Shown here: piece after piece, positions 1 to 64,000 of the stretch
Layout: every line of letters begins with the position of its first letter
Position numbering within the stretch: the stretch's first letter is position 1
Source: a virus
Lineage: Duplodnaviria > Caudoviricetes
Direction: 5' to 3' (one strand)
IMG/VR virus record: IMGVR_UViG_3300023174_000037
Length of the DNA stretch: 64,000 nt
The notes under the pieces: generated by a model
The model's input: only the letters and a program-made list of their open reading frames with translations
Told to the model about the DNA's origin: nothing
Databases searched by the model: none
Translations under genes and position numbers: made by a program

Positions 1-1635
1 ACAGTAGAGTATCAAACAGCAGGTGTTTGGGATGTATACGTAGAAGATGTTGCTACTGGACCTAATGATGCATGGTCTTGGATAGATGTAACATTCAAAG
101 ATAATTTAATAAACAAACCTCAAGTATTCATTGAAAATCAGAAAGCAAGTGATGGTATACCACTTCGTTGGACCTTTGATGAAAACGGTAACTTAACACT
201 ACCATCGGGTGGCGTTGTATCAGAAGGTGCAGCACCAACGGGTCTTGGAAATACCATTGCTATAACACCGTCGGGCGGATCGGACGCCAACCAACAACTG
301 TTAGTATACCCAACTGGCAATATTGTTGAAGGTAACCATTTACATCTTACCACAGGCGATTTGTATAGCACCGAACTGTTCTTGGGCAATGACAATCTGT
401 ATGTAAAGTTGGCCAACACCGGCAATGTTGTCGTAAACAGCAATGACAATACTGGCAACACAGCACAGTGGATGTTTGGTGCCAATGGTAACTTAACATT
501 GCCTGGCAATATTATCGCAATAAACTATGCCAACGGTAACCGAGTAACCGGCGGCGTCACATTCAATGGTGAGGCCGTGATCGGCACCGGCACCAGCAAC
601 ACACAGAGTGGACTGTATCTTGCACCGGATCCTGTGTCCCTAACAAATGATTTATACCTGCGAGTGCGGGGCAATATCATTGACGAACCCACCCACATAC
701 ATTTTGACACTGGCAACAATCAATACTTCAATCAGTTCATCGGCGATGACAACAAGTATATACAGTTGGCCAACACCGGCAACATCGTAATCAACAGCAA
801 TGATGCGGCTGGTAACTCAGCACAGTGGACCTTTGGTGCCAATGGTAACTTGACTGTTCCTGGTGGTATTGTAGGCTCAGGAGCCAGCCCAGCACCTTAT
901 CTGTCAGGATTTGACAGCGTATCAGCTATAACTTTAAGTGCCACAGGCAACGTCACAGGTGGTAATTTAGTTACCGCAGGTTCAGGTGGTGCCATCACCA
1001 TGACTGGTGGCAACATCACTGGTGCCGGTAATATTTCAGCTGGTAATATCAGTGCCACAGGCAATGTCACTGCTGGTAACATATCAGCTGGATCAGGCAC
1101 TATAACTGGCGGAAATATCAATGGTGCAAATTTCAATGGCAATGTAGCATTTGGCACTGGTATAGTAGTAGGCTCTGGCAACATAACCGGTGGTAACATC
1201 AGTGCCACAGGCAATGTCACAGCCGTTAATTTCTTTGGCAATGGCGCAACATTATCTAATGTTGCAACTCAAGTAACAGGATCGTGGACTGTGCCTGTGG
1301 GCAACAGCACTCAGAGTTTCACTGTGTCTCCCAACAACACCTACTACCTGTGGGTCGATTCTAACATTGCCAATGGTATCATAACTTGGAATGCCACGGC
1401 TACTGTTACCAATACCAATGTGCCTGTGGTAGGTGCTCAGTATGCTTGGGTCTACAGCGGTGGTGGCACACCCATTGACTTTACCAGCATACCCAATCAG
1501 TTTGTGGGCACTGCCAACACCATACTTCGTAGCAGTGTGGCTCCCAGTGCAACCACCAATAGATTCGACTTTGGCATCAACAACACCAGCGGCAACGCTG
1601 TAACTGTGCGTTACGGTTACATCAAGATAAGTTAA
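1..1635 (+). CDS. Tail fibre-like, Gly/Asn/Thr-rich repeat virion protein (5'-truncated)
   Basis: Frame is open from base 1 (TVEYQTAGVWDV...) through the 361..1635 ORF. Repeated W(T/M)F(D/G)xNGNLT(L/V)P modules and SATGNVT(A/G)GN repeats. Confidence 0.7.
   Translation, partial: TVEYQTAGVWDVYVEDVATGPNDAWSWIDVTFKDNLINKPQVFIENQKASDGIPLRWTFDENGNLTLPSGGVVSEGAAPTGLGNTIAITPSGGSDANQQLLVYPTGNIVEGNHLHLTTGDLYSTELFLGNDNLYVKLANTGNVVVNSNDNTGNTAQWMFGANGNLTLPGNIIAINYANGNRVTGGVTFNGEAVIGTGTSNTQSGLYLAPDPVSLTNDLYLRVRGNIIDEPTHIHFDTGNNQYFNQFIGDDNKYIQLANTGNIVINSNDAAGNSAQWTFGANGNLTVPGGIVGSGASPAPYLSGFDSVSAITLSATGNVTGGNLVTAGSGGAITMTGGNITGAGNISAGNISATGNVTAGNISAGSGTITGGNINGANFNGNVAFGTGIVVGSGNITGGNISATGNVTAVNFFGNGATLSNVATQVTGSWTVPVGNSTQSFTVSPNNTYYLWVDSNIANGIITWNATATVTNTNVPVVGAQYAWVYSGGGTPIDFTSIPNQFVGTANTILRSSVAPSATTNRFDFGINNTSGNAVTVRYGYIKIS
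407..854 (+). repeat. Two ~91-bp direct repeats (407-497 and 764-854) inside the fibre gene
   Basis: agttggccaacaccggcaa...cagcaatga...gcacagtgga..tttggtgccaatggtaactt.ac occurs twice and encodes LANTGN..INSND..GN.AQW.FGANGNLT. Confidence 0.85.
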
Positions 1636-1638
1636 AAA

Positions 1639-2346
1639 ATGGCAATAACATTTGGATCTGGAATCACAATAGGAGCTGGCGTAGCAATTACACCGACTTT
1701 GTCAATAGTCACTGATGGATTAGTATTGTATTATGATTTTAGCAATCCTGCCAGTTATCCGGGCAGTGGCACTGCCGTAACAGATTTGTCCACTGCCGCC
1801 AACAACGGAACTGTGGTCAACGACTATGGCGCTATATCCTATGTTGCTGATGGCCAGACCAGTTATTTCAACTGGTCCACCGATGTAGGTGGCAGTGGAT
1901 CAAACTCATTTGGTGGCAGTATCCACACCGCAACGACCAACGTGTATCAAGATTTTACCATGGTTTTCCAACCCGACTTCACTGTGAGCGGATTTGCAGG
2001 ACTATTTGGTATTCCAGGTGACAAGAGTTTACGATTTTATAACGCTGGCTGGCAAGCACCCAATCCCGGCAACGACGACGATTGGGCCGCTGAAACCTTT
2101 GGTGCAACCACTTTCTACGTAAATGGAACGGCAAGCAATCAGGCGGTGGCCGGATGGAATGTCATGGGCGGTGCAACAACCAACCCTGCTTTCTCTGGAC
2201 CTACACAATTATATATTGGCACCAGTGGCTATGAGAATCGCAATATGCAAGGCAAGATTGCTGTGGTGTTGATGTATAACCGAACACTCACAGCACAAGA
2301 ACAACTGCAAAACTTCAACTACTACCGATCAAGATTCGGCCTTTAA
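1639..2346 (+). CDS. LamG/concanavalin A-like lectin domain virion protein
   Basis: IVTDGLVLYYD..NPASYPGSGT..TDLS N-terminus and G.IAVVLMYNRTLTAQEQLQNF C-terminus typical of phage LamG-like proteins. Confidence 0.75.
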   Translation: MAITFGSGITIGAGVAITPTLSIVTDGLVLYYDFSNPASYPGSGTAVTDLSTAANNGTVVNDYGAISYVADGQTSYFNWSTDVGGSGSNSFGGSIHTATTNVYQDFTMVFQPDFTVSGFAGLFGIPGDKSLRFYNAGWQAPNPGNDDDWAAETFGATTFYVNGTASNQAVAGWNVMGGATTNPAFSGPTQLYIGTSGYENRNMQGKIAVVLMYNRTLTAQEQLQNFNYYRSRFGL

Positions 2347-2382
2347 ATTACGGCCTGCACTCTAGTCCAGCATAATTACTAT

Positions 2383-3504
2383 ATGACATGGAATAAAGAA
2401 TTAAGAGCCATTCGATCTCTTCGAAGTGAACATCACGCCAACAACATTGAACCCAACGTCGTTAATATCAATTGGGACCTGGGCAAACGGTGTAATTATG
2501 ATTGCTCGTATTGCAGTCCAGCTATACACGACTGGACCAGCCCGCATCATTCCATTTCAGCTGTCAACGGCTTTATTCAGCAGGTAGATACCTGGATCCA
2601 ATCTCAAAACAAAACTTTCACTATGAGCATAACTGGCGGAGAGCCGTTTGTTCATCCCAACATACTTGAAATACTCAGAATCATTCGACAAGCCAAAACA
2701 TTCAAAGATCAGCTAGTGGTAATAACCAACGGATCTGTGCCGTTGGAATTGTATCGAACAGCATTCGAATACATAACACACTTGACCATAAGTCTGCATC
2801 TAGAAAGAAGCGATGCCGAAACACAAGCCACACTAGAAAAGGCTGTGGCCTTGCATCAAGAATTTCCAAACCATTGGATCAATGTTCAAGTCATGTGCTT
2901 GCCCGGAAAATTTGAGTTCCTTGAAAACGCTGTGATTCCGTTGTTGGAATCCAATGGTGTACGATTTACACTAAGAAGAATACGCCCTTGGTTAAACGAA
3001 GCAGTGGATGAATGGCAGACTGTATCAAAACGGCAAATACTCAAAACTGAATATACTTTAGAACAGCAAACTCAAATGAAGGAAGCCGAAAAGCTCAGGT
3101 TAGATACGAGATTAACACAAATATACAATTCAGAAGATTATTATACTGCCCAAGAACTGGCTTGGTTACGTAATCGGATTCCAGAAACCACATGGCAAAA
3201 CATCGGCATTTGGGACGAGGACATGCACTATCGTGAAGTCAACTCAGATCTCATGGTATCCAACAACCGTAATCAATTCAAAGGGTGGACTTGTTTTGCT
3301 GGCATTGACTCGTTGTTTATAGATTTTGACGGACTACTGTATCGAGGTGTGTGCCACAATGACGGACCAATTGGCCATATAAGCAAACAGATTGATTTTT
3401 CAAACGCACCCACTGTGTGTAAAAAACAGTGGTGTACCTCAAATGTGGATCAGACTGTGCGAAAGTCTCAGCCTGAATTCCTACATTTAATAACCAAAAG
3501 TTAA
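2383..3504 (+). CDS. Radical SAM protein with C-terminal SPASM/twitch-like Cys cluster
   Basis: CNYDCSYC, TGGEPF, ITNG; C-terminal CFAG..C..C..C. Confidence 0.85.
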   Translation: MTWNKELRAIRSLRSEHHANNIEPNVVNINWDLGKRCNYDCSYCSPAIHDWTSPHHSISAVNGFIQQVDTWIQSQNKTFTMSITGGEPFVHPNILEILRIIRQAKTFKDQLVVITNGSVPLELYRTAFEYITHLTISLHLERSDAETQATLEKAVALHQEFPNHWINVQVMCLPGKFEFLENAVIPLLESNGVRFTLRRIRPWLNEAVDEWQTVSKRQILKTEYTLEQQTQMKEAEKLRLDTRLTQIYNSEDYYTAQELAWLRNRIPETTWQNIGIWDEDMHYREVNSDLMVSNNRNQFKGWTCFAGIDSLFIDFDGLLYRGVCHNDGPIGHISKQIDFSNAPTVCKKQWCTSNVDQTVRKSQPEFLHLITKS

Positions 3505-3863
3505 CCTTTTAACTTTACAATGTGTTTGCAATCACCCTTTTGCCATTTGCTGGCAGGGCAAGTGCAGGCCCACGATCCACGATCATTGGTCACAGTATAA
3601 ATGGCACCGTTACTGCCGAGAACCTTATGTTGTTCTCCAACTGATTCTACTTCTACCTCATCGCGTGGTTTGAATCCCCAGGTGTTGGCGATCTCTTTAA
3701 ACTTGCGACCACGCACATGAAAGCGATACGGAGTTTTTACTTCGTCAATACGGCCTTCTCGATTGATGTAAGCATACATCTTGTCCTTGCTGTCACTCAA
3801 GAAGTAGACATGATTGACCACCCGTTCGTTGCCCCAATCAGTGATTTCTTGGAATACTTTCAT
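3501..3863 (-). CDS. SWIM zinc-finger protein
   Basis: C-terminal WACTCPA...CKH (CxC..CxH). Confidence 0.7.
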   Translation of the reverse strand: MKVFQEITDWGNERVVNHVYFLSDSKDKMYAYINREGRIDEVKTPYRFHVRGRKFKEIANTWGFKPRDEVEVESVGEQHKVLGSNGAIYTVTNDRGSWACTCPASKWQKGDCKHIVKLKG

Positions 3864-4186
3864 GCTGTTTGATGCTCCCGAATCATGCGAACCAAACGGT
3901 CACGATGCATATCAACACAATCAATCACACGGTCCACAGCCGTCATTGAATGCCCGCCGATGTGCCACATATACTCACCCATCGGAGTGTCATTCATTTT
4001 CCAGTCGTAAATTGTAGCGATTGTACCATCTTCAAATTGTAACTCCCAAATACAAGTGACTTTGTCACCTAGATCATTTGGGCCACAATCCGGATCACCA
4101 AATATCTCCGTCAGTTCTGCGTAAGTGATTCTGACTTCGCCTTTGTAACTGGTCATATTGCCATCGGCATTATTTGTAAATTTCAT
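3860..4186 (-). CDS. Hypothetical phage protein
   Basis: 108-aa ORF coupled to both neighbours (overlapping start/stop codons). Confidence 0.6.
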   Translation of the reverse strand: MKFTNNADGNMTSYKGEVRITYAELTEIFGDPDCGPNDLGDKVTCIWELQFEDGTIATIYDWKMNDTPMGEYMWHIGGHSMTAVDRVIDCVDMHRDRLVRMIREHQTA

Positions 4187-4407
4187 TATCTCTCCAAGAT
4201 AACATAGTCGCCAAAATGGCGGTCAAATACCTGCACAAGATTTTCGTAATCGCTAGATTTCATTTCAGCAAGAATAGCGTCACTATCTAACCCCAACTGA
4301 CGAGCGTAACGACTGGCCTGCCCCATTAGAAAAAAAGCATTACCTTGTGGACCTGTTAGGTCAATAACTGGAGTGCTGTATGGAAAATCAACTCGATCTC
4401 TAATCAT
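4186..4407 (-). CDS. Hypothetical phage protein
   Basis: 73 aa, IDLTGPQGNAFFLMG motif common in small phage proteins, AGGAA RBS upstream. Confidence 0.65.
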   Translation of the reverse strand: MIRDRVDFPYSTPVIDLTGPQGNAFFLMGQASRYARQLGLDSDAILAEMKSSDYENLVQVFDRHFGDYVILER

Positions 4408-4420
4408 CTTGGTTCCTATT

Positions 4421-4529
4421 AAAAAGTGCTGGTTTTAGTTTTGTAAGTCGCAACCACCAGCAAAAATTGACTTGCTTCGTATTCTGGGGTATCAAGGCTC
4501 CCCAAGGACCGCACGGCCCCATCACAGCC
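4421..4529 (-). ncRNA. Candidate structured RNA / attenuator leader
   Basis: ORF-free 120-nt gap with several complementary segments (GGCU/AGCC, GGGCC/GGUCC, UGGGG/CCCCA, AAGUC/GACUU, GCUGGU/ACCAGC followed by UUUUU). Confidence 0.35.
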
Positions 4530-4793
4530 TTATCTTGACAAATTCATTACACGGCCTTGGAACTCATTAAAGCTCACACGCCATGGAACAAATATCTCAA
4601 TACCAACACGACCTTTGTCTTCGCTATCGCTCCACGAATCACGAGTAACACGGATCCGGTAAGCCTGATAACCTTGCTCGTTACTGTGAGCATCGATTAC
4701 TTCACCTTCAACGAAACAATCTTCACGACCCTGCATTGGCTTGAAGTCGTATGCACGGATTACGTCACCATCTACTATTGTTAGTCCAACCAT
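4530..4793 (-). CDS. Hypothetical protein (SH3-like small beta protein), start corrected to 4793
   Basis: AAGGAG RBS then ATG at 4793 (MVGLTIVDGD...) directly below the promoter at 4824-4852. Confidence 0.65.
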   Translation of the reverse strand: MVGLTIVDGDVIRAYDFKPMQGREDCFVEGEVIDAHSNEQGYQAYRIRVTRDSWSDSEDKGRVGIEIFVPWRVSFNEFQGRVMNLSR

Positions 4794-4823
4794 TTTTTGC
4801 TCCTTTATTTTCACTATACATAT

Positions 4824-4852
4824 ATTATAAGCGATCGGCCATTTTGGGTCAA
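4824..4852 (-). promoter_or_regulatory. Strong sigma70-type promoter, cassette copy 1
   Basis: TTGACC-17bp(CAAAATGGCCGATCGCT)-TATAAT. Confidence 0.85.
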
Positions 4853-4870
4853 CCGTTTTGTAACCCCGTA

Positions 4871-4893
4871 AAAAAGCCCGTTTTAACGGGCTC
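4871..4893. terminator. Hairpin, probable intrinsic terminator
   Basis: AAAAAGCCCG-TTTTAA-CGGGCTC. Confidence 0.55.
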
Positions 4894-4898
4894 AAAAC

Positions 4899-4937
4899 TG
4901 TTGTTTTTTGGCAACATTTTGTTGTTTAAAAACAACA
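4899..4937. promoter_or_regulatory. Tandem TGTTG-N8-CAACA palindromes (operator-like)
   Basis: TGTTGTTTTTTGGCAACA (4899-4916) and TGTTGTTTAAAAACAACA (4920-4937). Confidence 0.55.
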
Positions 4938-4949
4938 AGATAACAGGGC

Positions 4950-4957
4950 TATAAATA
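4950..4957 (+). promoter_or_regulatory. T4-late-like promoter TATAAATA
   Basis: Perfect TATAAATA 7 nt upstream of ATG 4965; variants recur before many genes in the window. Confidence 0.7.
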
Positions 4958-4964
4958 CACCAAC

Positions 4965-5609
4965 ATGAAGCCCACAATAGCATTATTTGTCCACGATCCA
5001 AAGTGTTCGGTTCAATCAGGCAATGGCATAATGCAAGCTCTCGGCGAACACTATCGCTTCAAACTGTTCAGCAAGAATGCCTTGGAAGATTGTTTTTTTG
5101 ACAATGTGGATATGGTTGCATTTCCTGGAGGCATTGGTGATGCTGACAGTTTTGCTAGCCTACTAAAACATAACCAACGCCCAGTGACACAATTTGTCCA
5201 GCAAGGTGGCCGCTATCTAGGTATCTGTATGGGTGCCTACTGGGCCGGCAGTCATTACTTCAATATATTAGATTCAGTAGATGCTGTTCAATATATTACC
5301 CAACCGGGTGCAGATACAAGGAGACCACATGCTAAGAGCATTAATGTCAATTGGAATGGATCTAACACAGAAATGTTTTTTTACGATGGTTGTGCTTTGG
5401 TTGGTAACGGTAAGTTCGATACCATTGCTACGTATGCCAATGGTGATCCAATGGCCATTATCCAAAACAGAATAGGCCTAATTGGATGTCATCCCGAAAG
5501 TGAGCAGTTCTGGTACAACAGTTATAGCTGGATGCGACCACACTGGCATGAGCGTAGGCACCATCAGTTATTGTTAGATTTTGTAGATCAATTAATTTTT
5601 AGTAACTAG
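4965..5609 (+). CDS. Class I glutamine amidotransferase-like protein (BPL_N-type)
   Basis: FPGG.G, GGRYLGICMGAY nucleophile elbow, GCHPE His-x-Glu. Confidence 0.75.
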   Translation: MKPTIALFVHDPKCSVQSGNGIMQALGEHYRFKLFSKNALEDCFFDNVDMVAFPGGIGDADSFASLLKHNQRPVTQFVQQGGRYLGICMGAYWAGSHYFNILDSVDAVQYITQPGADTRRPHAKSINVNWNGSNTEMFFYDGCALVGNGKFDTIATYANGDPMAIIQNRIGLIGCHPESEQFWYNSYSWMRPHWHERRHHQLLLDFVDQLIFSN

Positions 5610-6596
5610 ATTGTCTCGGAATATTTCCCAAGCTCGTTCCCACGACCAGCGACGACTTCCTTCCCAAACCTGGTGCCGGTTCAAAAACAAACAATCAGTA
5701 ACCGCTTGTTTTAGGTCTGTATTCAAGCAACCTGTTATACCTTCGTCTACCACATCTAGTGGTCCTTGAACCGGATATGCTGCCACCGGAGTTCCGCAGG
5801 CCATTGCTTCGATCATTACAATACCAAACGTTTCCCACTCGCTAGGAAACACAAACACTTCGGCATTGGCATAATATCGTGCCAGTTCAACGCCAGTCTT
5901 GTATCCAGTAAAATGTACCTCAGGGTATTGTTTTCGGTAGGTTTCCAACATAGGACCGTCGCCTACCATAATTTTTAGATAACCAGGATAATCCAGTTCA
6001 AAAAACTTTTCTAAATTCTTTTCTTTACTAACACGGCTTACACATAATATATATCGGCTTGTTGTTTCTACTCTGTGTTCAGGATAGAATATTTCTCGAT
6101 CAACGCCACGTGTCCAACTAACAATCTCGCCATCAAATCCATGATCCTGCAATTCTTTTACCATGGTATCAGTGGTAGTCAACACTTTGCCACTGTGCTT
6201 GTGGAACCAACGCACTAGAGGCCAAGTAAGGCTCTCAGGTATGCCAAACAGTTTTCTAATTCCTTCTGGAAACTTAGTATGATAAGCAGTATTGTAGCGA
6301 TAACCGTGTTGGTCAAGATATTGTCTAGCACACAGACCCAAAGGACCTTCGGTGGCGATATGGATATAATCCGGACTGATCTCCTCAAATATCTTGCCCA
6401 CCGTGCGCTTCCTGGTAAGGGTAATCTTGACTTCGTTGTAGCCAGGGCAATCAACATAGCTGAACCGCCCGGGATCAAGATATACAACACGATAGTTGTC
6501 GCGAATCGCACACGCCTCAATATTTTTGTAGGTCGTAACCACGCCATTGATCTGCTCCGATAAGTTATCAGTTACTATAAGAATCGTCTTTGTCAT
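5592..6596 (-). CDS. GT4 glycosyltransferase, Agt-like (glycosyl/glucuronosyl-diacylglycerol synthase candidate)
   Basis: ILIVTD....QINGVVTT, IHIATEGPLG, YHTKFPE, SRVSKEKN, FPSEWETFGIVMIEAMACGTPV; coupled to the plcP-like gene. Confidence 0.8.
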   Translation of the reverse strand: MTKTILIVTDNLSEQINGVVTTYKNIEACAIRDNYRVVYLDPGRFSYVDCPGYNEVKITLTRKRTVGKIFEEISPDYIHIATEGPLGLCARQYLDQHGYRYNTAYHTKFPEGIRKLFGIPESLTWPLVRWFHKHSGKVLTTTDTMVKELQDHGFDGEIVSWTRGVDREIFYPEHRVETTSRYILCVSRVSKEKNLEKFFELDYPGYLKIMVGDGPMLETYRKQYPEVHFTGYKTGVELARYYANAEVFVFPSEWETFGIVMIEAMACGTPVAAYPVQGPLDVVDEGITGCLNTDLKQAVTDCLFLNRHQVWEGSRRWSWERAWEIFRDNLVTKN

Positions 6597-7344
6597 TTGA
6601 TTTTGTCCATGTTACTATATGCCATTGCCCGTCATGATGTTCTACCAGTGCTGAACAACTTTCAACCCAATCACCATCATTCATATACTCAACTCCATCT
6701 ATTGTTTTAATTTCTGCGTGATGTATGTGTCCGCATATTACACCATCGTACCCACGTTTTTTGCAATAGCCTGCTAGATTCTTTTCAAATTGAAACATAA
6801 AATCCGCGGCTTTTTTAACACGGTGTTTGAGATACTGGCTTAACGACCAGTAGCCAAATCCCAACTTGTGACGCACCCAATTAAATCTGCTGTTCCAATC
6901 CAGCACTAGGTCGTATAGTTTATCACCCATAAATGCAAGCCAAGGAGCAAGCCTAGTAATACCGTCAAATAAATCACCATGTGTAACCAAATAATGTTTG
7001 CCATTTATACCAATGTGTTCTGTTTGATTTACTATTTCTATGGCACCAAAGCCCATACCGTACGGAATCAACGGTCGAAGGAACTCGTCGTGATTGCCTG
7101 CTACGTAAATTACTCTAGTTCCACGCTTGGCGTGTCCTAGTATTCTACGAACAACATTGGTATGGCTCTGTTTCCAGCGCCATTTGTTTTGTTGAATTTT
7201 CCATGCGTCAATTATGTCGCCCACAAGATACAAGGTTTCACAGGTGTTGTGTTTGAGAAAATTGTTGAGTTGTTCAGCTTTACAATCTCGTGTACCGAGA
7301 TGAACGTCCGATATAAAAATTGAACGGTATGTTTTCTCTGGCAT
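6568..7344 (-). CDS. plcP: PlcP-type phospholipase C (metallophosphoesterase usually annotated UDP-2,3-diacylglucosamine hydrolase)
   Basis: RSIFISDVHLGTRDCKAE, YLVGDIIDAW, GNHDEFLR, THGDLFD, CGHIH, NDGDWVESCSALVE match the PlcP family pattern. Confidence 0.75.
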   Translation of the reverse strand: MPEKTYRSIFISDVHLGTRDCKAEQLNNFLKHNTCETLYLVGDIIDAWKIQQNKWRWKQSHTNVVRRILGHAKRGTRVIYVAGNHDEFLRPLIPYGMGFGAIEIVNQTEHIGINGKHYLVTHGDLFDGITRLAPWLAFMGDKLYDLVLDWNSRFNWVRHKLGFGYWSLSQYLKHRVKKAADFMFQFEKNLAGYCKKRGYDGVICGHIHHAEIKTIDGVEYMNDGDWVESCSALVEHHDGQWHIVTWTKSNDKDDSYSN

Positions 7345-7376
7345 GCATGTATTTACTGCAATGCCAGATAAAAAGT

Positions 7377-7394
7377 GTTACAGTTTTATTACTT
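7377..7394 (-). promoter_or_regulatory. Pho-box-like site upstream of plcP
   Basis: Minus strand AAGTAATAAAACTGTAAC, 14/18 identical to CTGTCATAAAACTGTCAC, 32 nt upstream of the plcP ATG. Confidence 0.5.
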
Positions 7395-7520
7395 GACTGA
7401 CTCGGTGTGCCTGTGCTTGAGACTTTTCTTTAGTAGTCTAAACCAAAACTTTTTAGCCTTGTCAACATTGTGTTCAATCTCGGCACGGTTTAATTTTAAA
7501 ATTAATTTTTTGACTTTCAT
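7389..7520 (-). CDS. Small basic protein, 43 aa (not in the ORF track)
   Basis: GGAGG RBS then MKVKKLILKLNRAEIEHNVDKAKKFWFRLLKKSLKHRHTESVK*. Confidence 0.6.
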   Translation of the reverse strand: MKVKKLILKLNRAEIEHNVDKAKKFWFRLLKKSLKHRHTESVK

Positions 7521-7589
7521 AATCACCTCCTCTGTAATATTACAATAACACTGTATATATCAAAAATCAACTAGAAAATTGTGACAAAG

Positions 7590-7666
7590 AAAAAGGACCT
7601 TTCGGCCCTTTAGCGTGGATTACGGATTCCCACGACACCTTATCTTGTGCCCGCTCTTTTATTTAG
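7590..7666 (-). ncRNA. Candidate small RNA: late-type promoter, two hairpins, intrinsic terminator
   Basis: CTAAATA (7666-7660), GGCAC-AAGAUAAG-GUGUC, CGUGG-11nt-CCACG, GGGCC-GAAA-GGUCC-UUUUU; no ORF. Confidence 0.4.
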
Positions 7667-7834
7667 TGGATGTATTATTACAAAGAGATGACTTCATCAA
7701 CAGCAAAATTATCACCGTCTACTGGATCACCGAGATCTATTTCACCACTGCTGACCAACTCCTCAGCCTGCTCAGCTGATTCAGCTTCTACCTCAACCAT
7801 ATAGGTCACGGTTTCGCTACAATACACACGAAAT

Positions 7835-8023
7835 TTAGACATACGCAACCTCCCAGTTAGCAATACGGCGTTCAATTTCAGCTTCAAGAATGTTCATGAT
7901 GATGTCGTCTTTGACACCACGACTTGGACAGTTCATGTAGGAATCAAAAAGACCTTCTACTTCTTTAAACGGCATAGTACGAACAATTTCTTTATACTCT
8001 GCGAAAGTGCGATACTGTGACAT
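7835..8023 (-). CDS. Hypothetical protein
   Basis: 62-aa ORF with AAGGA RBS in the small-ORF cluster below the 8663-8691 promoter. Confidence 0.55.
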   Translation of the reverse strand: MSQYRTFAEYKEIVRTMPFKEVEGLFDSYMNCPSRGVKDDIIMNILEAEIERRIANWEVAYV

Positions 8024-8026
8024 AAT

Positions 8027-8284
8027 TTATCCTTGGACGAATACTTCGATTGATTGAACATGCTTGACAAATTCCGCATACGACATGGTCGCATATGGAC
8101 TGTGGTTATAAAACTCGTAGGGCATTTTAATGCGCTGACCGTTTTTATAGCACTCGTGAAAGGTTTTGATATTGTCTTCTTCGACATCATCCCAGGGACA
8201 ATATTCATAACCAAGATAGTTGTATAGACCTTTCATGTTAGTTGGCCTCATAAGCTGCTTTAACTTTACGATTGAATTCGGCAC
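8027..8284 (-). CDS. Hypothetical protein (true start probably a downstream Met)
   Basis: MKGLYNYLGYEYCPWDDVEEDNIKTFHEC... follows the stop of the 8238 ORF. Confidence 0.5.
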   Translation of the reverse strand: MPNSIVKLKQLMRPTNMKGLYNYLGYEYCPWDDVEEDNIKTFHECYKNGQRIKMPYEFYNHSPYATMSYAEFVKHVQSIEVFVQG

Positions 8285-8633
8285 GGATCTTGGCCGCTTC
8301 TTTGGCAGTCAACGGCTGTTCTTCAATTTCTGCACCCACTAACTGTTGCATGGCCACACTTGGAACTTTGAGTTTGACTACCTTAAAGGGATTTTCGTCA
8401 CGGACCTGCTTGACGTAAAATGCTTCAAGTTCTTTGGCACCGTTGGCATGATCCAAACGAAGTAATTCTTTAGCGGCCGCAGATTTATTGTAGACCGGAC
8501 TAATCTGGATCATAAAAACTTCTTCACCAAATGCACTTAATTGACGGACCCTGGCAATGCTAGTGGCAGTACGAAACTTCATGGTACCATCTGCTTGGCG
8601 GCTATAACCTGCAAAAACGATTGCGTCTTTCAT
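8238..8633 (-). CDS. Hypothetical protein, first gene after promoter cassette 2
   Basis: AAGGAG RBS; 131 aa. Confidence 0.65.
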   Translation of the reverse strand: MKDAIVFAGYSRQADGTMKFRTATSIARVRQLSAFGEEVFMIQISPVYNKSAAAKELLRLDHANGAKELEAFYVKQVRDENPFKVVKLKVPSVAMQQLVGAEIEEQPLTAKEAAKIRAEFNRKVKAAYEAN

Positions 8634-8662
8634 TTTGACTCCTTTTTGTTTACTATGATACT

Positions 8663-8691
8663 AGTATAACAAATCGGCTATTTTTGGTCAA
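8663..8691 (-). promoter_or_regulatory. Strong sigma70-type promoter, cassette copy 2
   Basis: TTGACC-17bp(AAAAATAGCCGATTTGT)-TATACT; TGTTGTTTTTAGACTACA box at 8739-8756. Confidence 0.8.
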
Positions 8692-8751
8692 CCGTTTGAT
8701 ACTTAAGAAAAAACCCTTGTATTACAAGGGTTTTAAGGTGTTGTTTTTAGA

Positions 8752-9954
8752 CTACAGACTATAAATTTCAGGGCAAATAGTTTGAAGTTTTACAGGCAAG
8801 TCTTTTTCATACCAATCGACATATTCTAAAAAATCTTCATAACGATCAATATTCAATGGTAAACTTGTTATTAAATCGTGCAATGATCGTTCAAGTTCGT
8901 TGGTAATATCAAACTGGCCTAGTATTTTCTCTCTTGTTGCCGCGGGCAACACATTCACAGCCAAGTAGTCCGGATCAGTCAACACTCCACAGTCTAATTG
9001 TAACTGATGCTGTTGACACCATTTGACCAATGCTGGTAATTTGATTGCAGTTGAGGCCTGTATAGTGTGACATACCGCCACAAGAATTCCTTGTTGTTGT
9101 GCCGCAAGTATGTTTTGTTCTATTTGTGCCCAGTCGCTACCGGTCCTGGCCCAGTCCTGCACAGCACCTACACCTTCTAGGCTAATAGAGAAACTGACTT
9201 GTTTATAACCACGTAATCGTTCCACTGCGGCAACAAGATTTTGACTGCCATTAGTAATAAAATTTAAACTGATACGAGCTTTGTTTTCTTCGGGCTGATC
9301 AACTAGTATGCTGAACATTTTTTTATCTAACAACGGCTCACCACCCAATAATTGCAGTTGCATTATTGGTTGAGTTAAAATGTCAGACAGGTGTTGGTAT
9401 GATCTTAGCGACTGGTGGGTTGCAACAATATCTTGCAAGTATTCGGGCTGTTTTTGCAGTTTAAGTTGAACAAATTTATTATCTTGATTGTTGTTCCAAG
9501 TTTCATAAATTTTAGAACTACTTGCAGGGTTGCACATAACACAACTAAAATTGCAAACATTAGATAATTTGACATCAGCCGCTGTGATTCTATATTGATC
9601 AAAGTCGGGTGCCCGTTTGATAAAATGTGGAATCCAAGTCTTCAACAAGTCAGCGCCTTGTGTATTGGTCACAGTATCTACATGACTTTGTCGTAAGCTA
9701 CGCACATTGTTTGCTTCTTTTTTCCAACAACGGCTGCACTCAGACAGTTGGTTACCCTGTGTTAACTCTTTACGCAGATAATTTAGATAGTCACTGGTCA
9801 TAAATTCATGCACAGTGCTGTCATTTAATGAATATTCTTTTTGGCCGGCAAATTCAGATTGTGTTGTGTCAATTTCACAACAACTGCGAAACTGGCCGTC
9901 CCAGTCTATGCGTATTCTAAACCAAGGAGCGGCGCAAAAAGTAGTTGGATTCAT
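8752..9954 (-). CDS. Radical SAM protein with N-terminal twitch/SPASM-like domain
   Basis: [30 protein letters not shown]. Confidence 0.85.
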
Positions 9955-10541
9955 CGATTAGTAATTATTTTATCTGCAAGTCCATAGGACACTGCTTCCT
10001 CTGCTGACATAAAGTTATCACGTTCCATATCTGCTGTCAACTCGTCGAAGGTTTTGCCAGCAGTATTGTGCTTGACATAAATCTCTGTTAGGTATTTCTT
10101 CATTTTTAAAATCTCTTGTGCTTGAATCTGAATGTCTGTTGCTTGTCCTCTAGCGCCGCCGGATGGTTGATGAATCATATGACGTGCATTAGGCAAAATT
10201 AAACGTTTACCAGCGGCACCAGCTTGTGCCAGGCATGATCCCATGCTGCAAGCCTGTCCCATTACTACGGTTGAAACATCTGGTTTAATAAACTGCATTG
10301 TATCGTAGATTGCCATACCTGCTGTAACACTACCGCCTGGGCTATTGATGTAGAACAAGATATCTTTGTCAGGATCTTCTGACTCTAAAAACAACATCTG
10401 CGCCACAATTAAACTGGCCGTGTGTTCGTTCACATCTGTATCCAGCATGACAATTCTATCACGCAGGAGTCTACTGTATATATCGTAACTGCGTTCTCCA
10501 TTAGCGGTTTTTTCTACTACAATCGGCACTAAATTTGACAT
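9951..10541 (-). CDS. clpP: ATP-dependent Clp protease proteolytic subunit
   Basis: [29 protein letters not shown] (Ser), MIHQP (His), ERDNFM (Asp). Confidence 0.97.
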
Positions 10542-10592
10542 GGGTTCTCCTGGTTATTGGATAAGTATAACATATATTTTAAAGAAAAGCAA

Positions 10593-12161
10593 ATGCGTGA
10601 TATTCTAAATCTACTTGATTCATTGGCAGAAAGCCGCGGTCTTAGCGGCCGTAAACCCGGTGCCATATACAAACGCGGCGACACTCCAGACGATCAAATC
10701 GTCTTCCAAAACCTAACATTTTATCCCAAAGTTGGACAATATGCCACCAAAGAGGAAACCGAAGCAGCCTTTGCTGAGGTTCAAAAACAACTAGGGCATC
10801 CAATTGAGAAGGTCAATGAACCTAGCAATAGCAATCGAGCATTTGCTATAGCCACCTTTGATACCACTGTTGGCACACGTTATTTGGCCAAGTTTGCCAG
10901 AGATATCAAACCGGTGCATGACGCAAATAAATTTTTCCAGACTGACGATATACCAGGTGGATTTAGTCAAGCAGATGCTCGCGGTAGCAAAGAAAATGTA
11001 GGCTATAAACCCAGCCAGGTATTGAAGAATTTCAAGAGTCAAACCCCAGCTACCATCATGGCACAGATACAAGAAAAGTTTGGTGCTGACTCAGACGAAT
11101 ATCGTGCCGCAGAAATTATAACCACTACTCCAAGTTTTCCAGTGAGTGTTCCGGCTGGTAATATGGACTTTGCTGGCTTCCGTGATTATTTCTGCGAAAT
11201 GCTACAGCCCATTGTGTTAATCAATGGACAACCGGTGGGCGGTAATGCTGCTGAAGCTGCACAAAAATTCTTAGATGGCACCTTTGGTGATTGCGTTGTA
11301 AGTTTCAATGAAAACACCAGCGGCACATTGTATGATAGTTTACTGATCAACCCAACAGGCAAACAGATCAAATTGAGTAGTAAAGGTGGTGTCGGTGCTA
11401 TGGCCAGTAGTGTAAACTTGATGCGTAGTGTGCAAGAACTTGAAGCTGCGGGCATGACCCAGTTTCGCGAAAATTATGCCGAACCCATTGCTGTGTTGGA
11501 AGTCATTGACAAAGGCAACCACGATAGTGGTCCGCTAGAGTTGGCAGTTGGCTTGGGTATTATTAGTCCAGACGAAATTGCACAAGTCATGAGTTTAAAA
11601 TCAATGGCTGGTGATCCAAACTTTGACATTGATAAAACCAAATTAAGCAAAAATCTCAAACAGATCTACAAGGATCGAAGCGCAGAAAATCCTAGTAAAA
11701 TTGTTCCACTGAATCATTTGGTCAGCAGTATTGCCTACAAGGTCTGTAACGAAATTAATATGAACACCAACTTCTCAGAAGCGGCCGCTGACATATTGAA
11801 TCACTCGGCCTTTGTGCAGATGTATACCGAAGCCAAGAAAAGCAAGGATCAGTTTATAATTGAAGGATTCAATACTGTATGGCCTAGCAAACTGTTTACC
11901 CAGGTTACATTAGAAGCACAGAAAAGTTATAGTTCTACATCCAGTTCTGGCGGTAAGTTGGTGTTTAACATTAATAAAACTCCCAAAGAAATACTCAATG
12001 TGGAAAAAGCGTCCACTACAGATGCTCCGGGCTCAAGTCAGGCAGGTGAATTGGTGGATTATATTCCGCCCGAGTCTGGATTGAAAGCCAGTGTTGGTGG
12101 AATTGATCGAGATGAAAAGTTAGGCACCGAAAAAGCCTTGGGACGTAAACGTCAACGTTAA
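10593..12161 (+). CDS. Large hypothetical protein, possible PD-(D/E)xK-fold internal virion protein
   Basis: Start MRDILNLLDSLAES; central E..N...LYDSLL.......LSSKG resembles a restriction-like active site. Confidence 0.45.
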   Translation: MRDILNLLDSLAESRGLSGRKPGAIYKRGDTPDDQIVFQNLTFYPKVGQYATKEETEAAFAEVQKQLGHPIEKVNEPSNSNRAFAIATFDTTVGTRYLAKFARDIKPVHDANKFFQTDDIPGGFSQADARGSKENVGYKPSQVLKNFKSQTPATIMAQIQEKFGADSDEYRAAEIITTTPSFPVSVPAGNMDFAGFRDYFCEMLQPIVLINGQPVGGNAAEAAQKFLDGTFGDCVVSFNENTSGTLYDSLLINPTGKQIKLSSKGGVGAMASSVNLMRSVQELEAAGMTQFRENYAEPIAVLEVIDKGNHDSGPLELAVGLGIISPDEIAQVMSLKSMAGDPNFDIDKTKLSKNLKQIYKDRSAENPSKIVPLNHLVSSIAYKVCNEINMNTNFSEAAADILNHSAFVQMYTEAKKSKDQFIIEGFNTVWPSKLFTQVTLEAQKSYSSTSSSGGKLVFNINKTPKEILNVEKASTTDAPGSSQAGELVDYIPPESGLKASVGGIDRDEKLGTEKALGRKRQR

Positions 12162-12886
12162 TAGGTCAAATGTGTTGTGGTCTTAAACGGACGTCCGATT
12201 GCGGCGTATTCCAATTGTTTAAAAATCTTCTGCCTCATTTGACGAACTTTTTTGTGATCATGATTCCAATCAAACGCAGATAAAAATTCATACCAACTAG
12301 AATGCTTATGGCGTTTGGACCTCATGCTGTTTAGGTATTTCTTTATTTCCGGTGTGTCGTTACCAAACCGATCCAACATGTCACAGGCTATGTTAAAACT
12401 GAACGCACCCATTTCATCTTTGTGTCCGTAATATTCTTGGTTGACTCGTTGTTTATGATAGTATGCTGTGCTTTCATACCCGGGAATAGTTTTAAAATTA
12501 CGGCTGCGATACTGACGCATGTGAATTATTTCGTGCAGTATAGTATCAGCAAATAATGTGCAAAGTCTAACCCAACGATACTCAGTCATTTTAATTTCTT
12601 TAGTGTTGGGATGATAACTTAACACTATCTCAATAAAATTTTTATGTTTTTTCTTGTCTAAATCACTGTAATACGTGCCGCCTACATAAATTGCCGTGGG
12701 CTTGTGTTTTTTATTATTCTGAGCTTTGACCACTCGAACTGGCAGATGAGTTTTAATGTATGAACTTATGTGTTTTTGTAACACATTCACTGGCAATTTT
12801 TTGCCAACAATATCACGTCCGGCTGTATACAGCATACTATACAGGTTGTTGCGATCTAGTTGACTCCAGTTAAAACTCTCACGCAT
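12158..12886 (-). CDS. Zincin-like metallopeptidase domain protein
   Basis: TILHEIIHMRQ (HExxH) with downstream DEMGA Glu. Confidence 0.55.
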   Translation of the reverse strand: MRESFNWSQLDRNNLYSMLYTAGRDIVGKKLPVNVLQKHISSYIKTHLPVRVVKAQNNKKHKPTAIYVGGTYYSDLDKKKHKNFIEIVLSYHPNTKEIKMTEYRWVRLCTLFADTILHEIIHMRQYRSRNFKTIPGYESTAYYHKQRVNQEYYGHKDEMGAFSFNIACDMLDRFGNDTPEIKKYLNSMRSKRHKHSSWYEFLSAFDWNHDHKKVRQMRQKIFKQLEYAAIGRPFKTTTHLTY

Positions 12887-12939
12887 TTGAATCTCCGATT
12901 GTGTAAAGTATTTATCGGTTTTTTAGCATAATTATCAAG

Positions 12940-12963
12940 AAAAAGCCCGGTTTAACCGGGCTT
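12940..12963. terminator. Intrinsic terminator after phasin-like gene
   Basis: AAAAAGCCCGG-TTTAA-CCGGGCTT. Confidence 0.75.
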
Positions 12964-12988
12964 GAAAATCTGTTAAGGATTTGTTATA

Positions 12989-13228
12989 TTACTTGGCTGA
13001 TTTAGCAGTTGCGGCGTTGGCAAAATACTTAGAGTAATCAATACTCTTAGCAGCTTCAATGACTTGCTTAGAAATCTCTAAATTTGTATCGTATGCAGTT
13101 TTAGTAAAGTCTACATAAGCGTCTACTAGTGTTTCTAAGTTTGCGCGAATTGCTTTGTCTTCAACGTATGTCAAAGGTGTCTTGGTTGCTGTTGCTACTT
13201 GGTCTACTACGGATTTGAAATTAAACAT
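12989..13228 (-). CDS. Phasin-like amphipathic helical protein (tentative)
   Basis: 79 aa, all-alpha, Ala/Thr/Lys-rich, no Cys/Trp, AK-rich tail; strong AAGGAG RBS; upstream PhaR-type box. Confidence 0.4.
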   Translation of the reverse strand: MFNFKSVVDQVATATKTPLTYVEDKAIRANLETLVDAYVDFTKTAYDTNLEISKQVIEAAKSIDYSKYFANAATAKSAK

Positions 13229-13235
13229 GGTAAAT

Positions 13236-13284
13236 CTCCTTAAATTAAGCGAGGGTTTGCGTCGGCCCGACCGTCGGCACCGAC
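13236..13284 (-). promoter_or_regulatory. Structured 5' leader with ROSE-like UCGCU/AGGAG pairing
   Basis: GUCGG-UGCCGACGGUCGGG-CCGAC hairpin, then UCGCU-UAAUUUA-AGGAG; same design as the hsp20 leader. Confidence 0.6.
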
Positions 13285-13312
13285 TTCTTTTCTCTACTGT
13301 ATTTATCTATTA

Positions 13313-13330
13313 TATATTGCAGTGCAACAT
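13313..13330. promoter_or_regulatory. PhaR-type palindromic operator candidate
   Basis: Minus strand ATGTTGCACTGCAATATA (TGC-N3-GCA core) abutting TATAAT (13314-13309). Confidence 0.45.
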
Positions 13331-13353
13331 TTTCCTAGTCTTTTTGGCTAGTT

Positions 13354-14058
13354 TTATGTTCTTAATTTTGCCAAACTCACAGAACGTAAAATACAGATAT
13401 ACATCCAACCTATATCAAATTCCCACCAAGTTTTGGAGAGGCGAGCACTGGCCGGTGCAAGGTGGTGGTTGTTGTGCAACTCTTCGCCACCAATCACAAT
13501 GCCCCAAGGACTAATATTCCTACTGTGATCTTTAGTTTTGCCATTTCTATATCCTATCCAATGAGCAACACCGTTAATAACGCCTGCGGCCCAGAACGGA
13601 ATCCATAGCATTTGTATGCCCCAGACCAATAATCCCCACCAACCAAATATCAGGGTGTTGAGCACAAGGAGAAGGCCAATGCCAAGTCTACTGTAAGGCT
13701 GGTATACGTGAAGCTCCATCCAATCAGCAGGAGTACCAACACCGTATGTATCAACCATAGTTTTATCTTTTGATGCCGCATGATATAACAATGCTCCTTT
13801 AAACAATACACGCCAGATTCCATAAACATGTGGCGTGTGCGGATCACCTTCTACATCACTAAATCTATGATGTTTTCGGTGTATAGCTACCCATTGTTTG
13901 GTAACCATACCAGTTGTTAACCACAGCCAAAAGCGCATAAAATGTGCAATTACAGGGTTAAATTCTACCGCTCGGTGTGCTTGGCTGCGGTGTAAATAAA
14001 GGGTAACACAGGCTATAGTAATGTGAGTCATTACTAGGGTTGCAATAATTGTTGACAT
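13354..14058 (-). CDS. Fatty acid (acyl-lipid/acyl-CoA delta-9-type) desaturase
   Basis: His boxes HRSQAH, HRKHH, HNNHH; GEELHNNHH and WEFDIGW motifs. Confidence 0.92.
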   Translation of the reverse strand: MSTIIATLVMTHITIACVTLYLHRSQAHRAVEFNPVIAHFMRFWLWLTTGMVTKQWVAIHRKHHRFSDVEGDPHTPHVYGIWRVLFKGALLYHAASKDKTMVDTYGVGTPADWMELHVYQPYSRLGIGLLLVLNTLIFGWWGLLVWGIQMLWIPFWAAGVINGVAHWIGYRNGKTKDHSRNISPWGIVIGGEELHNNHHLAPASARLSKTWWEFDIGWMYICILRSVSLAKLRT

Positions 14059-14096
14059 TAATTACTTATCCTAGTATAGGTCAATAAATATTCAAT

Positions 14097-14603
14097 ATGA
14101 CCTATATAACAGCACCAGATGCAACTTCTGAAAATATCTTTTTTGACATAATACTTGACGCAACCTATTGGGATCAACCACCCAAATTAGAAGTATTGGT
14201 TGACAACGAATCGGTTGGAACATACACAATAGATCAACCAGAATTTCATATTCGTTTTCGACGAGTTATGTCTTTTGACCAGCCACACACACTGGAATTG
14301 CGGCGCACTGGAAAAACACAGAATCAAACACAAATGTTAGATGATGGCACGTTTAAAACACAAATGTTGCATATACAAACTGTTAAACTTGACAATATAG
14401 ATTTAAGAAATCTAATATGGCATAATAGTAAATTTGAGCCCGAATATCCAGAGCCGTGGGCCAGAGAACAACGAAGTCAAGGAATTGAATTAGAACAGCA
14501 AGTCCTTGGAGAAATGTATCTTGGACACAATGGCACTTGGAGATTTATGTTTACTTCTCCAATATACAAATTTCTAGTTGCATGGGCAAAGGGGACTGTA
14601 TGA
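14097..14603 (+). CDS. Hypothetical protein
   Basis: 168 aa, ATGA-coupled to the next gene. Confidence 0.65.
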   Translation: MTYITAPDATSENIFFDIILDATYWDQPPKLEVLVDNESVGTYTIDQPEFHIRFRRVMSFDQPHTLELRRTGKTQNQTQMLDDGTFKTQMLHIQTVKLDNIDLRNLIWHNSKFEPEYPEPWAREQRSQGIELEQQVLGEMYLGHNGTWRFMFTSPIYKFLVAWAKGTV

Positions 14604-15436
14604 GTTGGGACCGCAATAAACTTACCACTACATTTATACCGTTAGCTGATGATTATTTAAAAAGAATAAGAACCGAATGGTTTGAAAAAGCTCATCCGGT
14701 GGTTACCAATCAACAACTAATACCCTTGCTCAACGAGTGGTTTCAATCAACTCGAGTCAATGATCTGCAAGGTTGGGCAAGTTTGCCATGTATAGACATA
14801 ACCATGGGCAACACTCACTACATTGAATCATTTGTAATACGTCACGGCTGGGATGGTTTTCAAGTTCTCACTGACGAATACGCTTATTATTCATTCAATG
14901 GTAAATGGGGAGTAGAAGTTGGCAACTTAGAACCCAACAAACCTTTGATTATAACACTTCCACACTATAAGTGGGCCGGAGTAAGACCCACATGGCCAGA
15001 AATTCTTCGTGAATGTGAACAAAAAAATATTGATATACACATAGACATGGCCTGGTGCACCTTATCTAAAAATGTAGCAATTGATTTTAGTCATCCTAAT
15101 ATTCAAAGTGTTGGCATGAGTATTAGCAAATATTCGATGCAGTGGAATCGTATAGGGCTTAGGTATAGCAAACAACGCACTATGGACAGTATTACTATGT
15201 TTAATCATTACTATCAACCCGATACCAACTCATCATTGAGTTCATGTGGTGCTTATGCCATTGATAGAATTCCTAGAGATTACGGTTGGACAACTTATGC
15301 TGATTCACATGCAGATATTTGCAAATCGTTAGATCTTATTGCAACAGATCTAATTCACGTGGTCAAAACAAAGCCCAACGGAACCGCAATGGGTATTACA
15401 AATTTATTAAGAGATGTTTTTCCAGAGAGCAAATAA
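14600..15436 (+). CDS. PLP-dependent fold-type-I enzyme-like protein (start corrected to 14600)
   Basis: IHIDMAW (PLP Asp) and MSISKY...RIGLR (Schiff-base Lys and Arg). Confidence 0.55.
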   Translation: MSWDRNKLTTTFIPLADDYLKRIRTEWFEKAHPVVTNQQLIPLLNEWFQSTRVNDLQGWASLPCIDITMGNTHYIESFVIRHGWDGFQVLTDEYAYYSFNGKWGVEVGNLEPNKPLIITLPHYKWAGVRPTWPEILRECEQKNIDIHIDMAWCTLSKNVAIDFSHPNIQSVGMSISKYSMQWNRIGLRYSKQRTMDSITMFNHYYQPDTNSSLSSCGAYAIDRIPRDYGWTTYADSHADICKSLDLIATDLIHVVKTKPNGTAMGITNLLRDVFPESK

Positions 15437-16012
15437 CGAATAACGTATTTGATTTTCTGGCACCATGTATGCCAATCGATGAGTTGGCCGGGTGATACGT
15501 TGATCTACAAAATATCCAGTATTGGACACAAAGGGTGCTGTAATTGATCCTGAATCAATTTTGAATTCTGTTCCAGGAGTGTCCTGGGATCCAAAAAGAT
15601 ATATCTGCATGGTTAAATGTATAGCAGGATTATCAGTGTGCCAATCTAAATCATAACCGCCTTGATCACGCCACAATGTAATGCCATCAAACACAATGGG
15701 TCTTGTTGGATCTAACTCTTGTAACACCGGTGTGAGTAAATGACACACTTCATGCATTTCTTCAACCACTGATTCAGGATCCCAAGCCAGTTTGTGTCTT
15801 GGTCTGTTATCCAATGGTTGACCATATGCTGTTGTTTCAGAATTCCACAAATCACTGTGATAATGTGCGTCAACGTACTCTTTTAACTTTGACAGCATTG
15901 GCTGATCAAATGCATCTTGTATAAATCTTAGTTGTGGGGTAATTTGACGGCTATTTTTAAATGCCGTTGATAATGTGCCTGCGTTATGATTTATAAGATC
16001 TTGATCAATCAT
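15407..16012 (-). CDS. 2OG-Fe(II) oxygenase
   Basis: WHTD (HxD), PTHRL (His), IRYSL (Arg-x-Ser). Confidence 0.75.
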   Translation of the reverse strand: MIDQDLINHNAGTLSTAFKNSRQITPQLRFIQDAFDQPMLSKLKEYVDAHYHSDLWNSETTAYGQPLDNRPRHKLAWDPESVVEEMHEVCHLLTPVLQELDPTRPIVFDGITLWRDQGGYDLDWHTDNPAIHLTMQIYLFGSQDTPGTEFKIDSGSITAPFVSNTGYFVDQRITRPTHRLAYMVPENQIRYSLFALWKNIS

Positions 16013-16051
16013 GATAAAATTACTTATCAGGATTTTTTTAACAGGTACTAA

Positions 16052-16159
16052 TTATTTGTATAATGCTTTAGCTTCTTCAATGCGACCTTGTCGGGTTAAA
16101 AACGTTGCATATCTTGCTTCGCCAAATGCTTCTAAAAATTTCCAGATAGATTTTATCAT
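16052..16159 (-). CDS. Small protein, 35 aa (not in track)
   Basis: MIKSIWKFLEAFGEARYATFLTRQGRIEEAKALYK*, ATGA-coupled to the upstream small ORF. Confidence 0.55.
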   Translation of the reverse strand: MIKSIWKFLEAFGEARYATFLTRQGRIEEAKALYK

Positions 16160-16329
16160 AGTCCACGGCTCCAATATTGTGTATTTGCTGTTTCATACTC
16201 ACGTTGCCAAAAGTCCACTTCTGCAGAGTTGGTTGGGTTTTTGCTGTTGATATACTGTTCTAACCGACTTTGATATTTCTGCGTTGGAAACATTTCTGCC
16301 AACCGTTCTAATACTCGTTCTAATAACAT
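16156..16329 (-). CDS. Small protein, 57 aa, DUF3563-like (tentative; not in track)
   Basis: GGAG RBS, MLLERVLERLAEMFPTQKYQSRLEQYINSKNPTNSAEVDFWQREYE... Confidence 0.5.
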   Translation of the reverse strand: MLLERVLERLAEMFPTQKYQSRLEQYINSKNPTNSAEVDFWQREYETANTQYWSRGL

Positions 16330-16382
16330 TTTGTGTTTTTCTCCATATTTTTGTAAAAACTCATGGTTTCTACTGAGATATT

Positions 16383-16400
16383 TATGCTGTGGCGCAACAT
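16383..16400. promoter_or_regulatory. Second PhaR-type box overlapping a late-type promoter
   Basis: Minus strand ATGTTGCGCCACAGCATA overlapping ATAAATA (16385-16379). Confidence 0.4.
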
Positions 16401-16489
16401 ATAATATTAAAGTTTTATGACGTTAAACCCTGTTCACTAATTTGAAATCTAATGGTTTATAAACTAAATATTTCACAAGGAGATTTATT

Positions 16490-16672
16490 ATGCTATCGTT
16501 TCTTAAAAAGTTTTTTGGTGCCAAACCCACAGTTTCACCTTGCCCTGAAGTACCCTACAAGGTTGAAACACCTGCCCCGGTGGCAGAAACAGCACCTGCG
16601 GTTAAAAAAGTAGCCAAAAAACCTGCGGTCAAAACAACTACCACTCGCAAACCAAGAACTCCCAAGGCTTAG
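16490..16672 (+). CDS. Small Lys/Pro/Ala-rich (histone H1-like tail) protein
   Basis: AAGGAG RBS; PAVKKVAKKPAVKTTTTRKPRTPKA C-terminus. Confidence 0.6.
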   Translation: MLSFLKKFFGAKPTVSPCPEVPYKVETPAPVAETAPAVKKVAKKPAVKTTTTRKPRTPKA

Positions 16673-16986
16673 TGCTGTAAGAAGTATCGTATCAATCCGA
16701 TACCATCAATTACAACCAGGAACACAGAGTTGGCCATTAGGCCAAAACTTCGTCGAGTCCAACAAGCCCAGGCACTGGCACAGCACCCAGCAATAAAAAT
16801 CGTATATAGTGGCACCACAGGAATAGTAGGCACCGTGGCTGCAAATATCACAGCACTTACTACACTACAGGCCCAGGCAAATACTTCTGCACAAAAACGC
16901 ACACGATTACTTTTCCAGTCGTGTTTAATATAATTCCACAGATTGCCTGCGCCTACAAAAATAAAATCCATTACATCCATCTCCAT
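16669..16986 (-). CDS. Small multi-pass membrane protein
   Basis: Three to four hydrophobic segments. Confidence 0.6.
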   Translation of the reverse strand: MEMDVMDFIFVGAGNLWNYIKHDWKSNRVRFCAEVFAWACSVVSAVIFAATVPTIPVVPLYTIFIAGCCASAWACWTRRSFGLMANSVFLVVIDGIGLIRYFLQH

Positions 16987-17131
16987 AAAAACATTTCGTA
17001 GTCGGGCTTGTTGTAAAAATATATGGTTTTATCTTTTACAAACCAACGTCTTGCACCAAGTGGGCCATATGTGTCAACTACCCATGCCAATACAGAAGTA
17101 GAAACTCGATGTAGTTCAACTCCGTAATAAT

Positions 17132-17365
17132 CTACTGATGTGTCCATTTTAATTTAAACAAAATAGCATCTTTAGGATCTTCAAATCTAAAAGCAAATCC
17201 TTCAGTCTGATGCCATCCATGCACATGATATCTGCTGGGACTACTATGTAGATTGCACCAACTGTATATTTCATTTACATGTGGACTATCATCTTCCAGT
17301 AACCAATCCCAACTGACTACACATTCGTGCCATTCAGGCGGCGGCCAAAGTTTTAACTGTATCAT
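17132..17365 (-). CDS. Hypothetical protein
   Basis: Ends FAFRFEDPKDAILFKLKW, a motif common in small large-phage ORFs. Confidence 0.55.
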   Translation of the reverse strand: MIQLKLWPPPEWHECVVSWDWLLEDDSPHVNEIYSWCNLHSSPSRYHVHGWHQTEGFAFRFEDPKDAILFKLKWTHQ

Positions 17366-18395
17366 CTACCAACCCCAGTTCTACAGCCCTGTTGTAAACC
17401 TGTTCACTGGCCAAGTTCTTGCCCTTGCTTTCACATTGGATATCAAAACGATCCCAAAAACTCAATGCCCAGTCTGTTACTGGTTGATTCCAATAAAAAT
17501 CACTGTGCGCCCGCATCTTTTGTTTTTTGTAGCCTGATTCCAACAACAATGCATGATCCGGAAGAATATCTATAGCATGATCTACCAACACATCTTCACG
17601 ACTCACGCTGTAATGTAGTGCAGGTCTAACACCACGCCATGAATCAATTACACGATCAAGTCTATGGTCGGTGGCCTGAATGTATTCTCCAGTACGGATC
17701 CAGTGGTGGTGTATGTCAAGCACAAGGGCACAATCGTTGGCAAGCTCGAGACTGCTGTCGATTCCCCAGGCGTTTTCGTCGTTTTCGATTGTGATGCAGT
17801 TTCTTGCTTCGGGAGATAACCGTCGGAGGGCATCGCGAATACCGGCGGGACCGCGTTTACCCGAAATGTGGACATTGATTTTGAAGTCTTGAAACGTCCG
17901 ACCGTATCCCATCCATCTGACCATATCAGCATGATATTCAAACTCCTCTACACTTCTATTTACAATACCTTCGTTCTCTGATGCCAGCACACAGAACTGT
18001 CCTGGGTGAAAACTAAGTCTAACATCTAGTCTGCGAGCCGTTTCGCCAATAGGAGCAAAAATCCGTTCCAGATGGTCTTGTATTTCTCTACGTTGCCACC
18101 AGGCTTGCCAATCCTTCTCAGTGTAGCCTTGCAACATTTCACTGCCCAGTCGAACCATTCTACGATTGGCCGGCAAGCTGGCCACACGCTCAATCAACTT
18201 GACTGCGGCTGTAGTATTGTGGTTCATGATGTCCCACTGCCGTTGTTCGGCTTCGGCTGGATGCTCACGCAACCAGCGCATGGTAGTTGAACGCCCGTTA
18301 AGGTCTCGATCCACTGCATTGACTTTCATACCGCCACATTCGGACGGGTCATTTAGCCATTTGCAACAGAAACCAATACGCTTTAGTGTAGTCAT
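17334..18395 (-). CDS. uvsE: UV damage endonuclease
   Basis: RIGFCCK, RLGSEML, RLSFHPGQF, INVHISG, TIENDE, LDIHHH, HYS, RAHSD, ESKGK. Confidence 0.93.
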   Translation of the reverse strand: MTTLKRIGFCCKWLNDPSECGGMKVNAVDRDLNGRSTTMRWLREHPAEAEQRQWDIMNHNTTAAVKLIERVASLPANRRMVRLGSEMLQGYTEKDWQAWWQRREIQDHLERIFAPIGETARRLDVRLSFHPGQFCVLASENEGIVNRSVEEFEYHADMVRWMGYGRTFQDFKINVHISGKRGPAGIRDALRRLSPEARNCITIENDENAWGIDSSLELANDCALVLDIHHHWIRTGEYIQATDHRLDRVIDSWRGVRPALHYSVSREDVLVDHAIDILPDHALLLESGYKKQKMRAHSDFYWNQPVTDWALSFWDRFDIQCESKGKNLASEQVYNRAVELGLVDDTVKTLAAA

Positions 18396-18401
18396 ACTGC
18401 T

Positions 18402-18430
18402 ATTATACGGCAGTGCAACTTGTTTGTCAA
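18402..18430 (-). promoter_or_regulatory. Consensus sigma70 promoter of uvsE (leaderless)
   Basis: TTGACA-17bp-TATAAT then 6 nt to ATG; no SD. Confidence 0.8.
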
Positions 18431-18984
18431 CTGTTAGTTAGTGCTAAAACGGTATCCATAGTGTCAGTGACCAAATTTTCCAAAGCAAGCAACGATGGTG
18501 CCAATGGTTCAGCATGATCCACTACTACCCATTGTGTTTGGCTGTAATCTTTTATGGCCTGATGAAACAGGTTACGATGGTGCTGTGCTTGATTTGATTC
18601 CAATCGATCTGAATTTGATTTTAATTTGGTTAGATCCCAGCCCAACAGCAACACAATATCACTGGTGGTTGCAGCCAAATGCAGTGCTACAATTTCTTCT
18701 TGCCTGATCACATCATGCACAAAATCACCAGCATACAATCGAACTCCGGGTGGGCGCCCTAACAATACATTTATCGAATCAGGCACATAAAAATTACAAC
18801 GTTCTTGGAACTTGCGTTTGATCAATTCATCTGCCTTGGCTTGGTTGTGGCATATTACATTGTCTGTTTGATAGGCCCGCCAAGTGCGCCACGAACCCCA
18901 AATTGGTCCTAGCTTTTTGAGAGCATCAATATTTTGGGTAGGATCTAACTCCGCACCGTCGGCTATTACCCAACTGATATTCAT
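18427..18984 (-). CDS. Hypothetical protein, weak MptE/Maf-like (DUF115) signature
   Basis: LHLAA....IVLLLGWD resembles the A..LG..I.LLG.D motif. Confidence 0.4.
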   Translation of the reverse strand: MNISWVIADGAELDPTQNIDALKKLGPIWGSWRTWRAYQTDNVICHNQAKADELIKRKFQERCNFYVPDSINVLLGRPPGVRLYAGDFVHDVIRQEEIVALHLAATTSDIVLLLGWDLTKLKSNSDRLESNQAQHHRNLFHQAIKDYSQTQWVVVDHAEPLAPSLLALENLVTDTMDTVLALTNS

Positions 18985-20261
18985 TCGGCGCTTTTAAGAG
19001 TTTTCCAACGATGTCCACCTATGCACACCCAGGCAAAAATAGGAGAATCGTTGGAATCTGAATTGAATACTATATCGCCTTTGGTACCCGAGTATCCAGG
19101 AACTTGTGGTGCGTGAGCAATACGATGCAGGCCAACTTGCAGTTGTTTTATTCGTGTCAAGCCGTCCGATGTAAGTTCAATCTGTGGTTGTCTATTAACT
19201 CCAATAACAATGCCTTGTGCTCTATTAGTTCCAATATAGGCTTCATTGGCTTTGTTCTTGCCAATCACTATACTGACTTCTTCGTCCCACACGCTCAATG
19301 CCATTTCTGGACTCACTGTGTTTACACCTATGCGCTTGTTTAACACCGCCAAAGTTTGATTGTTAAATGTAGACTCTCCAGCAACAGTTAATGTTGTTAA
19401 CGTACCTAATGATTTTATGTTTGTATCCGTGATGTTTTTTGCCAAGGTGTTACCATTAACTAACAACTCTCCGTTAATTTTAACAGAATCAAAATCAATA
19501 CCGTTGGATTTTATTTCTTCTGCTACTTGTGCTGTTAATAATGTTTTCCATTTGTCCGACAGTCGATTGATTGTTTTTTCACTAATACCCTCTGCTAATA
19601 AATCCCAACTTGGATTGTCGATGTTGACGGACCCTTTGACCACAAGATCTTTTATAACTGCCGCATTGCTAACATTTAAATCACGTGCGGTTAATTCATT
19701 GTTAACCACAGTGGAATCATCTGTTATAGTTAGCTGACAAGAACCGGCCTGATCACTGATTCCTGTGCTGGCAAAATTATCCAGTAGGTCTTGCTGAAAC
19801 GCAGTCATGTGTTCATCAACTCGTTGTTTGATAATTGGATTTAGATCAATTTGCCCAAACTGCCGAACCACCTGATTAACCACGGCTTGATTAATTTGCT
19901 GTTCAATTTTGGCTAACCATACAGGATCCTTACCTAACACCTCAACAGAACTGTCAACCAATTGTTCTACAGCAACATCAATGGTATTTTTAATAGCAAT
20001 CTTGTCTACATATTGGTCAATGCCTGGAACCGCGCCATTTTTAAATAGTTCGTTAACACTTGATTTAACGGTGTCGGTTATTTCAGGCAGGTATTCTGCG
20101 TTGGCAAATTTTGCCATAACACGGGCTTGCACAAATTCAACTATTTGTTGTTCAAATGAATTTAGCCACTCCTCTGATCCTAGAGCAGCAGAAACTTGCT
20201 CGTTGACTTGTTCTGTAATTTGTTGTCGTACTAGTTGCTCAATGGCCGCTGTATCAAGCAT
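18981..20261 (-). CDS. Hypothetical protein, helical N-terminus plus fibre-like beta C-terminus
   Basis: 426 aa coupled to the amidinotransferase; RIGVNT.SP..ALSV and G.KGDIVFN...FAWVC motifs are seen in phage fibres. Confidence 0.5.
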   Translation of the reverse strand: MLDTAAIEQLVRQQITEQVNEQVSAALGSEEWLNSFEQQIVEFVQARVMAKFANAEYLPEITDTVKSSVNELFKNGAVPGIDQYVDKIAIKNTIDVAVEQLVDSSVEVLGKDPVWLAKIEQQINQAVVNQVVRQFGQIDLNPIIKQRVDEHMTAFQQDLLDNFASTGISDQAGSCQLTITDDSTVVNNELTARDLNVSNAAVIKDLVVKGSVNIDNPSWDLLAEGISEKTINRLSDKWKTLLTAQVAEEIKSNGIDFDSVKINGELLVNGNTLAKNITDTNIKSLGTLTTLTVAGESTFNNQTLAVLNKRIGVNTVSPEMALSVWDEEVSIVIGKNKANEAYIGTNRAQGIVIGVNRQPQIELTSDGLTRIKQLQVGLHRIAHAPQVPGYSGTKGDIVFNSDSNDSPIFAWVCIGGHRWKTLKSAE

Positions 20262-21177
20262 GGTGTCTCCGTGTATCTAAAGTAACACAATGAAATCCGC
20301 CGCCCAAGGTCCTACTATGACTCAAGGTTAAAGGAATACTGTCAATGCCGTGTTGCTTTAGTATAGTAATTAGCTCGGTTTGAGCTGCATCTATTATAAC
20401 TGTTTCTGGATTCACTGCCAGCATATTCATGGCTATCCATTTTGATGCATATGGATACTGATAAAAATCTTGTGCCACAATTTGATCTTCTGTGACATAA
20501 ATTTTTTCCCAGTCACGAAATGCTTGGGGACAGTTATCTTTGTTTACTCGGCCTGCGTTTAACAATACTAATCCTTCACGCAACGGTGTAATTGTGCTGT
20601 CAATATGCACACCAGCGTAAAAGTTTACCAGCTCAATTGTGATTTTAGGAAACTGTTCACACAACCATTCATACGCGGCTCGGTTACCCGATGCTGACTC
20701 TAAGAATAACCAAGTATCACCTAATCTACAAATGTTTGCCGCATCTAATGTCATGCCCTGATCTCTTGGCATAGTTAATACTTGTTGAGCGTCATCTAAT
20801 AGGCGTGTGTAGTTGGCTATTTCTTGATTGCGGCAAGGGTACATCATGTTGCAATCAACCACAGTGTTGCCAGCTACTAACAAGCGGTCTCTAGGACAAT
20901 AGTTATACATTCCGTTTGCTGCAACAAAATCCATGGGCTTGGGTCTATAAACTGTGGCGCCGTTGCGAGCCAATGTTTCTGACAAAATGTCAAGTTCTCT
21001 ATTGGCTTGATCTACAATAAACTGTGGAACTGGACCGCTGGCTGCTGGCGATTCAGTCCATAAGCTGTTGCGAGCTTCTTCGGCAAACACCGGATCAGTC
21101 ATGGGCCAATTGGCTCCAGTGGCTGTGCCTACTATGATGGCTTGTAACGGATCCCACTCATTACGACTATTAATCAT
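20254..21177 (-). CDS. Amidinotransferase (glycine/inosamine-phosphate amidinotransferase family)
   Basis: NEWDPL..IIVG, YCPRD, HIDST, NML, GGGFHCVTLD (catalytic Cys). Confidence 0.88.
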   Translation of the reverse strand: MINSRNEWDPLQAIIVGTATGANWPMTDPVFAEEARNSLWTESPAASGPVPQFIVDQANRELDILSETLARNGATVYRPKPMDFVAANGMYNYCPRDRLLVAGNTVVDCNMMYPCRNQEIANYTRLLDDAQQVLTMPRDQGMTLDAANICRLGDTWLFLESASGNRAAYEWLCEQFPKITIELVNFYAGVHIDSTITPLREGLVLLNAGRVNKDNCPQAFRDWEKIYVTEDQIVAQDFYQYPYASKWIAMNMLAVNPETVIIDAAQTELITILKQHGIDSIPLTLSHSRTLGGGFHCVTLDTRRHHA

Positions 21178-21691
21178 CGACGTGTCCTGTAATTTGTAAC
21201 GTGTATCTTGGAGTTAATCCTAAATTGGCGGCCATGTGCGGAGTGTCATATTTCCATTCAACCACACTTCCGGCCTTCCAATTCACATAGGCTCGATCTT
21301 GATATTCAGCATAGTGCCCTGGCTGCCAATCTTCTAAAAATACTATGGCACGGCGTATGGTATGCTCGCGACCTTGGAGTCCAAATAAATCAATGTATTT
21401 TAAATACAAATCACTGTGTGTCGGCAATACAGTGCCGGTGTTCATTCTATAATAACTGGTTCCAACATCTTGCCATCCTTGCCCTTGAAACATTTCTACA
21501 AATCTTGTATTCCAACTGGGTTGTGGGCTACGCATGTCGCACATGTCACCAGTGAACTTGGGCATGTATCCTTGTTGTCTCCAGGTAGCAATAAGAGCAT
21601 GATCATTAAATGCTTCCTGAACATAGGATAATTTTGTGTATTCGTTATCCCAAAATGGATATAATTGATACTTGTGTATAGATTGTGTCAT
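21170..21691 (-). CDS. 2OG-Fe(II)/Asp-beta-hydroxylase-like cupin oxygenase (start corrected to 21691)
   Basis: LPTHSD, PHMAAN, RYTLQITG. Confidence 0.7.
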   Translation of the reverse strand: MTQSIHKYQLYPFWDNEYTKLSYVQEAFNDHALIATWRQQGYMPKFTGDMCDMRSPQPSWNTRFVEMFQGQGWQDVGTSYYRMNTGTVLPTHSDLYLKYIDLFGLQGREHTIRRAIVFLEDWQPGHYAEYQDRAYVNWKAGSVVEWKYDTPHMAANLGLTPRYTLQITGHVDD

Positions 21692-21735
21692 AATTTTAAT
21701 TGTAGTGTGTTGCTGACTGAGTAAATATGTGTCCA

Positions 21736-23028
21736 ATGAGCATTCCTTTAGACCAGCTATACCATTATATTGAAAATGTTGCCCAGAAAATTTACAATGA
21801 TCGTATAATAATTTATCGATTTTATCCACATGGCTCAAAAAATATCAACGAATTAAACAATCTACACGAGTCAGACACTTGGTGTGACAAAATAATGTAT
21901 CCTAAATTATGGTGCAATGATCAAGAACCGTTGGATTATGAGTTTTATAAAACTCATATTAGGCCCATGAGTGATGTCAAATGGAGGTCCATTTTAACGT
22001 CAGTTGATTTATATCGTCCTCCTACAAATTTAAACTATCATCAAAGTAGCTTGTTTAAAAAAGGACTGTTGTTACACAGTGAAAAAAGATCTGCCAATTT
22101 AAAAAAATATCAAAATGATGATGAATTAATCTCAGTCTACTACTGGAGCCATGCTGTAATAGCTCGAGACTGGTTTAGATATGCCGAGCATGTATCGCAA
22201 ACCAAGAATCCCAACAAAACATTTTTGATTTACAATCGTGCCTGGAGTAACACAAGAGAGTACCGTTTACGATTTGCTGAATTATTAATACATCTAAATT
22301 TACAAGAACATTGTAAAACCAGTGTTAATTCCATTGAACCTGAGTTAGGACTACACTACGATTCGCATACTTTTAAAAATCCTCAATGGAGACCGCAAAC
22401 TGCATTAGAAAACTATTTTCCAGTTAGTAATGCTCATAGTCACTACAGCGCCGACTTTGACATTGAAGATTATGAGTCTACCGATATTGAAGTGGTATTA
22501 GAAACGTTGTTTGATGATGACCGCTTACAGTTGACTGAAAAAAGTTTAAGACCTATTGCTTGTGCTCAACCTTTTATACTTGCCGGCACACACGGTAGTT
22601 TAGAATACCTAAGAAGCTACGGATTTAAAACCTTTAGTGACGTCTGGGACGAAAGTTATGATCTAGTAGAAGATCCTGCTGAACGGTTGATACAGATTGC
22701 CGAGCTTATGAAATACATTTCAAATTGGTCAACAGATCAGCGTGAACGCAACATAGCCCAAGCACAGGCCATTGCTGACTACAATCGACAACATTTTTTT
22801 AGTCAAGAGTTTTTTGATTTGGTTACCAATGAATTAAAAACAAATTTAACATCGGCATTTGACATTCTTGCTCGATGTGATAACTATCAACCATGGATTA
22901 CATTATGGAAAAAATTATTAACATATCCAGAAGTAGTTGATTTTTTAAAAAACAATAAAACCAGTCCAACACTGTTGGATATAGATTTTGTAATTCAAAT
23001 TGCTCAAAATAAACTAACGCATTCATGA
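21736..23028 (+). CDS. Hypothetical protein, probable glycosyltransferase-like
   Basis: VVLETLF....LTEKSLRPI..QPFILAG...LEYLRSYGFKTF, a GT-B-like C-terminal signature frequent in large phages. Confidence 0.45.
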   Translation: MSIPLDQLYHYIENVAQKIYNDRIIIYRFYPHGSKNINELNNLHESDTWCDKIMYPKLWCNDQEPLDYEFYKTHIRPMSDVKWRSILTSVDLYRPPTNLNYHQSSLFKKGLLLHSEKRSANLKKYQNDDELISVYYWSHAVIARDWFRYAEHVSQTKNPNKTFLIYNRAWSNTREYRLRFAELLIHLNLQEHCKTSVNSIEPELGLHYDSHTFKNPQWRPQTALENYFPVSNAHSHYSADFDIEDYESTDIEVVLETLFDDDRLQLTEKSLRPIACAQPFILAGTHGSLEYLRSYGFKTFSDVWDESYDLVEDPAERLIQIAELMKYISNWSTDQRERNIAQAQAIADYNRQHFFSQEFFDLVTNELKTNLTSAFDILARCDNYQPWITLWKKLLTYPEVVDFLKNNKTSPTLLDIDFVIQIAQNKLTHS

Positions 23029-23390
23029 AACTATTATTAGGCATTGTCTTATTAGTGTTGTCTTTAACCACACATGCAGATTCTCGCGAATGGACCACAG
23101 AAGAAAAAATATGGGGTGCTACTACTGGAGTATTATTGGCTGCTGACTGGGCCACCACTCGTAATATGACACACAGATACAACGAAGGTTATTATGAACG
23201 TAACCCGTTACTGTCTCGACAACCCAGTGCCAACGCTGTAAATTTATATTTTTTAGCCGTAACTCCAATGGTATTCATGGCCGCTGATTATTTTAGTAAC
23301 TATCGCAAAGAAATCCTACAAGCAACCAGTCTAATAGAATTAATTATGGTTGGCAATAATCTTAGAATAGGATTAAAATTCCAATTTTAA
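23025..23390 (+). CDS. Secreted/membrane hypothetical protein
   Basis: Signal peptide; D..TT......YYERNPLL motif. Confidence 0.6.
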   Translation: MKLLLGIVLLVLSLTTHADSREWTTEEKIWGATTGVLLAADWATTRNMTHRYNEGYYERNPLLSRQPSANAVNLYFLAVTPMVFMAADYFSNYRKEILQATSLIELIMVGNNLRIGLKFQF

Positions 23391-23461
23391 AGCTACTCAT
23401 TTATAGCATATGTTTATGCGGCACTGCAAGAGATATATACATAGATAAAGGAGTCTTATAG

Positions 23462-23896
23462 ATGAGTACGAAATTTTCACATGTTAAAGGGTCTGAAGTA
23501 GAGTTTAAAGGCGGTGGGTTACGTGACTTTTTTTTATACAAAGACCTCGGCGTAGCCGATGCCACTAACGGTCGTGTTCTAGCACACATTACCCGAGCCA
23601 ACTTGCCCCCAGAGAATTCAGGAGGCACAGGTTGGCACATTCACGTGGCTGAGTTTCAAATTGTTTATATGCTAAAGGGCTGGGCCAAGTTCATGTATGA
23701 AGACAAGATACATCTAGTAGAAGCTGGTGATTGTGTTCAACAACGCCCGGGCATTGTGCATTATCTGTATGACTACAGTCCGGACATGGAATATCTTGAA
23801 GTTATCATGCCTGCAGATTACGGCACGGTGCCAGCTGAGGCACCATGTGATATACCTCCTGTTGGGCCATGGGGAGTAATTGATGGACAAGAATGA
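23462..23896 (+). CDS. Cupin domain protein
   Basis: GWHIHVAEFQIVYMLKG and AGDCVQQRPGIVH cupin motifs. Confidence 0.85.
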   Translation: MSTKFSHVKGSEVEFKGGGLRDFFLYKDLGVADATNGRVLAHITRANLPPENSGGTGWHIHVAEFQIVYMLKGWAKFMYEDKIHLVEAGDCVQQRPGIVHYLYDYSPDMEYLEVIMPADYGTVPAEAPCDIPPVGPWGVIDGQE

Positions 23897-24479
23897 GGCA
23901 ACATTAGTTTACATACATGGCGCCAGTGCAACCAGTGAAAGTTTCAACTATATCAGAACTAAATTAGGCAAGGGCATTGACGTCAATTACGATAGCCGTA
24001 ATGGGTTTGAAAATAATCTTGCGGAAATAATTGAGCAACTTAAAAATGTCAAAGACATATTTTTTATAGCACATAGCCTGGGCGGCATTTATTCATTGCA
24101 TATTGCCAATGCTATTCCCATGCAAGTGCTGGGTGCTGTTACACTTAGCACACCGTATGGCGGTGCCGAAGTGGCAGACGTTGCCAAATATTTTTTACCG
24201 TTTAGCAGACTCATGAGAGATATTGGTCCCAACAGTTGGGTAATGAAACAAGCAGATAAGATCAAAATACAGCATCCATGGACCAATGTGGTCACTGTCA
24301 AGGGACAAAGTCCCTTTATTGCGGAGCCCAATGATGGTGTAGTAACCATTGATAGCCAACGCCATCATGTGGACATGGAATTAGTGGATGTGGACTACAA
24401 TCATTATGAAGTGTTACAGGCCGAGTCTGTGGTTAAACTTATTAAATTAAAAAAAGATTACTTTGAAGTAGCCCTGTAG
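23880..24479 (+). CDS. Alpha/beta hydrolase (lipase/esterase-like)
   Basis: YIHG, AHSLGG nucleophile elbow, NDGVV, NHYEV. Confidence 0.85.
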   Translation: MMDKNEATLVYIHGASATSESFNYIRTKLGKGIDVNYDSRNGFENNLAEIIEQLKNVKDIFFIAHSLGGIYSLHIANAIPMQVLGAVTLSTPYGGAEVADVAKYFLPFSRLMRDIGPNSWVMKQADKIKIQHPWTNVVTVKGQSPFIAEPNDGVVTIDSQRHHVDMELVDVDYNHYEVLQAESVVKLIKLKKDYFEVAL

Positions 24480-26470
24480 GTGCCATCCCAATCTGTGGGT
24501 TTACCTGCGGTAAGCCTTTCAGACATGTTATCATAATAATCCTTCATCTCAGGAGAAGCATTTTTACACAATGGTATTAGTGTGAGTGCTTTTTTCCAAT
24601 CGCCTGCATAATACAATGCCAAGAACTGACGATGCTGTTCTGTTTCGTGCGCCAGTGTGTAAATTATCACACCTTCTTTTTTACCTTTGACCGCAATTTT
24701 GTCCAGCTCAAAGATATCGTATTCGTCCTTGACATACTCTGCAGTCGTTGTCCCAAGTACGATTCTGACGCCGTAGTTCTTACTCTGTCCCTCCAAGCGG
24801 GATGCCAGATTAACACCGTCGCCCAGACAAGTATAGTCAAACCGTTGATCAGATCCCATATTACCCACCACAACAGTGTCGGTATTAATTCCAAGGCCCA
24901 TACCAAATGCTGGTACGCCTTCTGCTGTAACTTCTTGATTAAATTCATCCAATGACTCCATCATTTGTAGTGCTGTTCGTACGGCATCTTTAGCGTGTTG
25001 AGTGTTGTCCAACGGTGCATTCCAGAATGCCATTTGTGCATCACCAATGTATTTGTCTAGTGTACCTTTGTTTTCAAGAATCTTCTTAGTCATTGCTGTC
25101 ATATAGCGATTCATGATTCGAGTTAGGCCCTGAACGTCTTTACCGTAGTGTTCACTGATACTGGTAAAGCCGCGCACATCGGTGAACATAATTGATAATT
25201 CTCGACTGTCACCACCCAACACCAGCAGGTCAGGGTTGCGTTGTAGTTGTGCCACTAGATCTGGACTTAGGTAGGTTCCAAACTGTTTCTTTATTTGTTG
25301 TTTGGCTAAGAATTCAGATACAAACTTAACACCATAAGCATGGAGAAGCACAAGCACAAGCCCAGCGAGCGGAATAGTTGCATCCAAAAGCCAAGCATGA
25401 GTTCTATACATCCAACTAGAAAATAGTAAACCGCCGCCGAGTAACAAAATAGAGCAAGAAATCCCAACATATATCCACCTTGATAAAAATAATAACGCAA
25501 CACCAGCTACCAATATAAAAATAATTTCAGCGCCGTCAGCCCAATCGGGTCTAGTAATAGCAGGTCTGTCTCGATTGGCAATCACGGTGCCGATTACAGC
25601 AGCTTGTAAATCTTGTGGTAACATTTCACCCAGGCTGGTAGCCACTGGGTTGGACAGGCCCACGGCACTGACTCCTACAATAACTATCTCGCCGTTGAAA
25701 TCTTGAGGCAAGTTGGTTAAACTATATCTATCTGGAACAAGCGACCAATCAATCCATATACGACTTAGGCTATCTGTAGCAATAGGACCAAACTTGGGAA
25801 TACGCATTTTCTCAACGCCCGTCTCATTTATCTTGACTTGGAATGTGGTATCGCCCGCAGCCACACGCATTACTTCCATGGCAAGACTAGGATACAGTCG
25901 ACCTTGGCTATCAGCCACCATTGGCATACGGCGAACAACTCCATCCACTTCAGGCAGTGTGTTTACTAACCCAACACCCACGGCGGCATTTTCCACAGCA
26001 GGTACGTTGGCAATAATACCAGGATATGTAATAAACGGTCTCTCAAACGGACCAATTACAGCCGATCCCGGAACCTTTGGAGTATTGCGTGAAGTCTGTG
26101 ATCCAACATTAGGAAGAATTGTCGGGTACTGGCGTAGTGCCTGGATGTAGGCCGCGTCCTGTCCCATGCGATCACGATCAGGAGTAAGGACGTTAAAAAC
26201 AACAAGACCTGCATTACGGCGATAAAGTTCTCGAATAATTGAACCGTATATATCTCGGGAAAAAGGAAATTGACCATATTGTTCCACTGCCTTTTCATCA
26301 ATGTTTACTACACTTACTCCAATTGTTTCAGCAGGTTTACTGGTTATCAGTGTGTCAAAGTAACGTAGTCTTACGCTTTCAACAAATGAGGGATCTGCTA
26401 TACGTATACCCACTACTAACGCTAGGGTTAGTAGAGCAGTCCATGGACTTGTTAATATTTTTTTAAGCAT
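24458..26470 (-). CDS. CHASE2-domain class III adenylate cyclase (start probably 26470)
   Basis: N-terminal TM, CHASE2 (GQFPFSR, DGVVRRMP), three TMs, catalytic FTDVRGFT, LDKYIGDA (ATP-specifying Lys), FDYTCLGDGVNLASRLEG. Confidence 0.93.
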   Translation of the reverse strand: MLKKILTSPWTALLTLALVVGIRIADPSFVESVRLRYFDTLITSKPAETIGVSVVNIDEKAVEQYGQFPFSRDIYGSIIRELYRRNAGLVVFNVLTPDRDRMGQDAAYIQALRQYPTILPNVGSQTSRNTPKVPGSAVIGPFERPFITYPGIIANVPAVENAAVGVGLVNTLPEVDGVVRRMPMVADSQGRLYPSLAMEVMRVAAGDTTFQVKINETGVEKMRIPKFGPIATDSLSRIWIDWSLVPDRYSLTNLPQDFNGEIVIVGVSAVGLSNPVATSLGEMLPQDLQAAVIGTVIANRDRPAITRPDWADGAEIIFILVAGVALLFLSRWIYVGISCSILLLGGGLLFSSWMYRTHAWLLDATIPLAGLVLVLLHAYGVKFVSEFLAKQQIKKQFGTYLSPDLVAQLQRNPDLLVLGGDSRELSIMFTDVRGFTSISEHYGKDVQGLTRIMNRYMTAMTKKILENKGTLDKYIGDAQMAFWNAPLDNTQHAKDAVRTALQMMESLDEFNQEVTAEGVPAFGMGLGINTDTVVVGNMGSDQRFDYTCLGDGVNLASRLEGQSKNYGVRIVLGTTTAEYVKDEYDIFELDKIAVKGKKEGVIIYTLAHETEQHRQFLALYYAGDWKKALTLIPLCKNASPEMKDYYDNMSERLTAGKPTDWDGTYRATSK

Positions 26471-26650
26471 TGAGTATTTAACAGTCATGGTTAGAGAGTT
26501 TCTGTTTTTACTTGTTCTTCTGGTAAATCATTATAGTTGTGTCTGCGGCAAGTTTTCATGTAGGTTTTAGCATCGCCAACTTTGGATACTAACTGGCAAG
26601 GTTCTTTGCAATCAGCGACTTGGCATATTGGTGGAACATCTATTATCATA

Positions 26651-27235
26651 TTATCTACTTATGTAACTCCAAGGTTGTGTGCCACAACTATTGCCACACG
26701 TGATATTCATGCTGGATTGATTGGCATTGTTAGGATTGGTCTGTTCAATGGTAACGTTGGTGTTCCATCCATTCAGCCCAAGGTTAAAAGTTTTGTTTGC
26801 ACCTGCGCCACCTGTTTGTAATGTATTGATGGTATTGCCATTGTTTTGTGATCCAGCGGCTCCAACAATTTCCATAGTATGATTACCAGCACCACCTTGA
26901 TCGATTGTAATGCTATTGCCAATGCCATTTAAATTTGTAATAGACGCGGTATGGTTTCCAGCGCCTTGTTGAAGTATGTTAACACTGTTGTTGAAGCCGC
27001 CTGGAATGTTAACTGTGGCCGTTTTTGCACCAGAGTCTTTCTGATCAATGGCAACAACAGTGTTATCAACTGCAGATGTCAATCCCATGGTGACTGTTGC
27101 TGAATGACCTGTACCATCTTGTAATACTGTTACAGAATTATAACTGCCAATTTGCTCTATGTAGATTGAATTTTGGGTTTGTGCATACGTGTTGGTTGAC
27201 AGTAACGCCGCAATGATTAGGTAACAGTATTTCAT
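26651..27235 (-). CDS. Curlin-like repeat protein (CsgB/CsgA-like), secreted
   Basis: Signal peptide; repeats NSIYIEQIGSYNSVTVLQDG, QQGAGNH, DQGGAGNH; C-terminal CGNSC. Confidence 0.7.
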   Translation of the reverse strand: MKYCYLIIAALLSTNTYAQTQNSIYIEQIGSYNSVTVLQDGTGHSATVTMGLTSAVDNTVVAIDQKDSGAKTATVNIPGGFNNSVNILQQGAGNHTASITNLNGIGNSITIDQGGAGNHTMEIVGAAGSQNNGNTINTLQTGGAGANKTFNLGLNGWNTNVTIEQTNPNNANQSSMNITCGNSCGTQPWSYISR

Positions 27236-27236
27236 A

Positions 27237-28349
27237 TCAGTTCTGCTTTAATGTTATAACAGTAGATCCACCGGCATTGACACGATTTTTAAATTCCAAT
27301 ACTCCTTGTGTCATATAGATAGTTGAATTTTGATTCTTAGGCACAGTTACACTTTGTATATTACTACTGTCGTCTCTACTAAGAGTAACTGTGTTATCAT
27401 CTACGGCGGCAATGATTCCTGTGATGGCTTGATAATCTGGTAATAGGCCACTGCTGGTGGTATTCAATAAATTTAACTGTGCGGCCATTTGTGCGTTGAT
27501 AAGATCCAACACATTGACCAAAAAATCCTGATCCAATAGATTAGTTCTTAGTGTGTCTTTAAATACAGGTTCTTGTGCGTCAAACGCATTAACTAGTCCA
27601 TTTTCTTTGAGAAAATCTACATCCAGTGCGCCTTTGACTGATATTCTAGTTTCTCGATTTTCTACAAATTCTCTAGGTGGTGCCACAATTAACATATTAT
27701 TAATAGCATCAATGCTTAAATTTAATACCACCGGTTTGGTTGGTAATACACCGCGAGTGTCAACTTTGGTGGCCTGATAAGGTCGATTTAAAATAACCGA
27801 TCCAGCATCAGTGGTTACTGAGATTTCTCCAGTCTTGCAATCACGCTCAACATCGCGCCAGCCAAAAGGACAACTAGGTAGTAGTATAACCGTGCTTGCA
27901 CCTAGTTCGTCTACAGTAGCAGTAAAATCAGTGCCGCGGACAGCAATAGTAGCAGTTGGGGTGTTAATTGAGACTTTAGATGGATCGTTCTTAGCAATAG
28001 ATCCACTAGCATATCTAACAGTGCCCGAGGCCATGTTGAGAGCCAGCTTGCCCGCTTGAGGCTTTTTAGGGTCATAGACAAAGTCGTCAATGACCAATCG
28101 ACTATTTTCATTTACTTGTACCTGTGTGTTGTCTGCAAAAGTTATTCCAGCTTTACCCCGGGCGGTCCTTACTTCGTCCTGCATCTCCACTCCGGTACCT
28201 TTGGTTCCAGTCAGCGTCGTCTTCTGTCGTTGTATCGAAGGCGGGGTGTTCACTTGTTCCGTCACGGTCCCGATCGCGGCGTTTGAGATCGTTGATATAC
28301 TGAGCAAGAGTAAGAATAGTATCGGGTTGCATAACTGGCTCCTTTTCAC
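27237..28349 (-). CDS. FecR-domain protein, secreted/periplasmic
   Basis: Signal peptide; D.VRTARGKAGITFADNTQVQVNENSRL, GTVRY, INTPTATIAVRGTDF. Confidence 0.85.
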   Translation of the reverse strand: MKRSQLCNPILFLLLLSISTISNAAIGTVTEQVNTPPSIQRQKTTLTGTKGTGVEMQDEVRTARGKAGITFADNTQVQVNENSRLVIDDFVYDPKKPQAGKLALNMASGTVRYASGSIAKNDPSKVSINTPTATIAVRGTDFTATVDELGASTVILLPSCPFGWRDVERDCKTGEISVTTDAGSVILNRPYQATKVDTRGVLPTKPVVLNLSIDAINNMLIVAPPREFVENRETRISVKGALDVDFLKENGLVNAFDAQEPVFKDTLRTNLLDQDFLVNVLDLINAQMAAQLNLLNTTSSGLLPDYQAITGIIAAVDDNTVTLSRDDSSNIQSVTVPKNQNSTIYMTQGVLEFKNRVNAGGSTVITLKQN

Positions 28350-28360
28350 TTATATACCTT

Positions 28361-29194
28361 TTATCGATTATATTGTTGTATACTAAATGTGTTACCACTA
28401 CCGGCACTTTTAACATTAGCAATATTATCACCGGCTGCGCCTTGCTGTTGTATGCCAACTGTGTTGCCAGAACCCAATAACTCCACAACTGCTTGATGTC
28501 CGGACCCACCACCAGTTTGTTGCACTGTGACTGCGTTAGTTGATCCTCCTGCGGTTACACTAGCAGAGCCACCAGGGCTTTGTAGGTCTAAACTAATATT
28601 GTTGCCAGCACCCAAGGTTGTTGTAATACTACCTGTAATATTGTCACCAACCATTCCAATAGTTGCTGAGTTGTTGGCTCCGCCCGAAGTGTCAATTGTA
28701 GCTGTGTTGCCAGCACCACGTGACATAACATTGGCTGTGGCGGCATTGCCATCTTGTGTTATGTTAATAGTGTTGGCATTGCCCGGCGTTTGTGCAGAAC
28801 CAATGTCAATGATAGCATTAGAATTCATACTGTTAGTCAACGCATAGTTAACCGTGGTTGTTCCGGTAGTATTGGCCACCGCTAATTTTACTGTATTACC
28901 ACTGCCGATTTGACTTACACTAACTTGATTACCATCGCCCATAATTGACGCTGGGGTAGTATTCCCAGTGCCAGCCCCTGGCAGTCCCCTTACTACGTTT
29001 CCACTTCCGTCCTGCGTGACTGTAACCGTGGCGTTATCTCCGGCTTGATCAATGTAAATGCTATTGTCAGCGGCCAGCGCCGCGCCCGTTACCAGCATCA
29101 CAGCCGATAATAGTATTGCGAATAATTTTCTCGGCCATCCGCCACTGCCTGTTCTGCTATATTTCATAATATACCAAATTGAGTTGGCAGACAA
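28361..29194 (-). CDS. Curlin-like repeat protein (CsgA-like), secreted (start may be 29167)
   Basis: Signal peptide ending ALA; Q-x-G-x-G-N type repeats (QAGDN, QDGSGN, QIGSGN, LGSGN, QQGAAGDN, AGSGN). Confidence 0.75.
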   Translation of the reverse strand: MSANSIWYIMKYSRTGSGGWPRKLFAILLSAVMLVTGAALAADNSIYIDQAGDNATVTVTQDGSGNVVRGLPGAGTGNTTPASIMGDGNQVSVSQIGSGNTVKLAVANTTGTTTVNYALTNSMNSNAIIDIGSAQTPGNANTINITQDGNAATANVMSRGAGNTATIDTSGGANNSATIGMVGDNITGSITTTLGAGNNISLDLQSPGGSASVTAGGSTNAVTVQQTGGGSGHQAVVELLGSGNTVGIQQQGAAGDNIANVKSAGSGNTFSIQQYNR

Positions 29195-29230
29195 AGTCTG
29201 TACCCCAATTCTTTCCCTGGGCCATGCCCG

Positions 29231-30400
29231 TTATTTTACTACCAGTGAGGATCTTTTTACAAATCCTCGTTTGCCATCTCTGGCCACCACTGCAACCCAG
29301 TCCCCCTCGGCTGGACTTACTTTTAATTCGGTGTTTGCTTTCAACCACCAGGTACGTTGACTTTTTTCATTAGTTTCTTTGTAAATGTAGCTATCTGCTA
29401 CAAGATACATTATTAAATCTGACGCGGCTGGCGATGTCATAACTGGTTCTTCTTTCTTTGCTTCTACCACAGGTGCTGCTCTAATTGGTTCTTCTTTCTT
29501 TGCTTCTACCACAGGTGCTGCTCGAACTGGTTCAACCACTGTGGGTGTTTGAACCACAGGCGGCGGATCTTTTTTAAAGTCCCATACACCTTTCTTTTCG
29601 CCTTCTTTGATCAGTTCAACCACAGCGGCTTCAACAGTGGCTTTGACGGCCAGGGTGCCAGGTTCGTTAATGGTCAAGCCTGACTCTGCTTCAAACATGC
29701 TTCCAGTTAAACTGTTAACATTATTGGCATTGCCAAAAATTCCTCCAGCAATATTTTTGTTATCAATATATTTTAACACCGCGACCGAATCTGCTGTGCT
29801 GTAAACAATTTTGGTTACAGTTATGGCTGCAAGCACCTTGCCGGTGTTTACGCTAACGGCTCGTAGACTCACGGTCACGGTGTCTTTTGAATATTGTGTT
29901 TGCGGACCAATACCCAAGAATCTATAAGCGGCTCCGCCTGACTCAGATCCTGAGTCGTAACCAATAATACCACCATCCATGATGATACCGGCAAACATCA
30001 ACGGCATCAACGGCTTGGCATCTTTGCCTTCGTAGGCTTCACGCATCTGACGAATGATTGTGCGTTCTTTGGTCAAGGCATCAATGTTTACACGTTCGAC
30101 TACATCAAACCATTGTCCACGTCCCACATCTTGCAAGGCCTTGATTAGGAACACTTCCCCGCCTTGGGTTACTGCCGAGCTTAAACTGGCTATGCCCGGA
30201 GTAGGTTTGCGCTGACCTGTCTTGTCAGCAAAACTGTAAACTGCCACAGTGACCTTTTTGCCAGCGGGCGCCGGCAGTGTATCAAATTCTTTTTGTAGTT
30301 TGTTGACAGCCACCTCGGGTTTATACTCAACGCCCATTTTCTGAGATACAGCACACCCAGACAATATCAACACGGAGAGGACGATTAATATCTGTTTCAT
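29231..30400 (-). CDS. csgG: Curli secretion channel CsgG lipoprotein with C-terminal SH3-like extension
   Basis: LSGC lipobox; VAVYSFADKTGQRK, AVTQG...LIKAL, WFDVVER..IDALTKER.IIR, GGIIGYD, VTVSLRAVSVNTG; Pro-rich linker; W......G.RGFV tail. Confidence 0.9.
   Translation of the reverse strand: MKQILIVLSVLILSGCAVSQKMGVEYKPEVAVNKLQKEFDTLPAPAGKKVTVAVYSFADKTGQRKPTPGIASLSSAVTQGGEVFLIKALQDVGRGQWFDVVERVNIDALTKERTIIRQMREAYEGKDAKPLMPLMFAGIIMDGGIIGYDSGSESGGAAYRFLGIGPQTQYSKDTVTVSLRAVSVNTGKVLAAITVTKIVYSTADSVAVLKYIDNKNIAGGIFGNANNVNSLTGSMFEAESGLTINEPGTLAVKATVEAAVVELIKEGEKKGVWDFKKDPPPVVQTPTVVEPVRAAPVVEAKKEEPIRAAPVVEAKKEEPVMTSPAASDLIMYLVADSYIYKETNEKSQRTWWLKANTELKVSPAEGDWVAVVARDGKRGFVKRSSLVVK
29444..29533. 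repeat. 42-bp tandem repeat (2.1 copies) in the csgG linker
   Basis: tggttcttctttctttgcttctaccacaggtgctgctc(t/g)aa(t/c), encoding (V/I)RAAPVVEAKKEEP twice. Confidence 0.9.
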
Positions 30401-30883
30401 TTAATTTCCAAACTGGAATGATCCCAACGGAACTGTGACCGTGGTTTGATTGCCAATGGTATCAGTGACCTGGAGATAGATATTCGTACTATCCTTGTTC
30501 CAGAATATTGTGTTACCTTCAAAGTTTAATGTTCCACTACACCCTACACTGTTACTGCCCGAGCAGTTGTTGTTGGCAAACATGGCCGTGGCCAAGTTCT
30601 GACTTATTTGAGCGTAGATACGCGACTCCAAGTTGTTCATGAACTTGGCAATGTTGGTATTACCAGCCGCAGCCGCGGCCTTGTCCAGGGCGGCCTGTAT
30701 GTCCTTGGCCACTTGAGCCCGTCGAGTATTTTCTTGGTTTTCAATAGTCAACACATGACTGCTATATCCACTGCCGTTGAAACTTGGACTCTTAAATGTA
30801 TAGTCATTAATGGGTGTCGCAGTGGCGGCAAAAGATAGCCATAGGCTAACCAGACCGAGTATTTTATTCTTATTATTTTGCAT
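30401..30883 (-). CDS. csgF: Curli assembly protein CsgF-like
   Basis: Signal peptide, YTFKSPSFNG..Y.SH.LTIENQE, F.NNLESRIYAQIS, final TTVTVP; immediately upstream of csgG. Confidence 0.75.
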   Translation of the reverse strand: MQNNKNKILGLVSLWLSFAATATPINDYTFKSPSFNGSGYSSHVLTIENQENTRRAQVAKDIQAALDKAAAAAGNTNIAKFMNNLESRIYAQISQNLATAMFANNNCSGSNSVGCSGTLNFEGNTIFWNKDSTNIYLQVTDTIGNQTTVTVPLGSFQFGN

Positions 30884-30938
30884 ACTCTAGCTCCTATTAG
30901 TATTTAACAGAATCTAGTGCAAGAGTTATGTGGTGGTT

Positions 30939-31223
30939 TTACGACTTTTTGTTTATTTGTTTTTCAGCATCTACACGCTCGTGCTCAATGGTTTTGCCAC
31001 GTAAGTGTAGCACAGTGTTGACCTTTTGATTTAAACGAATCAAGTCGTTATCCAGCATACGGATACGATCAATAAGTGCTATTAGAACGGCATTAGCGTC
31101 GCTGATCACTGGCTTAATCTCTTTGGTAGCCCATTCCCAAACATACTTGATAATGAAGCCCATGCCAACTGCCATGACAATTGGAAAGCCATATTTGTTT
31201 ACCAAGTTTACTATGTCACCCAT
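30939..31223 (-). CDS. Small membrane/coiled-coil protein (paralog of 32205-32486)
   Basis: YGFPIV.A.GMG TM then LIDRIRMLDNDLIRL. Confidence 0.65.
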   Translation of the reverse strand: MGDIVNLVNKYGFPIVMAVGMGFIIKYVWEWATKEIKPVISDANAVLIALIDRIRMLDNDLIRLNQKVNTVLHLRGKTIEHERVDAEKQINKKS

Positions 31224-31360
31224 TACGCGATCCAGCCTACAACAACGCCTGCTACAAATGCTATCAAGGCAAACTTGGCTAAATCTATATCAGTCCAAAT
31301 TTGATGATTGTACCCATACTCGGCGATGCTGTTGGGTAAATGATTTGGTTGTTTATTCAT
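31223..31360 (-). CDS. Small membrane protein, 45 aa (not in track)
   Basis: MNKQPNHL...DLAKFALIAFVAGVVVGWIA*, coupled to both neighbours. Confidence 0.5.
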   Translation of the reverse strand: MNKQPNHLPNSIAEYGYNHQIWTDIDLAKFALIAFVAGVVVGWIA

Positions 31361-32208
31361 TTTTGTTCTCCGTCTTTTAAAAACTTTTCTAATTTACTAA
31401 CTTTAACTAGCATGGCTCGACCGTCAACATTAGTAACTTTAAAATAGTCGCCGTGATGCCATCCTAGCTTATCTATATTAAGTTCTGGATCAAACTTAAT
31501 ATATTCAGGTTCTAAATCCCACTCGTAGTCATAGTGCCTCATAGCAAGTAATCTCCATCAGCACGTTCCTTAACTTCAGGGCAACAATCTCCCCATTTCA
31601 ATAAAAATTCTGTTAATATCGGGCCTTCAGGAATCCAGAATCGTGTACGATTAAGATGTAGTTCGTATTTGGTCAAAGTTGAATCAAGCCAGCCAGCAAC
31701 TTGTAAGAACTTAGGATCTTTTGTGTAAACACAATATTGACGTATCACTTTAGTGTACCTTGTTGTTTGGCGGCCAGCATTCGAAACCATTCTTTTTTCA
31801 TCTCAACATCGTGTCTGATTTGAGTCAAGCGATCTTCACCATCAATTTTTGTATAGATGTATAATAACACCGCAATAAAACTAAACAAACATATAGCGTA
31901 TAACTGATCAGCTGTGAATGTAATTGTGAATGTCATTTTATTGCCTTGTTATACTCACTAAGACGATCTGCACATGCACGGATATCAGCACTTAACTCGC
32001 CCGCTCCAATTTTTTGTGCAACTTTACGAGCAATGTCATGTAAACGTATAACCAGATATTCGATATCAAAATCCATTGTGTCGGCTCCTTGTTTTAAAAA
32101 TTTTTCTAGTTTTCTTGTTCGGGCTTCTTCATCGTGCTGGGCCATATACTGCTCAATGATTTCTTTGTTGTTGTGAATATAATTCCAACGCTGTTGAGTA
32201 TTCATCAA
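31357..32208 (-). CDS. Run of four small coupled hypothetical ORFs (31357-31542, 31539-31790, 31745-31936, 31933-32208)
   Basis: Overlapping start/stop codons in one direction; no recognisable family. Confidence 0.5.
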
Positions 32209-32486
32209 TCTCTCCTGGCATCTTCTTTGCCGTCTGCACGAGCAATACGGTCTGTATCAGGTTTCAATCCCAGAGCATTGCTGACAATGGTATCAATGCG
32301 AATAACATCGTGATTCATGGTTTTTACGCGATTGTCTAAAGCTGTGATAATGCCGGCCATGCCTTTGACTGCTGACAAAACGCCAGCTAACAACAGTTTG
32401 ATTGTGAGATATACAAAGTAGCCACCGGCGAGTGCGGCAGCAATCGGAAAACCCAGATCTCCGATGATCTTAAATGCTTCATTCAT
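32205..32486 (-). CDS. Small membrane/coiled-coil protein (paralog of 30939-31223)
   Basis: LGFPIAAALAGG TM then LDNRVKTMNHDVIRI. Confidence 0.65.
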   Translation of the reverse strand: MNEAFKIIGDLGFPIAAALAGGYFVYLTIKLLLAGVLSAVKGMAGIITALDNRVKTMNHDVIRIDTIVSNALGLKPDTDRIARADGKEDARRD

Positions 32487-32607
32487 ACCAGCTCCTTTTA
32501 GAGTCTTATTATTATACAGATATTTAGTTTATATGGTCATATTAAGGTAAACGGCGTATATTACTCCTAAATGTTACGCCGCCGCCAAACCGGCTTTAAA
32601 TACACAT

Positions 32608-33399
32608 ATGAAATTTGCATTTGATTTAATTTCAGATTTACACGTTGAAACTTGGCCCGACTTTGATTGGACCGGGCAAGCCACGGCTCCTTATTGCGTA
32701 GTAACCGGCGATGTTGCCCGTGACAGAGACGTGTTGATCAGCACACTAACACACCTTGGAAAATGCTATCCGGGCGGAGTGTTTTATATCGACGGCAATG
32801 AAGAACACAAAGATTACTACGAAGATCTAGGCGAAAGCTATCGTGATTTGTATCACCGAGTAAGTCAAATTAAAAACGTAGTTTATCTTCAAGACAATGT
32901 GGTCATTGTCAATGGCGTGGCCATACTAGGAACCAATGGCTGGTGGACATATGATTTTGATCCGTGTATGAGTGTGGATCAAAGCGTTATGCATATTCAA
33001 CAGCATTTTCATATTAGTAATTCTGCGGCTACTAGTATAACCGGCATAGCTTATCATGATGCGGCTTACTTGATCAAGAGTGTGCAAAAACTACAAAAAC
33101 ACAGTGACGTAAAAGCAATAGTTTTAGTCAGCCATACTGTTCCGGCGCCGTGGATAATCGCGCATGATCTAGATCTGGTAGATACTTGGAGATTTAATGG
33201 TATGGGAAATACTCATATTGCCAGATCCATTGAAGAAGATACCGAAAACAAAATTAAAACATGGTGTTTTGGACACTATCATCGACCCGTAGACCAACAA
33301 CTGGGCGGAATACAATATCTAAGTAATCCCAGAGGACGAGGAAATACTCCATGGCATCAATCCACGTTCTATCCTCGACGCATAGAGATTGACGTTTAG
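32608..33399 (+). CDS. Calcineurin-like metallophosphoesterase
   Basis: SDLH, GDV, GNEEH (variant of GNHE), SHTVP, GHYH. Confidence 0.85.
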   Translation: MKFAFDLISDLHVETWPDFDWTGQATAPYCVVTGDVARDRDVLISTLTHLGKCYPGGVFYIDGNEEHKDYYEDLGESYRDLYHRVSQIKNVVYLQDNVVIVNGVAILGTNGWWTYDFDPCMSVDQSVMHIQQHFHISNSAATSITGIAYHDAAYLIKSVQKLQKHSDVKAIVLVSHTVPAPWIIAHDLDLVDTWRFNGMGNTHIARSIEEDTENKIKTWCFGHYHRPVDQQLGGIQYLSNPRGRGNTPWHQSTFYPRRIEIDV

Positions 33400-33704
33400 A
33401 CTGTCTCGGGTTCTAGTTTGATTTGCAACGGATAGTTGTTGTTGCGGGCTTGAACAGTTACTTCAATGCCTTTTTGTTCAGCTATTTCATACGGTAATAC
33501 CGCAACCACTGCACTGCCTTCTTGGTGAATATCAATAGTGATCTTCTCAGCAGTTTCTGTATTGTAATTGAATGAGTCAATCAAGGTCTCAATTACAAAT
33601 TCCATAGGTGTAGCATTGTCATTTAGATAAATCAGCTTGAACATGGGTGGTTCTGTGAGTCCCACATTAACTTGTGTTTTTGTTATTGTTCCAATTTGTG
33701 ACAT
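33396..33704 (-). CDS. clpS: ATP-dependent Clp protease adaptor ClpS (start corrected to 33704)
   Basis: PPMFKLIYLNDNATPMEFVIETL, IH.EGSAVV...YEIAEQK, YPL...LEP. Confidence 0.9.
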   Translation of the reverse strand: MSQIGTITKTQVNVGLTEPPMFKLIYLNDNATPMEFVIETLIDSFNYNTETAEKITIDIHQEGSAVVAVLPYEIAEQKGIEVTVQARNNNYPLQIKLEPETV

Positions 33705-33766
33705 CTCAGATCCTTTAAAGGTAGCAGTAGAGAGCACATGCCCTCTACTGTATTTACTATATTATA

Positions 33767-34213
33767 TTACTTCTTGTAGGTAATAGCAATAGTTTTAGGC
33801 TTCATTGCTTCAGGAATCTGACGTTCCAAGCTAACAGTAAGAATACCGTCTCGGCTAGTAGCATCAGTTACTTCAACATAATCAGCCAATGTAAATGTGC
33901 GAATAAAACGTCGGGCACTGATGCCTTGATATTCATATGCATATCCTTCGGGCAGATCAGTAGTTTCCTTTTCACCGGTAATAACCAATTGTCCGTCGTT
34001 TACATTAACTGTAACTTCACCTTGTGTAAAACCAGCAACAGCCACTTGAATTTCGTAGGTGCTCTCGCCTGTTTTTACAATATTGTAAGGTGGGTAGTTA
34101 GTTGTTGAGGAAGCCGCAGTATCAATTTGATGCATCATACGATCAAATAATCGGTCTACACCAATTGAGTTGCGATAGAATGGATTGAGATCCAGAGTTG
34201 TGATTTTTGTCAT
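33767..34213 (-). CDS. Small heat shock protein Hsp20 (IbpA-like; start corrected to 34213)
   Basis: SIGVDRLFD, NYPPYNIVK, AVAGF, YQGISARRF.RTF.L, GIL.V.LER.IPE..KP..IAI. Confidence 0.95.
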   Translation of the reverse strand: MTKITTLDLNPFYRNSIGVDRLFDRMMHQIDTAASSTTNYPPYNIVKTGESTYEIQVAVAGFTQGEVTVNVNDGQLVITGEKETTDLPEGYAYEYQGISARRFIRTFTLADYVEVTDATSRDGILTVSLERQIPEAMKPKTIAITYKK

Positions 34214-34219
34214 TGTTTT

Positions 34220-34285
34220 CTCCTTTGTTAAGCAAGTGACATATACAGTAGACCCGACCATCGGCATCTACATAGTATATTTATA
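34220..34285 (-). promoter_or_regulatory. hsp20 late-type promoter plus structured ROSE-like leader
   Basis: TATAAATA (34285-34278), GUAGA-UGCCGAUGGUCGGG-UCUAC hairpin, UUGCU-UAACAA-AGGAG. Confidence 0.65.
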
Positions 34286-34291
34286 ACACAT

Positions 34292-34516
34292 TTACCACCG
34301 TCTGTCAACAAGTCGATACTCAAATTGGCTGTTCCAAGTTGTGGCAAACACAGTATAGAAACGGTCTTGATCAAAGGCCAATCTATGTGTATATTTTATT
34401 GTTTTTTGTGTGTAAGGAATGTTGTAGCGAGTCGCCCAATCAACTATATCAAGGCGTATAAGATTTAAAACAAACCCATAACTTTCGTCCTGAGGCAATG
34501 CAAATTCTACAAACAC
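34292..34516 (-). CDS. Hypothetical protein (GTG start just after the rpsU stop)
   Basis: The longer track ORF overlaps rpsU; a GTG at 34516 gives 74 aa. Confidence 0.5.
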   Translation of the reverse strand: MFVEFALPQDESYGFVLNLIRLDIVDWATRYNIPYTQKTIKYTHRLAFDQDRFYTVFATTWNSQFEYRLVDRRW

Positions 34517-34517
34517 A

Positions 34518-34739
34518 TTAGTAGAGTTTTTTTGGAAGTTGTTGGTCGCGCAGTTTTTTGCGCCAGCGGGCACGGGCCGCACCTTTTTTGCGTTTACGCT
34601 CAGTGGTGGGTTTTTCGTAGGTTTCTCGTGATCGTAGTTCATCCAAGAGTCCAGACTCTTGTATCTTTTTCTTGAACTTGCGTAGAGCTTTTTCTAAGTG
34701 TCCGTCAACTACTCGGACTGATTTTTTAAACTCTTTCAC
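34518..34739 (-). CDS. rpsU: 30S ribosomal protein bS21
   Basis: [11 protein letters not shown]...G...[29 protein letters not shown]. Confidence 0.93.
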
Positions 34740-35935
34740 AAATTTTCCTGTATTAGTGTCATAGGAGTATTTACCTGGGTTTTATTGATTGTGACCTGCA
34801 GGATAGATTGCTTACGATACCTGGGCAAATCAAACATGTGAGGTAGCAATACTCGCTCTAATTCGCTGTGTAGTCCTCTGGCACCGGTTCGAGTTTGCAG
34901 TGTGCGTTCAGCAATAATATCTAAACTTTCAGGATCAAATTCCAATGCCACATCGTCTTGGTTAAACAACCATTTGTATTGTTCTACAAAATTGCCTTTT
35001 ACTTCAGTTAATATGTTGACCAACTGTTGTTTGGTCAGGTCATGTAAATTTACATAACTGTTAAACCTACCTACAAATTCAGGAATCATTCCATACTTGA
35101 CCAAGTCATCTGGTGTAGCAGGTTGAGTGCCTGGTTGATTTTTAGAACCAATGGTTGCACCAAAGCCCATGGCGGTTCCTTGCACTCGATTTTGTATGAC
35201 ACGGTCTAATCCCACAAATGCGCCACTGGCAACAAACAAAATGTTTGTAGTATCAATTTCGACCATTTCTGAACTGCTGGTTTTTTTAGTGCCATGTGCT
35301 GAGATTCTACATTTGGTTCCTTCGACTAGTTTAAGTAGAGCTTGCTGGACACCCTCGCCCGATACATCTCGGCTTACGGTGGCACTTTCACTCTTGCGAG
35401 CAATTTTGTCAATTTCATCCAAAAACACAATGCCACGTTGGCATCGTTCTACATCACCATCTGCGGCGGTGTATAAACGAGCAATCATGCTTTCTACATC
35501 ATCCCCTACATAGCCGGCTTCAGTCAAGCAAGTAGCATCGGCAATAACAAATGGCACATTGAGATACTGAGCAACAGTTCGTGCCATCAGTGTTTTACCT
35601 GTGCCAGTAGGGCCAATCATGAGTATGTTAGATTTAACAATAGTCGAGTCTGCACGACTAATGCGTTTGTAGTGATTAGCAATGGCCACACCAAGTATAA
35701 TTTTAGCTTCGTCCTGACCCACCACATGTTGATCAAGATAATCTCTCACATCCTTGGGGTCTATAACTGTGGGTGATTTTGAATTTGTTTGTGCAGCGGG
35801 TGCGGTGTCTTTAAGTAGGCCGTCACAAAGATCTACACATTCATTACATATGGCCACTTTGTGACTTACAATCAATTTACCAACACGATCTTTGTGCTTG
35901 TCGCAAAAACTGCAATGCTCAATAGCCAGGCTCAT
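34736..35935 (-). CDS. clpX: ATP-dependent Clp protease ATP-binding subunit ClpX
   Basis: CSFC..CNEC zinc finger, [40 protein letters not shown] loop, GARGL. Confidence 0.96.
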
Positions 35936-35936
35936 G

Positions 35937-37682
35937 TTATTCTTTCTTTTCTAATCTTTTTTCAATGCTTTCCCGTTCAGCATCACTCAGTAACTCTGGA
36001 TCATATTCACCAGTGCTGATTTTTTCGATAAGGTGATCGATGTATGCTTCATCATAAAGATATTGGTCACTTAATTTTTTATCTACTTCGATCCAATTGG
36101 TGCCGTTGAATTTATACAAAGTGCTTGGCAATTGATCTACTCTCAGGAACATGTCGCCTTTGGCGGAGCTGCCGGGAAAGCTGGTTCCAAACCCACGCAT
36201 CTCTCCTGTGGCAGACTTGGGCGCATTGTCAGCAGACAATCCCAAATCAAATTGATCCATTGGGCCGGCATTGGCCCAAGTGCCGTCGGGTTGAGGTACC
36301 CACAGATTGCCATCCGTTTCTGATTGCTTGAGCTCTTCTTGTTGTGTGTTAACTGGTAAAGATTCTATATATCTTTCTACTGCATGGTTGGCATCTACAC
36401 TACCTGGGTCAAATGCTTTATGATGCATACGTTTACCATCGATATCAACATAATCGTTGTTGCCAACTGCCTTTATTGCAGGAGGTTGTGCAATGGTTTC
36501 TTCTTTGGCTGTTTGTGCAATTACTTCTTCTTTGGCTGTTTGTTTGGCCTGTGCAAACTCTTCTACTTCAATTTCGTTATCGGGGTAGACAACTTGTGGT
36601 GTTTTGGGCCACATCCAACCGGGTGTGTGTGGCTCCTCGGTTTGTCGAAACAATTCCGTTTTGGTAATTAACTCTCCAGTTGGCAAATCTTTATCTGCCA
36701 ACTCTCGTAGTTGTTTTAGTTGTTCTTCTGTTAGCGGACCATCATCAGCTTCATACTTGGGTTCGTCTTTGATACCAAGGTCCTGCATTGTTTCTGTTAA
36801 CTCTTGCTCAATTCGTTTGTGGGCTTCTTCGTCAGTTTCTTCTCGCTTCTGATCCCAAAAACGAGCTCGTTTTTTAGCACGGTCAAACCACTCGCTCACT
36901 GATTTGTTTTTAGGCTTGGGTTCTTCGCCGTGTGCCCAGCGGATACTTTGTTGTGCGGCTAGAATTAGGACCAAGGCCAATGGGTCAAACACAGCAACGA
37001 TAATTACAATCATCCATACCACTGCTTTTTCTAATATGTTAGCGTCAGGATTATCATCGTAAATTAATTTGGCAATATATTTGATCGGTCCAACCTCGGC
37101 TTCAACTTTACGCACTTCTGCGGCAATAGGAGCCCGTAGGTCATTTAGTTTGACAATTTCTGTTTGTGCCCGAGCTATTTCACCTTGTAAGTTACCACGC
37201 TCACGAGCCTGAGCACGACGAATTGCTGTGGCCTTATCTGCACCTTTTTCGTCGTTACTACGACTCATTGTTTGATCAACTGCGGCATCCATTTGTTGTA
37301 AAGCTCGCCGAGCCGATTCAATATTGTCTTTTTGAATCTTAATTTTTTCGTCATAGATGGCAATCTTGCCTTGAACATCTCCTGACACTAGGTTTTGATC
37401 ATTGTGGGCTTTACTTAGGAATCCAAAGATTCCCATGCTGGTGATCAACATCAACACCACCACCGCCGGCAATAGATACAGTTTAAATGTAAGGCTGGCC
37501 CTTTCCCAGTTGTTCTTTAACCATACCGCGGCAACTACTTTGCCCAGTTCCAGGCTACCGCCCATGATCAAGATTGGAATTATAGCACCAGAAAAGATTG
37601 CAGCCAGGCCGGTTATACTATAGTAAGCGGCAACCACTTCTATCAATAAGGCTACAAATAAGGTAAAATATCCAAAGAGCAT
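35937..37682 (-). CDS. Membrane protein with coiled coil and long acidic C-terminal region
   Basis: Three N-terminal TMs, coiled coil, EVGPIKYIA, VFDPLA TM; no function recognised. Confidence 0.7.
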   Translation of the reverse strand: MLFGYFTLFVALLIEVVAAYYSITGLAAIFSGAIIPILIMGGSLELGKVVAAVWLKNNWERASLTFKLYLLPAVVVLMLITSMGIFGFLSKAHNDQNLVSGDVQGKIAIYDEKIKIQKDNIESARRALQQMDAAVDQTMSRSNDEKGADKATAIRRAQARERGNLQGEIARAQTEIVKLNDLRAPIAAEVRKVEAEVGPIKYIAKLIYDDNPDANILEKAVVWMIVIIVAVFDPLALVLILAAQQSIRWAHGEEPKPKNKSVSEWFDRAKKRARFWDQKREETDEEAHKRIEQELTETMQDLGIKDEPKYEADDGPLTEEQLKQLRELADKDLPTGELITKTELFRQTEEPHTPGWMWPKTPQVVYPDNEIEVEEFAQAKQTAKEEVIAQTAKEETIAQPPAIKAVGNNDYVDIDGKRMHHKAFDPGSVDANHAVERYIESLPVNTQQEELKQSETDGNLWVPQPDGTWANAGPMDQFDLGLSADNAPKSATGEMRGFGTSFPGSSAKGDMFLRVDQLPSTLYKFNGTNWIEVDKKLSDQYLYDEAYIDHLIEKISTGEYDPELLSDAERESIEKRLEKKE

Positions 37683-37692
37683 AGTCTAATAT

Positions 37693-37923
37693 TTATTGTT
37701 TTTTTCCAGGCCACGTCTTGGTTAACAAGTTAAATTCACGTTCGTTTGTGACCATTCTATTTTCTAAATGGTCTAAACGACGTTGTAGGTTAACTGTGCG
37801 GATTAATAGAATAACCAAGGCTACAATGACCACAGTAAAGGTTAATCCCCAACCAGCAATAATACCATAGGTCCATAACCAGAGACTGTCGATTGTATTG
37901 GTTAACAGTGTTATTGGATTCAT
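37693..37923 (-). CDS. Small membrane protein
   Basis: One TM followed by a short coiled coil. Confidence 0.55.
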   Translation of the reverse strand: MNPITLLTNTIDSLWLWTYGIIAGWGLTFTVVIVALVILLIRTVNLQRRLDHLENRMVTNEREFNLLTKTWPGKKQ

Positions 37924-38126
37924 TCAGGCTGGCCGCCGGTGCATGACCCGCCCGAAAACCAAAGTTCTTCGGCCTGTTCTCTATACTGTGCCAGATCATA
38001 CTCGTCCTTTTTGGCACGGTATGCTTCTTCTGTAAGACCGTGCCAACCGATGCATTTGCCTGTTGGACTACGGCCGCAACCACACCGGCCAAATTCTTCA
38101 AGATTTTCTTTGACCCTTACTTGCAT
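37920..38126 (-). CDS. CDGSH-like iron-sulfur/zinc finger protein
   Basis: CGCGRSPTGKCIGWH matches the C-x-C-x2-S-x4-C-x2-x-H spacing. Confidence 0.6.
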   Translation of the reverse strand: MQVRVKENLEEFGRCGCGRSPTGKCIGWHGLTEEAYRAKKDEYDLAQYREQAEELWFSGGSCTGGQPE

Positions 38127-38127
38127 A

Positions 38128-38823
38128 TTATTTTCTATCGCCGAATAATTGTAACAGGTTTAAGAACAGGTTGATAAAGTCCATATACAGAGTCAATGCG
38201 CCTGTGACCTCTACTGAATCACTGGTGTCAACACTGACCATTTCGCGAATCTGTTGTGTGTCGTATGCAGTTAGTCCCAGGAAGATGATGATTGCCAAGG
38301 CACTGATTGCCATCTGCATCACGGTACTGCCAATAAAGATATTGACAATGCTGGCAATAACAATGGCAATTAATCCAACAAACATAAACTTGCCCATGCT
38401 GTCTAGGCTACGTTTGGTAAAATAACCATAACCACTCATTACTGCAAACAGGATAGCCGCCCCCATGAATGCTGACACAATCGATCCCATGGTAAACACA
38501 GCAAAGATCATTGAAAAGCTCAAGCCCATCAATGCCGCAAATCCATGTAGACATAGCTGAGCCACACCTTTGCTGGGATTGTTGTTTAACACATAACTAA
38601 TACCAAAGATTGCGGCCAAGGGTGCAAAGATCACAATCCACTTTAACACACCTGTGAAAAAGAAAGCCAGTAACTCTGGTGTAGTGCCCACCCAGTAACT
38701 GACCAACATGGATACAATCACTGCCAGACTCATGTGTCCGTAAACACGGCCCATGGCTGAATTGATTTCTCCTGCTGTGCGGTAATTTAATACGCCGCCA
38801 TCTGTGTAATTTGTTCCGAACAT
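38128..38823 (-). CDS. Bax inhibitor-1/YccA family membrane protein
   Basis: Seven TMs, YGYFTKRSL, GLTAYDTQ.I, ALTLYMDFINLF. Confidence 0.92.
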   Translation of the reverse strand: MFGTNYTDGGVLNYRTAGEINSAMGRVYGHMSLAVIVSMLVSYWVGTTPELLAFFFTGVLKWIVIFAPLAAIFGISYVLNNNPSKGVAQLCLHGFAALMGLSFSMIFAVFTMGSIVSAFMGAAILFAVMSGYGYFTKRSLDSMGKFMFVGLIAIVIASIVNIFIGSTVMQMAISALAIIIFLGLTAYDTQQIREMVSVDTSDSVEVTGALTLYMDFINLFLNLLQLFGDRK

Positions 38824-38854
38824 TTTAATCTCCTTAATTTAATCAACTGACTTT

Positions 38855-40039
38855 TTACTTCTCTGACATGGATTCCACAATACGATCCATGGCAATTGCA
38901 GGATCCCACTCTTGACAATACTTAGCACGATTGGCACGACCTTCTTTGGTGTCTGGATCATAATCAATCCATTCAAATTCGGTACCATCACACTCTGGGC
39001 AATGGCTGTTGTAGTCGTCATCTTCGCGCATGTTGCTACGCATACCAGTCCAACCGCATTTTTTATCACTGCACTGTGCATCTGGTGGCTCCGGTGGTTG
39101 ATTGACCCACGATCCAGTATCCCAATTATACCCCGACCAGGAAACAACTTCTCCAGTGATTGGTTTAAACTGTCCGTATTCCCATTCACCAAACTCAACA
39201 CCGTTCCAGTATGCTGAACCATAGGTTGTACCAAAGTGTCGCCAGGTGCAACTGTAATATCCTGGAATTGTGGGTTTGACTTTGTTAAACTTAAATGTCT
39301 CAGATCGTTCCCAGGTACTCGGACTTGTGCCGTGTTCAGGGTGGCCCCAATCTTTTTCTTCAGGACTATAAGTTTCCCAAGTATTGCTGTCTTGAACTAG
39401 ATACATTCCAAAGTCCGAACTCTTGCCATCCGTGCTGCCACCAAAGTTATCAATGTCTTCGCCATCGTAGGTCACACTATTAATTAGTTCTTCGCCGTCA
39501 ATTTCATCGTAACCCAATGTTAACTTGGTAATATCAAATGGTTGTGTAAGTTCAATTTCGCCTTCGAAGAATGTGCCTTTTTCGTTGCTGCATCCAACAA
39601 ACACTACAGTGCCCGGTTTTTCTTGACCAATCCACACTTCATCATTGCAGGACCAATCCGGTTCGCCATCGCATCCGCCACCCACAATTGCATCCAATGA
39701 TTTTTCATACACTACATTACCATTTTCATCTTCAATTTGAATAGTGCCAGCATTACGACTAACTCCATTGGTGTGTGCTAGATTGTCGCATTCATACCAT
39801 GATCCAGGAGGAAATGGCAACATGTCCAAGTCAAGATCCATTTCGTCTTGCACAGTGTCTTCGTCGCTCCATGCAATTTCTGACAAGTCAACTTGGTGTT
39901 CCATACAGTAGTTCCACACTTCACGATCTACTGTGCCCATGACTTTTTCCCCACCGTAGCCCCACATGCTGATTTTGTAGGTGCGTGGTGTAAATTTTAG
40001 TGTGTCAATAAGTTGTTTTTTTTCTTCCTGCGTTGCCAT
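38855..40039 (-). CDS. Acidic hypothetical protein with C-terminal zinc ribbon
   Basis: 394 aa; CSDKKC...CPEC. Confidence 0.65.
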   Translation of the reverse strand: MATQEEKKQLIDTLKFTPRTYKISMWGYGGEKVMGTVDREVWNYCMEHQVDLSEIAWSDEDTVQDEMDLDLDMLPFPPGSWYECDNLAHTNGVSRNAGTIQIEDENGNVVYEKSLDAIVGGGCDGEPDWSCNDEVWIGQEKPGTVVFVGCSNEKGTFFEGEIELTQPFDITKLTLGYDEIDGEELINSVTYDGEDIDNFGGSTDGKSSDFGMYLVQDSNTWETYSPEEKDWGHPEHGTSPSTWERSETFKFNKVKPTIPGYYSCTWRHFGTTYGSAYWNGVEFGEWEYGQFKPITGEVVSWSGYNWDTGSWVNQPPEPPDAQCSDKKCGWTGMRSNMREDDDYNSHCPECDGTEFEWIDYDPDTKEGRANRAKYCQEWDPAIAMDRIVESMSEK

Positions 40040-40150
40040 GTTACTCCTTATCTAAAAATTCAATTACCTTGCTAATAGTCCATGCTAACAATATGGCCAG
40101 CAATATAGTTATTATTGCTTCAATAAACCAAGGCTCGTTGAGCCAATCCG

Positions 40151-40453
40151 TCATACTTGCACAATCCTTGTCACATTGGCAACACGGAATGATCGCCATT
40201 CTGATTTGTCCACACACCAAACACTTAGCGTTTCGGGTTTGTAAAGTCGAGTTTCATGAAACTCTTTGAGGGGTTGTGGTGGTAACAAACTGCTGTCTAA
40301 CGTGCAAGGCATAGTGCGTAGTTCACCGTTGACCTTGGTAAATGTGATTTCGTAAACGCCGTTGTGCAACAGATTACGAATTTCTCGATTGCGTGAATCT
40401 AAATCCTCTGTAACAGTATCGTATACAATTTCCATATCAAGCTGCCTTTTCAA
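40151..40453 (-). CDS. WYL_2/SH3-like small beta-barrel protein
   Basis: ITFTKVNGELRTM.CTL and VW.VDK.EWRSFR motifs of T4-like phage SH3-fold proteins. Confidence 0.7.
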   Translation of the reverse strand: MKRQLDMEIVYDTVTEDLDSRNREIRNLLHNGVYEITFTKVNGELRTMPCTLDSSLLPPQPLKEFHETRLYKPETLSVWCVDKSEWRSFRVANVTRIVQV

Positions 40454-40718
40454 AAATAGTTGACCAAGTTTTTAACTTCTCACGTTTGGCTTCTGCGGCA
40501 CGTTCGATACCAGACCAACTTACAATATCTAAATCCTGCAAGATATCAATCATGGCATATAGGTCGCCAATCTCATCTTCTAAGTGCTCGCGATTGGTTT
40601 TGTTCTTGCCAGGTTTGGCATTGTCCATACCAAAGCGGCGGATTTTGCTCACAGCCTGAATTACTTCAGCACATTCCTCTTGGAGGATATCCATTGCTTC
40701 ACTTGTGGTCTTGTTCAT
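40437..40718 (-). CDS. MazG-like NTP pyrophosphohydrolase
   Basis: LQEECAEVIQAVSK and LEDEIGD (ExxE...ExxD). Confidence 0.75.
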   Translation of the reverse strand: MNKTTSEAMDILQEECAEVIQAVSKIRRFGMDNAKPGKNKTNREHLEDEIGDLYAMIDILQDLDIVSWSGIERAAEAKREKLKTWSTIFEKAA

Positions 40719-40816
40719 GTGTTATCTTCGATTGTCAAAAAATATAAAAACTGCGGTCAATGCTAGAGCCAACGGCAAGTTAACAAAAGCCAATATAACT
40801 ACCAATAGCCAATGCA

Positions 40817-42196
40817 TTATAATTTCTCACCGGCTTCAAATCCACGGAATCGAACAAATCGAGGAAATCTCAAACTGTATGATCCGTCTTGGTTTTGCGT
40901 AACTGCGTCAGCTTCAACTTCAATAACATCACCAAGTAACTGATCTCTTGCCAGCCAATACTCATCACGATTAGCATCAGACAAACCGCTACCAACATTA
41001 ACACGTATATTTCGATCATTGTCGACTCCTTCACAAATTATAGCACCCAAGCGGCCAAGATTGCGACCAGTGCCTTCTTCAAAACCAACTATATTGAGAT
41101 CTACTGTTATAGTAGGTTTCCATTTCATCCAAAAAGTGCTACGGCGACACTCGTATGGAGCATCGAGACTCTTGATCATGATACCTTCAAATCCTAAAGC
41201 CACTGCATCCTTGGCATACCGATTCATAATATCATGTCCTTCGGCCATACCCAGGTCTACAGTAATACCATCCATGATACGAACACAGTCAGTTGATTCA
41301 AATACACTACGGTATTCTTCTAGTATAGCCAAACGTTTATGTTGTTGGGCATTCCAAAAACCGCGTTCAAAGTCCACCAGTGGTACAACATCAAACACAC
41401 TGTAGGTCATGCCATCAGTTTTGACATCAGTCTTGCGTTGTGCCTGTTTCATTAGGGCTTGGAAACTCTCACCAATGATCTCGCCATCTAGCACAAATCC
41501 ATGCGGTGCAGATTGAAATAGTTTGGCAAATTTGTTTTTGATATCTTCGATCGCTTCCACAATCTGAGGGAAGTTATCAAACGGTTTACCATTACGGCTG
41601 TATAGATTAACTGTGGTCTTGGTCACAACTGCCAGCACACGCACACCATCTAGCTTTTGCTCAATACGTTTTTGACCAGTCATTTTGGCTGTGTGTTTTT
41701 CGCTGTCGGTGGCCAATTGGCAAGTAAACACAGGAATCTTCCATTCGGTATTGCCCAGCACTTTGTTAAGAGTTTTTTCACTGATGCCGCAACGTAGATC
41801 TTTGATAATAACTCTGCGACATAGGCCATTCCACTCCGCACTGTCAAACTGCTCACTCATAAATTCAATGGCAGTTTTGGCATTGTGCCCAGTAAGACTT
41901 CTAGTGCGTAGACCTTCCAACATGGCCCAGAACTTTGGCCACGGATTAGACTTACCGTCAAGCCCTTTGGTCTCAGGAACTTTTTTTACGCCAAACACAT
42001 AATAGGGGTTGTAGGCCTGAAAGCAGTTGAACAAGAAACATTGAGCATTTGATGACCCTAGCTTACTGGCCATCAATGCTTTTTCAATTACTGATTCTTT
42101 GTGTAAACGGCTGTCGCTTGATTCTAGGTCTCTGATCCAGTCTGCGGCCACTTTGATCTCATTAAATTGATCACTAGAAAAATTTATAGTGTTCAT
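40817..42196 (-). CDS. ATP-dependent DNA ligase
   Basis: EQKLDGVR, VLDGE, FDVV, EGIMIK, WMKWK, OB fold VGSG and SLRFPRF. Confidence 0.96.
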   Translation of the reverse strand: MNTINFSSDQFNEIKVAADWIRDLESSDSRLHKESVIEKALMASKLGSSNAQCFLFNCFQAYNPYYVFGVKKVPETKGLDGKSNPWPKFWAMLEGLRTRSLTGHNAKTAIEFMSEQFDSAEWNGLCRRVIIKDLRCGISEKTLNKVLGNTEWKIPVFTCQLATDSEKHTAKMTGQKRIEQKLDGVRVLAVVTKTTVNLYSRNGKPFDNFPQIVEAIEDIKNKFAKLFQSAPHGFVLDGEIIGESFQALMKQAQRKTDVKTDGMTYSVFDVVPLVDFERGFWNAQQHKRLAILEEYRSVFESTDCVRIMDGITVDLGMAEGHDIMNRYAKDAVALGFEGIMIKSLDAPYECRRSTFWMKWKPTITVDLNIVGFEEGTGRNLGRLGAIICEGVDNDRNIRVNVGSGLSDANRDEYWLARDQLLGDVIEVEADAVTQNQDGSYSLRFPRFVRFRGFEAGEKL

Positions 42197-42200
42197 GTAT

Positions 42201-42662
42201 TTACTCTGTTTTGTTAGATGCTAATTTACACACCAAAAGAAACTGATCGTACGCTTGTCGCACACTTGCATGTTGCATCAATTTATCAGCTTCTGCTTGC
42301 ATGGCCTTGACGCCTGCTTCTGCACAATCACGAATACATAAACCAGACAATGTGGCAAGTTCAGATCCAAATTCTTTGGCCAACTTTTCCCATGCTTTCT
42401 TTTGTCCCAACGTGATAGGAGTTTGTTGTGGACGTAATTCACTTGCCTTACGCATCACTTCGCAGATCGCTTCTTCTGCATACCGGCCGGCTGCAATCAT
42501 CGGAGCCAGAGCAGGGTCAATGCAAAAACGACGACTACTACCTCCGGGATAGCACATAACCAAGTGATTGCCCTTTGGAAAGCTATCCAAATAGTCGCTG
42601 TCATATTCTGCAACTGGAACATATCTACGACCTTTCTTTTCATAGTAAATCTTTTGGGTCAT
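42201..42662 (-). CDS. Hypothetical protein
   Basis: 153 aa, YEKKGRRYVPV start. Confidence 0.65.
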   Translation of the reverse strand: MTQKIYYEKKGRRYVPVAEYDSDYLDSFPKGNHLVMCYPGGSSRRFCIDPALAPMIAAGRYAEEAICEVMRKASELRPQQTPITLGQKKAWEKLAKEFGSELATLSGLCIRDCAEAGVKAMQAEADKLMQHASVRQAYDQFLLVCKLASNKTE

Positions 42663-42674
42663 TGCTAATTCAAA

Positions 42675-43388
42675 TTAGTTAGTAATGGTAATTTGTCCAA
42701 TTACAGCACCTGGCTTTTTCAAGGCTTCTGCACGACGAGCTTTATACTCTTCATTTTCTACTGGCAACAGATTAAGAGTAGTAGGTGTACCATCGGGTTG
42801 AATTACACTGACTGGTCGAGACGGTTGTGAAGGCACTGGTGTAACTTCAACACCGTTTTGTTCACGTGCCATTTCGTCGAGCTCTTTAAATGCTTCTTTG
42901 GCACTACGTTTAGTATTCTTGTTTGCATTGCCATTAAGTGACAAGGCAACCAGCACATAGGTACGAATACGATTGCCTTCAGCCACGTGTTTCATCTCTA
43001 CCGTTTCTACACCAGAGATATCTACGTCAGCACACATACTACGGACGGCCATTTCACTTGACTCTGTGCCGGCATCACCGTTGTCTGCACGATACAGTTT
43101 GGTCTGGCTACGCACTTTGCCGCCTGCGCTGGTACAAATCTTACTATATGCAATAGTCTTGGCCTTGATGTCAGCAAATCCAAAATCACTACTGGTAGCA
43201 GTTCCATTTTCAAACACATAGCCAGGAGCCTTGGGCAGTTTGCTCATCCATTCGGGGGCTTCTTTAATAGCCGCGGCCATTCGCGAAGCTTGTGGTGCTC
43301 CACTATTCTGAAGTTGTGCAGTGTTGTTGGTTGTGCCACAAGCAGTCAACATACCTGCTATTGCTGTTACTATCAATAATTTTTTCAT
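42675..43388 (-). CDS. Lipoprotein (LPP20-like)
   Basis: LTAC lipobox; P.WM..P...GTATS motif. Confidence 0.65.
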   Translation of the reverse strand: MKKLLIVTAIAGMLTACGTTNNTAQLQNSGAPQASRMAAAIKEAPEWMSKLPKAPGYVFENGTATSSDFGFADIKAKTIAYSKICTSAGGKVRSQTKLYRADNGDAGTESSEMAVRSMCADVDISGVETVEMKHVAEGNRIRTYVLVALSLNGNANKNTKRSAKEAFKELDEMAREQNGVEVTPVPSQPSRPVSVIQPDGTPTTLNLLPVENEEYKARRAEALKKPGAVIGQITITN

Positions 43389-43422
43389 TCAATCACCTTT
43401 AAGGTTTGGTTACAATAACAAT

Positions 43423-43451
43423 ACTATACTACAAAGACTACCATTTGTCAA
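43423..43451 (-). promoter_or_regulatory. Sigma70 promoter inside the end of the upstream gene
   Basis: TTGACA-17bp-TATAGT. Confidence 0.7.
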
Positions 43452-44007
43452 CCACTTGCCATTCGTTGTCGTGTATCTGACAAATAATGCCCTGCTGATG
43501 TCGAAGATCATTGGCTCGAACTATGGGTTCAGCAAACCAACGGCAGGTAGCATTATGATAAACAAATCGTTTTGGAAAATGTGGATGTGGTTTTACTTCA
43601 CTTTCTAATACCTTATCGCCCACTTCAACCTTGCGTATTTTGGGCAAGGTCTGGTCCGTGCATACCATATTCTGTTCCAACGACAAGGTCTTTCCATCAG
43701 CACGACTTAATATTTGAGTGCGTCCTTGATCCATTGCTCCTTTACAAAGCAAGGCCTCGCTTAGAGTTTTTGGCCCAACACTTTCACCTTCGGCTGTGAT
43801 CCATTCTCCATTTACCTGCGCTCTAAAATTCACTATACACTTGTTTTGTGTGGCCGAGATTGGCACCACCCAAGGTTTCACATCGGCTATGCTGGTAATT
43901 TTTATGGCTGTTTGATTGGTCATTGCTGACCTAACATAGCAATCTGCCTGTGCCTGTGCATTGGCCGATACGGCCATAGTCAATACAATTATCGGTTTGC
44001 GCCACAT
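43438..44007 (-). CDS. Secreted hypothetical protein
   Basis: Signal peptide MWRK...ANAQA; several Cys pairs. Confidence 0.6.
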   Translation of the reverse strand: MWRKPIIVLTMAVSANAQAQADCYVRSAMTNQTAIKITSIADVKPWVVPISATQNKCIVNFRAQVNGEWITAEGESVGPKTLSEALLCKGAMDQGRTQILSRADGKTLSLEQNMVCTDQTLPKIRKVEVGDKVLESEVKPHPHFPKRFVYHNATCRWFAEPIVRANDLRHQQGIICQIHDNEWQVVDKW

Positions 44008-44270
44008 GCTGATCTCAATCCCCATAGTGCATTTTTCAATTTGGTGTAGTAATCTCGACCTTGCTCAGTGACTGGCCGAGTTTGATGATACTGGTTATAT
44101 TCTCTAATTCTTTCTTCGAGGAACCGGCGTTGACTGTCGCCATACAGGCAATCTGCTTTGAACGTGTCCATTGCATAGTAAGGCAACACGGCTGGTGTTG
44201 TTACTGTAGGTGTTTGAGTAGCGCACCCACTTAACACAACTGCGCCGGCAAGAACAATTTGTTTAATCAT
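43989..44270 (-). CDS. Small lipoprotein (start corrected to 44270)
   Basis: MIKQIVLAGAVVLSGC lipobox. Confidence 0.65.
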   Translation of the reverse strand: MIKQIVLAGAVVLSGCATQTPTVTTPAVLPYYAMDTFKADCLYGDSQRRFLEERIREYNQYHQTRPVTEQGRDYYTKLKNALWGLRSACGANR

Positions 44271-44776
44271 TTTTCTGTTGGTGACGATATTCACGTTTAA
44301 GCCAAAATTTATACTTGGAAAAATATTCTTTAGCAGGGTAACGCACCGGCTGACCATAAGACTCAAGTTCATCCTTGTGCTCAAACCACTTTTCATTACA
44401 CCAATGTCGAAAAGAACCTGTTTTCATTTCTTTTCCATGATGTGTTTGATCACCACAGATGCTTCTGGAAAACCTTCTTTTTCTTTTCGGGCAACTGCCT
44501 CATCTATCATATCTAACTGTATGTCATGCAGGCCGGACACAAAAGTAAAGATTTGATCAGGCTTCATTGTGTAGCGAATGCTATATAAAGGTTTGCTGTT
44601 ATTAGGATTATAACTAAAGTTCATTACGCTGTTGCCTCGTCACAGTCACGGGCAAAAATACGAACTACATCTTCAAGGGTCACATAGTCTTTAAAGTAAA
44701 TGTAAGTGTCTTGAATGCTACGACCTTGGTCTTGCCAATCCATAATTTCAATTTCAATGTCTTTAAAAAAACCCAT
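44263..44776 (-). CDS. Three small coupled ORFs (44263-44427, 44424-44624, 44624-44776)
   Basis: ATGA/TAATG couplings; the first gene has an AGGAG RBS below the 44802-44830 promoter. Confidence 0.55.
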
Positions 44777-44801
44777 TTGCGACTCCTATGTTGTAGTTTA
44801 T

Positions 44802-44830
44802 ATTATATTAAAGTCTGCGAATTTTGTCAA
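44802..44830 (-). promoter_or_regulatory. Consensus sigma70 promoter
   Basis: TTGACA-17bp-TATAAT. Confidence 0.85.
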
Positions 44831-45614
44831 TCAGCTTGTCAGCTTCTACAGTAGTTTCAATATCCATGCCCTTGCGGTATTGCTCTACCAATTCCATACG
44901 CATCATTTCTACAATACCTTCGCACTCGATCCGTTCGCGTTTGGGCAAGGTAGCAATGAACCGCTCCACATCGTTCCACTCTTCGATGCTCCACATGATG
45001 TCGGCCAACACTCGCTGGCGTTGGTTTAAACCGTCAAGTTTAATTTCAGACATGTTATGCTCCAATCAATTCTTTTGCAATGGCCTGAGCCACTTTGGCC
45101 TTGCGGGTTTGGCGCTCATTATACGCCATCAACTGTTCTTGGAACTCAGTCCGGATCATCATGTCCAGGTAATCAGCACGGTCATTGTATCGTGCTACCA
45201 ATTCTTTAGCCAGTTGGTAAAGTGACTCATTGTTCAACAATGCAATCTCTACTGCCAACCCTTCGATGTGCTTACTTGCCATTATGCGGCCTCCAACAAT
45301 TTTAATTCTGTGGTGCGATACTTGATCTCGCCATCATACTCGAGCTGACTTTGCTCAAAGTCTGTAAGGTAGTCGTCGGACTCAACTGACCAACCCAAAA
45401 TGTATTCGCGGAAACCTTCGTTGTCACACTCAATTTGACCGCGGAGAGCTTGAACCAGCTCGGCCAGAGCTTCTGGATTGCGTAGATGTGAGCCCAACGA
45501 ATATGAGTAATCATTGCCGCCCTTGAACTTCCAATACTGAGGGCACTCGCCTGCACCGTCCCAATCGTGAGCACCGTAGTTTTCCTGAATTTGGGTAGTA
45601 ATCATTAGCTTCAT
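44808..45614 (-). CDS. Three small early-type hypothetical ORFs (44808-~45056, 45055-45282, 45282-45614)
   Basis: Coupled ORFs below promoter cassette 3; AAGGAG RBS before 45614. Confidence 0.6.
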
Positions 45615-45644
45615 TCTGGACTCCTTTTTAGTTTCTATACAAGT

Positions 45645-45673
45645 ATTATAGCAAATTGGGCATTTTTGGTCAA
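45645..45673 (-). promoter_or_regulatory. Strong sigma70-type promoter, cassette copy 3
   Basis: TTGACC-17bp(AAAAATGCCCAATTTGC)-TATAAT; TGTTGTTTTTCCGCAACA at 45721-45738. Confidence 0.85.
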
Positions 45674-45674
45674 C

Positions 45675-45950
45675 CTAGCTGTTTACTGTAGCAAACGGGC
45701 TAAAATCTTCAGTTTTTTGGTGTTGTTTTTCCGCAACAAAGTCGTAAGCATATTCGCCGGTGCTGAGTATTTTAGGAGTTATTTGAACACGGCCTACGCC
45801 ATAATTTTTACTCAACATGTGGAAAACCCGGCGAGCTTCTCGTTCGTTAATGCTACCTACGAATAAAGTGCCATTGCAAAATTCAGCTAGGTCATCTTGT
45901 TTAAGAGTGTTGGCTACTTGATTTAAAACAACTGATTCAAATCCCATCGT
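45675..45950 (-). CDS. Hypothetical protein (start probably MGFES)
   Basis: AAGGAG RBS precedes ATG GGA TTT; its 3' end carries the palindrome for the next promoter. Confidence 0.55.
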   Translation of the reverse strand, partial: TMGFESVVLNQVANTLKQDDLAEFCNGTLFVGSINEREARRVFHMLSKNYGVGRVQITPKILSTGEYAYDFVAEKQHQKTEDFSPFATVNS

Positions 45951-45977
45951 CTGCTCCTTTATTTTCACTATACAAGT

Positions 45978-46006
45978 ATTATAGCAAATTGGGCATTTTG
46001 GGTCAA
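45978..46006 (-). promoter_or_regulatory. Strong sigma70-type promoter, cassette copy 4
   Basis: TTGACC-17bp(CAAAATGCCCAATTTGC)-TATAAT; TGTGGCGTTTTTACAACA at 46016-46033. Confidence 0.85.
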
Positions 46007-46222
46007 CCTTTTGGTTGTGGCGTTTTTACAACAAAAAACCCGGGATTTTACCCCCAGGTTTCTTGATATTTTTTTAACGCTAATTGTCTAGCTAGCCATA
46101 ATCTAAATTTTACATAGTCTGATAAATCATCTTCAATGACTTTACCAAATGCTTCTGCTCGTCGATTACGGCCATATGTGACCTCATCATCTAAGATGAG
46201 ATCACTGTCGTCTAATCCAAAA

Positions 46223-46453
46223 TTACTTCGCTGGAGTAGCGGCTTTTGCGTCTGCTTTAGCTGGCTCTTTCTTTGCAGGCTCACTTTTTGCAGGCTTCTT
46301 TTCGTCCTTTTTAGCTTCTGCCTTGGCTGGTGCTGGAGCAGATGCTGTTGCGGCCGGTGCTGCTGGCTTGGCTTCTTCTTTCTTAGCGGCAGGTGCCTGT
46401 GCGAAAGCGGATACTGCAAACAATGATGCGATTACAAGTGCGATTGATTTCAT
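46223..46453 (-). CDS. Secreted Ala/Pro/Lys-rich low-complexity protein
   Basis: Signal peptide ending SAFA then APAAKKEEAKPAAP repeats; AAGGA RBS. Confidence 0.75.
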   Translation of the reverse strand: MKSIALVIASLFAVSAFAQAPAAKKEEAKPAAPAATASAPAPAKAEAKKDEKKPAKSEPAKKEPAKADAKAATPAK

Positions 46454-46468
46454 GGTATTTCCTTTTGG

Positions 46469-46771
46469 TTAGTTTGAAACAAGAACCAGTCTGTAGCAAT
46501 TACAGTTAGCATCAAGGATAGTTTCATAATGATATCCGTTTGGTGCCTGAGACTGATATATGTTAGGCGGCGGTTGCTGTATTACCACGGTCTGCGGTCT
46601 GGTGATCACATACCCTACTACGCCTCCTATCACAAGCGGGGCAACCCATCCGTAAAGATTGGAATGACCATGACGATGGTGGTGTGGATAGTAATGATTT
46701 GGATTCGCTTGACTTACCCCACTTACCAGTGTCAGACTCGCAAGAATTAAAGTTTGCAGTAGTTTGTTCAT
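46469..46771 (-). CDS. Secreted His/Gly/Pro-rich protein with glycine-zipper-like segment
   Basis: Signal peptide, HHHRHGH, VIGGVVGY, QQPPP. Confidence 0.65.
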   Translation of the reverse strand: MNKLLQTLILASLTLVSGVSQANPNHYYPHHHRHGHSNLYGWVAPLVIGGVVGYVITRPQTVVIQQPPPNIYQSQAPNGYHYETILDANCNCYRLVLVSN

Positions 46772-46839
46772 ACATAATGCCTCCTAGCATACTATAATAA
46801 CGCCTAGGAACCGCAGTTAGTTGACACGTTTTGGTAAAA

Positions 46840-47826
46840 TTAAATAATCTTTTGGCCAGCTGCCTGAGCCACTGTGTATTGAGTAGTGCCCAAATCAGCT
46901 CGAGGTTCTGGATATTGATCGCTGATTGTGATGTCAGTCTGCATACCGGCCAAATTTAATCGATCTTGATTGCGAGATTCACGCATGGTGCTTATTATGG
47001 CTTGTCCACCTTGGGTATCAGTATTGGCTATGCTTTGTAACACATAAGCAGGGCCGCCCTCAACTACTTCCAATCCAGTTGACGCCAAATTGTAGACCAA
47101 ACTCCATGCCTGTTGCCCAGGAAGTAAATTGGCAAAATCTACACTGGCTAGTGCTAAATTGATATCCTGCGTTTGCAATTGATTGCATATGGTGTTGAAA
47201 TTAGCAGTGGTGTTGGCCACGTCGGTGAGATTAGCAGCAACAATGGTTCCCACGGTAGATACCATAGCTGGATTAAGGCCGCCGCTGAATGCATTGGCTA
47301 TGCTGGCGTTGGCTGTATTAGCTGGACCGTAAGTGCCTGCTCCAGGAAGACCTACAGGAATAGTGGTGTACCAGTCGCCTGGTGACATTGGATCTTCTGC
47401 GGTGTAGGTGCCCGCAATTGTGGTTTCCATCACAGTGTAAACGCCATTGCTGACGTTAGTTAGAGAATTAAAATCTCCAGACGAGGTCATATTGCCCAAG
47501 ATATTTGCAGTATTAGATATTTCACCAATGATATTGTAGCCTACAACACTGCCAATGACATCAGTCAACAGCAATAACCCTTGTGGACCAGATCCTGTGG
47601 CCAATGTTTCAGTAAAGTATGCTGTAACGTTGGCCGGTAATGGCCCGGTTAAATTATTAATATCATCAAGGCCAACGTTACTTTCCAATCCTTCTGTGGC
47701 TGCAGCTAACCCTGGAAGTTCGGTGTCAAAGATATTTTTAACCTGTTGCAGGCCGGCCTGCAACGCTTTACTAGCCAAGGCTTGGTCAGCTGGAATTATT
47801 TGTCGTAGTTGGCTGTAGGTGCTCAT
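46840..47826 (-). CDS. Probable virion structural protein (baseplate region)
   Basis: Ala/Thr/Asn-rich; coupled to the next gene and downstream of PAAR. Confidence 0.5.
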   Translation of the reverse strand: MSTYSQLRQIIPADQALASKALQAGLQQVKNIFDTELPGLAAATEGLESNVGLDDINNLTGPLPANVTAYFTETLATGSGPQGLLLLTDVIGSVVGYNIIGEISNTANILGNMTSSGDFNSLTNVSNGVYTVMETTIAGTYTAEDPMSPGDWYTTIPVGLPGAGTYGPANTANASIANAFSGGLNPAMVSTVGTIVAANLTDVANTTANFNTICNQLQTQDINLALASVDFANLLPGQQAWSLVYNLASTGLEVVEGGPAYVLQSIANTDTQGGQAIISTMRESRNQDRLNLAGMQTDITISDQYPEPRADLGTTQYTVAQAAGQKII

Positions 47827-48791
47827 AATTGCGTTGGCATATTCTGTAAAGGATTACCGGTCAATGGTGCCAATACACTGGCAGGCAATTCTGTTTCTAA
47901 TCGACTGTTGACTGCACCAGCTGTGTTGATATAGATTCCACGTAGTCCATTGGCAGTAGGAGCAGTTAATGTATTGTAACTTCTTGGAAAGATTTTTACA
48001 GGATTTAACAAATCAGCCATGGTCACAAGGCCTGGAGTGGTTATGCGTAACAACTGTAATATCTGTTGCAGTTCAGTGCCAGTGATTTGTGTCATTGCTA
48101 TATAGATAAGACGTTGTTGTTGATCTGTAAAATCTGTGTTTTCAGGATCAGCTATAGCTGATTCAGGTATGCCAACATTTAACAATGCTGTGTTTAATGC
48201 TGGGGTTGTGTTGGTTACTGCGGCCAGCTGTCGCAACACTGCTGCCGGACTACCTATGCTGTTTAAATTGTTTAGGTCAATTAAAAATCCCAGCTGTGCT
48301 AAATCGGCTCCAAACGCAGCAAATGCCTGAGTGATTGAACTGACGCCGCCAGTTGATAAATTATCCTGTGATGTAAATCCTGTGGTGTTGGTAGGAGAGT
48401 TGGCGTTTATTGTGGTCTTGATCAGTTGATTGGTCTGACTAACAAAGGCCTGGGCCGAGTTAAATATCTGTTCAAATTTTCCAATATCACCATTGCCCAA
48501 TAGGTCGTTGTTAAAAGTAGTGATAGTGGATGTTAGTGTGGCATTTCCTAAATTGCTTTGATATGCAGAGGGGACAGCATCAGTCAATGCCGGAAACGTG
48601 TTGGCCACAATATTTTGATCAACATAACCTGACGCGGCTATGGCCAAAAATCTTTCAACCACTGTGGTCGAAGTATAACTTGAGATTGCATTTGTAAGAT
48701 CTGCATTGGCATCAATAGGGTATCCACCAACATTGCCCAAGATGCCTGCACCAGCAATAAGATTTACACTACTTAAGGTTCCGGTAGCCAT
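47823..48791 (-). CDS. Probable virion structural protein (baseplate region)
   Basis: Same composition; directly coupled to the PAAR gene. Confidence 0.5.
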   Translation of the reverse strand: MATGTLSSVNLIAGAGILGNVGGYPIDANADLTNAISSYTSTTVVERFLAIAASGYVDQNIVANTFPALTDAVPSAYQSNLGNATLTSTITTFNNDLLGNGDIGKFEQIFNSAQAFVSQTNQLIKTTINANSPTNTTGFTSQDNLSTGGVSSITQAFAAFGADLAQLGFLIDLNNLNSIGSPAAVLRQLAAVTNTTPALNTALLNVGIPESAIADPENTDFTDQQQRLIYIAMTQITGTELQQILQLLRITTPGLVTMADLLNPVKIFPRSYNTLTAPTANGLRGIYINTAGAVNSRLETELPASVLAPLTGNPLQNMPTQL

Positions 48792-49090
48792 TATAATGCC
48801 TTGACATTAGGGCTGCCCATCATGCGTTTATGTGAAAGGCAACTGTCTTTGCCGCCATCTAACACCAATGGTTGGCCATTGGCAAACACAGTTGAAGCTG
48901 TTCCAGCAACAGCAATTACACCAACACAGTGTATGGGAAATTTAGGATTACATCCTATGTGAGGAGTAAACGGTGTAAATGGAATTGCGGCAGGACGACC
49001 GTTGATCAACACATTGTTGTGGCCTGGGCCTACAGCAATGCCGCCGCCCGAACTTGGATCTCCTACACGTTGAACACCTTTACCCGGCAT
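48791..49090 (-). CDS. PAAR-type spike tip protein
   Basis: QRVGD..SGGG...G..NVLINGRPAA, PH..C..H, TVFANG..L...D.C.H....GSPNV. Confidence 0.85.
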   Translation of the reverse strand: MPGKGVQRVGDPSSGGGIAVGPGHNNVLINGRPAAIPFTPFTPHIGCNPKFPIHCVGVIAVAGTASTVFANGQPLVLDGGKDSCLSHKRMMGSPNVKAL

Positions 49091-49094
49091 TGTA

Positions 49095-49397
49095 TTATCC
49101 CATTATAATTGATGGTTTACGCACTGCTTTGATACCAGTGGTTGCCTCTAAGTAATGATCACAAACTTCGTCTCGAGTTTGACAGATCATTGCTATTGCT
49201 GTTTTATTTATAGTCACATCTTCCTTGGGATTACCAGTAAACACGGTAAAAATTAATTGTATACCTTTTTCTGTGGGCACAGCACTAAGTGGCTGTGAAA
49301 CAATGTAACCATCATTGGTAATCTCAATGATTTTTCCAACCAATTCATCAGCATTAGTTAATTTAAATGTGTAAACTTTGTCTTTTTCTACTATCAT
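49095..49397 (-). CDS. Sm-like/SH3 small beta-barrel protein
   Basis: FKLTNADELVGKI...Y.VSQP, HY..ATTGI; common in T4-like phages. Confidence 0.6.
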   Translation of the reverse strand: MIVEKDKVYTFKLTNADELVGKIIEITNDGYIVSQPLSAVPTEKGIQLIFTVFTGNPKEDVTINKTAIAMICQTRDEVCDHYLEATTGIKAVRKPSIIMG

Positions 49398-49398
49398 G

Positions 49399-49623
49399 TT
49401 ATCCTTGTAAGTGTTGGCGCAATTCTGTAAATCCGCCTACTAATTTATCGTCTAAAAATATCTGTGGTAAGGTTCTTGCATTAGGCACTGCTTCCAATAA
49501 CTGATCTTTAGTCCAATTTTTGTTAATATTGCGCTCTTCAAACTCAATACCTTTTTGTTTTAATAGCCCTTTTGCTTGAACACAATATGGGCAGGAGTCT
49601 TTGCTCCATACAACTGCTTTCAT
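49399..49623 (-). CDS. Glutaredoxin (start corrected to 49623)
   Basis: CPYC, TLPQIF, VGGF. Confidence 0.95.
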   Translation of the reverse strand: MKAVVWSKDSCPYCVQAKGLLKQKGIEFEERNINKNWTKDQLLEAVPNARTLPQIFLDDKLVGGFTELRQHLQG

Positions 49624-49639
49624 CGTTTTCTCCTTGATA

Positions 49640-50740
49640 TTATAAATTAGGTAATGCTTCATAGTCGAGGTTATCGCTCATTACGCCAATGACATAATTA
49701 GTTGACTCTGACTCTTGTAGTGCTGTTTGTTTATTGCTGGTGTTGACGTGTTTGTTAAACCACGGAATAGGAGTTGTCTTGGGTGCGGCTGTTTGATACT
49801 TGATACCCACTTCTTTGAGTGCGCCAACTGCGGTGTAATCAACAAAGTCTTTAAGGATGTTGGCGTTAAGACCAATCACAGGCCCTTTGTTAAACAAATA
49901 GTCTGCCCATTGTTTTTCTTCACGAATAACATCCATATACAAACTATATACTTCTGCTTCGCATTCTGCCTTGGCTTCAGCAAATCTAGGATCTTCTTTG
50001 ACCACTTGATTGATCATCCAAGCTGTCCAATCCTTGTGTAAGATTTCGTCTTGTAGGATCAGACTGATAATGTTGCCATTGCCAATAAAGATACGATTCT
50101 CAACCATTGCCAAACTTGTAGCAAAGCTGACCATGAAGCGGAAGGCTTCTAAGGCATAGCTGGCATGTAAGGCTAACCAGATGGCCCGGACATGTTCTTT
50201 CTCGGTTACCTTTTCGCCTAGTTCTTTACGACAGTTAACTAAATGGAGAGCATCATAATAGTTGCCTACACTACTAGCCATATCTACAATTTCTTTGGTA
50301 TCGTGGATTGTGTTGAATGCATCTTTGGGCACGTTGTAAATGTTACGGATGATGTGACTGTAACTGCGACTATGGATATTGGTCTCAAAGAAGCCCCAGT
50401 TGAACATGAGTGATTCAAGTTCAGGGATTGAGCACACAGGTGTAAACACTTGCGTAGGTCCACGTCCTTGCAAACTGTCCAATGCAGTTTGACGTAGCAA
50501 GTTGCTGGTGAAGATGTGACGCACTGTGTCGCTAGCTTCTTTAAAGTCGTTGGCGTCTTTGGTAAGACTGATTTCTTCTGGTACCCAAAAGAAGCCACGT
50601 GCTTCGGCTTCGAACTTGGTCAGCTTGTTATACTTTACTTCTTCAAAGCGTTGAATAGTAACAGGCCCTGCTGGATCCAAGAACATCTTGCGATGTAAGT
50701 AATCAGTTTTTGTTTTTAAATTGTATTGTGCTTGACTCAT
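49640..50740 (-). CDS. nrdB: Class Ia ribonucleotide reductase beta subunit (start corrected to 50740)
   Basis: FFWVPEEI.L.KD, LDSLQGR, ETNIHSRSY, ALEAFRF.VSF, DEILH, QESE..NY. Confidence 0.96.
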   Translation of the reverse strand: MSQAQYNLKTKTDYLHRKMFLDPAGPVTIQRFEEVKYNKLTKFEAEARGFFWVPEEISLTKDANDFKEASDTVRHIFTSNLLRQTALDSLQGRGPTQVFTPVCSIPELESLMFNWGFFETNIHSRSYSHIIRNIYNVPKDAFNTIHDTKEIVDMASSVGNYYDALHLVNCRKELGEKVTEKEHVRAIWLALHASYALEAFRFMVSFATSLAMVENRIFIGNGNIISLILQDEILHKDWTAWMINQVVKEDPRFAEAKAECEAEVYSLYMDVIREEKQWADYLFNKGPVIGLNANILKDFVDYTAVGALKEVGIKYQTAAPKTTPIPWFNKHVNTSNKQTALQESESTNYVIGVMSDNLDYEALPNL

Positions 50741-50750
50741 TTTTTTCTCT

Positions 50751-53069
50751 TTATAATTTACATGCTTCGCAATCTTCTTGATCGTCAAAGTCTATTGCTT
50801 CTAATGCAGCTTCTTTAGGTTCGTCTTGACCTTTACTACCCTGTTTATTAATCAGGCTGTAGTAAAAAGTCTTGAGCCCCCAACGGTGTGCCAGCATTAA
50901 GTTTCGAGCAATCAATGTGGTTGGAACTTTGCGATCGGCAAAGTGCGCAGGATTGTAAAATGTGTTGGTTGAAATACTTTGATCTACATAAGCGGCAATT
51001 ACACTGGCTGTCTTGATATACCCTTCACAATTTTTTTGTTCCCACATGAGTTGATACTTGTTCTTTAATTTATTGTATTCTGGTGCCACTTGAATCAAAC
51101 TACCAGCTTTGCTTTCTTTCACGGTGATTAGACTCATGGGCATTTCAATACCGTTGGTTGAATTAATAACCACACTACTTGATTCAACCGGAGCCACTGC
51201 CATCAATGTTGCGTTACGCACACCGTGAACTTTCATCTTTTCACGCAGTGTTTCCCAATCTAATTCAGGTTTAAAGTTTGCAAGCTCGTCTACTGCTTTT
51301 GCGCGAAGTTCCCAAGGAAACACGCCTTGGCCATAACGTGTGAGTCCTGAATGACTGCATGGACCACGTTCTTTGGCCAACTCCACCGTGGCTTCTGTCA
51401 AGTAGTAGGCTTGATGTTCCATCCAACTTTTAACTTCTTGTAGCGAATCTTTTTCGCCATATAACAGACCACGCTTGGCATGCCAGTAGGCCAAGTTGGT
51501 AATGCCAATTCCCAATGGGCTAATTTCCTGATTGCTCAACTGACTTTGAATACTTAGAAAGTCTTGATAGTCAAGTATGTTGCATAGGCTACGCTGTAAA
51601 ATTCTGCAAGCACGGCGCATGTCTTCTGGATTACGGAATGCACCCCAGTTGATCGATCCCAGTGTGCAAAGAGCAATGCGGCCTTCTGGGTCGTCTAATC
51701 GATCAAATGATTTGGTTGGAAGTAAAATTTCACAGCACAAATTACTTTGATAGATGGTGTGATACTCAGGATCAAATGGACCTTGATTCATTACATTGTC
51801 AATGAACACAAGATAAATTCGGCCAGTGTCTGTGCGTTCTTTTAAGATACCGCCCTTGAACACATCCTCCGCGGCCATGGTCTTGGTACGTAGATCTCGG
51901 CGCTTTTCATACTTGACATAAAGCTGTTCAAACTTTGCTGTGTCTTTGTAAAATGCTTCGTACAGGTCAGGTACTTCGTTTGGATCAAAGAATGTTATGT
52001 TTTCTTTGTTTTTAAATCGTCTCCAGAAGAGAGCACTAAGCACAACCCCATAATCCATATGACGGACTCGGGTTTCCTCTGTTCCTTGATTGTTCTTGAG
52101 CACAATGAGATCATCAAACTGATAATGCCAAATAGGATAAAATACAGTAGCACTTGCATTACGAATACCTCCTTGACTACAACTACGCAAATCTCCAAAC
52201 CATTTCTTTAAGAACGGAACCATGCCAGTGTGCATGACTTCGCCACCACGAATAGGAGCACCTAGTGGACGCAAGCGGCCAATCTCCAAACCAATGCCAG
52301 CACGTTTGGCGGCATACTTGGCCATCATCTCTCCAGAAGCAAATATGCTATCCAGATTGTCGTCACTGCGGATAAGCACACAACTAGAAAACTGCCTAGT
52401 AGGAGTGCCAAGGCCAGCCAGCACAGGTGTAGCAAGAGTAAACAAACCATCGGATGCCGCATTATAATATTCTTTAATGTAACGCATTCTTGCAGTATTC
52501 GGTTCTTCTCTGTGAAACACTGTAGCCGCTGCAACAATATATCTAATTTGGGGAGTTTCATAAATTTCCTTTGTCGCACGATTGCGTACCAAATATTTCT
52601 CTATCAACTGCTCAATCGCCGCATAGCTGTAAAGCTCGTCTTTGTCGTGGTCCAGCATGTCGTTCATGCGGTTCCAATCTTCTTCAGTATACCACTCAAG
52701 AAGTTCCTTGGTATATAGACCTGTGGCTACATTCTTTTTTACAATTTCATAAAGATGTGGAGGTTCGTATGTTCCGTATACATCTTTTCGCAACATACTC
52801 AAGCGTTGCTTGCCTGCCACGTATTGATAGTTAGTATGTCCAACATCTGGGTTTGATTCAACATCAATTAAATCCACAATGGCTCGCAACGTGATGCCGT
52901 CAATTTCTTGTGTGGTGATCCCATCATAAAAATGCAATTGTGCCTTGATTTCTATCATGCTCTGACTTACGTCAGCGATTCCTTGGCAAACTTTAGCAAC
53001 CTGCGCCTGCCATTTATCAATTTGCAGTGGTTCTTTTAGTCCGCTTCTTTTAACTACGCTTATCTGCAT
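50751..53069 (-). CDS. nrdA: Class Ia ribonucleotide reductase alpha subunit
   Basis: ATP cone VVKRSG, ATPVLAG, FSSCVL, SQGGIR, SNLCCEI, CTLG, VAPVESSS, KTFYY, C-terminal CEACKL. Confidence 0.97.
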   Translation of the reverse strand: MQISVVKRSGLKEPLQIDKWQAQVAKVCQGIADVSQSMIEIKAQLHFYDGITTQEIDGITLRAIVDLIDVESNPDVGHTNYQYVAGKQRLSMLRKDVYGTYEPPHLYEIVKKNVATGLYTKELLEWYTEEDWNRMNDMLDHDKDELYSYAAIEQLIEKYLVRNRATKEIYETPQIRYIVAAATVFHREEPNTARMRYIKEYYNAASDGLFTLATPVLAGLGTPTRQFSSCVLIRSDDNLDSIFASGEMMAKYAAKRAGIGLEIGRLRPLGAPIRGGEVMHTGMVPFLKKWFGDLRSCSQGGIRNASATVFYPIWHYQFDDLIVLKNNQGTEETRVRHMDYGVVLSALFWRRFKNKENITFFDPNEVPDLYEAFYKDTAKFEQLYVKYEKRRDLRTKTMAAEDVFKGGILKERTDTGRIYLVFIDNVMNQGPFDPEYHTIYQSNLCCEILLPTKSFDRLDDPEGRIALCTLGSINWGAFRNPEDMRRACRILQRSLCNILDYQDFLSIQSQLSNQEISPLGIGITNLAYWHAKRGLLYGEKDSLQEVKSWMEHQAYYLTEATVELAKERGPCSHSGLTRYGQGVFPWELRAKAVDELANFKPELDWETLREKMKVHGVRNATLMAVAPVESSSVVINSTNGIEMPMSLITVKESKAGSLIQVAPEYNKLKNKYQLMWEQKNCEGYIKTASVIAAYVDQSISTNTFYNPAHFADRKVPTTLIARNLMLAHRWGLKTFYYSLINKQGSKGQDEPKEAALEAIDFDDQEDCEACKL

Positions 53070-53095
53070 CTTTTAACTTTCGTGTTCTAATTTTA

Positions 53096-53509
53096 CTACG
53101 TAACTTGGGTTTTTTTAAACCTGCGAGTGGTTTTAACTTTGGGTTTGTTATTTACGATTGAATCTTTGTTCCAATTAAGTATATATTTTTCTTTTGCTAC
53201 TAGGACTAAATTACTGCCATCATCAGCCAAAACCAGCTCTGCGTCCGCCATATCCGCACGTTCCAGTAGACTTATAGTATACAGGATTCCAAGAGATCTT
53301 GCAAGATCACAATAGACATTATCACTTAAAAGTTGCCAGGGATCTGGCCAATCTGCTTGGTCGTCCCAGTGTAGGTAATATGGTTGCCAAGGGGTGTTGA
53401 ACCACCATTGATTAATGGCAGTTAATGCATTTTCTAAATCAAGAGATTGGCAACGACTGCGTAGCTCAACCCAGGCTTGCAATCTGCTATCAAAAGTTAC
53501 TGGCCACAT
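53096..53509 (-). CDS. Transglutaminase/cysteine-proteinase-like fold protein (possibly inactive)
   Basis: WP.PWQLL...YCDLARSLG.LYT resembles the BTLCP GDCED motif; the expected His is not evident. Confidence 0.4.
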   Translation of the reverse strand: MWPVTFDSRLQAWVELRSRCQSLDLENALTAINQWWFNTPWQPYYLHWDDQADWPDPWQLLSDNVYCDLARSLGILYTISLLERADMADAELVLADDGSNLVLVAKEKYILNWNKDSIVNNKPKVKTTRRFKKTQVT

Positions 53510-53513
53510 TGAA

Positions 53514-55088
53514 TCAGGCTAGGTAATTGATAGAATAATTAATTATCCCGTTTATGCCGGTGTCGGTTGCATTGTATACTACACTCAATTCATCGCCTGT
53601 TTGACTAACTGATAAAGTTATGCCAGTGTCACCATTTTGAACATAATCGTCTGACATGGTCGGTCCTGTGGAGTCTGAAGCAACAATCATAGTGCCAACA
53701 CGATACAAGTCATTGCGTGTAATTTTATAATTGAGTTCAAATGCGGTGGCTTGAAGAGTCGATACTACTGCAACTTCGTTGGTATCATCATTGGCCAGTT
53801 GAGTTTGAGATCCACTTTGTCTTATGTAAGTTCCTGTGGCTATTACAATCTGCGAACCATTAGTAGTGGCTACTTGGTTAGCAGGCACGGCCAACGATAT
53901 TCTAGGATAGTCAGCGGCTGAGGCATCACTGCGTTCAAATAAATCACTGACGCTGACATTGTTGCTGTTGTTGAAAGTAATTACTGGAGAGGCCGCTGTA
54001 GATCCTGTAAACTCGTTGCCTACATCATAAAAAATATTTTGTGCTGATGCATTTAAATTAGAATAAGATCCAAAAATAATGCCTTCGGCATAAATGTTGT
54101 TAAACACATTGTTAGTAACACGTATGCCAGTGGGTGAAACAAATGCCGGAGCACCGGTTCCTAACAACACACCTTGATACAAGGTATCAAATACGGAATT
54201 TGAAACGATAACACCGCTGACTTCTTCATTGGTGTTGATTCCGTAAACAGTTCCACTAAGCCGGCATCCGTCAAACACTATTTGTTCGCATGAATAAGCA
54301 GCCGTTGTATTAAACTCCACACACTTTGTAGCATTGGCATTTGTGGTCAAGTCAGCTGTGGTCATAGGACCATTAAATCCTACATTTTGGAAACGACAGT
54401 TAGTGGCTTGTCCAAGTAAAAATACGCTGACTTCAGGATCAACCGTTTGAAATCCAAGGTTGGTAATAGTAATATGTTGCGGCGGTATTGTTCCGCCGGA
54501 ACCAATATTGGCACCTGTCTGTTGCAAGCTGTCAGCTGTTTGTGCTGCATATGAAGCACCCGAGGCCAATGAAATTATAGAATTGTCCAGGCCTTCACCA
54601 TACAAGGTAGCATAAGGAGGAATATTAATTGTACCAGTTACTTTGTATACTCCAGCAGGGAAAAATAGGCTACGACGGATTTGTGGATTAGTATCTCTGC
54701 AATACAATTGGTATAGGGCACGATTAATTGCTGCTGTGCAATCTGTAGAACCGTCACCTACTGCACCAAAATCCAATACACTGGCAAATTGATCAAGCCA
54801 CGACTGCAAACTTAAATCAATTGGCGTACCAGCAGTGGGACCAGTTTGCACTGTGTAACCAGCAGCCAGTCCTTTGTAAGTGTAGGTTGTGGAAAAATTT
54901 AAAATATCACTGAATTCTGTTAAAATTTCAGTGTTACCAATAATTGGGGCGCCTTCTTCTAAGGTACCGTTACCAATGTAAAGTTGACGTGTGTCTGTGC
55001 TCCAACCAAACTCTGCGCCTGCCAGTTGTGGTAGATTTTCTGCTAAACCTTTGCGGTTTGTAATTTGGGATATTTGAACAATGGCCAA
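53514..55088 (-). CDS. Tail spike/fibre: Mtd-N-like anchor plus pectate-lyase-type beta helix
   Basis: LPQLAGAEFGWSTDTRQLYIGNG; VLDFGAVGDGSTDCTAAI, FFPAGVYKVTGTI. Confidence 0.8.
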   Translation of the reverse strand: MAIVQISQITNRKGLAENLPQLAGAEFGWSTDTRQLYIGNGTLEEGAPIIGNTEILTEFSDILNFSTTYTYKGLAAGYTVQTGPTAGTPIDLSLQSWLDQFASVLDFGAVGDGSTDCTAAINRALYQLYCRDTNPQIRRSLFFPAGVYKVTGTINIPPYATLYGEGLDNSIISLASGASYAAQTADSLQQTGANIGSGGTIPPQHITITNLGFQTVDPEVSVFLLGQATNCRFQNVGFNGPMTTADLTTNANATKCVEFNTTAAYSCEQIVFDGCRLSGTVYGINTNEEVSGVIVSNSVFDTLYQGVLLGTGAPAFVSPTGIRVTNNVFNNIYAEGIIFGSYSNLNASAQNIFYDVGNEFTGSTAASPVITFNNSNNVSVSDLFERSDASAADYPRISLAVPANQVATTNGSQIVIATGTYIRQSGSQTQLANDDTNEVAVVSTLQATAFELNYKITRNDLYRVGTMIVASDSTGPTMSDDYVQNGDTGITLSVSQTGDELSVVYNATDTGINGIINYSINYLA

Positions 55089-55125
55089 TTTAGTCTTCCT
55101 TGAATTCTATTCAGTATTTAGCTGT

Positions 55126-55839
55126 TTAGGCCAGTAGGTAATACTGCTCTAGGCGGCGCCACCATTGGTCTGCCCAGTAGTCAAAATCCTCGGGTTTCAA
55201 TACAAATTCCTGGTAAACAGGACGGGCAAGTGGATTGCCCATGTCGTCTACAGGAGGTTTAACACACATTAGCACAACACCTTTGCGTATGTTTGTGCCG
55301 TAAACTTCGTTGTGAGCTAGAGCATAGGCCACTAGTTGTAATTTATAGTCAGTGATCCAAGATTCTTGCTTGGGCTTGTTGGTTTGTTTAAAGTCCAGAA
55401 TGCTTTCGTCTTTTTGATGTATGCCCACGCAGTCTGTGGTTCCAGCATACAGTTTAGGAAAATACAAAGGAATCTCTACACCCCAGAACTCATCAACATT
55501 TTTAAGTCCGTCTTCAATCACAGTTTGTGCCATAGCGTGACTTGCCCAACCAAATGGATTTGTTCCACGCTCTTTTAGTTCATTATTTTTTACATAATGT
55601 TCTAAGTAAGTATGCATACGTGTGCCACGATTAGCGGCTTCTGTAGTAATCTGCTGTGCTTTGGCATGCCCTACATTCTTGCGCCATTGCTCTAGTGCGG
55701 CTCGCGATTCGGCTGGTTTAGTTTTGTCCAGGATAGTTGTTACACTAGGAACCTTGGATCCGTCTGGTGTAGAATACAAGCGTTTGCCTTCTTCGCTTGT
55801 GCGGCTTAGTTCATGATAGTTAAATTTTGGATTATACAT
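55126..55839 (-). CDS. PD-(D/E)xK exonuclease (T4-like phage type)
   Basis: PSVTTIL, RGTRMH..LE, E.PL....YAGTTD, ILDFKQ, QL.AY. Confidence 0.88.
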   Translation of the reverse strand: MYNPKFNYHELSRTSEEGKRLYSTPDGSKVPSVTTILDKTKPAESRAALEQWRKNVGHAKAQQITTEAANRGTRMHTYLEHYVKNNELKERGTNPFGWASHAMAQTVIEDGLKNVDEFWGVEIPLYFPKLYAGTTDCVGIHQKDESILDFKQTNKPKQESWITDYKLQLVAYALAHNEVYGTNIRKGVVLMCVKPPVDDMGNPLARPVYQEFVLKPEDFDYWADQWWRRLEQYYLLA

Positions 55840-56269
55840 CGATTTGTTCTACCTGGATTCCTGATTTTTCCAGAAACGTAATACCGCTAGCATCCCTATA
55901 AGCGTTCCTATATAGAACACTGCTAATACCACTTTGGTAGATAAGTTTAGCACAGTCCAAACATGGAGCATGGGTAATAAACATAGTAGCGCCCATACCA
56001 GATTCGTTAGATTTAGCAAGTTTTGCGATTGCATTTGTTTCAGCATGTAATACTTCCGGTTTGGTTTTTAGTATAATGTGAAATCCGTCTTCATCGTATG
56101 TTTGATCTTCGCAATCGTTATCCCAACCAGCCGGCATACCATTATAGCCAATAGAAATAATTCTATCATCCTTGACTACAATAGCGCCAACATGTAGGCG
56201 GCGAGCATGACTTAGTTCTGCAAATGTTTCTGCGGTTTTTATGTATGCTTGTTTAAGTTTGTCTTTCAA
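55832..56269 (-). CDS. dCMP deaminase
   Basis: VGAIVV, GYNG.PAG, LHAE.NAI, HAPCLDC. Confidence 0.93.
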
Positions 56270-56586
56270 ATTCTAAAACTTTCTCCGCATCCACAACGGT
56301 CTCGTTCAAGAGGATTATTAAATTCAAAGCCTTCGTTAAGGCCGTGACGCACATAGTCTACTTCGACACCATTTAGGTATGCCGAACTTTTAGGATCAAC
56401 TACCACAACAAATCCATCTTGTTCAACTGTGATGTCTTCGGAGTTAATGTTATCAACATATTCTAACACATAAGCAAGTCCACTGCAACCTGTGGTTCTT
56501 ACACCAAGCCGAATGCCTACGCCTTGCCCACGACGAGTCAAATTGGATTTAATTTTTTTAGAAGCAATCTCAGTAACAGATATCAT
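56266..56586 (-). CDS. iscA: Fe-S cluster assembly accessory protein IscA
   Basis: GCSGLAY, CGCGESF. Confidence 0.93.
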
Positions 56587-56963
56587 CAGTGTTTCTTACG
56601 ATAGTCTTCAATTGCAGCTTTTATAGCATCTTCTGCAAGTATGCTACAATGTATTTTAACCGGTGGTAAGGCAAGTTCTCCAGCAATATCCGAATTCTTA
56701 ATCGTTCCTGCTTCGTCAAGCGTTTTTCCTTTAACCCACTCGGTGACAAGACTTGAACTGGCGATTGCTGATCCACATCCGTATGTTTTAAATTTGGCAT
56801 CAGTTATTACTCCTTCATTATTTACTTTGATTTGAAGTTTCATAACGTCACCACAGGCAGGTGCGCCAACCATACCGGTTCCTACTGAATCGTCACCTTT
56901 TTCAAAGCTACCCACATTGCGTGGATTTTCGTAGTGATCTATTACTTTTTCTGAATATGCCAT
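56586..56963 (-). CDS. iscU: Fe-S cluster scaffold protein IscU
   Basis: [42 protein letters not shown]. Confidence 0.97.
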
Positions 56964-56981
56964 TTGTTTCTCCTATTTTAC

Positions 56982-57010
56982 ATTATAACATGTAACTGTT
57001 GTATTTACAA
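56982..57010 (-). promoter_or_regulatory. Sigma70-type promoter of iscU
   Basis: TTGTAA-17bp-TATAAT then AGGAG RBS. Confidence 0.6.
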
Positions 57011-57024
57011 CCTTTTTGAACGTA

Positions 57025-57927
57025 TTATACGACTGGTTCTAGGGTGTATTGTTTTTTGGCTTGATTTTTGGTAACTGCAAACAACCTATTTTTATATTCT
57101 AAACTTTCTGGGCAAAATTTACACATGGTCAATTGCTCATCGATTGTGGCTAAAAATTCCGCACCACGTTCCGAATACTCGTAAGGCGATAGCGGTCGAT
57201 AGGAATTTAAAATAACTCTATCTTCGTCTGAAATATCAAATCCGTGCTGTTGATCAAACTCTGGAAATAGTGCAGCTGGTCCGCATTTATACAGCCGGCC
57301 TTTGATCATGTGATAGTTTTTATGTATGCGAAATCCGCAACTGTTGTGTGCCACATGAGGTCTACTGTTGTGTAGTGTAAACTTGCCCGTGGCATCTCGT
57401 TGAATAGCACTGTCGTAAAAATCATATTGTATCCACAGTGGTATGGCAACCTTGTTTTCGTCTATCCATGTAATGTCAGACCCAAACAAGTTACGAGGAT
57501 CGTTTTTTTCTAATTTTGTAATTGCACCTTGAAGAAACTTGTGAACTTCAGCTTCAAATTCATCAATGGTATTAGGATTGTGCCAGCTGATACCCATCCA
57601 GTTACCATTGACCCGTAAGGCTTCGTAAAGTCCCTTTACATTGTTTAGGCGTGTGCCGTTTGATAGTATCTGCACATTTCTTTTGAATATGCGATTGATT
57701 CCATAAACCCAATCAAGTATGTCCGGATTCAGCAACGGTTCGCCACCTAATATCACTATCTTGTCAACGTCAACATATTCGGCCCATTTTTCATAATCGG
57801 CTTCGTAGTCACTCCATCGTTGCCATCCAGCAAATGAATAGTTGTTAAAACGGTTACAACCTTCGCAGGTTAGATTGCAGACGTTAGTTATATAGAACTC
57901 AAGTTTTGAGAATAGGTGTTTTTTCAT
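57025..57927 (-). CDS. Radical SAM protein
   Basis: CNLTCEGC, LGGEPLL, SNG, C-terminal C..KC..C.FC. Confidence 0.85.
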   Translation of the reverse strand: MKKHLFSKLEFYITNVCNLTCEGCNRFNNYSFAGWQRWSDYEADYEKWAEYVDVDKIVILGGEPLLNPDILDWVYGINRIFKRNVQILSNGTRLNNVKGLYEALRVNGNWMGISWHNPNTIDEFEAEVHKFLQGAITKLEKNDPRNLFGSDITWIDENKVAIPLWIQYDFYDSAIQRDATGKFTLHNSRPHVAHNSCGFRIHKNYHMIKGRLYKCGPAALFPEFDQQHGFDISDEDRVILNSYRPLSPYEYSERGAEFLATIDEQLTMCKFCPESLEYKNRLFAVTKNQAKKQYTLEPVV

Positions 57928-57984
57928 AGTATAGGAAGCACCACCCGATGATTAAGTGATGTTAGATATTTACGACTAATGTGT

Positions 57985-58320
57985 TTACTGGCGACGTTTT
58001 AATGCCGCTTTGGCATTGCTGTCTACTACTGCTCTGGCTTGGTCTACACTCATGCCAGTTTCGGCTTCAGTATTGCCTTTGAAACGAACTACACCAGTGT
58101 TGGGTTCCAGTGGTTCTAATATATTACTTAGGGGTTCTTGACTGATCAAATCACCCAGATTTTCAGGAGTAACGTTGACTCCTAGACTTTTGGCCGCATC
58201 AATAAAGGCCTGTTGACTAATTTGTTTTTTGGCACTTTCATCTTCACTACGCCCAAGCAAAAACTGGCTTAATGCAGCCAGTCGTTGTGTGTTGGGATCT
58301 GCAACTTCGCGGATTAACAT
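57985..58320 (-). CDS. Hypothetical protein, probable virion/internal protein
   Basis: MLIREV N-terminus; in the late gene cluster. Confidence 0.6.
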   Translation of the reverse strand: MLIREVADPNTQRLAALSQFLLGRSEDESAKKQISQQAFIDAAKSLGVNVTPENLGDLISQEPLSNILEPLEPNTGVVRFKGNTEAETGMSVDQARAVVDSNAKAALKRRQ

Positions 58321-59168
58321 TATCTACGTTCGCGACCCAGGCCAGCAGGTTCAACGTTGGCATCCATCTCAGCGTCAATGTCTTCTTCGCCATCAGGTGT
58401 AGGAAGTTCAGCATCAATATCAATTTGTTCTTGACCTGGAGCAACACCCATATCATCACCAGGAACTTGCGGTGCTTGTCCGGTAACTACACCAAGTGCA
58501 GCTTCTAATTGTTGTTTAGCACCGCTTAGGTTTTGTAACAGCCCGCTTAATGCAGCACTGGCATCGCCGTTGAATTGAGTAGCTTGATCAACTCCAACTT
58601 CGTTCTTGATTTGGTCAATCAATGCAGGTAAATCTTTGAATTGCATGGCACTGACTTGTTCACTCATTTTTTGAACTTGATCAACCATGTCTTGTGCAGC
58701 CAACACCACTTGAGCTTGTTGAATTTCAGAGGCTTCACGCAAACGACGAGCGCGGCGGCCTTCTGCCATTGGGTTATTTGCTTGTTGCAAAATTTGATTT
58801 TTTTGTTGTGTTAACTCTTGAATTTGTTTTGTAATTGCAGCGGCTTGATCTTGTGCCTGTTTTTTCCTTGCGGCCATGTCCATTGCCATGTTGGCTGGAT
58901 TTGTTGCCGGAGCAGTACCGGGTGCTGTTGCAGCGGCGGCCAAGGCCTGTTCCATCATGACCAATTTTAAATATGCAGGATCACGTTCACTGCTGTGAAA
59001 AGCTGTGGTTCTACGATGTTCAGCAATTAACTTGCGAACACTCTTAAGCATGTTATGTGCTTGGCTTTTTGAAACAGTGTTAAAATTAACACGGTCACCA
59101 AAATAGCTTTCAAAAACCTTAGCGGCTTGTTGTTTCGGATTGGCTACGGCCAGTTCTTGCAGTTTCAT
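58320..59168 (-). CDS. Helical hypothetical protein, probable internal head/core protein
   Basis: MKLQEL start, Ala/Gln-rich coiled coil, acidic tail; CTAAATA and GAGGA upstream. Confidence 0.6.
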   Translation of the reverse strand: MKLQELAVANPKQQAAKVFESYFGDRVNFNTVSKSQAHNMLKSVRKLIAEHRRTTAFHSSERDPAYLKLVMMEQALAAAATAPGTAPATNPANMAMDMAARKKQAQDQAAAITKQIQELTQQKNQILQQANNPMAEGRRARRLREASEIQQAQVVLAAQDMVDQVQKMSEQVSAMQFKDLPALIDQIKNEVGVDQATQFNGDASAALSGLLQNLSGAKQQLEAALGVVTGQAPQVPGDDMGVAPGQEQIDIDAELPTPDGEEDIDAEMDANVEPAGLGRERR

Positions 59169-59613
59169 TATGGAATCCTCGTTGTTGAATATATTTAGCC
59201 CAGTTTACGTATTTGGTTAACTGATTTTCCAGCACTTTTTTCTGTATAATCTTGCTTTCTAGCTTGGTTAGTATAATTTCACGTAAATCAGGATTTTGGC
59301 TACGATCACCAATGGCAGCTCTTGTATTAATATCATTTTTAAGTGCTGTTAATTTATTATCAGTTCTTAGTATTTCACGGGATGTATTGTAATCACGATT
59401 TTTATCGGCAATGCACCAGCTGAGTGCTGTGCGTGTGCTGCTAAAAACTCCTACTTCTGTAATGCCACAAACGACTTGATAACCACGTGATTTGGGTTGT
59501 ATTTTATAGTGCTCAAATACTTCGTAACCATCCTCACTTTGCCAGATTAAATTGGGTGCAATGCTTTTAAATTCCTGGCGGAACATGCGTTCAAACTCTT
59601 GGTCGGATTTCAT
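59119..59613 (-). CDS. Hypothetical protein
   Basis: 164 aa, coupled to the upstream gene. Confidence 0.6.
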   Translation of the reverse strand: MKSDQEFERMFRQEFKSIAPNLIWQSEDGYEVFEHYKIQPKSRGYQVVCGITEVGVFSSTRTALSWCIADKNRDYNTSREILRTDNKLTALKNDINTRAAIGDRSQNPDLREIILTKLESKIIQKKVLENQLTKYVNWAKYIQQRGFHNETARTGRSQSETTSR

Positions 59614-59873
59614 TTTAAAACGTAGTGTGATATAAGATAAATGGTTGAAGCAAATAAAAATCCAATAATGCCAACTCCCCAGCCAATTAATCTATCAGTA
59701 TTTTTTTCACTCATTTTGCTTACACTGGCTTTGACCTCAGCAACCATTTCGCAGAGATGTGCAATATTCACACTCATAGCGGTCATTTTATCTTCTAACG
59801 CATTGTAGCGTTCAGCACACAATTCCACGTGTGCTTCAAGACTTTTCTTTTCAATATCAGTTGGCTCAACCAT
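59610..59873 (-). CDS. Coiled-coil protein with C-terminal TM (holin-like architecture)
   Basis: LEAHVELCAERY coiled coil plus one TM. Confidence 0.55.
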   Translation of the reverse strand: MVEPTDIEKKSLEAHVELCAERYNALEDKMTAMSVNIAHLCEMVAEVKASVSKMSEKNTDRLIGWGVGIIGFLFASTIYLISHYVLK

Positions 59874-59885
59874 TTGTAATCTCCA

Positions 59886-60314
59886 TCATGTATTTATGGA
59901 AATAGGCACGAACCAAATATTCTGTCTAGGGCCGCTGGTTATTAACACTGTGTCAATATCCGGGTCATTGTCAAGTTCACGCAACATGGGCACACCTTCA
60001 GCATCAGCACGTAGCACTGATACTGGATCTGATTCAGGACCGTAAATGCCGTCTGTTTCGGTTTCAAATTCAAACATCCAACGTGTGCCGGTTTGATCTG
60101 ATATGGGATCGGTTAGGTCAAATAATTGAGTGCGAAGACTTAAAATTTGTGTAAGTGTTTCCCAATTACGTTGTTGATTGCGACTACGATTCCACAGCTC
60201 TTCATTGTGTATCAACTGTCCAGCACGATCATGAAATGGCATGCGGCTTTGTTTACAATGTCCAGTTACTCCGGTGGCTGTGATATCAAACAGGGTTTGA
60301 CAAGCAAATTTCAT
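59886..60314 (-). CDS. Hypothetical protein
   Basis: 142 aa, TLFDITATGV start. Confidence 0.6.
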   Translation of the reverse strand: MKFACQTLFDITATGVTGHCKQSRMPFHDRAGQLIHNEELWNRSRNQQRNWETLTQILSLRTQLFDLTDPISDQTGTRWMFEFETETDGIYGPESDPVSVLRADAEGVPMLRELDNDPDIDTVLITSGPRQNIWFVPISINT

Positions 60315-60565
60315 TCGGCTTTCCTGCTTAATTCGTAAAGTATTTCTACTTGTTCACACAAATGATTAAGCTCGCTATTGTCTCTGCGAGCTTGAAAAAT
60401 TTCTACCCAACGTTTTGAACTTTCCAAGTCTTTGAGCTCTTGTTGTAAGTTAGGATCTTGCCAATGCAGTTCTCTTTTGGTAGCACCGGGGCTACGAGCA
60501 TAGACTGTGCGACCACCGTCTGGACTTTCAAATACTGTAAGCTCTGTAATTTTGCTGACCATCAT
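60311..60565 (-). CDS. Hypothetical protein
   Basis: FESPDGGRTVYAR motif; TTAAATA 7 nt upstream of ATG. Confidence 0.6.
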   Translation of the reverse strand: MMVSKITELTVFESPDGGRTVYARSPGATKRELHWQDPNLQQELKDLESSKRWVEIFQARRDNSELNHLCEQVEILYELSRKAE

Positions 60566-60611
60566 GATAGAGTATTTAAGTTATTATTGCAAGACCAGTA
60601 TTAAAGTCAAC

Positions 60612-60635
60612 AAAAAGCACCCGAAGGTGCTTTTT
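60612..60635. terminator. Bidirectional intrinsic terminator
   Basis: AAAAAGCACC-CGAA-GGTGCTTTTT. Confidence 0.85.
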
Positions 60636-60637
60636 AA

Positions 60638-60865
60638 TTACGCCTGGTCTACAAACTTCTTGAGTTCCTCGGCCTTGCTTACAATATCCGTGCTAGACGG
60701 AAAATCAGGTAAGGTTGGATAAGGCAGTGTTCCGCGATTGGCGTCATTTAGTTTTGAATGATATTCATCACTCATTGCTTGACGTTTTTGGAAGATTGGC
60801 GTTACGAGGATTTCGTTAGCCATTTTAAGAAGTTCGAGACGGATCTCGTAAGGTGTTTTGCTCAT
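60638..60865 (-). CDS. Conserved small phage protein
   Basis: MSKTPYEIRLELLKMA...DIVSKAEELKKFV; ACACAGGAG RBS. Confidence 0.7.
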   Translation of the reverse strand: MSKTPYEIRLELLKMANEILVTPIFQKRQAMSDEYHSKLNDANRGTLPYPTLPDFPSSTDIVSKAEELKKFVDQA

Positions 60866-60965
60866 GTTATTCTCCTGTGTAATGTGTGTGTTATCAAGTC
60901 CCGCCCTATGCAGGACAAGATTGCTACACGAGCAAGATTACTTATACTTGTAAAATCCGGTCAAT

Positions 60966-60988
60966 AAAAAACCCGCCGAAGCGGGTTT
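60966..60988 (-). terminator. Intrinsic terminator
   Basis: Minus strand AAACCCGC-TTCG-GCGGGTTTTTT. Confidence 0.85.
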
Positions 60989-61007
60989 GATATAATCAAA
61001 AAATTGA

Positions 61008-61388
61008 TTAGGTTGACAATTTGAAACCAGCGTTTGTGCATGAGTTCAACTGGTAACCAGTGGCTACAATGTTCGCAGCAGCCAAGAATGTTGTGGCATC
61101 ATAGGCACCTACTGGAAACACACCAAAACTCAATACTGTGCCATCAATTTGATACATAGCAACTGTGCTTGTTTGTTGAATTGCTTGAATAACGTTAGAC
61201 ACGTATTCGTTTACACCTTGTTGTGATACAACTGTGGTGTTAGCAACTACACGGAAAAAGTCCAATTTTGGACCAGCAAAGTTAACAGGTTGTCCTGCTG
61301 TAGATGCTGATGGGCTAACTGGGCCATTCAATACGTCTGTTGCAAATACTGGTTGGGCATCACCCGAACTAATAGTAATATAAGCCAT
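61008..61388 (-). CDS. Probable capsid decoration/structural protein
   Basis: TATAAATA and AAGGAG upstream, own terminator, Ala/Thr/Val-rich beta composition. Confidence 0.5.
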   Translation of the reverse strand: MAYITISSGDAQPVFATDVLNGPVSPSASTAGQPVNFAGPKLDFFRVVANTTVVSQQGVNEYVSNVIQAIQQTSTVAMYQIDGTVLSFGVFPVGAYDATTFLAAANIVATGYQLNSCTNAGFKLST

Positions 61389-61451
61389 TTTTAAATCTCC
61401 TTAGTATATGGACTGTGAAGTCCTACTTTTATTTATACCTTTTGGCGAAAA

Positions 61452-63383
61452 TTAGGAGTTAGGCACTGATTCTGGGTTGTTTATTTGACGATTTGCCGCG
61501 GTAAATCCACCAGCAAGACGATTCACAGCCTTGGCCATACCGGCTCCTGTGGCCATTACCCAACCCTCTTGTCCAGGATGTTGTAGATCCAACTGATTTA
61601 AAATATCCATCTTGATGTCGTGTAGTAATCCCCATGCAGTAAATGCTGCGGCCATACCGGCTAAGTTACTACGTGGACTTTGCAAATATTCTACAATGTT
61701 TTTAAACTTCTTGGGTGTAACACGTTGTTGTAACCACGGACCAAAATCAGCCAACAAGTTATCAAATCCGGTGCCAACTCTACTGTTGATATAATCTATA
61801 CATAGCTTGGGCAAGTCAGTAATTTGTAGCGCACGAAGTTCAGCAGGATTAAACAATTGATCAATCGCAGCACCTTGACTGCTGTAAACTGTTCTAAGTT
61901 GTTGTGTTAATTCTTTGTTCGGGCGCACATTTTCTTTGGCATACACTGGCTCTAATAATAGCAATCCAGGAACTGTTTTAAATTTAACGTTGCCAATGGG
62001 CTCTTTGGCAGCGCCAGGTTCGGCATATCTGGTGTGCATGGCAATGCCAACTTCACTATCACCAATACGCTTGCCCACATCACTGTTGGCTGGAATTTTG
62101 TATTCTATGGTGTTGGGTGTAAACACATAATTGCCGGCCTGTAATGGCGGAGTGTCCATATACAACAAATCGCCTTGCACAAAGCCTCTATAGTTTGTTG
62201 GCACTGCGGCATCTAACATGCTCCATAGTCGATTGTATATTGGTGCAAGATCTTGAACTCGAGTAGCAGGTTTGCCCAACGCAGCTGCATCAGCATCTCT
62301 AGCGGCCAGATGTTGTGTAACTTGCTTAGGACTTGTAAACAAGCCATTGTAGCCTTTGGCTGTGAATCCCGACACGTCGGTCAGTATAAATGTTCCATTA
62401 GCATCACGGCCAAATATTAAGGCTGGCTTACCATCCCACTTGACTGTGGTAGTTTTACCAGTGTCAGCCGCAGTCTGCTTGACAATGTCCATGGCTTTTT
62501 TAATACCCGAACTGCCATTGCGGAACACATAGTCTTCCAAGTGCTCGATGCCTTTGGCACGGCCACCTTGCACTTCAGCTTCAACAATTACCTGCATGCC
62601 TTGATTGACAATACGGTCACGTAGTCGTGCCAGGAAGTTTACTTCTGTATATCCAGTAACTGGAGGAAGCTCTGTGCTTTCCATAAATGGCAAGCCTTCA
62701 CGTTCCATGTGCGCTCGAAAGTCTGCTAATTTAGCATCACGACCTGGATCTGTGCTGAGGGATTGCAGTATGCTTTCAACTGACGCCAGGTCTTGCCGTG
62801 TGGCTGTTTTGTTCAACAACATCTTGGCCACAGCATCTGGATCATCAGTGATAATCTCATTGGTGTTACGATCGGCAATGCCGGCAATTTGATTCAATTT
62901 ATATCCCATACTTTTGGCTATGCTGTTCATTAACACATTACGTTCACGTCCTTTATACTTGGACTCAGCTGGCACAGCACCTAAAACAAATTTTGACCAT
63001 GGTACATTTTTCAACAACATAAAGTCTGTTTGAACATATCCCTTGGCAGGATTGCCAACGATGGGTGTAAGAAAATGCACCGCTGTGCCAGACTTTTTAA
63101 CATAGTCTTCGGGTTTGAATCCGTGACTAGCAGCCCACTGTTTAAGTCTGGCTTCCAATTGTTCTTTGGTAACTGTATTGGCATCTACTGCAATGTCCAA
63201 GTCACCCGACGTGTCTTTGATGCCAGTTGATCCTAATGTATTACTTTGTAAATCTAATCCAGGCAACAGTTCCTCCAACCAGGCCAAAGTAGGCTTAACA
63301 TCAGTCTGATTAATACGCTGAGTTACGGCCTGGCCTTTGCTGTTTTTGAATACGTTACCGCCTTCTCGTAAAGATTGTATCAT
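61452..63383 (-). CDS. Fusion of Pol-beta-type nucleotidyltransferase and RNA/DNA-ligase-like (DUF6267-type) domain
   Basis: N-terminal LGSTG....SGDLDIAVD...VQTDFM; C-terminal HLED..TVKWDG, FVQGDLLY, EGWV, AKAVNR. Confidence 0.65.
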   Translation of the reverse strand: MIQSLREGGNVFKNSKGQAVTQRINQTDVKPTLAWLEELLPGLDLQSNTLGSTGIKDTSGDLDIAVDANTVTKEQLEARLKQWAASHGFKPEDYVKKSGTAVHFLTPIVGNPAKGYVQTDFMLLKNVPWSKFVLGAVPAESKYKGRERNVLMNSIAKSMGYKLNQIAGIADRNTNEIITDDPDAVAKMLLNKTATRQDLASVESILQSLSTDPGRDAKLADFRAHMEREGLPFMESTELPPVTGYTEVNFLARLRDRIVNQGMQVIVEAEVQGGRAKGIEHLEDYVFRNGSSGIKKAMDIVKQTAADTGKTTTVKWDGKPALIFGRDANGTFILTDVSGFTAKGYNGLFTSPKQVTQHLAARDADAAALGKPATRVQDLAPIYNRLWSMLDAAVPTNYRGFVQGDLLYMDTPPLQAGNYVFTPNTIEYKIPANSDVGKRIGDSEVGIAMHTRYAEPGAAKEPIGNVKFKTVPGLLLLEPVYAKENVRPNKELTQQLRTVYSSQGAAIDQLFNPAELRALQITDLPKLCIDYINSRVGTGFDNLLADFGPWLQQRVTPKKFKNIVEYLQSPRSNLAGMAAAFTAWGLLHDIKMDILNQLDLQHPGQEGWVMATGAGMAKAVNRLAGGFTAANRQINNPESVPNS

Positions 63384-64000
63384 GGTAATCCTAATGTTGT
63401 TTTAATGTCGTATGCGCCAGTGGGATCTTTGGCCATGTCCTTAAGAGCATCGATTTGTTTAGGATTCAGTACCGCTGATAACGGAGTAACTGATGCGGTT
63501 TGACGCTGCTTGGGATTGTTTTGCTGTTGTATAGACTTTTGCTTGGCAGACAGTTGTTGCATGGCCTGTCCTACAGTTAAAAAATATTGTTCTACTGCTG
63601 CTATGTTGTCATTGGGATTTTGTTGCGTTGTTACAATCTGACTCAAGGCTTGATTCAGTGTGCGACTCATGCCGGGAATTTTTTCCACATCAGCAAGACC
63701 AAGTCCAGACGATTTATCAGCAACTTTTGATGCCGCCCAGGTTTTAAAGTTTTGAGCATATCTACTTTGTAGCGGAGGAGGTGCCTTGATTCCTGCTGGT
63801 TTGGCTGTTACCGAAGGAGACACTGCTCCACCTACAGCAGGCTTGGCACCAGGCAGATCTGAAAATGCTTCATTGGTTACACCACGCTGTTTGGCATCAG
63901 CGGCTGCTATTTGTTGTTGTAGTTTTGCATATTCATCTGCGGTCGGTTTACCTGCAACTGGTTTACTAATTTTAGTTGTGGGTGTTAACCATTTTGGTGC
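63380..64000 (-). CDS. Ala/Pro/Gln-rich hypothetical protein (5' end outside window)
   Basis: Frame is open from base 64000 to the stop at 63380. Confidence 0.6.
   Translation of the reverse strand, partial: APKWLTPTTKISKPVAGKPTADEYAKLQQQIAAADAKQRGVTNEAFSDLPGAKPAVGGAVSPSVTAKPAGIKAPPPLQSRYAQNFKTWAASKVADKSSGLGLADVEKIPGMSRTLNQALSQIVTTQQNPNDNIAAVEQYFLTVGQAMQQLSAKQKSIQQQNNPKQRQTASVTPLSAVLNPKQIDALKDMAKDPTGAYDIKTTLGLP

What the first reader, a model, noticed from the sequence alone, without database searches (positions are those of the whole stretch)
5592..7394. Phage-borne PlcP-Agt phospholipid-replacement pair with a Pho-box-like site
Seen: a PlcP-pattern phosphoesterase overlapping a GT4 of the Agt pattern, with AAGTAATAAAACTGTAAC (14/18 to the Pho box consensus) 32 nt upstream and a further TTGTCAC half site at 7587-7581. 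Established: PlcP releases diacylglycerol and phosphate from phospholipids and Agt builds P-free glycolipids under PhoB control in SAR11, Agrobacterium and Sinorhizobium. Inference: the phage mines host membrane phospholipids for phosphate for genome synthesis while keeping the membrane intact, switched on by host PhoB. A late-type GTAAATA also lies 5 nt before the ATG, suggesting dual control.
Basis: partly seen in the sequence, partly recalled or inferred. Interest (0 to 1): 0.75.

Follow-up and report, generated by a model that had tools for sequence, protein, structure and literature searches.

The report
Phage PlcP-Agt lipid-swap operon, Pho box
A giant uncultured lake phage carries the bacterial two-enzyme pathway that replaces membrane phospholipids with phosphorus-free sugar lipids, behind a conserved DNA site that looks like the host's phosphate-starvation switch, so the phage probably frees phosphorus from the host membrane when phosphate is scarce.

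Summary
The 258-aa enzyme (7344..6568, minus) is a PlcP-type phospholipase C, not LpxH. It nests among proteobacterial PlcP, while true LpxH from the same genomes forms a separate clade. The overlapping 334-aa GT4 (6596..5592) is Agt-type: 44% identical over its full length to the agt homologue next to plcP in Burkholderia latens, in the arrangement of the B. cenocepacia plcP-agt-dagK operon. Homologues sit directly downstream of plcP in 54 of 80 bacterial loci.

The Pho-box call is no better than chance against the E. coli consensus. Comparison rescues it:
- About 30 related phage promoters keep an 11-bp-period NTGTAAY repeat, 21-22 nt before TAAATA and 5 nt before the ATG.
- A matrix built from those sites ranks the window's site first in 64 kb.
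- The composite is found only beside plcP in relatives of up to 289 kb.
- The matrix detects pstS promoters of Burkholderiales (11/35 versus 0/630 control windows).

PhoB binding and enzyme activity remain untested.

New here: a covarying two-hairpin RNA (7660..7585) linked to the module in 29 of 84 sources searched.

This scan had already reported phage plcP-agt on other genomes. I found no paper describing it.

The parts
6568..7344 (-). plcP: LpxH-like metallophosphoesterase of the PlcP (phospholipase C) subfamily, 258 aa, with no signal peptide
   Evidence: Matches Pfam Metallophos. Scores only 40 bits on LpxH model TIGR01854, cut-off 190. Metal-binding residues D13, H15, D43, N84, H85, H122, H206 and H208 are invariant. 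It is 50-58% identical to proteobacterial plcP and sits in the PlcP clade of the tree. The AF2 model has pLDDT 88.6, and its best solved fold is LpxH with lipid X at 16-21% identity.
5592..6596 (-). agt: GT4 (GT-B) diacylglycerol glycosyltransferase of the Agt/GTcp clade, 334 aa, overlapping plcP by 29 nt
   Evidence: Matches Pfam Glyco_transf_4 plus Glycos_transf_1. It is 44% identical over 328 aa to the agt homologue next to plcP in B. latens. Homologues lie downstream of plcP in 54 of 80 bacterial loci and in most related phage loci that have room downstream. Its motifs are SRVSKEKN and FPSEWETFG, where the cellular genes have GRVAxEKN and FPSxTDTFG (PMC8231724).
7377..7394 (-). Pho-box-like direct repeat (AAGTAAT-AAAA-CTGTAAC). 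It overlaps the stop codon of the upstream small ORF and lies 21 nt before TAAATA
   Evidence: Scores 21.5 bits with a matrix built from 30 other phage loci, the top hit in the window. Its position is conserved in about 30 promoter variants. The composite is unique to the plcP region in relatives of 130-289 kb. The same matrix detects pstS promoters.
7350..7355 (-). TAAATA box, of the T4-type late-promoter kind, 5 nt before the plcP ATG. There is no Shine-Dalgarno sequence, so the mRNA would be leaderless or nearly so
   Evidence: It keeps a 4-6 nt gap to the ATG in all 36 promoter variants that carry it. In the window, 10 of 37 TAAATA copies lie 3-10 nt before the ATG of an ORF of at least 50 aa, far more than for permuted hexamers.
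7389..7526 (-). Small basic ORF (45 aa) with a strong GGAGG ribosome-binding site, read in the same direction into plcP. It is a shortened form of a roughly 60-aa ORF conserved upstream in relatives
   Evidence: No Pfam or PHROG match.
7536..7563 (-). Sigma-70-like promoter (TTGATA-16-AATATT with an upstream TG) for the small ORF. In relatives, a strong inverted copy of the box (22-24.5 bits) overlaps this region. In the window that copy is degenerate (7532..7550, + strand, 10.3 bits)
7585..7660 (-). Structured RNA element: two 5-bp hairpins with conserved 9-nt loops, followed by an intrinsic terminator (hairpin 7611..7592). It lies behind its own TAAATA (7665..7660) and a weak box (7694..7677, 12/18 to the E. 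coli consensus)
   Evidence: Covariance model R1 scores it at 74.1 bits. It was found in 29 of 84 sources searched (28 plcP-bearing phage loci plus this window), always on the plcP strand. 97.5% of cells are paired and 12 of 17 pairs show compensatory changes, against 0 of 500 shuffles and far lower values in slid controls. No Rfam family matches. The terminator was found.
7581..7587 (-). It lies in the tail of the terminator
   Evidence: Present and conserved in close relatives. It has no partner half site at 11 bp, so it is not supported as a PhoB site.
4965..5609 (+). Convergent neighbouring gene, BPL_N / class-I glutamine-amidotransferase-like (214 aa), with its own TAAATA 7 nt before the ATG. 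It lies next to the module in a subset of related phage loci

Best explanation
The window comes from an uncultured giant T4-related freshwater phage that carries a phage-adapted copy of the proteobacterial plcP-agt lipid-renovation operon.

Proposed mechanism:
1. PlcP is a cytoplasmic, membrane-peripheral, LpxH-fold metallophosphoesterase. It cuts the phosphorylated head group off host glycerophospholipids and leaves diacylglycerol.
2. The translationally coupled Agt-type GT4 glycosylates that diacylglycerol from a UDP-sugar. This makes phosphorus-free glycolipid, so the membrane stays intact until lysis.
3. The released phospho-head groups feed the phosphorus pool that a very large phage genome needs.

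Proposed control of transcription:
- An 18-bp direct repeat of the proteobacterial Pho-box type is read by host PhoB under phosphate starvation.
- A TAAATA box 5 nt before the ATG is the phage's own late-type promoter.
- Read-through from the upstream small ORF is also possible.

Shown here: family membership, synteny, intact catalytic motifs, conservation and genomic specificity of the box, and its identity in sequence with bacterial pstS promoter boxes.

Inferred: PhoB binding, phospholipase and glycosyltransferase activities, which sigma factor uses which element, and the fate of the phosphorus.
For: Enzyme identity:
- PlcP, not LpxH.
- 50-58% identical to plcP of alpha-, beta- and gammaproteobacteria, with metal ligands conserved.
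- LpxH-like fold with a two-helix lid, model pLDDT 88.6.
- Agt-type GT4: 44% identical over its full length to the B. latens homologue. It carries the clade's UDP-sugar motifs. Solved GT4 enzymes match only part of it, at E about 5e-10.

The operon as a known pathway:
- The Burkholderia plcP-agt-dagK operon is induced by low phosphate, and its agt makes MGDG and GADG in E. coli (PMC13691135).
- Synteny holds in 54 of 80 bacterial loci.
- More than 600 IMG/VR contigs carry an 83-92% identical plcP. Among the 80 fetched, most loci with room downstream also carry the GT4.

The box:
- Conserved at 21-22 nt from TAAATA behind at least three unrelated upstream contexts, including terminators.
- Window site scores 21.5 bits, the top hit in 64 kb.
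- The composite is unique to the plcP region in relatives of up to 289 kb.
- The phage-derived matrix finds pstS upstream regions in Burkholderiales: 11 of 35 at 12 bits or more, against 0 of 630 control windows, Fisher p = 1.6e-15. It also finds them in 8 of 8 Pseudomonadales at 8.9 bits or more and is enriched before bacterial plcP.

Precedent: cyanophage genes under host PhoB control (PMC10976474).

Weak evidence of expression: contigs from RNA libraries of two studies match plcP (190 nt, 0 differences) and agt (195 nt laid, 1 difference).
Against: - Nothing biochemical has been shown.
- Against the E. coli consensus, the site is no better than chance.
- Pho-box prediction in phages has been shown to be unreliable without EMSA (PMC10976474).
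- The geometry is not canonical. The box ends 21 nt before TAAATA, not 10. In the window's subgroup the hexamer at the canonical distance (TGGCAT) lacks the -11 A. PhoB normally works through sigma-70 region 4, which a T4-type late sigma lacks.
- About half of the related phage loci have no box. There plcP directly follows a staphylococcal-type nuclease gene or a holin-like gene. Phosphate control is therefore lineage-specific and the module's benefit may not be tied to phosphate.
- Most phage Agt proteins have Trp-Glu where cellular Agt has Thr-Asp at the catalytic position, so donor or acceptor preference may differ.
- No pstS was found in five related contigs.
- The host is unknown.
Confidence: 0.65

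Rival explanations
1. The enzymes are as described, but the direct repeat is the operator of a phage-encoded regulator, or an upstream element of a special class of phage promoter. It is not a host PhoB site, and expression follows the phage's own timing and is independent of phosphate.
For: - The box always travels with the phage's own TAAATA box at fixed distances of 9-11 or 21-22 nt.
- The 21-nt spacing is not the canonical PhoB geometry.
- In relatives, three boxes cluster within 350 nt, one of them inverted over a sigma-70-like promoter. This could be a dedicated operator region.
- The related contigs hold no other recognised phosphate genes.
Against: - A matrix built only from phage sites picks out pstS promoters of two bacterial orders, against 0 of 630 control windows at 12 bits or more. 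A private phage operator would not be expected to do that.
- Bacterial plcP is a Pho-regulon gene (PMC4796936; PMC13691135).
- No winged-helix OmpR/PhoB-type protein was found in five related contigs.
- In the relatives' RNA promoter, the box sits 9-11 nt before TAAATA, which is the canonical distance from a Pho box to the -10 element.
Confidence: 0.15
2. The module serves infection mechanics rather than phosphorus supply. It might change the inner-membrane lipid make-up to time or assist lysis, to exclude superinfecting phages, or to alter the cell envelope. Any phosphate released would be incidental.
For: - In other phage loci plcP is fused in operons directly behind a holin-like 3-TM protein (with a DUF4337 gene and a non-specific endonuclease gene upstream), or behind a staphylococcal-type nuclease, with no box.
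- The TAAATA late-type promoter implies late expression whatever the phosphate level.
- A fatty-acid desaturase gene lies in the same window and near plcP in L003, so the phage modifies lipids more broadly.
- Lipid remodelling is known to change phage attachment and grazing (titles and abstracts of PMC9938194 and PMC9457565).
Against: - Pairing PlcP with Agt preserves the bilayer rather than destroying it.
- The Pho-type box is conserved in roughly 30 of 71 distinct upstream variants.
- Nucleases next to plcP fit phosphorus scavenging equally well.
Confidence: 0.12
3. The metallophosphoesterase is a true LpxH and the GT4 an LPS or surface-sugar transferase. On this reading the pair alters lipid A or LPS, as database annotations of the phage homologues say.
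For: - JGI and GenBank name the homologues UDP-2,3-diacylglucosamine hydrolase.
- The nearest solved fold is LpxH.
Against: - 40 bits on TIGR01854 against a cut-off of 190, whereas real LpxH in genomes that also hold a plcP scores 236-336 bits and their plcP paralogues score 30-42 bits.
- LpxH forms a separate clade.
- Only 16-21% identical to solved LpxH structures.
- The partner GT4 is orthologous to the diacylglycerol glycosyltransferase encoded next to plcP.
Confidence: 0.03

Closest known systems
Bacterial PlcP-Agt(-DagK) phosphate-starvation lipid remodelling: Burkholderia cenocepacia BCAL2364-66 (PMC13691135); SAR11 HTCC7211 and Phaeobacter MED193 plcP-agt (PMC4796936); Agrobacterium Agt atu2297 and SAR11 GTcp (PMC8231724)
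   Same: - Same two enzyme subfamilies, in the same order and on the same strand, tightly coupled.
- 53% (PlcP) and 44% (Agt) identical to the B. latens proteins.
- Agt has the same length as GTcp, 334 aa.
- A Pho-box-type direct repeat lies upstream, as in the bacterial operons.
   Different: - Encoded by a lytic-type giant phage, and no dagK is present.
- The phage PlcP forms its own clade on a long stem.
- The phage Agt has SRVSKEKN and FPSxWETFG where the cellular genes have GRVAxEKN and FPSxTDTFG.
- The promoter combines the box with a phage TAAATA box 5 nt from the ATG, and there is no Shine-Dalgarno sequence.
- A conserved structured RNA travels with the module.
Cyanophage phosphate-stress auxiliary genes (pstS, phoA and others) controlled by host PhoBR through Pho boxes (Zeng and Chisholm 2012, as cited in PMC10976474; S-PM2d study, PMC10976474)
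   Same: - A T4-like phage places host-derived phosphorus-economy genes under the host's phosphate-starvation regulator.
- The regulatory box is of the host's type.
   Different: - Those genes act in phosphate uptake or ester hydrolysis, not membrane lipid replacement.
- They use the cyanobacterial box type (PyTTAAPyPyT/A); this one is the proteobacterial TGTCAY/TGTAAY type.
- PhoB binding was shown by EMSA there and has not been shown here.
LpxH (UDP-2,3-diacylglucosamine hydrolase; TIGR01854; PDB 5B49, 6PH9)
   Same: Calcineurin-like core with an inserted helical lipid-binding lid. It is the best structural match.
   Different: The window protein scores below the family cut-off (40 versus 190 bits), is 16-21% identical, and falls in a separate clade from LpxH of genomes that hold both paralogues.
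Pelagibacter phage Mosig EXVC030M gene Mosig_00120 and Synechococcus phage S-SRM01 QPX48289, both annotated as LpxH
   Same: These are homologues in cultured T4-like phages, 52% and 38% identical. In Mosig the gene is divergent from a pstS-like gene.
   Different: No Agt-type GT4 lies next to them. Both are deposited under a lipid A (LpxH) product name.

Membership tests
PlcP (LpxH-like metallophosphoesterase phospholipase C) | Calcineurin-like metallophosphoesterase with intact metal-binding motifs (DxH, GD, GNHD/E, H, GHxH) | tested here: met
   Pfam Metallophos at 4.6e-10. D13, H15, D43, N84, H85, H122, H206 and H208 are invariant in a 25-sequence alignment.
PlcP (LpxH-like metallophosphoesterase phospholipase C) | Groups with plcP paralogues, not with LpxH, in genomes that hold both | tested here: met
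   In the tree of 95 proteins, LpxH is a separate clade (97% support) and the phage clade nests among Pseudomonas- and Burkholderia-type plcP. On the LpxH model, LpxH scores 236-336 bits, the plcP paralogues 30-42 and the window protein 40.
PlcP (LpxH-like metallophosphoesterase phospholipase C) | Operon with an enzyme that uses diacylglycerol to make a phosphorus-free lipid | tested here: met
   An Agt-type GT4 overlaps plcP by 29 nt. The same pairing occurs in 54 of 80 bacterial loci and in most phage loci with room downstream.
PlcP (LpxH-like metallophosphoesterase phospholipase C) | Phospholipase C activity on membrane glycerophospholipids | not testable with these tools
   Needs an enzyme assay or lipidomics.
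Agt / GTcp clade of GT4 diacylglycerol glycosyltransferases | GT-B fold with GT4 N- and C-terminal domains, about 334 aa | tested here: met
   Glyco_transf_4 plus Glycos_transf_1. It is 334 aa, the same as GTcp.
Agt / GTcp clade of GT4 diacylglycerol glycosyltransferases | High identity within the clade (46-58% reported) but under 25% to other GT4 enzymes (PMC8231724) | tested here: met
   40-46% identical over residues 5-330 to the GT4 genes next to plcP, and 44% to the B. latens agt homologue. Solved GT4 structures match only the C-terminal part, at E about 5e-10 or weaker.
Agt / GTcp clade of GT4 diacylglycerol glycosyltransferases | UDP-sugar motifs GRVAxEKN and FPSxTDTFG, with a His-Asp catalytic dyad | tested here: inconclusive
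   Both motifs are present but altered: SRVSKEKN and FPSEWETFG. The clade's Asp is Glu here, which restores the classical ExxxxxxxE of GT4. 40 of the 50 phage copies with a readable motif share WE, while 48 of 49 cellular copies have D.
Agt / GTcp clade of GT4 diacylglycerol glycosyltransferases | Makes glucosyl- or glucuronosyl-diacylglycerol from a UDP-sugar and diacylglycerol | not testable with these tools
   Needs heterologous expression and lipid mass spectrometry.
LpxH (TIGR01854 / NF003743 equivalog) | Score above the curated family cut-off | tested here: not met
   40 bits against 190.35, and 50.6 bits against 134.
Pho box (PhoB binding site) | Two 7-bp direct repeats of the TGTCA type at an 11-bp period with an A/T-rich spacer | tested here: met
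   The site reads AAGTAAT-AAAA-CTGTAAC. Orthologous phage sites give the consensus NTGTAAY-A-N-A-A-N-TGTAAY, and some have TGTCAY. The same half-site variants occur before pstS in Burkholderiales and Pseudomonadales.
Pho box (PhoB binding site) | Placed about 10 bp upstream of the -10 hexamer, replacing the -35 element | tested here: inconclusive
   For plcP the box ends 21-22 nt before TAAATA, one helical turn further than canonical. Many relatives have a -10-like hexamer (TATGCT, GATACT or AATACT) at 10-11 nt, but the window has TGGCAT. For the linked RNA promoter in relatives the box is 9-11 nt before TAAATA, which is canonical.
Pho box (PhoB binding site) | Bound by phosphorylated PhoB, with expression induced by low phosphate | not testable with these tools
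   Needs EMSA or footprinting and reporter assays. PMC10976474 warns that predicted phage Pho boxes can fail this test.
T4-type late promoter | TATAAATA-like -10 element without a -35 element, close to gene starts | tested here: met
   GTAAATA lies 5 nt before the ATG. TAAATA is under-represented in the window (37 copies), yet 10 copies lie 3-10 nt before the ATG of an ORF of at least 50 aa. Dependence on a gp55-like sigma factor was not tested.

The most novel reading that the evidence does not exclude
The phage has built a small Pho regulon of its own around a single shared -10-like element.

- The same TAAATA box would serve host sigma-70 polymerase when PhoB sits on the adjacent box. This gives phosphate-dependent expression at any time in infection.
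- It would also serve the phage late sigma factor, giving phosphate-independent late expression.
- The regulon would include the lipid-swap enzymes and a dedicated, covarying two-hairpin small RNA.
- That RNA is made either from its own box-TAAATA promoter or as the 3' end of the plcP-agt mRNA. It would act on host or phage transcripts during phosphate stress.
Probability: 0.2. Interest if true: 0.8.

Novelty: new variant of a known kind. Interest (0 to 1): 0.66.

Why it matters
Known phage auxiliary genes for phosphorus act on uptake or ester hydrolysis (pstS, phoA, phoD, phoH). A survey of phage phosphorus-acquisition genes does not mention lipids or phospholipases at all (PMC10987575).

A phage that turns the host's own membrane phospholipids into a phosphorus source, while patching the membrane with glycolipid, adds a new route by which viruses reshape cellular phosphorus budgets and lake or ocean lipid pools.

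The gene is very common. More than 600 IMG/VR contigs carry it, and near-identical DNA occurs in freshwater metagenomes of at least seven studies. It is filed as 'LpxH', so viral gene surveys read it as LPS biosynthesis.

The conserved box gives a testable case of a host two-component regulator controlling a giant phage's promoter alongside a late promoter. The linked RNA is a new candidate phage small RNA.

Tried and rejected
- Counting matches to the E. coli Pho-box consensus in the window: 5 observed against 4.2 expected. This is not informative by itself.
- Nucleotide search of cultured phages: no match.
- Papers on phage plcP: none found with five term sets.
- The window's own genome is not held.
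- pstS (PF12849) and OmpR/PhoB-type regulators (PF00486) in five related phage contigs: none found. Four of the five are estimated incomplete.
- The second composite hit in a relative (L181) lies before a gp25-like baseplate gene. I read it as a chance match to an ordinary late promoter.
- A second window site (16423..16405, 13.9 bits, TAAATA 20 nt downstream) could not be checked. No relatives of the downstream 201-aa protein were retrieved, and that protein has no Pfam match.
- Rfam for the RNA element: no family; the only hit was a chance miRNA match at E 0.31.
- dagK downstream of the B. latens locus: not recognised by Pfam among my ORF calls, so I rely on the paper for operon content.
- Host inference from box type failed. 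The matrix recognises both Burkholderiales and Pseudomonadales pstS promoters.
- Laid RNA-library contigs cover only parts of plcP and agt and none of the promoter. They cannot show a transcription start or strand, and DNA carry-over is not excluded.
- A reading of CTGGCATTGCA as a sigma-54 promoter was rejected, because the GG-GC spacing is 4 nt rather than 10.
- No complex prediction was run.


Full report
**What is in the sequence**

On the minus strand, a 258-aa ORF (7344..6568) overlaps a 334-aa ORF (6596..5592) by 29 nt.
- The first ORF matches the calcineurin-like phosphoesterase families.
- The second matches both halves of GT4 glycosyltransferases.
- The 18-mer AAGTAATAAAACTGTAAC (7394..7377) ends 32 nt before the ATG.
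- TAAATA (7355..7350) lies 5 nt before the ATG, with no Shine-Dalgarno sequence.
- TTGTCAC lies at 7587..7581.

**Origin of the window**

- The window has 42% G+C and no tRNA genes.
- It encodes ribonucleotide reductase, DNA ligase and ClpP.
- It also encodes an adenylate-cyclase-like protein that is 37% identical to those of pelagimyophage HTVC008M and Methylophilales phage Melnitz.
- No whole genome is held for it.
- Earlier notes of this scan call the genome a giant T4-related freshwater phage. My own data fit that: close homologues lie on viral contigs of up to 289 kb in IMG/VR and 513 kb in ENA, with phage-like neighbours. Near-identical DNA occurs in freshwater metagenomes of at least seven studies.

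**PlcP or LpxH?**

- The protein scores 40 and 50.6 bits on the two NCBIfam LpxH equivalogs, whose cut-offs are 190 and 134.
- It scores 22.6 bits against solved P. aeruginosa LpxH.
- An exhaustive profile-free search found 896 clusters at E below 1e-30. The nearest clusters outside its own are about 55% identical.
- A genome scan returned 80 bacterial loci with 49-58% identity, nearly all from Alpha-, Beta- and Gammaproteobacteria, including Pseudomonas and Burkholderia.
- In four genomes that carry such a gene, the LpxH model finds a true LpxH at 236-336 bits and the plcP-type paralogue at only 30-42 bits.
- In a maximum-likelihood tree of 95 proteins, the five LpxH sequences form a separate, long-branched clade (97% support). 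The phage proteins nest inside the plcP-type clade. Eight freshwater-phage sequences form one group (99%). Together with Mosig and two bacterial sequences, it is sister to a Pseudomonas-containing group.
- The metal ligands are invariant.
- An AlphaFold model (pLDDT 88.6) has the phosphoesterase core plus two long inserted helices. Its best solved matches are LpxH-lipid X complexes at only 16-21% identity. This fits a lipid-directed enzyme of the LpxH fold that is not LpxH.

**Is the GT4 an Agt?**

- Its homologue lies immediately downstream of plcP, on the same strand, in 54 of the 80 bacterial loci, at 35-46% identity and full-length in most.
- Against Burkholderia latens, a member of the B. 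cepacia complex, PlcP is 53% identical and the GT4 is 44% identical over 328 residues.
- In B. cenocepacia, plcP-agt-dagK (BCAL2364-66) is induced by phosphate depletion. Its agt alone makes MGDG and GADG in E. coli. Burkholderia species of the three pathogen-containing clades examined carry the operon (PMC13691135).
- The SAR11 enzyme GTcp is also 334 aa long. Its clade is reported to be under 25% identical to other GT4 enzymes and to carry the motifs GRVAxEKN and FPSxTDTFG (PMC8231724).
- The window protein has SRVSKEKN and FPSEWETFG. The Thr-Asp to Trp-Glu change is shared by 40 of the 50 phage copies with a readable motif. Of 49 cellular copies, 48 keep Asp.
- I therefore file it in the Agt clade as a phage-specific variant. 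Its sugar donor is unknown.

**How common is the module in phages?**

- More than 600 IMG/VR contigs encode an 83-92% identical PlcP.
- Among the 80 fetched, most loci with room downstream also carry the GT4, at 50-93% identity. It either overlaps plcP, follows after a short gap, or follows after one inserted gene.
- Cultured phages Mosig and S-SRM01 have only the plcP homologue, annotated as LpxH. In Mosig it is divergent from a pstS-like gene.

**The Pho box**

Against the E. coli consensus, the window holds 5 sites at 14/18 or better, against 4.2 +/- 2.6 expected. The consensus match alone proves nothing. Four comparative tests change the picture.

1. *Footprint.* Among 71 distinct upstream regions of phage plcP, 36 have TAAATA 4-6 nt before the ATG. 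About 30 of these (30 relatives plus the window) carry a direct repeat NTGTAAY-N4-NTGTAAY that ends 21-22 nt before TAAATA. In some lineages the half sites are TGTCAY, CGTAAY, TGCAAT or TTTAAY. This holds even though the flanking sequence and the upstream gene differ. The upstream neighbour can be a small basic ORF, a different small ORF, or a terminator hairpin.
2. *Window-wide ranking.* A matrix built from the 30 other sites, leaving the window out, scores the window site at 21.5 bits. That is the top hit of the window on either strand, and no simulated sequence reached it.
3. *Genome specificity.* In five related contigs of 131-289 kb, the composite 'box, 20-23 nt, TAAATA' occurs only at plcP. 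The one extra match lies before a gp25-like late gene. The composite 'box, 8-12 nt, TAAATA' occurs only next to plcP. The box is therefore not a general promoter class of the phage.
4. *Cross-recognition of pstS.* The phage-derived matrix finds the upstream regions of pstS, the archetypal PhoB target.
   - In genomes sampled evenly from the GTDB order Burkholderiales, 11 of 35 pstS upstream windows score 12 bits or more, against 0 of 630 control windows from the same loci (Fisher p = 1.6e-15). Sites include TTGTAATATTTCTGTAAC and GTGTAATAATTGTGTAAC.
   - All 8 Pseudomonadales pstS regions examined score 8.9 bits or more.
   - Bacterial plcP upstream regions are also enriched: 7 of 78 at 10 bits or more, against 1 of 1700 controls.

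No OmpR/PhoB-type protein was found in the five related phage contigs. The simplest reading is that the box is a proteobacterial Pho box read by host PhoB.

Binding itself is not shown. A cyanophage study found that predicted phage Pho boxes can fail EMSA (PMC10976474).

**Promoter geometry**

- TAAATA is the phage's start-proximal promoter box. It is rare in the window (37 copies), yet 10 copies lie 3-10 nt before the ATG of an ORF of at least 50 aa. This agrees with earlier notes on this genome.
- In plcP promoters the box ends 21-22 nt before TAAATA, one helical turn further than the canonical 10 bp.
- Many relatives have a -10-like hexamer (TATGCT, GATACT or AATACT) at the canonical 10-11 nt. 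The window's subgroup has TGGCAT there.
- In relatives, a second box lies 9-11 nt before another TAAATA, which is the canonical distance. That TAAATA drives the RNA described below.
- The evidence therefore allows two designs. In one, a PhoB-dependent sigma-70 promoter is nested just upstream of a late promoter. In the other, one TAAATA serves both polymerase forms. Which design applies needs 5'-end mapping.
- Read-through from the sigma-70-like promoter of the 45-aa ORF (7563..7536) is also possible, because no terminator intervenes.

**The linked RNA**

- Between the previous gene and the small ORF lies a 76-nt element (7660..7585, minus strand). It has two 5-bp hairpins with conserved 9-nt loops and an intrinsic terminator.
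- A covariance model finds it in 29 of 84 sources searched (28 plcP-bearing phage loci plus this window), always on the plcP strand. It sits either upstream behind TAAATA (with or without a box) or directly after the agt stop codon.
- 97.5% of cells are paired and 12 of 17 pairs show compensatory changes. None of 500 shuffles reached these values, and the slid controls are far lower.
- Rfam has no matching family.
- In the window its box is weak: 12/18 to the E. coli consensus and 4.2 bits with the phage matrix.

**Limits and alternatives**

- About half of the related loci lack any box. There plcP starts at the stop codon of a staphylococcal-type nuclease gene, or of a holin-like 3-TM gene preceded by a DUF4337 gene and a non-specific endonuclease gene. 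Phosphate control is therefore lineage-specific.
- A role in lysis or envelope change cannot be excluded. However, pairing with Agt argues for keeping the membrane intact, not breaking it.
- PlcP frees the phosphorylated head group, not inorganic phosphate (PMC4796936), so further enzymes are needed to release the phosphate.
- Contigs from RNA libraries of two studies match plcP and agt almost perfectly. Transcription is not proven by this.

**Novelty**

- The pathway and PhoB control of phage genes are both known.
- I found no paper describing a phage plcP-agt module.
- This scan had already reported the module on other genomes, so it is not new to the scan.
- New here are three things: the cross-validation of the box against bacterial pstS promoters, the box-TAAATA geometry, and the linked structured RNA.

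Noticed in passing
window 7585-7660 (-), with its TAAATA at 7660-7665 and a weak box at 7677-7694: A conserved two-hairpin RNA plus terminator, with no Rfam family. It is linked to plcP-agt in 29 of 84 sources searched (28 phage loci plus this window). It lies either upstream behind a box/TAAATA promoter or directly after the agt stop codon. Covariation is strong: 12 of 17 pairs show compensatory changes.
   Followed up: yes
L098 2015-2033, L117/L120/L121 about 2763-2782, L110/L133/L134/L137 about 2755-2775 (minus strand of each locus); window 7532-7550 (+): Relatives carry a very strong inverted copy of the box (22-24.5 bits) overlapping the -10 and ribosome-binding region of the small ORF's sigma-70-like promoter. 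In the window one half site has decayed (10.3 bits). It may repress that promoter when PhoB is bound. This is unexplained.
   Followed up: partly
window 16405-16423 (-): A second box-like site (ACGTCATAAAACTTTAATA, 13.9 bits) lies 20 nt before a TAAATA. It sits upstream of small ORFs and a 201-aa gene with no Pfam match. No relatives were retrieved, so its conservation is unknown.
   Followed up: partly
window 13354-14058 (-); also L003 4475-5185: A fatty-acid desaturase gene (PF00487), which is a second membrane-lipid-modifying gene in the phage. In the 513-kb contig it lies about 3 kb from plcP.
   Followed up: no
L108 2570-2995 and L105 1177-2995: In other phage lineages plcP starts at the stop codon of a staphylococcal-nuclease-like gene, or of a holin-like (GTA_holin_3TM) gene preceded by a DUF4337 gene and a non-specific endonuclease gene. 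No Pho-type box lies within 3 kb.
   Followed up: partly
window 5592-6596 (-), residues about 250-258: Phage Agt proteins have FPSxWETFG where cellular Agt proteins have FPSxTDTFG. This is a clade-wide Thr-Asp to Trp-Glu change at the catalytic position, and it may alter sugar donor choice.
   Followed up: partly
window 4965-5609 (+): A BPL_N / glutamine-amidotransferase-like gene convergent with agt, overlapping it by 18 nt, with TAAATA 7 nt before its ATG. It recurs next to the module in a subset of related loci, in either orientation.
   Followed up: no
window 24458-26488 (-), 9951-10541 (-), 17334-18395 (-), 2383-3504 (+) and 8752-9954 (-): Other cargo genes in the window: an adenylate/guanylate-cyclase-like protein shared with HTVC008M and Melnitz, ClpP, a UvdE UV endonuclease, and two radical-SAM enzymes.
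   Followed up: no
L003 (ENA contig of 513,110 bp): A contig of over 500 kb with phage-like gene content (a GP38 domain, many small ORFs) carries the same plcP-agt pair. It is either a very large phage genome or an assembly artefact.
   Followed up: no

Follow-up and report, generated by a model that had tools for sequence, protein, structure and literature searches.

Why should a phage begin two genes of different kinds with the same RNA leader, and what might that leader sense? The question arises from the window analyzed here, a 64-kb stretch of DNA from a giant freshwater phage that is the source of both leaders. One leader precedes hsp20 (33767-34213, minus strand), which encodes a 148-aa IbpA-like small heat-shock protein (sHSP; Pfam HSP20, 2.5e-17). 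The other precedes p79 (12989-13228, minus strand), whose all-helical 79-aa product belongs, by family comparison, to a virus-only family. In bacteria, ROSE-type RNA thermometers, heat-sensitive switches that mask a ribosome-binding site, are classic regulators of small heat-shock genes. Judged by its sequence, the hairpin that the two leaders share is the known hairpin I of the short two-hairpin ROSE-like thermometer of Pseudomonas ibpA (ROSE_3) and not a new motif. We think it reasonably probable that both leaders, as homologues of the Pseudomonas ibpA leader, are cis-acting translational controls of this short ROSE type that would melt on warming.

Structure and conservation of the two leaders

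Hairpin I of the hsp20 leader (34271-34248, minus strand) reads GUAGA-UGCCGAUGGUCGGG-UCUAC, and that of the p79 leader (13284-13261, minus strand) reads GUCGG-UGCCGACGGUCGGG-CCGAC; a preliminary description of this DNA had placed and read both correctly to the base. Direct comparison of the leaders bears out its further statements that the 14-nt cores are identical at 13 positions and that the outer stems are distinguished by two pairs, both changed in a compensatory way (A-U to C-G and A-U to G-C). The hsp20 hairpin combines the outer stem GUAGA/UCUAC with a U.G pair, a bulged G, and the inner stem CCGA/UCGG, and the p79 hairpin has the outer stem GUCGG/CCGAC with a core like that of the hsp20 leader. 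The downstream stretch is also as first described: UUGCU at hsp20 and UCGCU at p79, then UAA, three or four nucleotides, AGGAG, and an ATG start codon (34213 and 13228, respectively). Across the 64 kb, the exact core TGCCGAYGGTCGGG occurs only in these two leaders. When a covariance model made from homologous leaders was used to scan the window, only the same two sites matched (77.7 and 57.5 bits; E values of 2e-16 and 1e-11), and the third-best match reached 19 bits.

The second hairpin of each leader contains the ribosome-binding site. In the hsp20 leader (hairpin II, 34208-34241, minus strand), CUUGCUU (34236-34230) lies opposite the Shine-Dalgarno (SD) sequence AAGGAG (34225-34220), and an outer helix of UGUCA (34241-34237) with UGACA (34212-34208) extends over both the start codon and codon 2. 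Hairpin II of the p79 leader (13223-13258, minus strand) places CUCGCUUA (13253-13246) opposite UAAGGAG (13242-13236) and leaves a G bulged; at the start codon, it allows AAAC (13258-13255) to pair with GUUU (13226-13223).

The reading first proposed for this locus depended on the shared hairpin being kept in homologous leaders, and it is kept, with compensatory changes, across about 46 distinct leaders. Two alignments were used, one of 30 leaders aligned with MAFFT and one of 46 distinct homologous phage leaders aligned to the model. Hairpin I is 99.1% paired in the 46 leaders, with compensatory changes in 8 of its 10 pairs. In the MAFFT alignment its pairing is 99%, each of the five outer pairs shows two-sided changes in 4 to 11 sequences, and the observed covariation score was reached by none of 500 shuffles. 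RNAalifold recovered hairpin I without an input structure; hairpin II was not called by this program from the MAFFT alignment. The UYGYU/AGGA anti-SD helix with its nearly invariant bulged G is 95.3% paired in the 46 leaders (93 to 95% over 30 to 46 leaders), where C-G and U-G alternate at both Y positions. The start-codon helix, in which upstream bases pair with the start codon and codon 2, is 79.6% paired in the same 46 sequences, with two-sided changes at three pairs, and it tracks codon 2 in two gene families. Finally, the U.G pair of hairpin I is kept in 42 of the 46; because this pair is a C.A mismatch on the opposite strand, the constraint acts on this RNA strand.

Relationship to ROSE_3 and predicted folding

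Full-length alignment to the ROSE_3 model (RF02523) gave 27.3 bits (E value of 2.8e-4) and 32.0 bits (E value of 1.9e-5) for the two leaders. Both scores lie under the gathering threshold of 43 bits, and a gathering-mode Rfam search of the window returned no match. The leaders of relatives score 18 to 40 bits, likewise below the family threshold, and the P. aeruginosa ibpA leader, our positive control, reached 69.2 bits in the same test. Like the Pseudomonas ibpA leader (PMC3669281), the phage leaders have two hairpins within about 60 to 65 nt and align over the full length of the model. Hairpin I of both fits the family consensus GAUGCCGA..UCGGGUC, including the U.G pair and the bulged G. ROSE elements are recognized by two to four hairpins in the 5' untranslated region (5'UTR), of which hairpin I is stable and conserved (ROSE_3 consensus GAUGCCGAAgUCGGGUC), and by a U(U/C)GCU in the 3'-proximal hairpin whose pairing with the SD is imperfect and leaves a G bulged. 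Both leaders have these traits. A third trait, a position directly upstream of a small heat-shock gene, belongs to the hsp20 leader, as in Pseudomonas, but not to the p79 leader. At the sequence level, then, these leaders have a structure that is conserved and covaries, are homologous to ROSE_3, and are steadily associated with hsp20 and the p79 family.

The phage elements also differ from the Pseudomonas element. Their upper hairpin II is A/U rich, without flanking G-C clamps, and hence weaker. The start codon, unpaired in Pseudomonas (PMC3669281), is occluded in the phage leaders by an additional helix. They are phage borne and lie behind phage promoter-like boxes, whereas Pseudomonas uses a sigma-32 promoter, and the phage element also precedes a gene that does not encode an sHSP.

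Folding predictions for the p79 leader are straightforward, as its minimum-free-energy fold is exactly the two-hairpin ROSE structure. Its hairpin II alone has computed energies of -2.4, -4.05, and -5.45 kcal/mol at 37, 25, and 15°C, compared with -4.1, -5.5, and -6.8 kcal/mol for the experimentally validated P. aeruginosa type at the same temperatures, so the p79 hairpin is predicted to match the stability of the Pseudomonas one at a temperature about 10°C lower. For the AUG of the hsp20 leader, the prediction is an unpaired fraction of 0.05 at 15°C that grows to 0.41 at 50°C. However, the register preferred by ViennaRNA in this leader pairs the "bulged" G with the spacer instead of adopting the ROSE register, which alone is marginal (-0.3 kcal/mol at 37°C), and the SD is predicted to be half-open at all temperatures. 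Whole-leader folding energies are ordinary (z of about -1). We regard the ViennaRNA melting predictions as plausible for the p79 leader and ambiguous for the hsp20 leader.

Genes and promoter-like boxes at the two leaders

The association with hsp20 is widespread. The motif precedes hsp20 at 113 of 120 sampled viral loci, and the leader is found ahead of hsp20 in at least 120 viral contigs as well as in cultured phages of Methylophilales, Synechococcus, Prochlorococcus, and Sinorhizobium. The preliminary description had also proposed that the element extends to a non-sHSP gene, and it does so consistently across lineages of the p79 family. This family consists of purely viral, helical proteins of 70 to 80 aa, and almost every lineage examined has the leader. 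In one distant lineage, the p79 homologue lies 22 nt upstream of hsp20 with a single leader in front, an apparent operon. In the window, an intrinsic-terminator-like hairpin (12943-12963, minus strand; nine pairs and then a T-run) lies 26 nt past the p79 stop codon, so p79 looks like a single-gene transcription unit.

The first label given to p79, "phasin-like," fares less well. The 79-aa open reading frame (ORF) matched no Pfam or PHROG family, its product matched neither phasin profile (PF09361 Phasin_2 and TIGR01841), and fold and PDB searches with it gave no match. What remains of the label are subthreshold matches in a few relatives: among 26 family members, 3 match Phasin_2 (best E value of 0.0086) and 2 match TIGR01841 (best E value of 0.0093), all below the cutoffs. 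In an Atlas feature search with p79, a phasin cluster ranked 57th (0.86).

ROSE-type control outside sHSP genes has bacterial parallels. In P. aeruginosa, a ROSE-like thermometer lies upstream of rhlA, a non-heat-shock gene. Bacterial ROSE-like thermometers also occur upstream of ABC transporter genes, again unrelated to heat shock (PMC11342760, PMC12857270). The p79 leader is likewise a ROSE module outside sHSP genes. However, those bacterial genes have known functions, whereas the p79 family is virus only, has the leader in nearly all lineages, and is tied to hsp20 by gene order. A literature search found no paper on a ROSE-type leader in phages. The type of switch is known; what is new is its use by phages on a second gene family, one of non-sHSP proteins. 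The leader may serve as a functional tag that ties this uncharacterized family of 70- to 80-aa viral proteins to a heat-shock or aggregation response, a link supported by the gene order with hsp20 in the distant lineage. It offers a concrete first hypothesis for p79, a protein without other annotation.

Both leaders follow an ATAAATA box, as originally noted: TATAAATA at 34285-34278 for hsp20 and GATAAATA, which matches it at 7 of 8 positions, at 13307-13300 for p79. The hsp20 promoter-like region (34278-34308, minus strand) has a perfect TTGACA (34308-34303) 17 nt upstream of the box, so the box is also part of a sigma-70-type promoter-like TTGACA-N17-TATAAA; relatives have the same putative promoter, TTGACA...GTGGTAAA.GTGTTATAAATA. 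The p79 promoter-like region (13300-13327, minus strand) comprises the palindrome TTGCA-C-TGCAA (13327-13317), TATAAT (13314-13309), and the box, and homologous loci show a similar arrangement of TTGC...GCAA and AAATA. The sequence of the hsp20 box allows two readings, a sigma-70-type promoter and a T4-type late box, the latter being defined by TATAAATA about 6 nt upstream of the transcript start, no -35 element, and use at many late genes. The box is at most a candidate late promoter, and TATAAATA shows no enrichment, with 4 copies in the 64 kb against 3.9 expected. GTAGA had been reported behind the late box at clpS and at the small 16329 ORF. At both sites, GTAG(A) indeed comes after an AAATA box, but neither site contains a ROSE-type element. 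The neighboring clpS instead has a different, strongly covarying 11-bp hairpin directly after the same AAATACAGT box.

What the leaders may sense

We infer that both leaders are controlled by temperature or by Hsp20, and we favor temperature. Hairpin I would be a stable G+C-rich 5' hairpin, with its invariant U.G pair, bulged G, and CC/GG core, that does not itself sense temperature and probably stabilizes the mRNA and aids the folding of hairpin II. In hairpin II, UYGYU with its bulged G would pair with the AGGA of the SD, and in this phage group the start codon and codon 2 would also be tied up in an outer helix with 4 to 5 bases from further upstream. Ribosome binding would be blocked at low temperature. 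On warming, the weak A/U-rich hairpin II would melt, and Hsp20 and the 79-aa protein would be translated together. This division of labor is known from the Pseudomonas short ROSE-like elements, in which only hairpin II melts, while hairpin I stays folded, and hairpin II suffices by itself for thermoregulation (Krajewski, Nagel and Narberhaus 2013, PMC3669281). In the phage, melting would occur in the physiological range and control translation, with a set point presumably lower than that in Pseudomonas. If the leaders function in this way, phages can regulate their own chaperones posttranscriptionally without recourse to the host's heat-shock sigma factor, and they may do so at the cooler temperatures of lakes and oceans. 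Besides the subthreshold ROSE_3 scores and the folding results that do not favor the ROSE structure, one observation counts against the thermometer reading: the hairpin I core is conserved far beyond what a mere stabilizing hairpin needs, which this reading leaves unexplained.

Such strict conservation, from Pseudomonas to phages, would fit the recognition site of a trans-acting factor, and a candidate is Hsp20 itself. Free Hsp20, and not temperature, may be the main signal: oligomers would bind the leader and repress translation until titrated onto aggregating proteins. Because the same leader precedes p79, the two genes would then form a damage-sensing feedback regulon, a notion with which the apparent operon of the distant lineage agrees. 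The precedent is the E. coli/Salmonella ibpA leader (ROSE_2; Miwa/Cheng/Taguchi), also a ROSE-type leader on an IbpA-like gene, where IbpA binds its own 5'UTR and represses translation; for this, no other residue can replace R93, positions 97 and 98 must be positively charged, and it matters that residue 34 is aromatic (PMC10474464; bioRxiv 10.1101/2020.04.20.050740). In an alignment with Salmonella IbpA and IbpB, phage Hsp20 keeps the equivalents of Y34, R93, and R97 (NYPPYN and GISARRFIRTF), which are absent from IbpB, a protein that does not repress, and one such protein could control more than one mRNA. However, the K98 equivalent is T, with an extra R at position 94, and K98A ended repression in E. 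coli (PMC10474464); R93 is a general sHSP arginine and therefore a poor discriminator. The enterobacterial leader, moreover, folds into three hairpins, and its upstream hairpin differs in sequence. As it is bound by IbpA and yet lacks the UGCC...GGG core, this core is not what IbpA needs. We consider an Hsp20 signal possible but unlikely as the main input; it can coexist with thermosensing.

Another proposal is that the leader mainly affects mRNA stability and processing, with hairpin I guarding the 5' end against decay that starts there, hairpin II being an ordinary structure near the ribosome-binding site, and expression being constitutive once the gene is transcribed. The separate covarying hairpin at clpS suggests that these phages use 5' hairpins generally, a stabilizing role for hairpin I has been suggested by Krajewski et al. 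(PMC3669281), and hairpin II of hsp20 is predicted to be very weak. However, this proposal leaves unexplained the invariant bulged G, the UYGYU/AGGA register in which C-G and U-G alternate, the way the start-codon helix follows codon 2 in two gene families, and the full-length match to a thermometer family. In addition, hairpin I of p79 starts about 15 nt after the box and so may not be at the 5' end. We regard this explanation as improbable. It is highly improbable that the inverted repeat acts as DNA, as a CIRCE/HrcA-style operator or a transcription terminator or attenuator with no RNA switch: it does lie immediately 3' of the promoter-like boxes, but the outer stem varies freely provided that pairing holds, the many G.U and U.G pairs are strand specific, hairpin I lacks a T-run behind it, and the conserved parts run on into the SD and start codon.

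Returning to the ROSE-type leader as a translational switch, we offer a broader and doubtful scheme in which the phage has an autonomous proteostasis regulon that works without sigma-32. In it, Hsp20 would act together with the p79 family, p79 could be a small amphipathic, distantly phasin-like protein coating aggregates or hydrophobic surfaces, and the leader would read both temperature and free Hsp20, the latter via hairpin I and the R93/R97/Y34 surface. If this were true, the phage would tune its chaperone supply to the protein load of the infection.

There is a possible precedent among phages in lambda cIII mRNA, which Altuvia et al. are said to have described in 1989 as a phage-encoded RNA thermosensor. 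It differs from the leaders described here in that it switches between alternative conformers and has no ROSE zipper; the structures are unrelated, and there is no sequence relationship. The resemblance lies in a phage mRNA whose translation hinges on a temperature-sensitive alternative structure around the ribosome-binding site and whose product is a small helical protein linked to the heat-shock and protease network of the host.

Two leaders and their relation to ROSE_3

The pair of leader RNAs in the preliminary description is confirmed, and the interpretation placed on it, a phage post-transcriptional regulon that would answer to temperature or to Hsp20, is supported at the level of sequence. 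Read directly from the minus strand, hairpin I of the hsp20 leader is GUAGA-UGCCGAUGGUCGGG-UCUAC (34271-34248), and the 3' part is CUUGCUUAA-CAA-AGGAG, followed by the ATG at 34213. The leader of p79, a 79-aa open reading frame (ORF) on the minus strand (12989-13228), has hairpin I GUCGG-UGCCGACGGUCGGG-CCGAC (13284-13261, minus strand, also read directly) and continues as CUCGCUUAA-UUUA-AGGAG to the ATG at 13228. The claimed near identity of the cores and compensation of the outer stems is exact to the base, with one mismatch in the 14-nt core and two compensatory stem pairs. The exact 14-nt core occurs at just these two sites within the 64 kb, and R1, a covariance model built from the phage leaders, finds only the same two copies (next-best match, 19 bits). 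That 19-bit match, at 38818-38874, was rejected as a third copy, as it aligns to the Shine-Dalgarno (SD)-proximal part alone. No close DNA relatives of either locus were found by DNA search among 50,697 deposited phage genome records; the DNA runs that contain the stretch are freshwater metagenomes.

A covariance model and a search of Rfam and of phage genomes had been suggested as a check. The Rfam model ROSE_3 (RF02523), the short two-hairpin thermometer of Pseudomonas ibpA, aligns over its full length to both leaders in E-value mode, with 27.3 bits (E = 2.8e-4) for hsp20 and 32.0 bits (E = 1.9e-5) for p79. Both scores are below the ROSE_3 gathering score of 43, and gathering mode gives no Rfam match anywhere in the window. 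As a positive control, the Pseudomonas aeruginosa ibpA leader, taken from a mis-filed record in the phage collection, scores 69.2 bits. What had been noted as a core plus outer stem is hairpin I of ROSE_3, for which the family consensus is GAUGCCGAAgUCGGGUC, with the U.G pair and bulged G. Given the full-length alignments and the identity of hairpin I, the phage leaders are divergent relatives of a known element and not a new motif. R1 in turn detects leaders in relatives of this virus and, before hsp20, in the cultured phages Melnitz (52.5 bits), S-B64 (33.3), Phosso (25.9), P-TIM40 (24.1), and HTVC115P (17.9). We found no description in the literature of ROSE-type leaders in phages; in bacteria, ROSE-like elements have already been described on genes other than those of heat shock (PMC11342760).

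Leaders were collected from the IMG/VR relatives of Hsp20 (23 loci) and of p79 (13 loci). A leader lies directly before the start codon in every one of these loci except that of the most distant hsp20 (43% identity). A MAFFT alignment of 30 distinct leaders shows 99% pairing in hairpin I, with both sides of every one of the five outer pairs altered in 4 to 11 sequences, giving stems as different as GUAGA/UCUAC, GUGGA/UCCAC, GUAGG/CUUAC, ACGAA/UUCGU, GUUAG/CUAAC, CAAGA/UCUUG, and GAAGU/GCUUC. None of 500 shuffles of these 30 leaders reached the observed covariation score, and shifting the partner columns by 1 to 3 positions lowers pairing from 97% to 35-57%. RNAalifold recovers hairpin I when no structure is supplied; it does not call hairpin II, the helix between the anti-SD (UYGYU) and the SD (AGGA) with a bulged G. 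In 46 distinct leaders aligned with R1, hairpin I shows 99.1% pairing and compensation at 8 of its 10 pairs, so that the hairpin is retained, not lost, in homologous leaders. The anti-SD helix is 95.3% paired in the same set, with alternation of C-G and U-G at both Y positions. Because 42 of the 46 sequences retain the U.G pair beside the bulged G, the constraint acts on this RNA strand and not on duplex DNA. Copies within one genome have differing outer stems and are therefore maintained separately, without homogenization by gene conversion. The core of hairpin I is very strongly conserved from Pseudomonas to phages, a conservation for which a role in structure alone does not account.

Predicted masking of the ribosome-binding site and start codon

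In the Pseudomonas elements, hairpin II melts at 25 to 42°C and alone suffices for thermoregulation, and the G+C-rich hairpin I remains closed, with a probable part in folding or in stabilizing the mRNA (Krajewski et al., PMC3669281). The phage leaders share this layout, except that the upper part of their hairpin II is A/U-rich. ViennaRNA predicts energies for the p79 hairpin II of -2.4, -4.05, and -5.45 kcal/mol at 37, 25, and 15°C, compared to -4.1, -5.5, and -6.8 kcal/mol for P. aeruginosa at the same temperatures. By these predictions, the p79 helix would reach a P. aeruginosa-like stability about 10°C lower, which fits a phage of lake water. Whole-leader folding energies are ordinary (z about -1) and uninformative.

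The present analysis adds a further helix, which involves the start codon. A conserved UGUCA just 5' of the anti-SD in hsp20 leaders pairs with UGACA, made up of the UG of the start codon and codon 2; in two hsp20 lineages in which codon 2 is ACU, AGUCA replaces UGUCA. The equivalent segment of p79 leaders is AACAU or AAAC, with AUGUU or GUUU as partner. Pairing of this helix reaches 91% in the first set of leaders and 80% in the wider one, and three pairs are changed on both sides. For hsp20, ViennaRNA finds the ROSE register of hairpin II alone to be marginal, and the predicted minimum-energy register differs from it. This register, the lack of an RNAalifold call for hairpin II, and the ordinary whole-leader energies are weak points of the predictions. 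Despite the marginal ROSE register, the start-codon helix would hold the AUG paired, with predicted unpaired fractions of 0.05, 0.22, and 0.41 at 15, 37, and 50°C. The start codon of the Pseudomonas ROSE elements is unpaired (PMC3669281), in contrast to that of the phage leaders. The difference is a real one, with the phage version predicted to mask the SD and the AUG alike.

The leaders might also respond to Hsp20 itself. In Escherichia coli, IbpA binds the ROSE-type leader of its own mRNA; for repression, R93 is irreplaceable, a positive charge is required at positions 97 and 98, and Y34 matters, and IbpB, which is without these residues, does not repress (PMC10474464; bioRxiv 10.1101/2020.04.20.050740). 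We therefore added a comparison of the phage Hsp20 with IbpA at these residues. It retains the equivalents of Y34, R93, and R97 but has T at the position of K98. These residues are compatible with IbpA-like feedback yet do not establish it, as R93 is common among proteobacterial small heat-shock proteins.

The p79 family and its association with hsp20

The hsp20 product is a member of the HSP20 family (Pfam, 2.5e-17), and p79 has no family in searches of Pfam and PHROG. The family of p79 comprises proteins of 70 to 84 aa, with 212 relatives after clustering at 90% and 21 representative clusters at 50%. The Atlas clusters nearest to p79 are 100% viral among members with a recorded taxon; most members are listed as hypothetical by their sources, and automatic annotation has given unrelated enzyme names to three. 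When 5.8 billion proteins were searched with a profile, unnamed viral relatives alone were matched. A 1259-aa TPR protein was rejected as a relative, being a low-complexity or repeat artifact. AlphaFold models p79 with confidence (pLDDT 86) as three helices; fold searches of the AFDB clusters and PDB gave no significant match (best E value of about 1), and the PDB sequences gave none.

Sub-threshold matches bear on the label "phasin-like" in the preliminary description. Among 26 members of the p79 family, Phasin_2 (3/26) and TIGR01841 (2/26) are the commonest matches below threshold (best E value of about 0.009), and a phasin cluster is at rank 57 for p79 in the Atlas feature search. Together, these matches weakly suggest a phasin-like protein.

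The extension of the leader to a gene for something other than a small heat-shock protein is borne out by the p79 family. Among distant lineages (29 to 40% identity), the leader precedes the gene in five of the six with readable DNA, scoring 51.8, 46.3, 32.8, 24.5, and 16.5 bits, and is absent from the sixth. The p79 gene of the window looks like a single-gene unit with a strong intrinsic terminator at its end. In one distant lineage, only 22 nt separate the p79 homologue from an HSP20 gene downstream of it, and a single ROSE-like leader precedes both; this apparent operon link is new to the present analysis. The shared leader and the gene order tie the p79 family to hsp20. From this genomic context, p79 probably takes part in the same response to stress as Hsp20; the context speaks to the response and does not address the biochemistry. 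Melnitz and Pelagibacter phage HTVC115P carry small ORFs 3' of hsp20, which were rejected as p79 relatives. Directly upstream of p79 in the window is a fatty-acid desaturase-family gene (13354-14058, minus strand).

Leader copies, promoters, and gene neighborhoods

An IMG/VR scan for the core plus ROSE motif yielded at least 120 loci; among the 120 listed, the downstream gene is hsp20 in 113, p79 in 6, and dnaK in 1. The large related contigs scanned (G001 to G006) hold two or three leader copies each, before hsp20, before p79, and in several at a third site about 2.1 kb upstream of hsp20. This third copy (L003, 778-870; L006, 790-880; L010, 771-860; L009, 796-885) has no counterpart in the window. 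It was rejected as a groES leader, as it precedes a conserved 8-codon ORF (MSKH..LT) and not the groES ribosome-binding site; the order that follows is the 8-codon ORF, a separate sigma-70-like promoter, and groES-groEL-hsp20. The mini-ORF aligns to the 5' end of hsp20 past its own stop codon, with a one-base gap, and looks like the relic of a duplicated hsp20 start. Placing the "groES" copy of the relatives on this relic is also an addition of the present analysis. In the window, groESL is absent and hsp20 bears the promoter of the relic copy. We infer from this arrangement that groESL may have been lost by recombination between the two leader repeats, or that the window represents a state preceding insertion in the reverse direction.

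The hsp20 neighborhood is a proteostasis cluster consisting of a ClpX-like ATPase gene (34736-35935), ribosomal protein S21 (34518-34739), hsp20, and then ClpS. In relatives as in the window, the S21 gene (minus strand; Pfam, 1.6e-15) is flanked by the ATPase gene and the ROSE-led hsp20. S21 functions in SD-dependent initiation, and its position beside SD-masking leaders may be no accident. Elsewhere in the window, at 38128-38823 (minus strand), is a gene for a Bax1-I (BI-1/YccA-like) membrane protein. YccA-type proteins modulate FtsH, and by analogy this gene would be a further tie to membrane and proteostasis stress.

An AAATA box does precede both leaders, as described, and that of hsp20 doubles as TTGACA-N17-TATAAA. 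The "late box" as such fared less well: with 4 copies in the window versus 3.9 expected, TATAAATA shows no enrichment. The combination [AT]TAAATA-N1-7-GTAG occurs four times versus 1.2 expected (13306, 16385, 34284, and 61436), always on the minus strand and upstream of genes, and GTAG may indicate the region in which transcription starts in this promoter class. Neither GTAGA site, at clpS or at the 16329 ORF, is a ROSE element. Just 5' of the AAATA box, p79 (13317-13327, minus strand), the 16329 small ORF (about 16388-16400, minus strand), and p79 homologues (L025 to L036; L075, 210-225) have a TTGC-N3-6-GCAA palindrome or GTTGCRCC-ACAGCA. This feature is also present in the p79 lineage that has no ROSE leader, and could be part of a phage promoter or a binding site for a regulator.

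Contigs from RNA libraries that match the window exactly span 34061-34326, taking in the leader and the 5' region of hsp20, and a contig of a relative spans 33891-34313. These contigs are at most a weak hint of expression of the hsp20 locus; they place no start site, one extends 5' past the promoter box, and carry-over of DNA is possible.

The clpS gene also has a structured leader. Directly after a TATAAT..GTAAATACAGT box is an 11-bp hairpin (33725-33750, minus strand; z = -2.6), and 3' of it a small CCU/AGG hairpin lies over the SD region (33711-33720), before the ATG at 33704 on the same strand. By its pattern of variation, the 11-bp hairpin is a second covarying 5' leader hairpin, not ROSE-like: across 15 related loci, its sequence varies and its pairing is kept.
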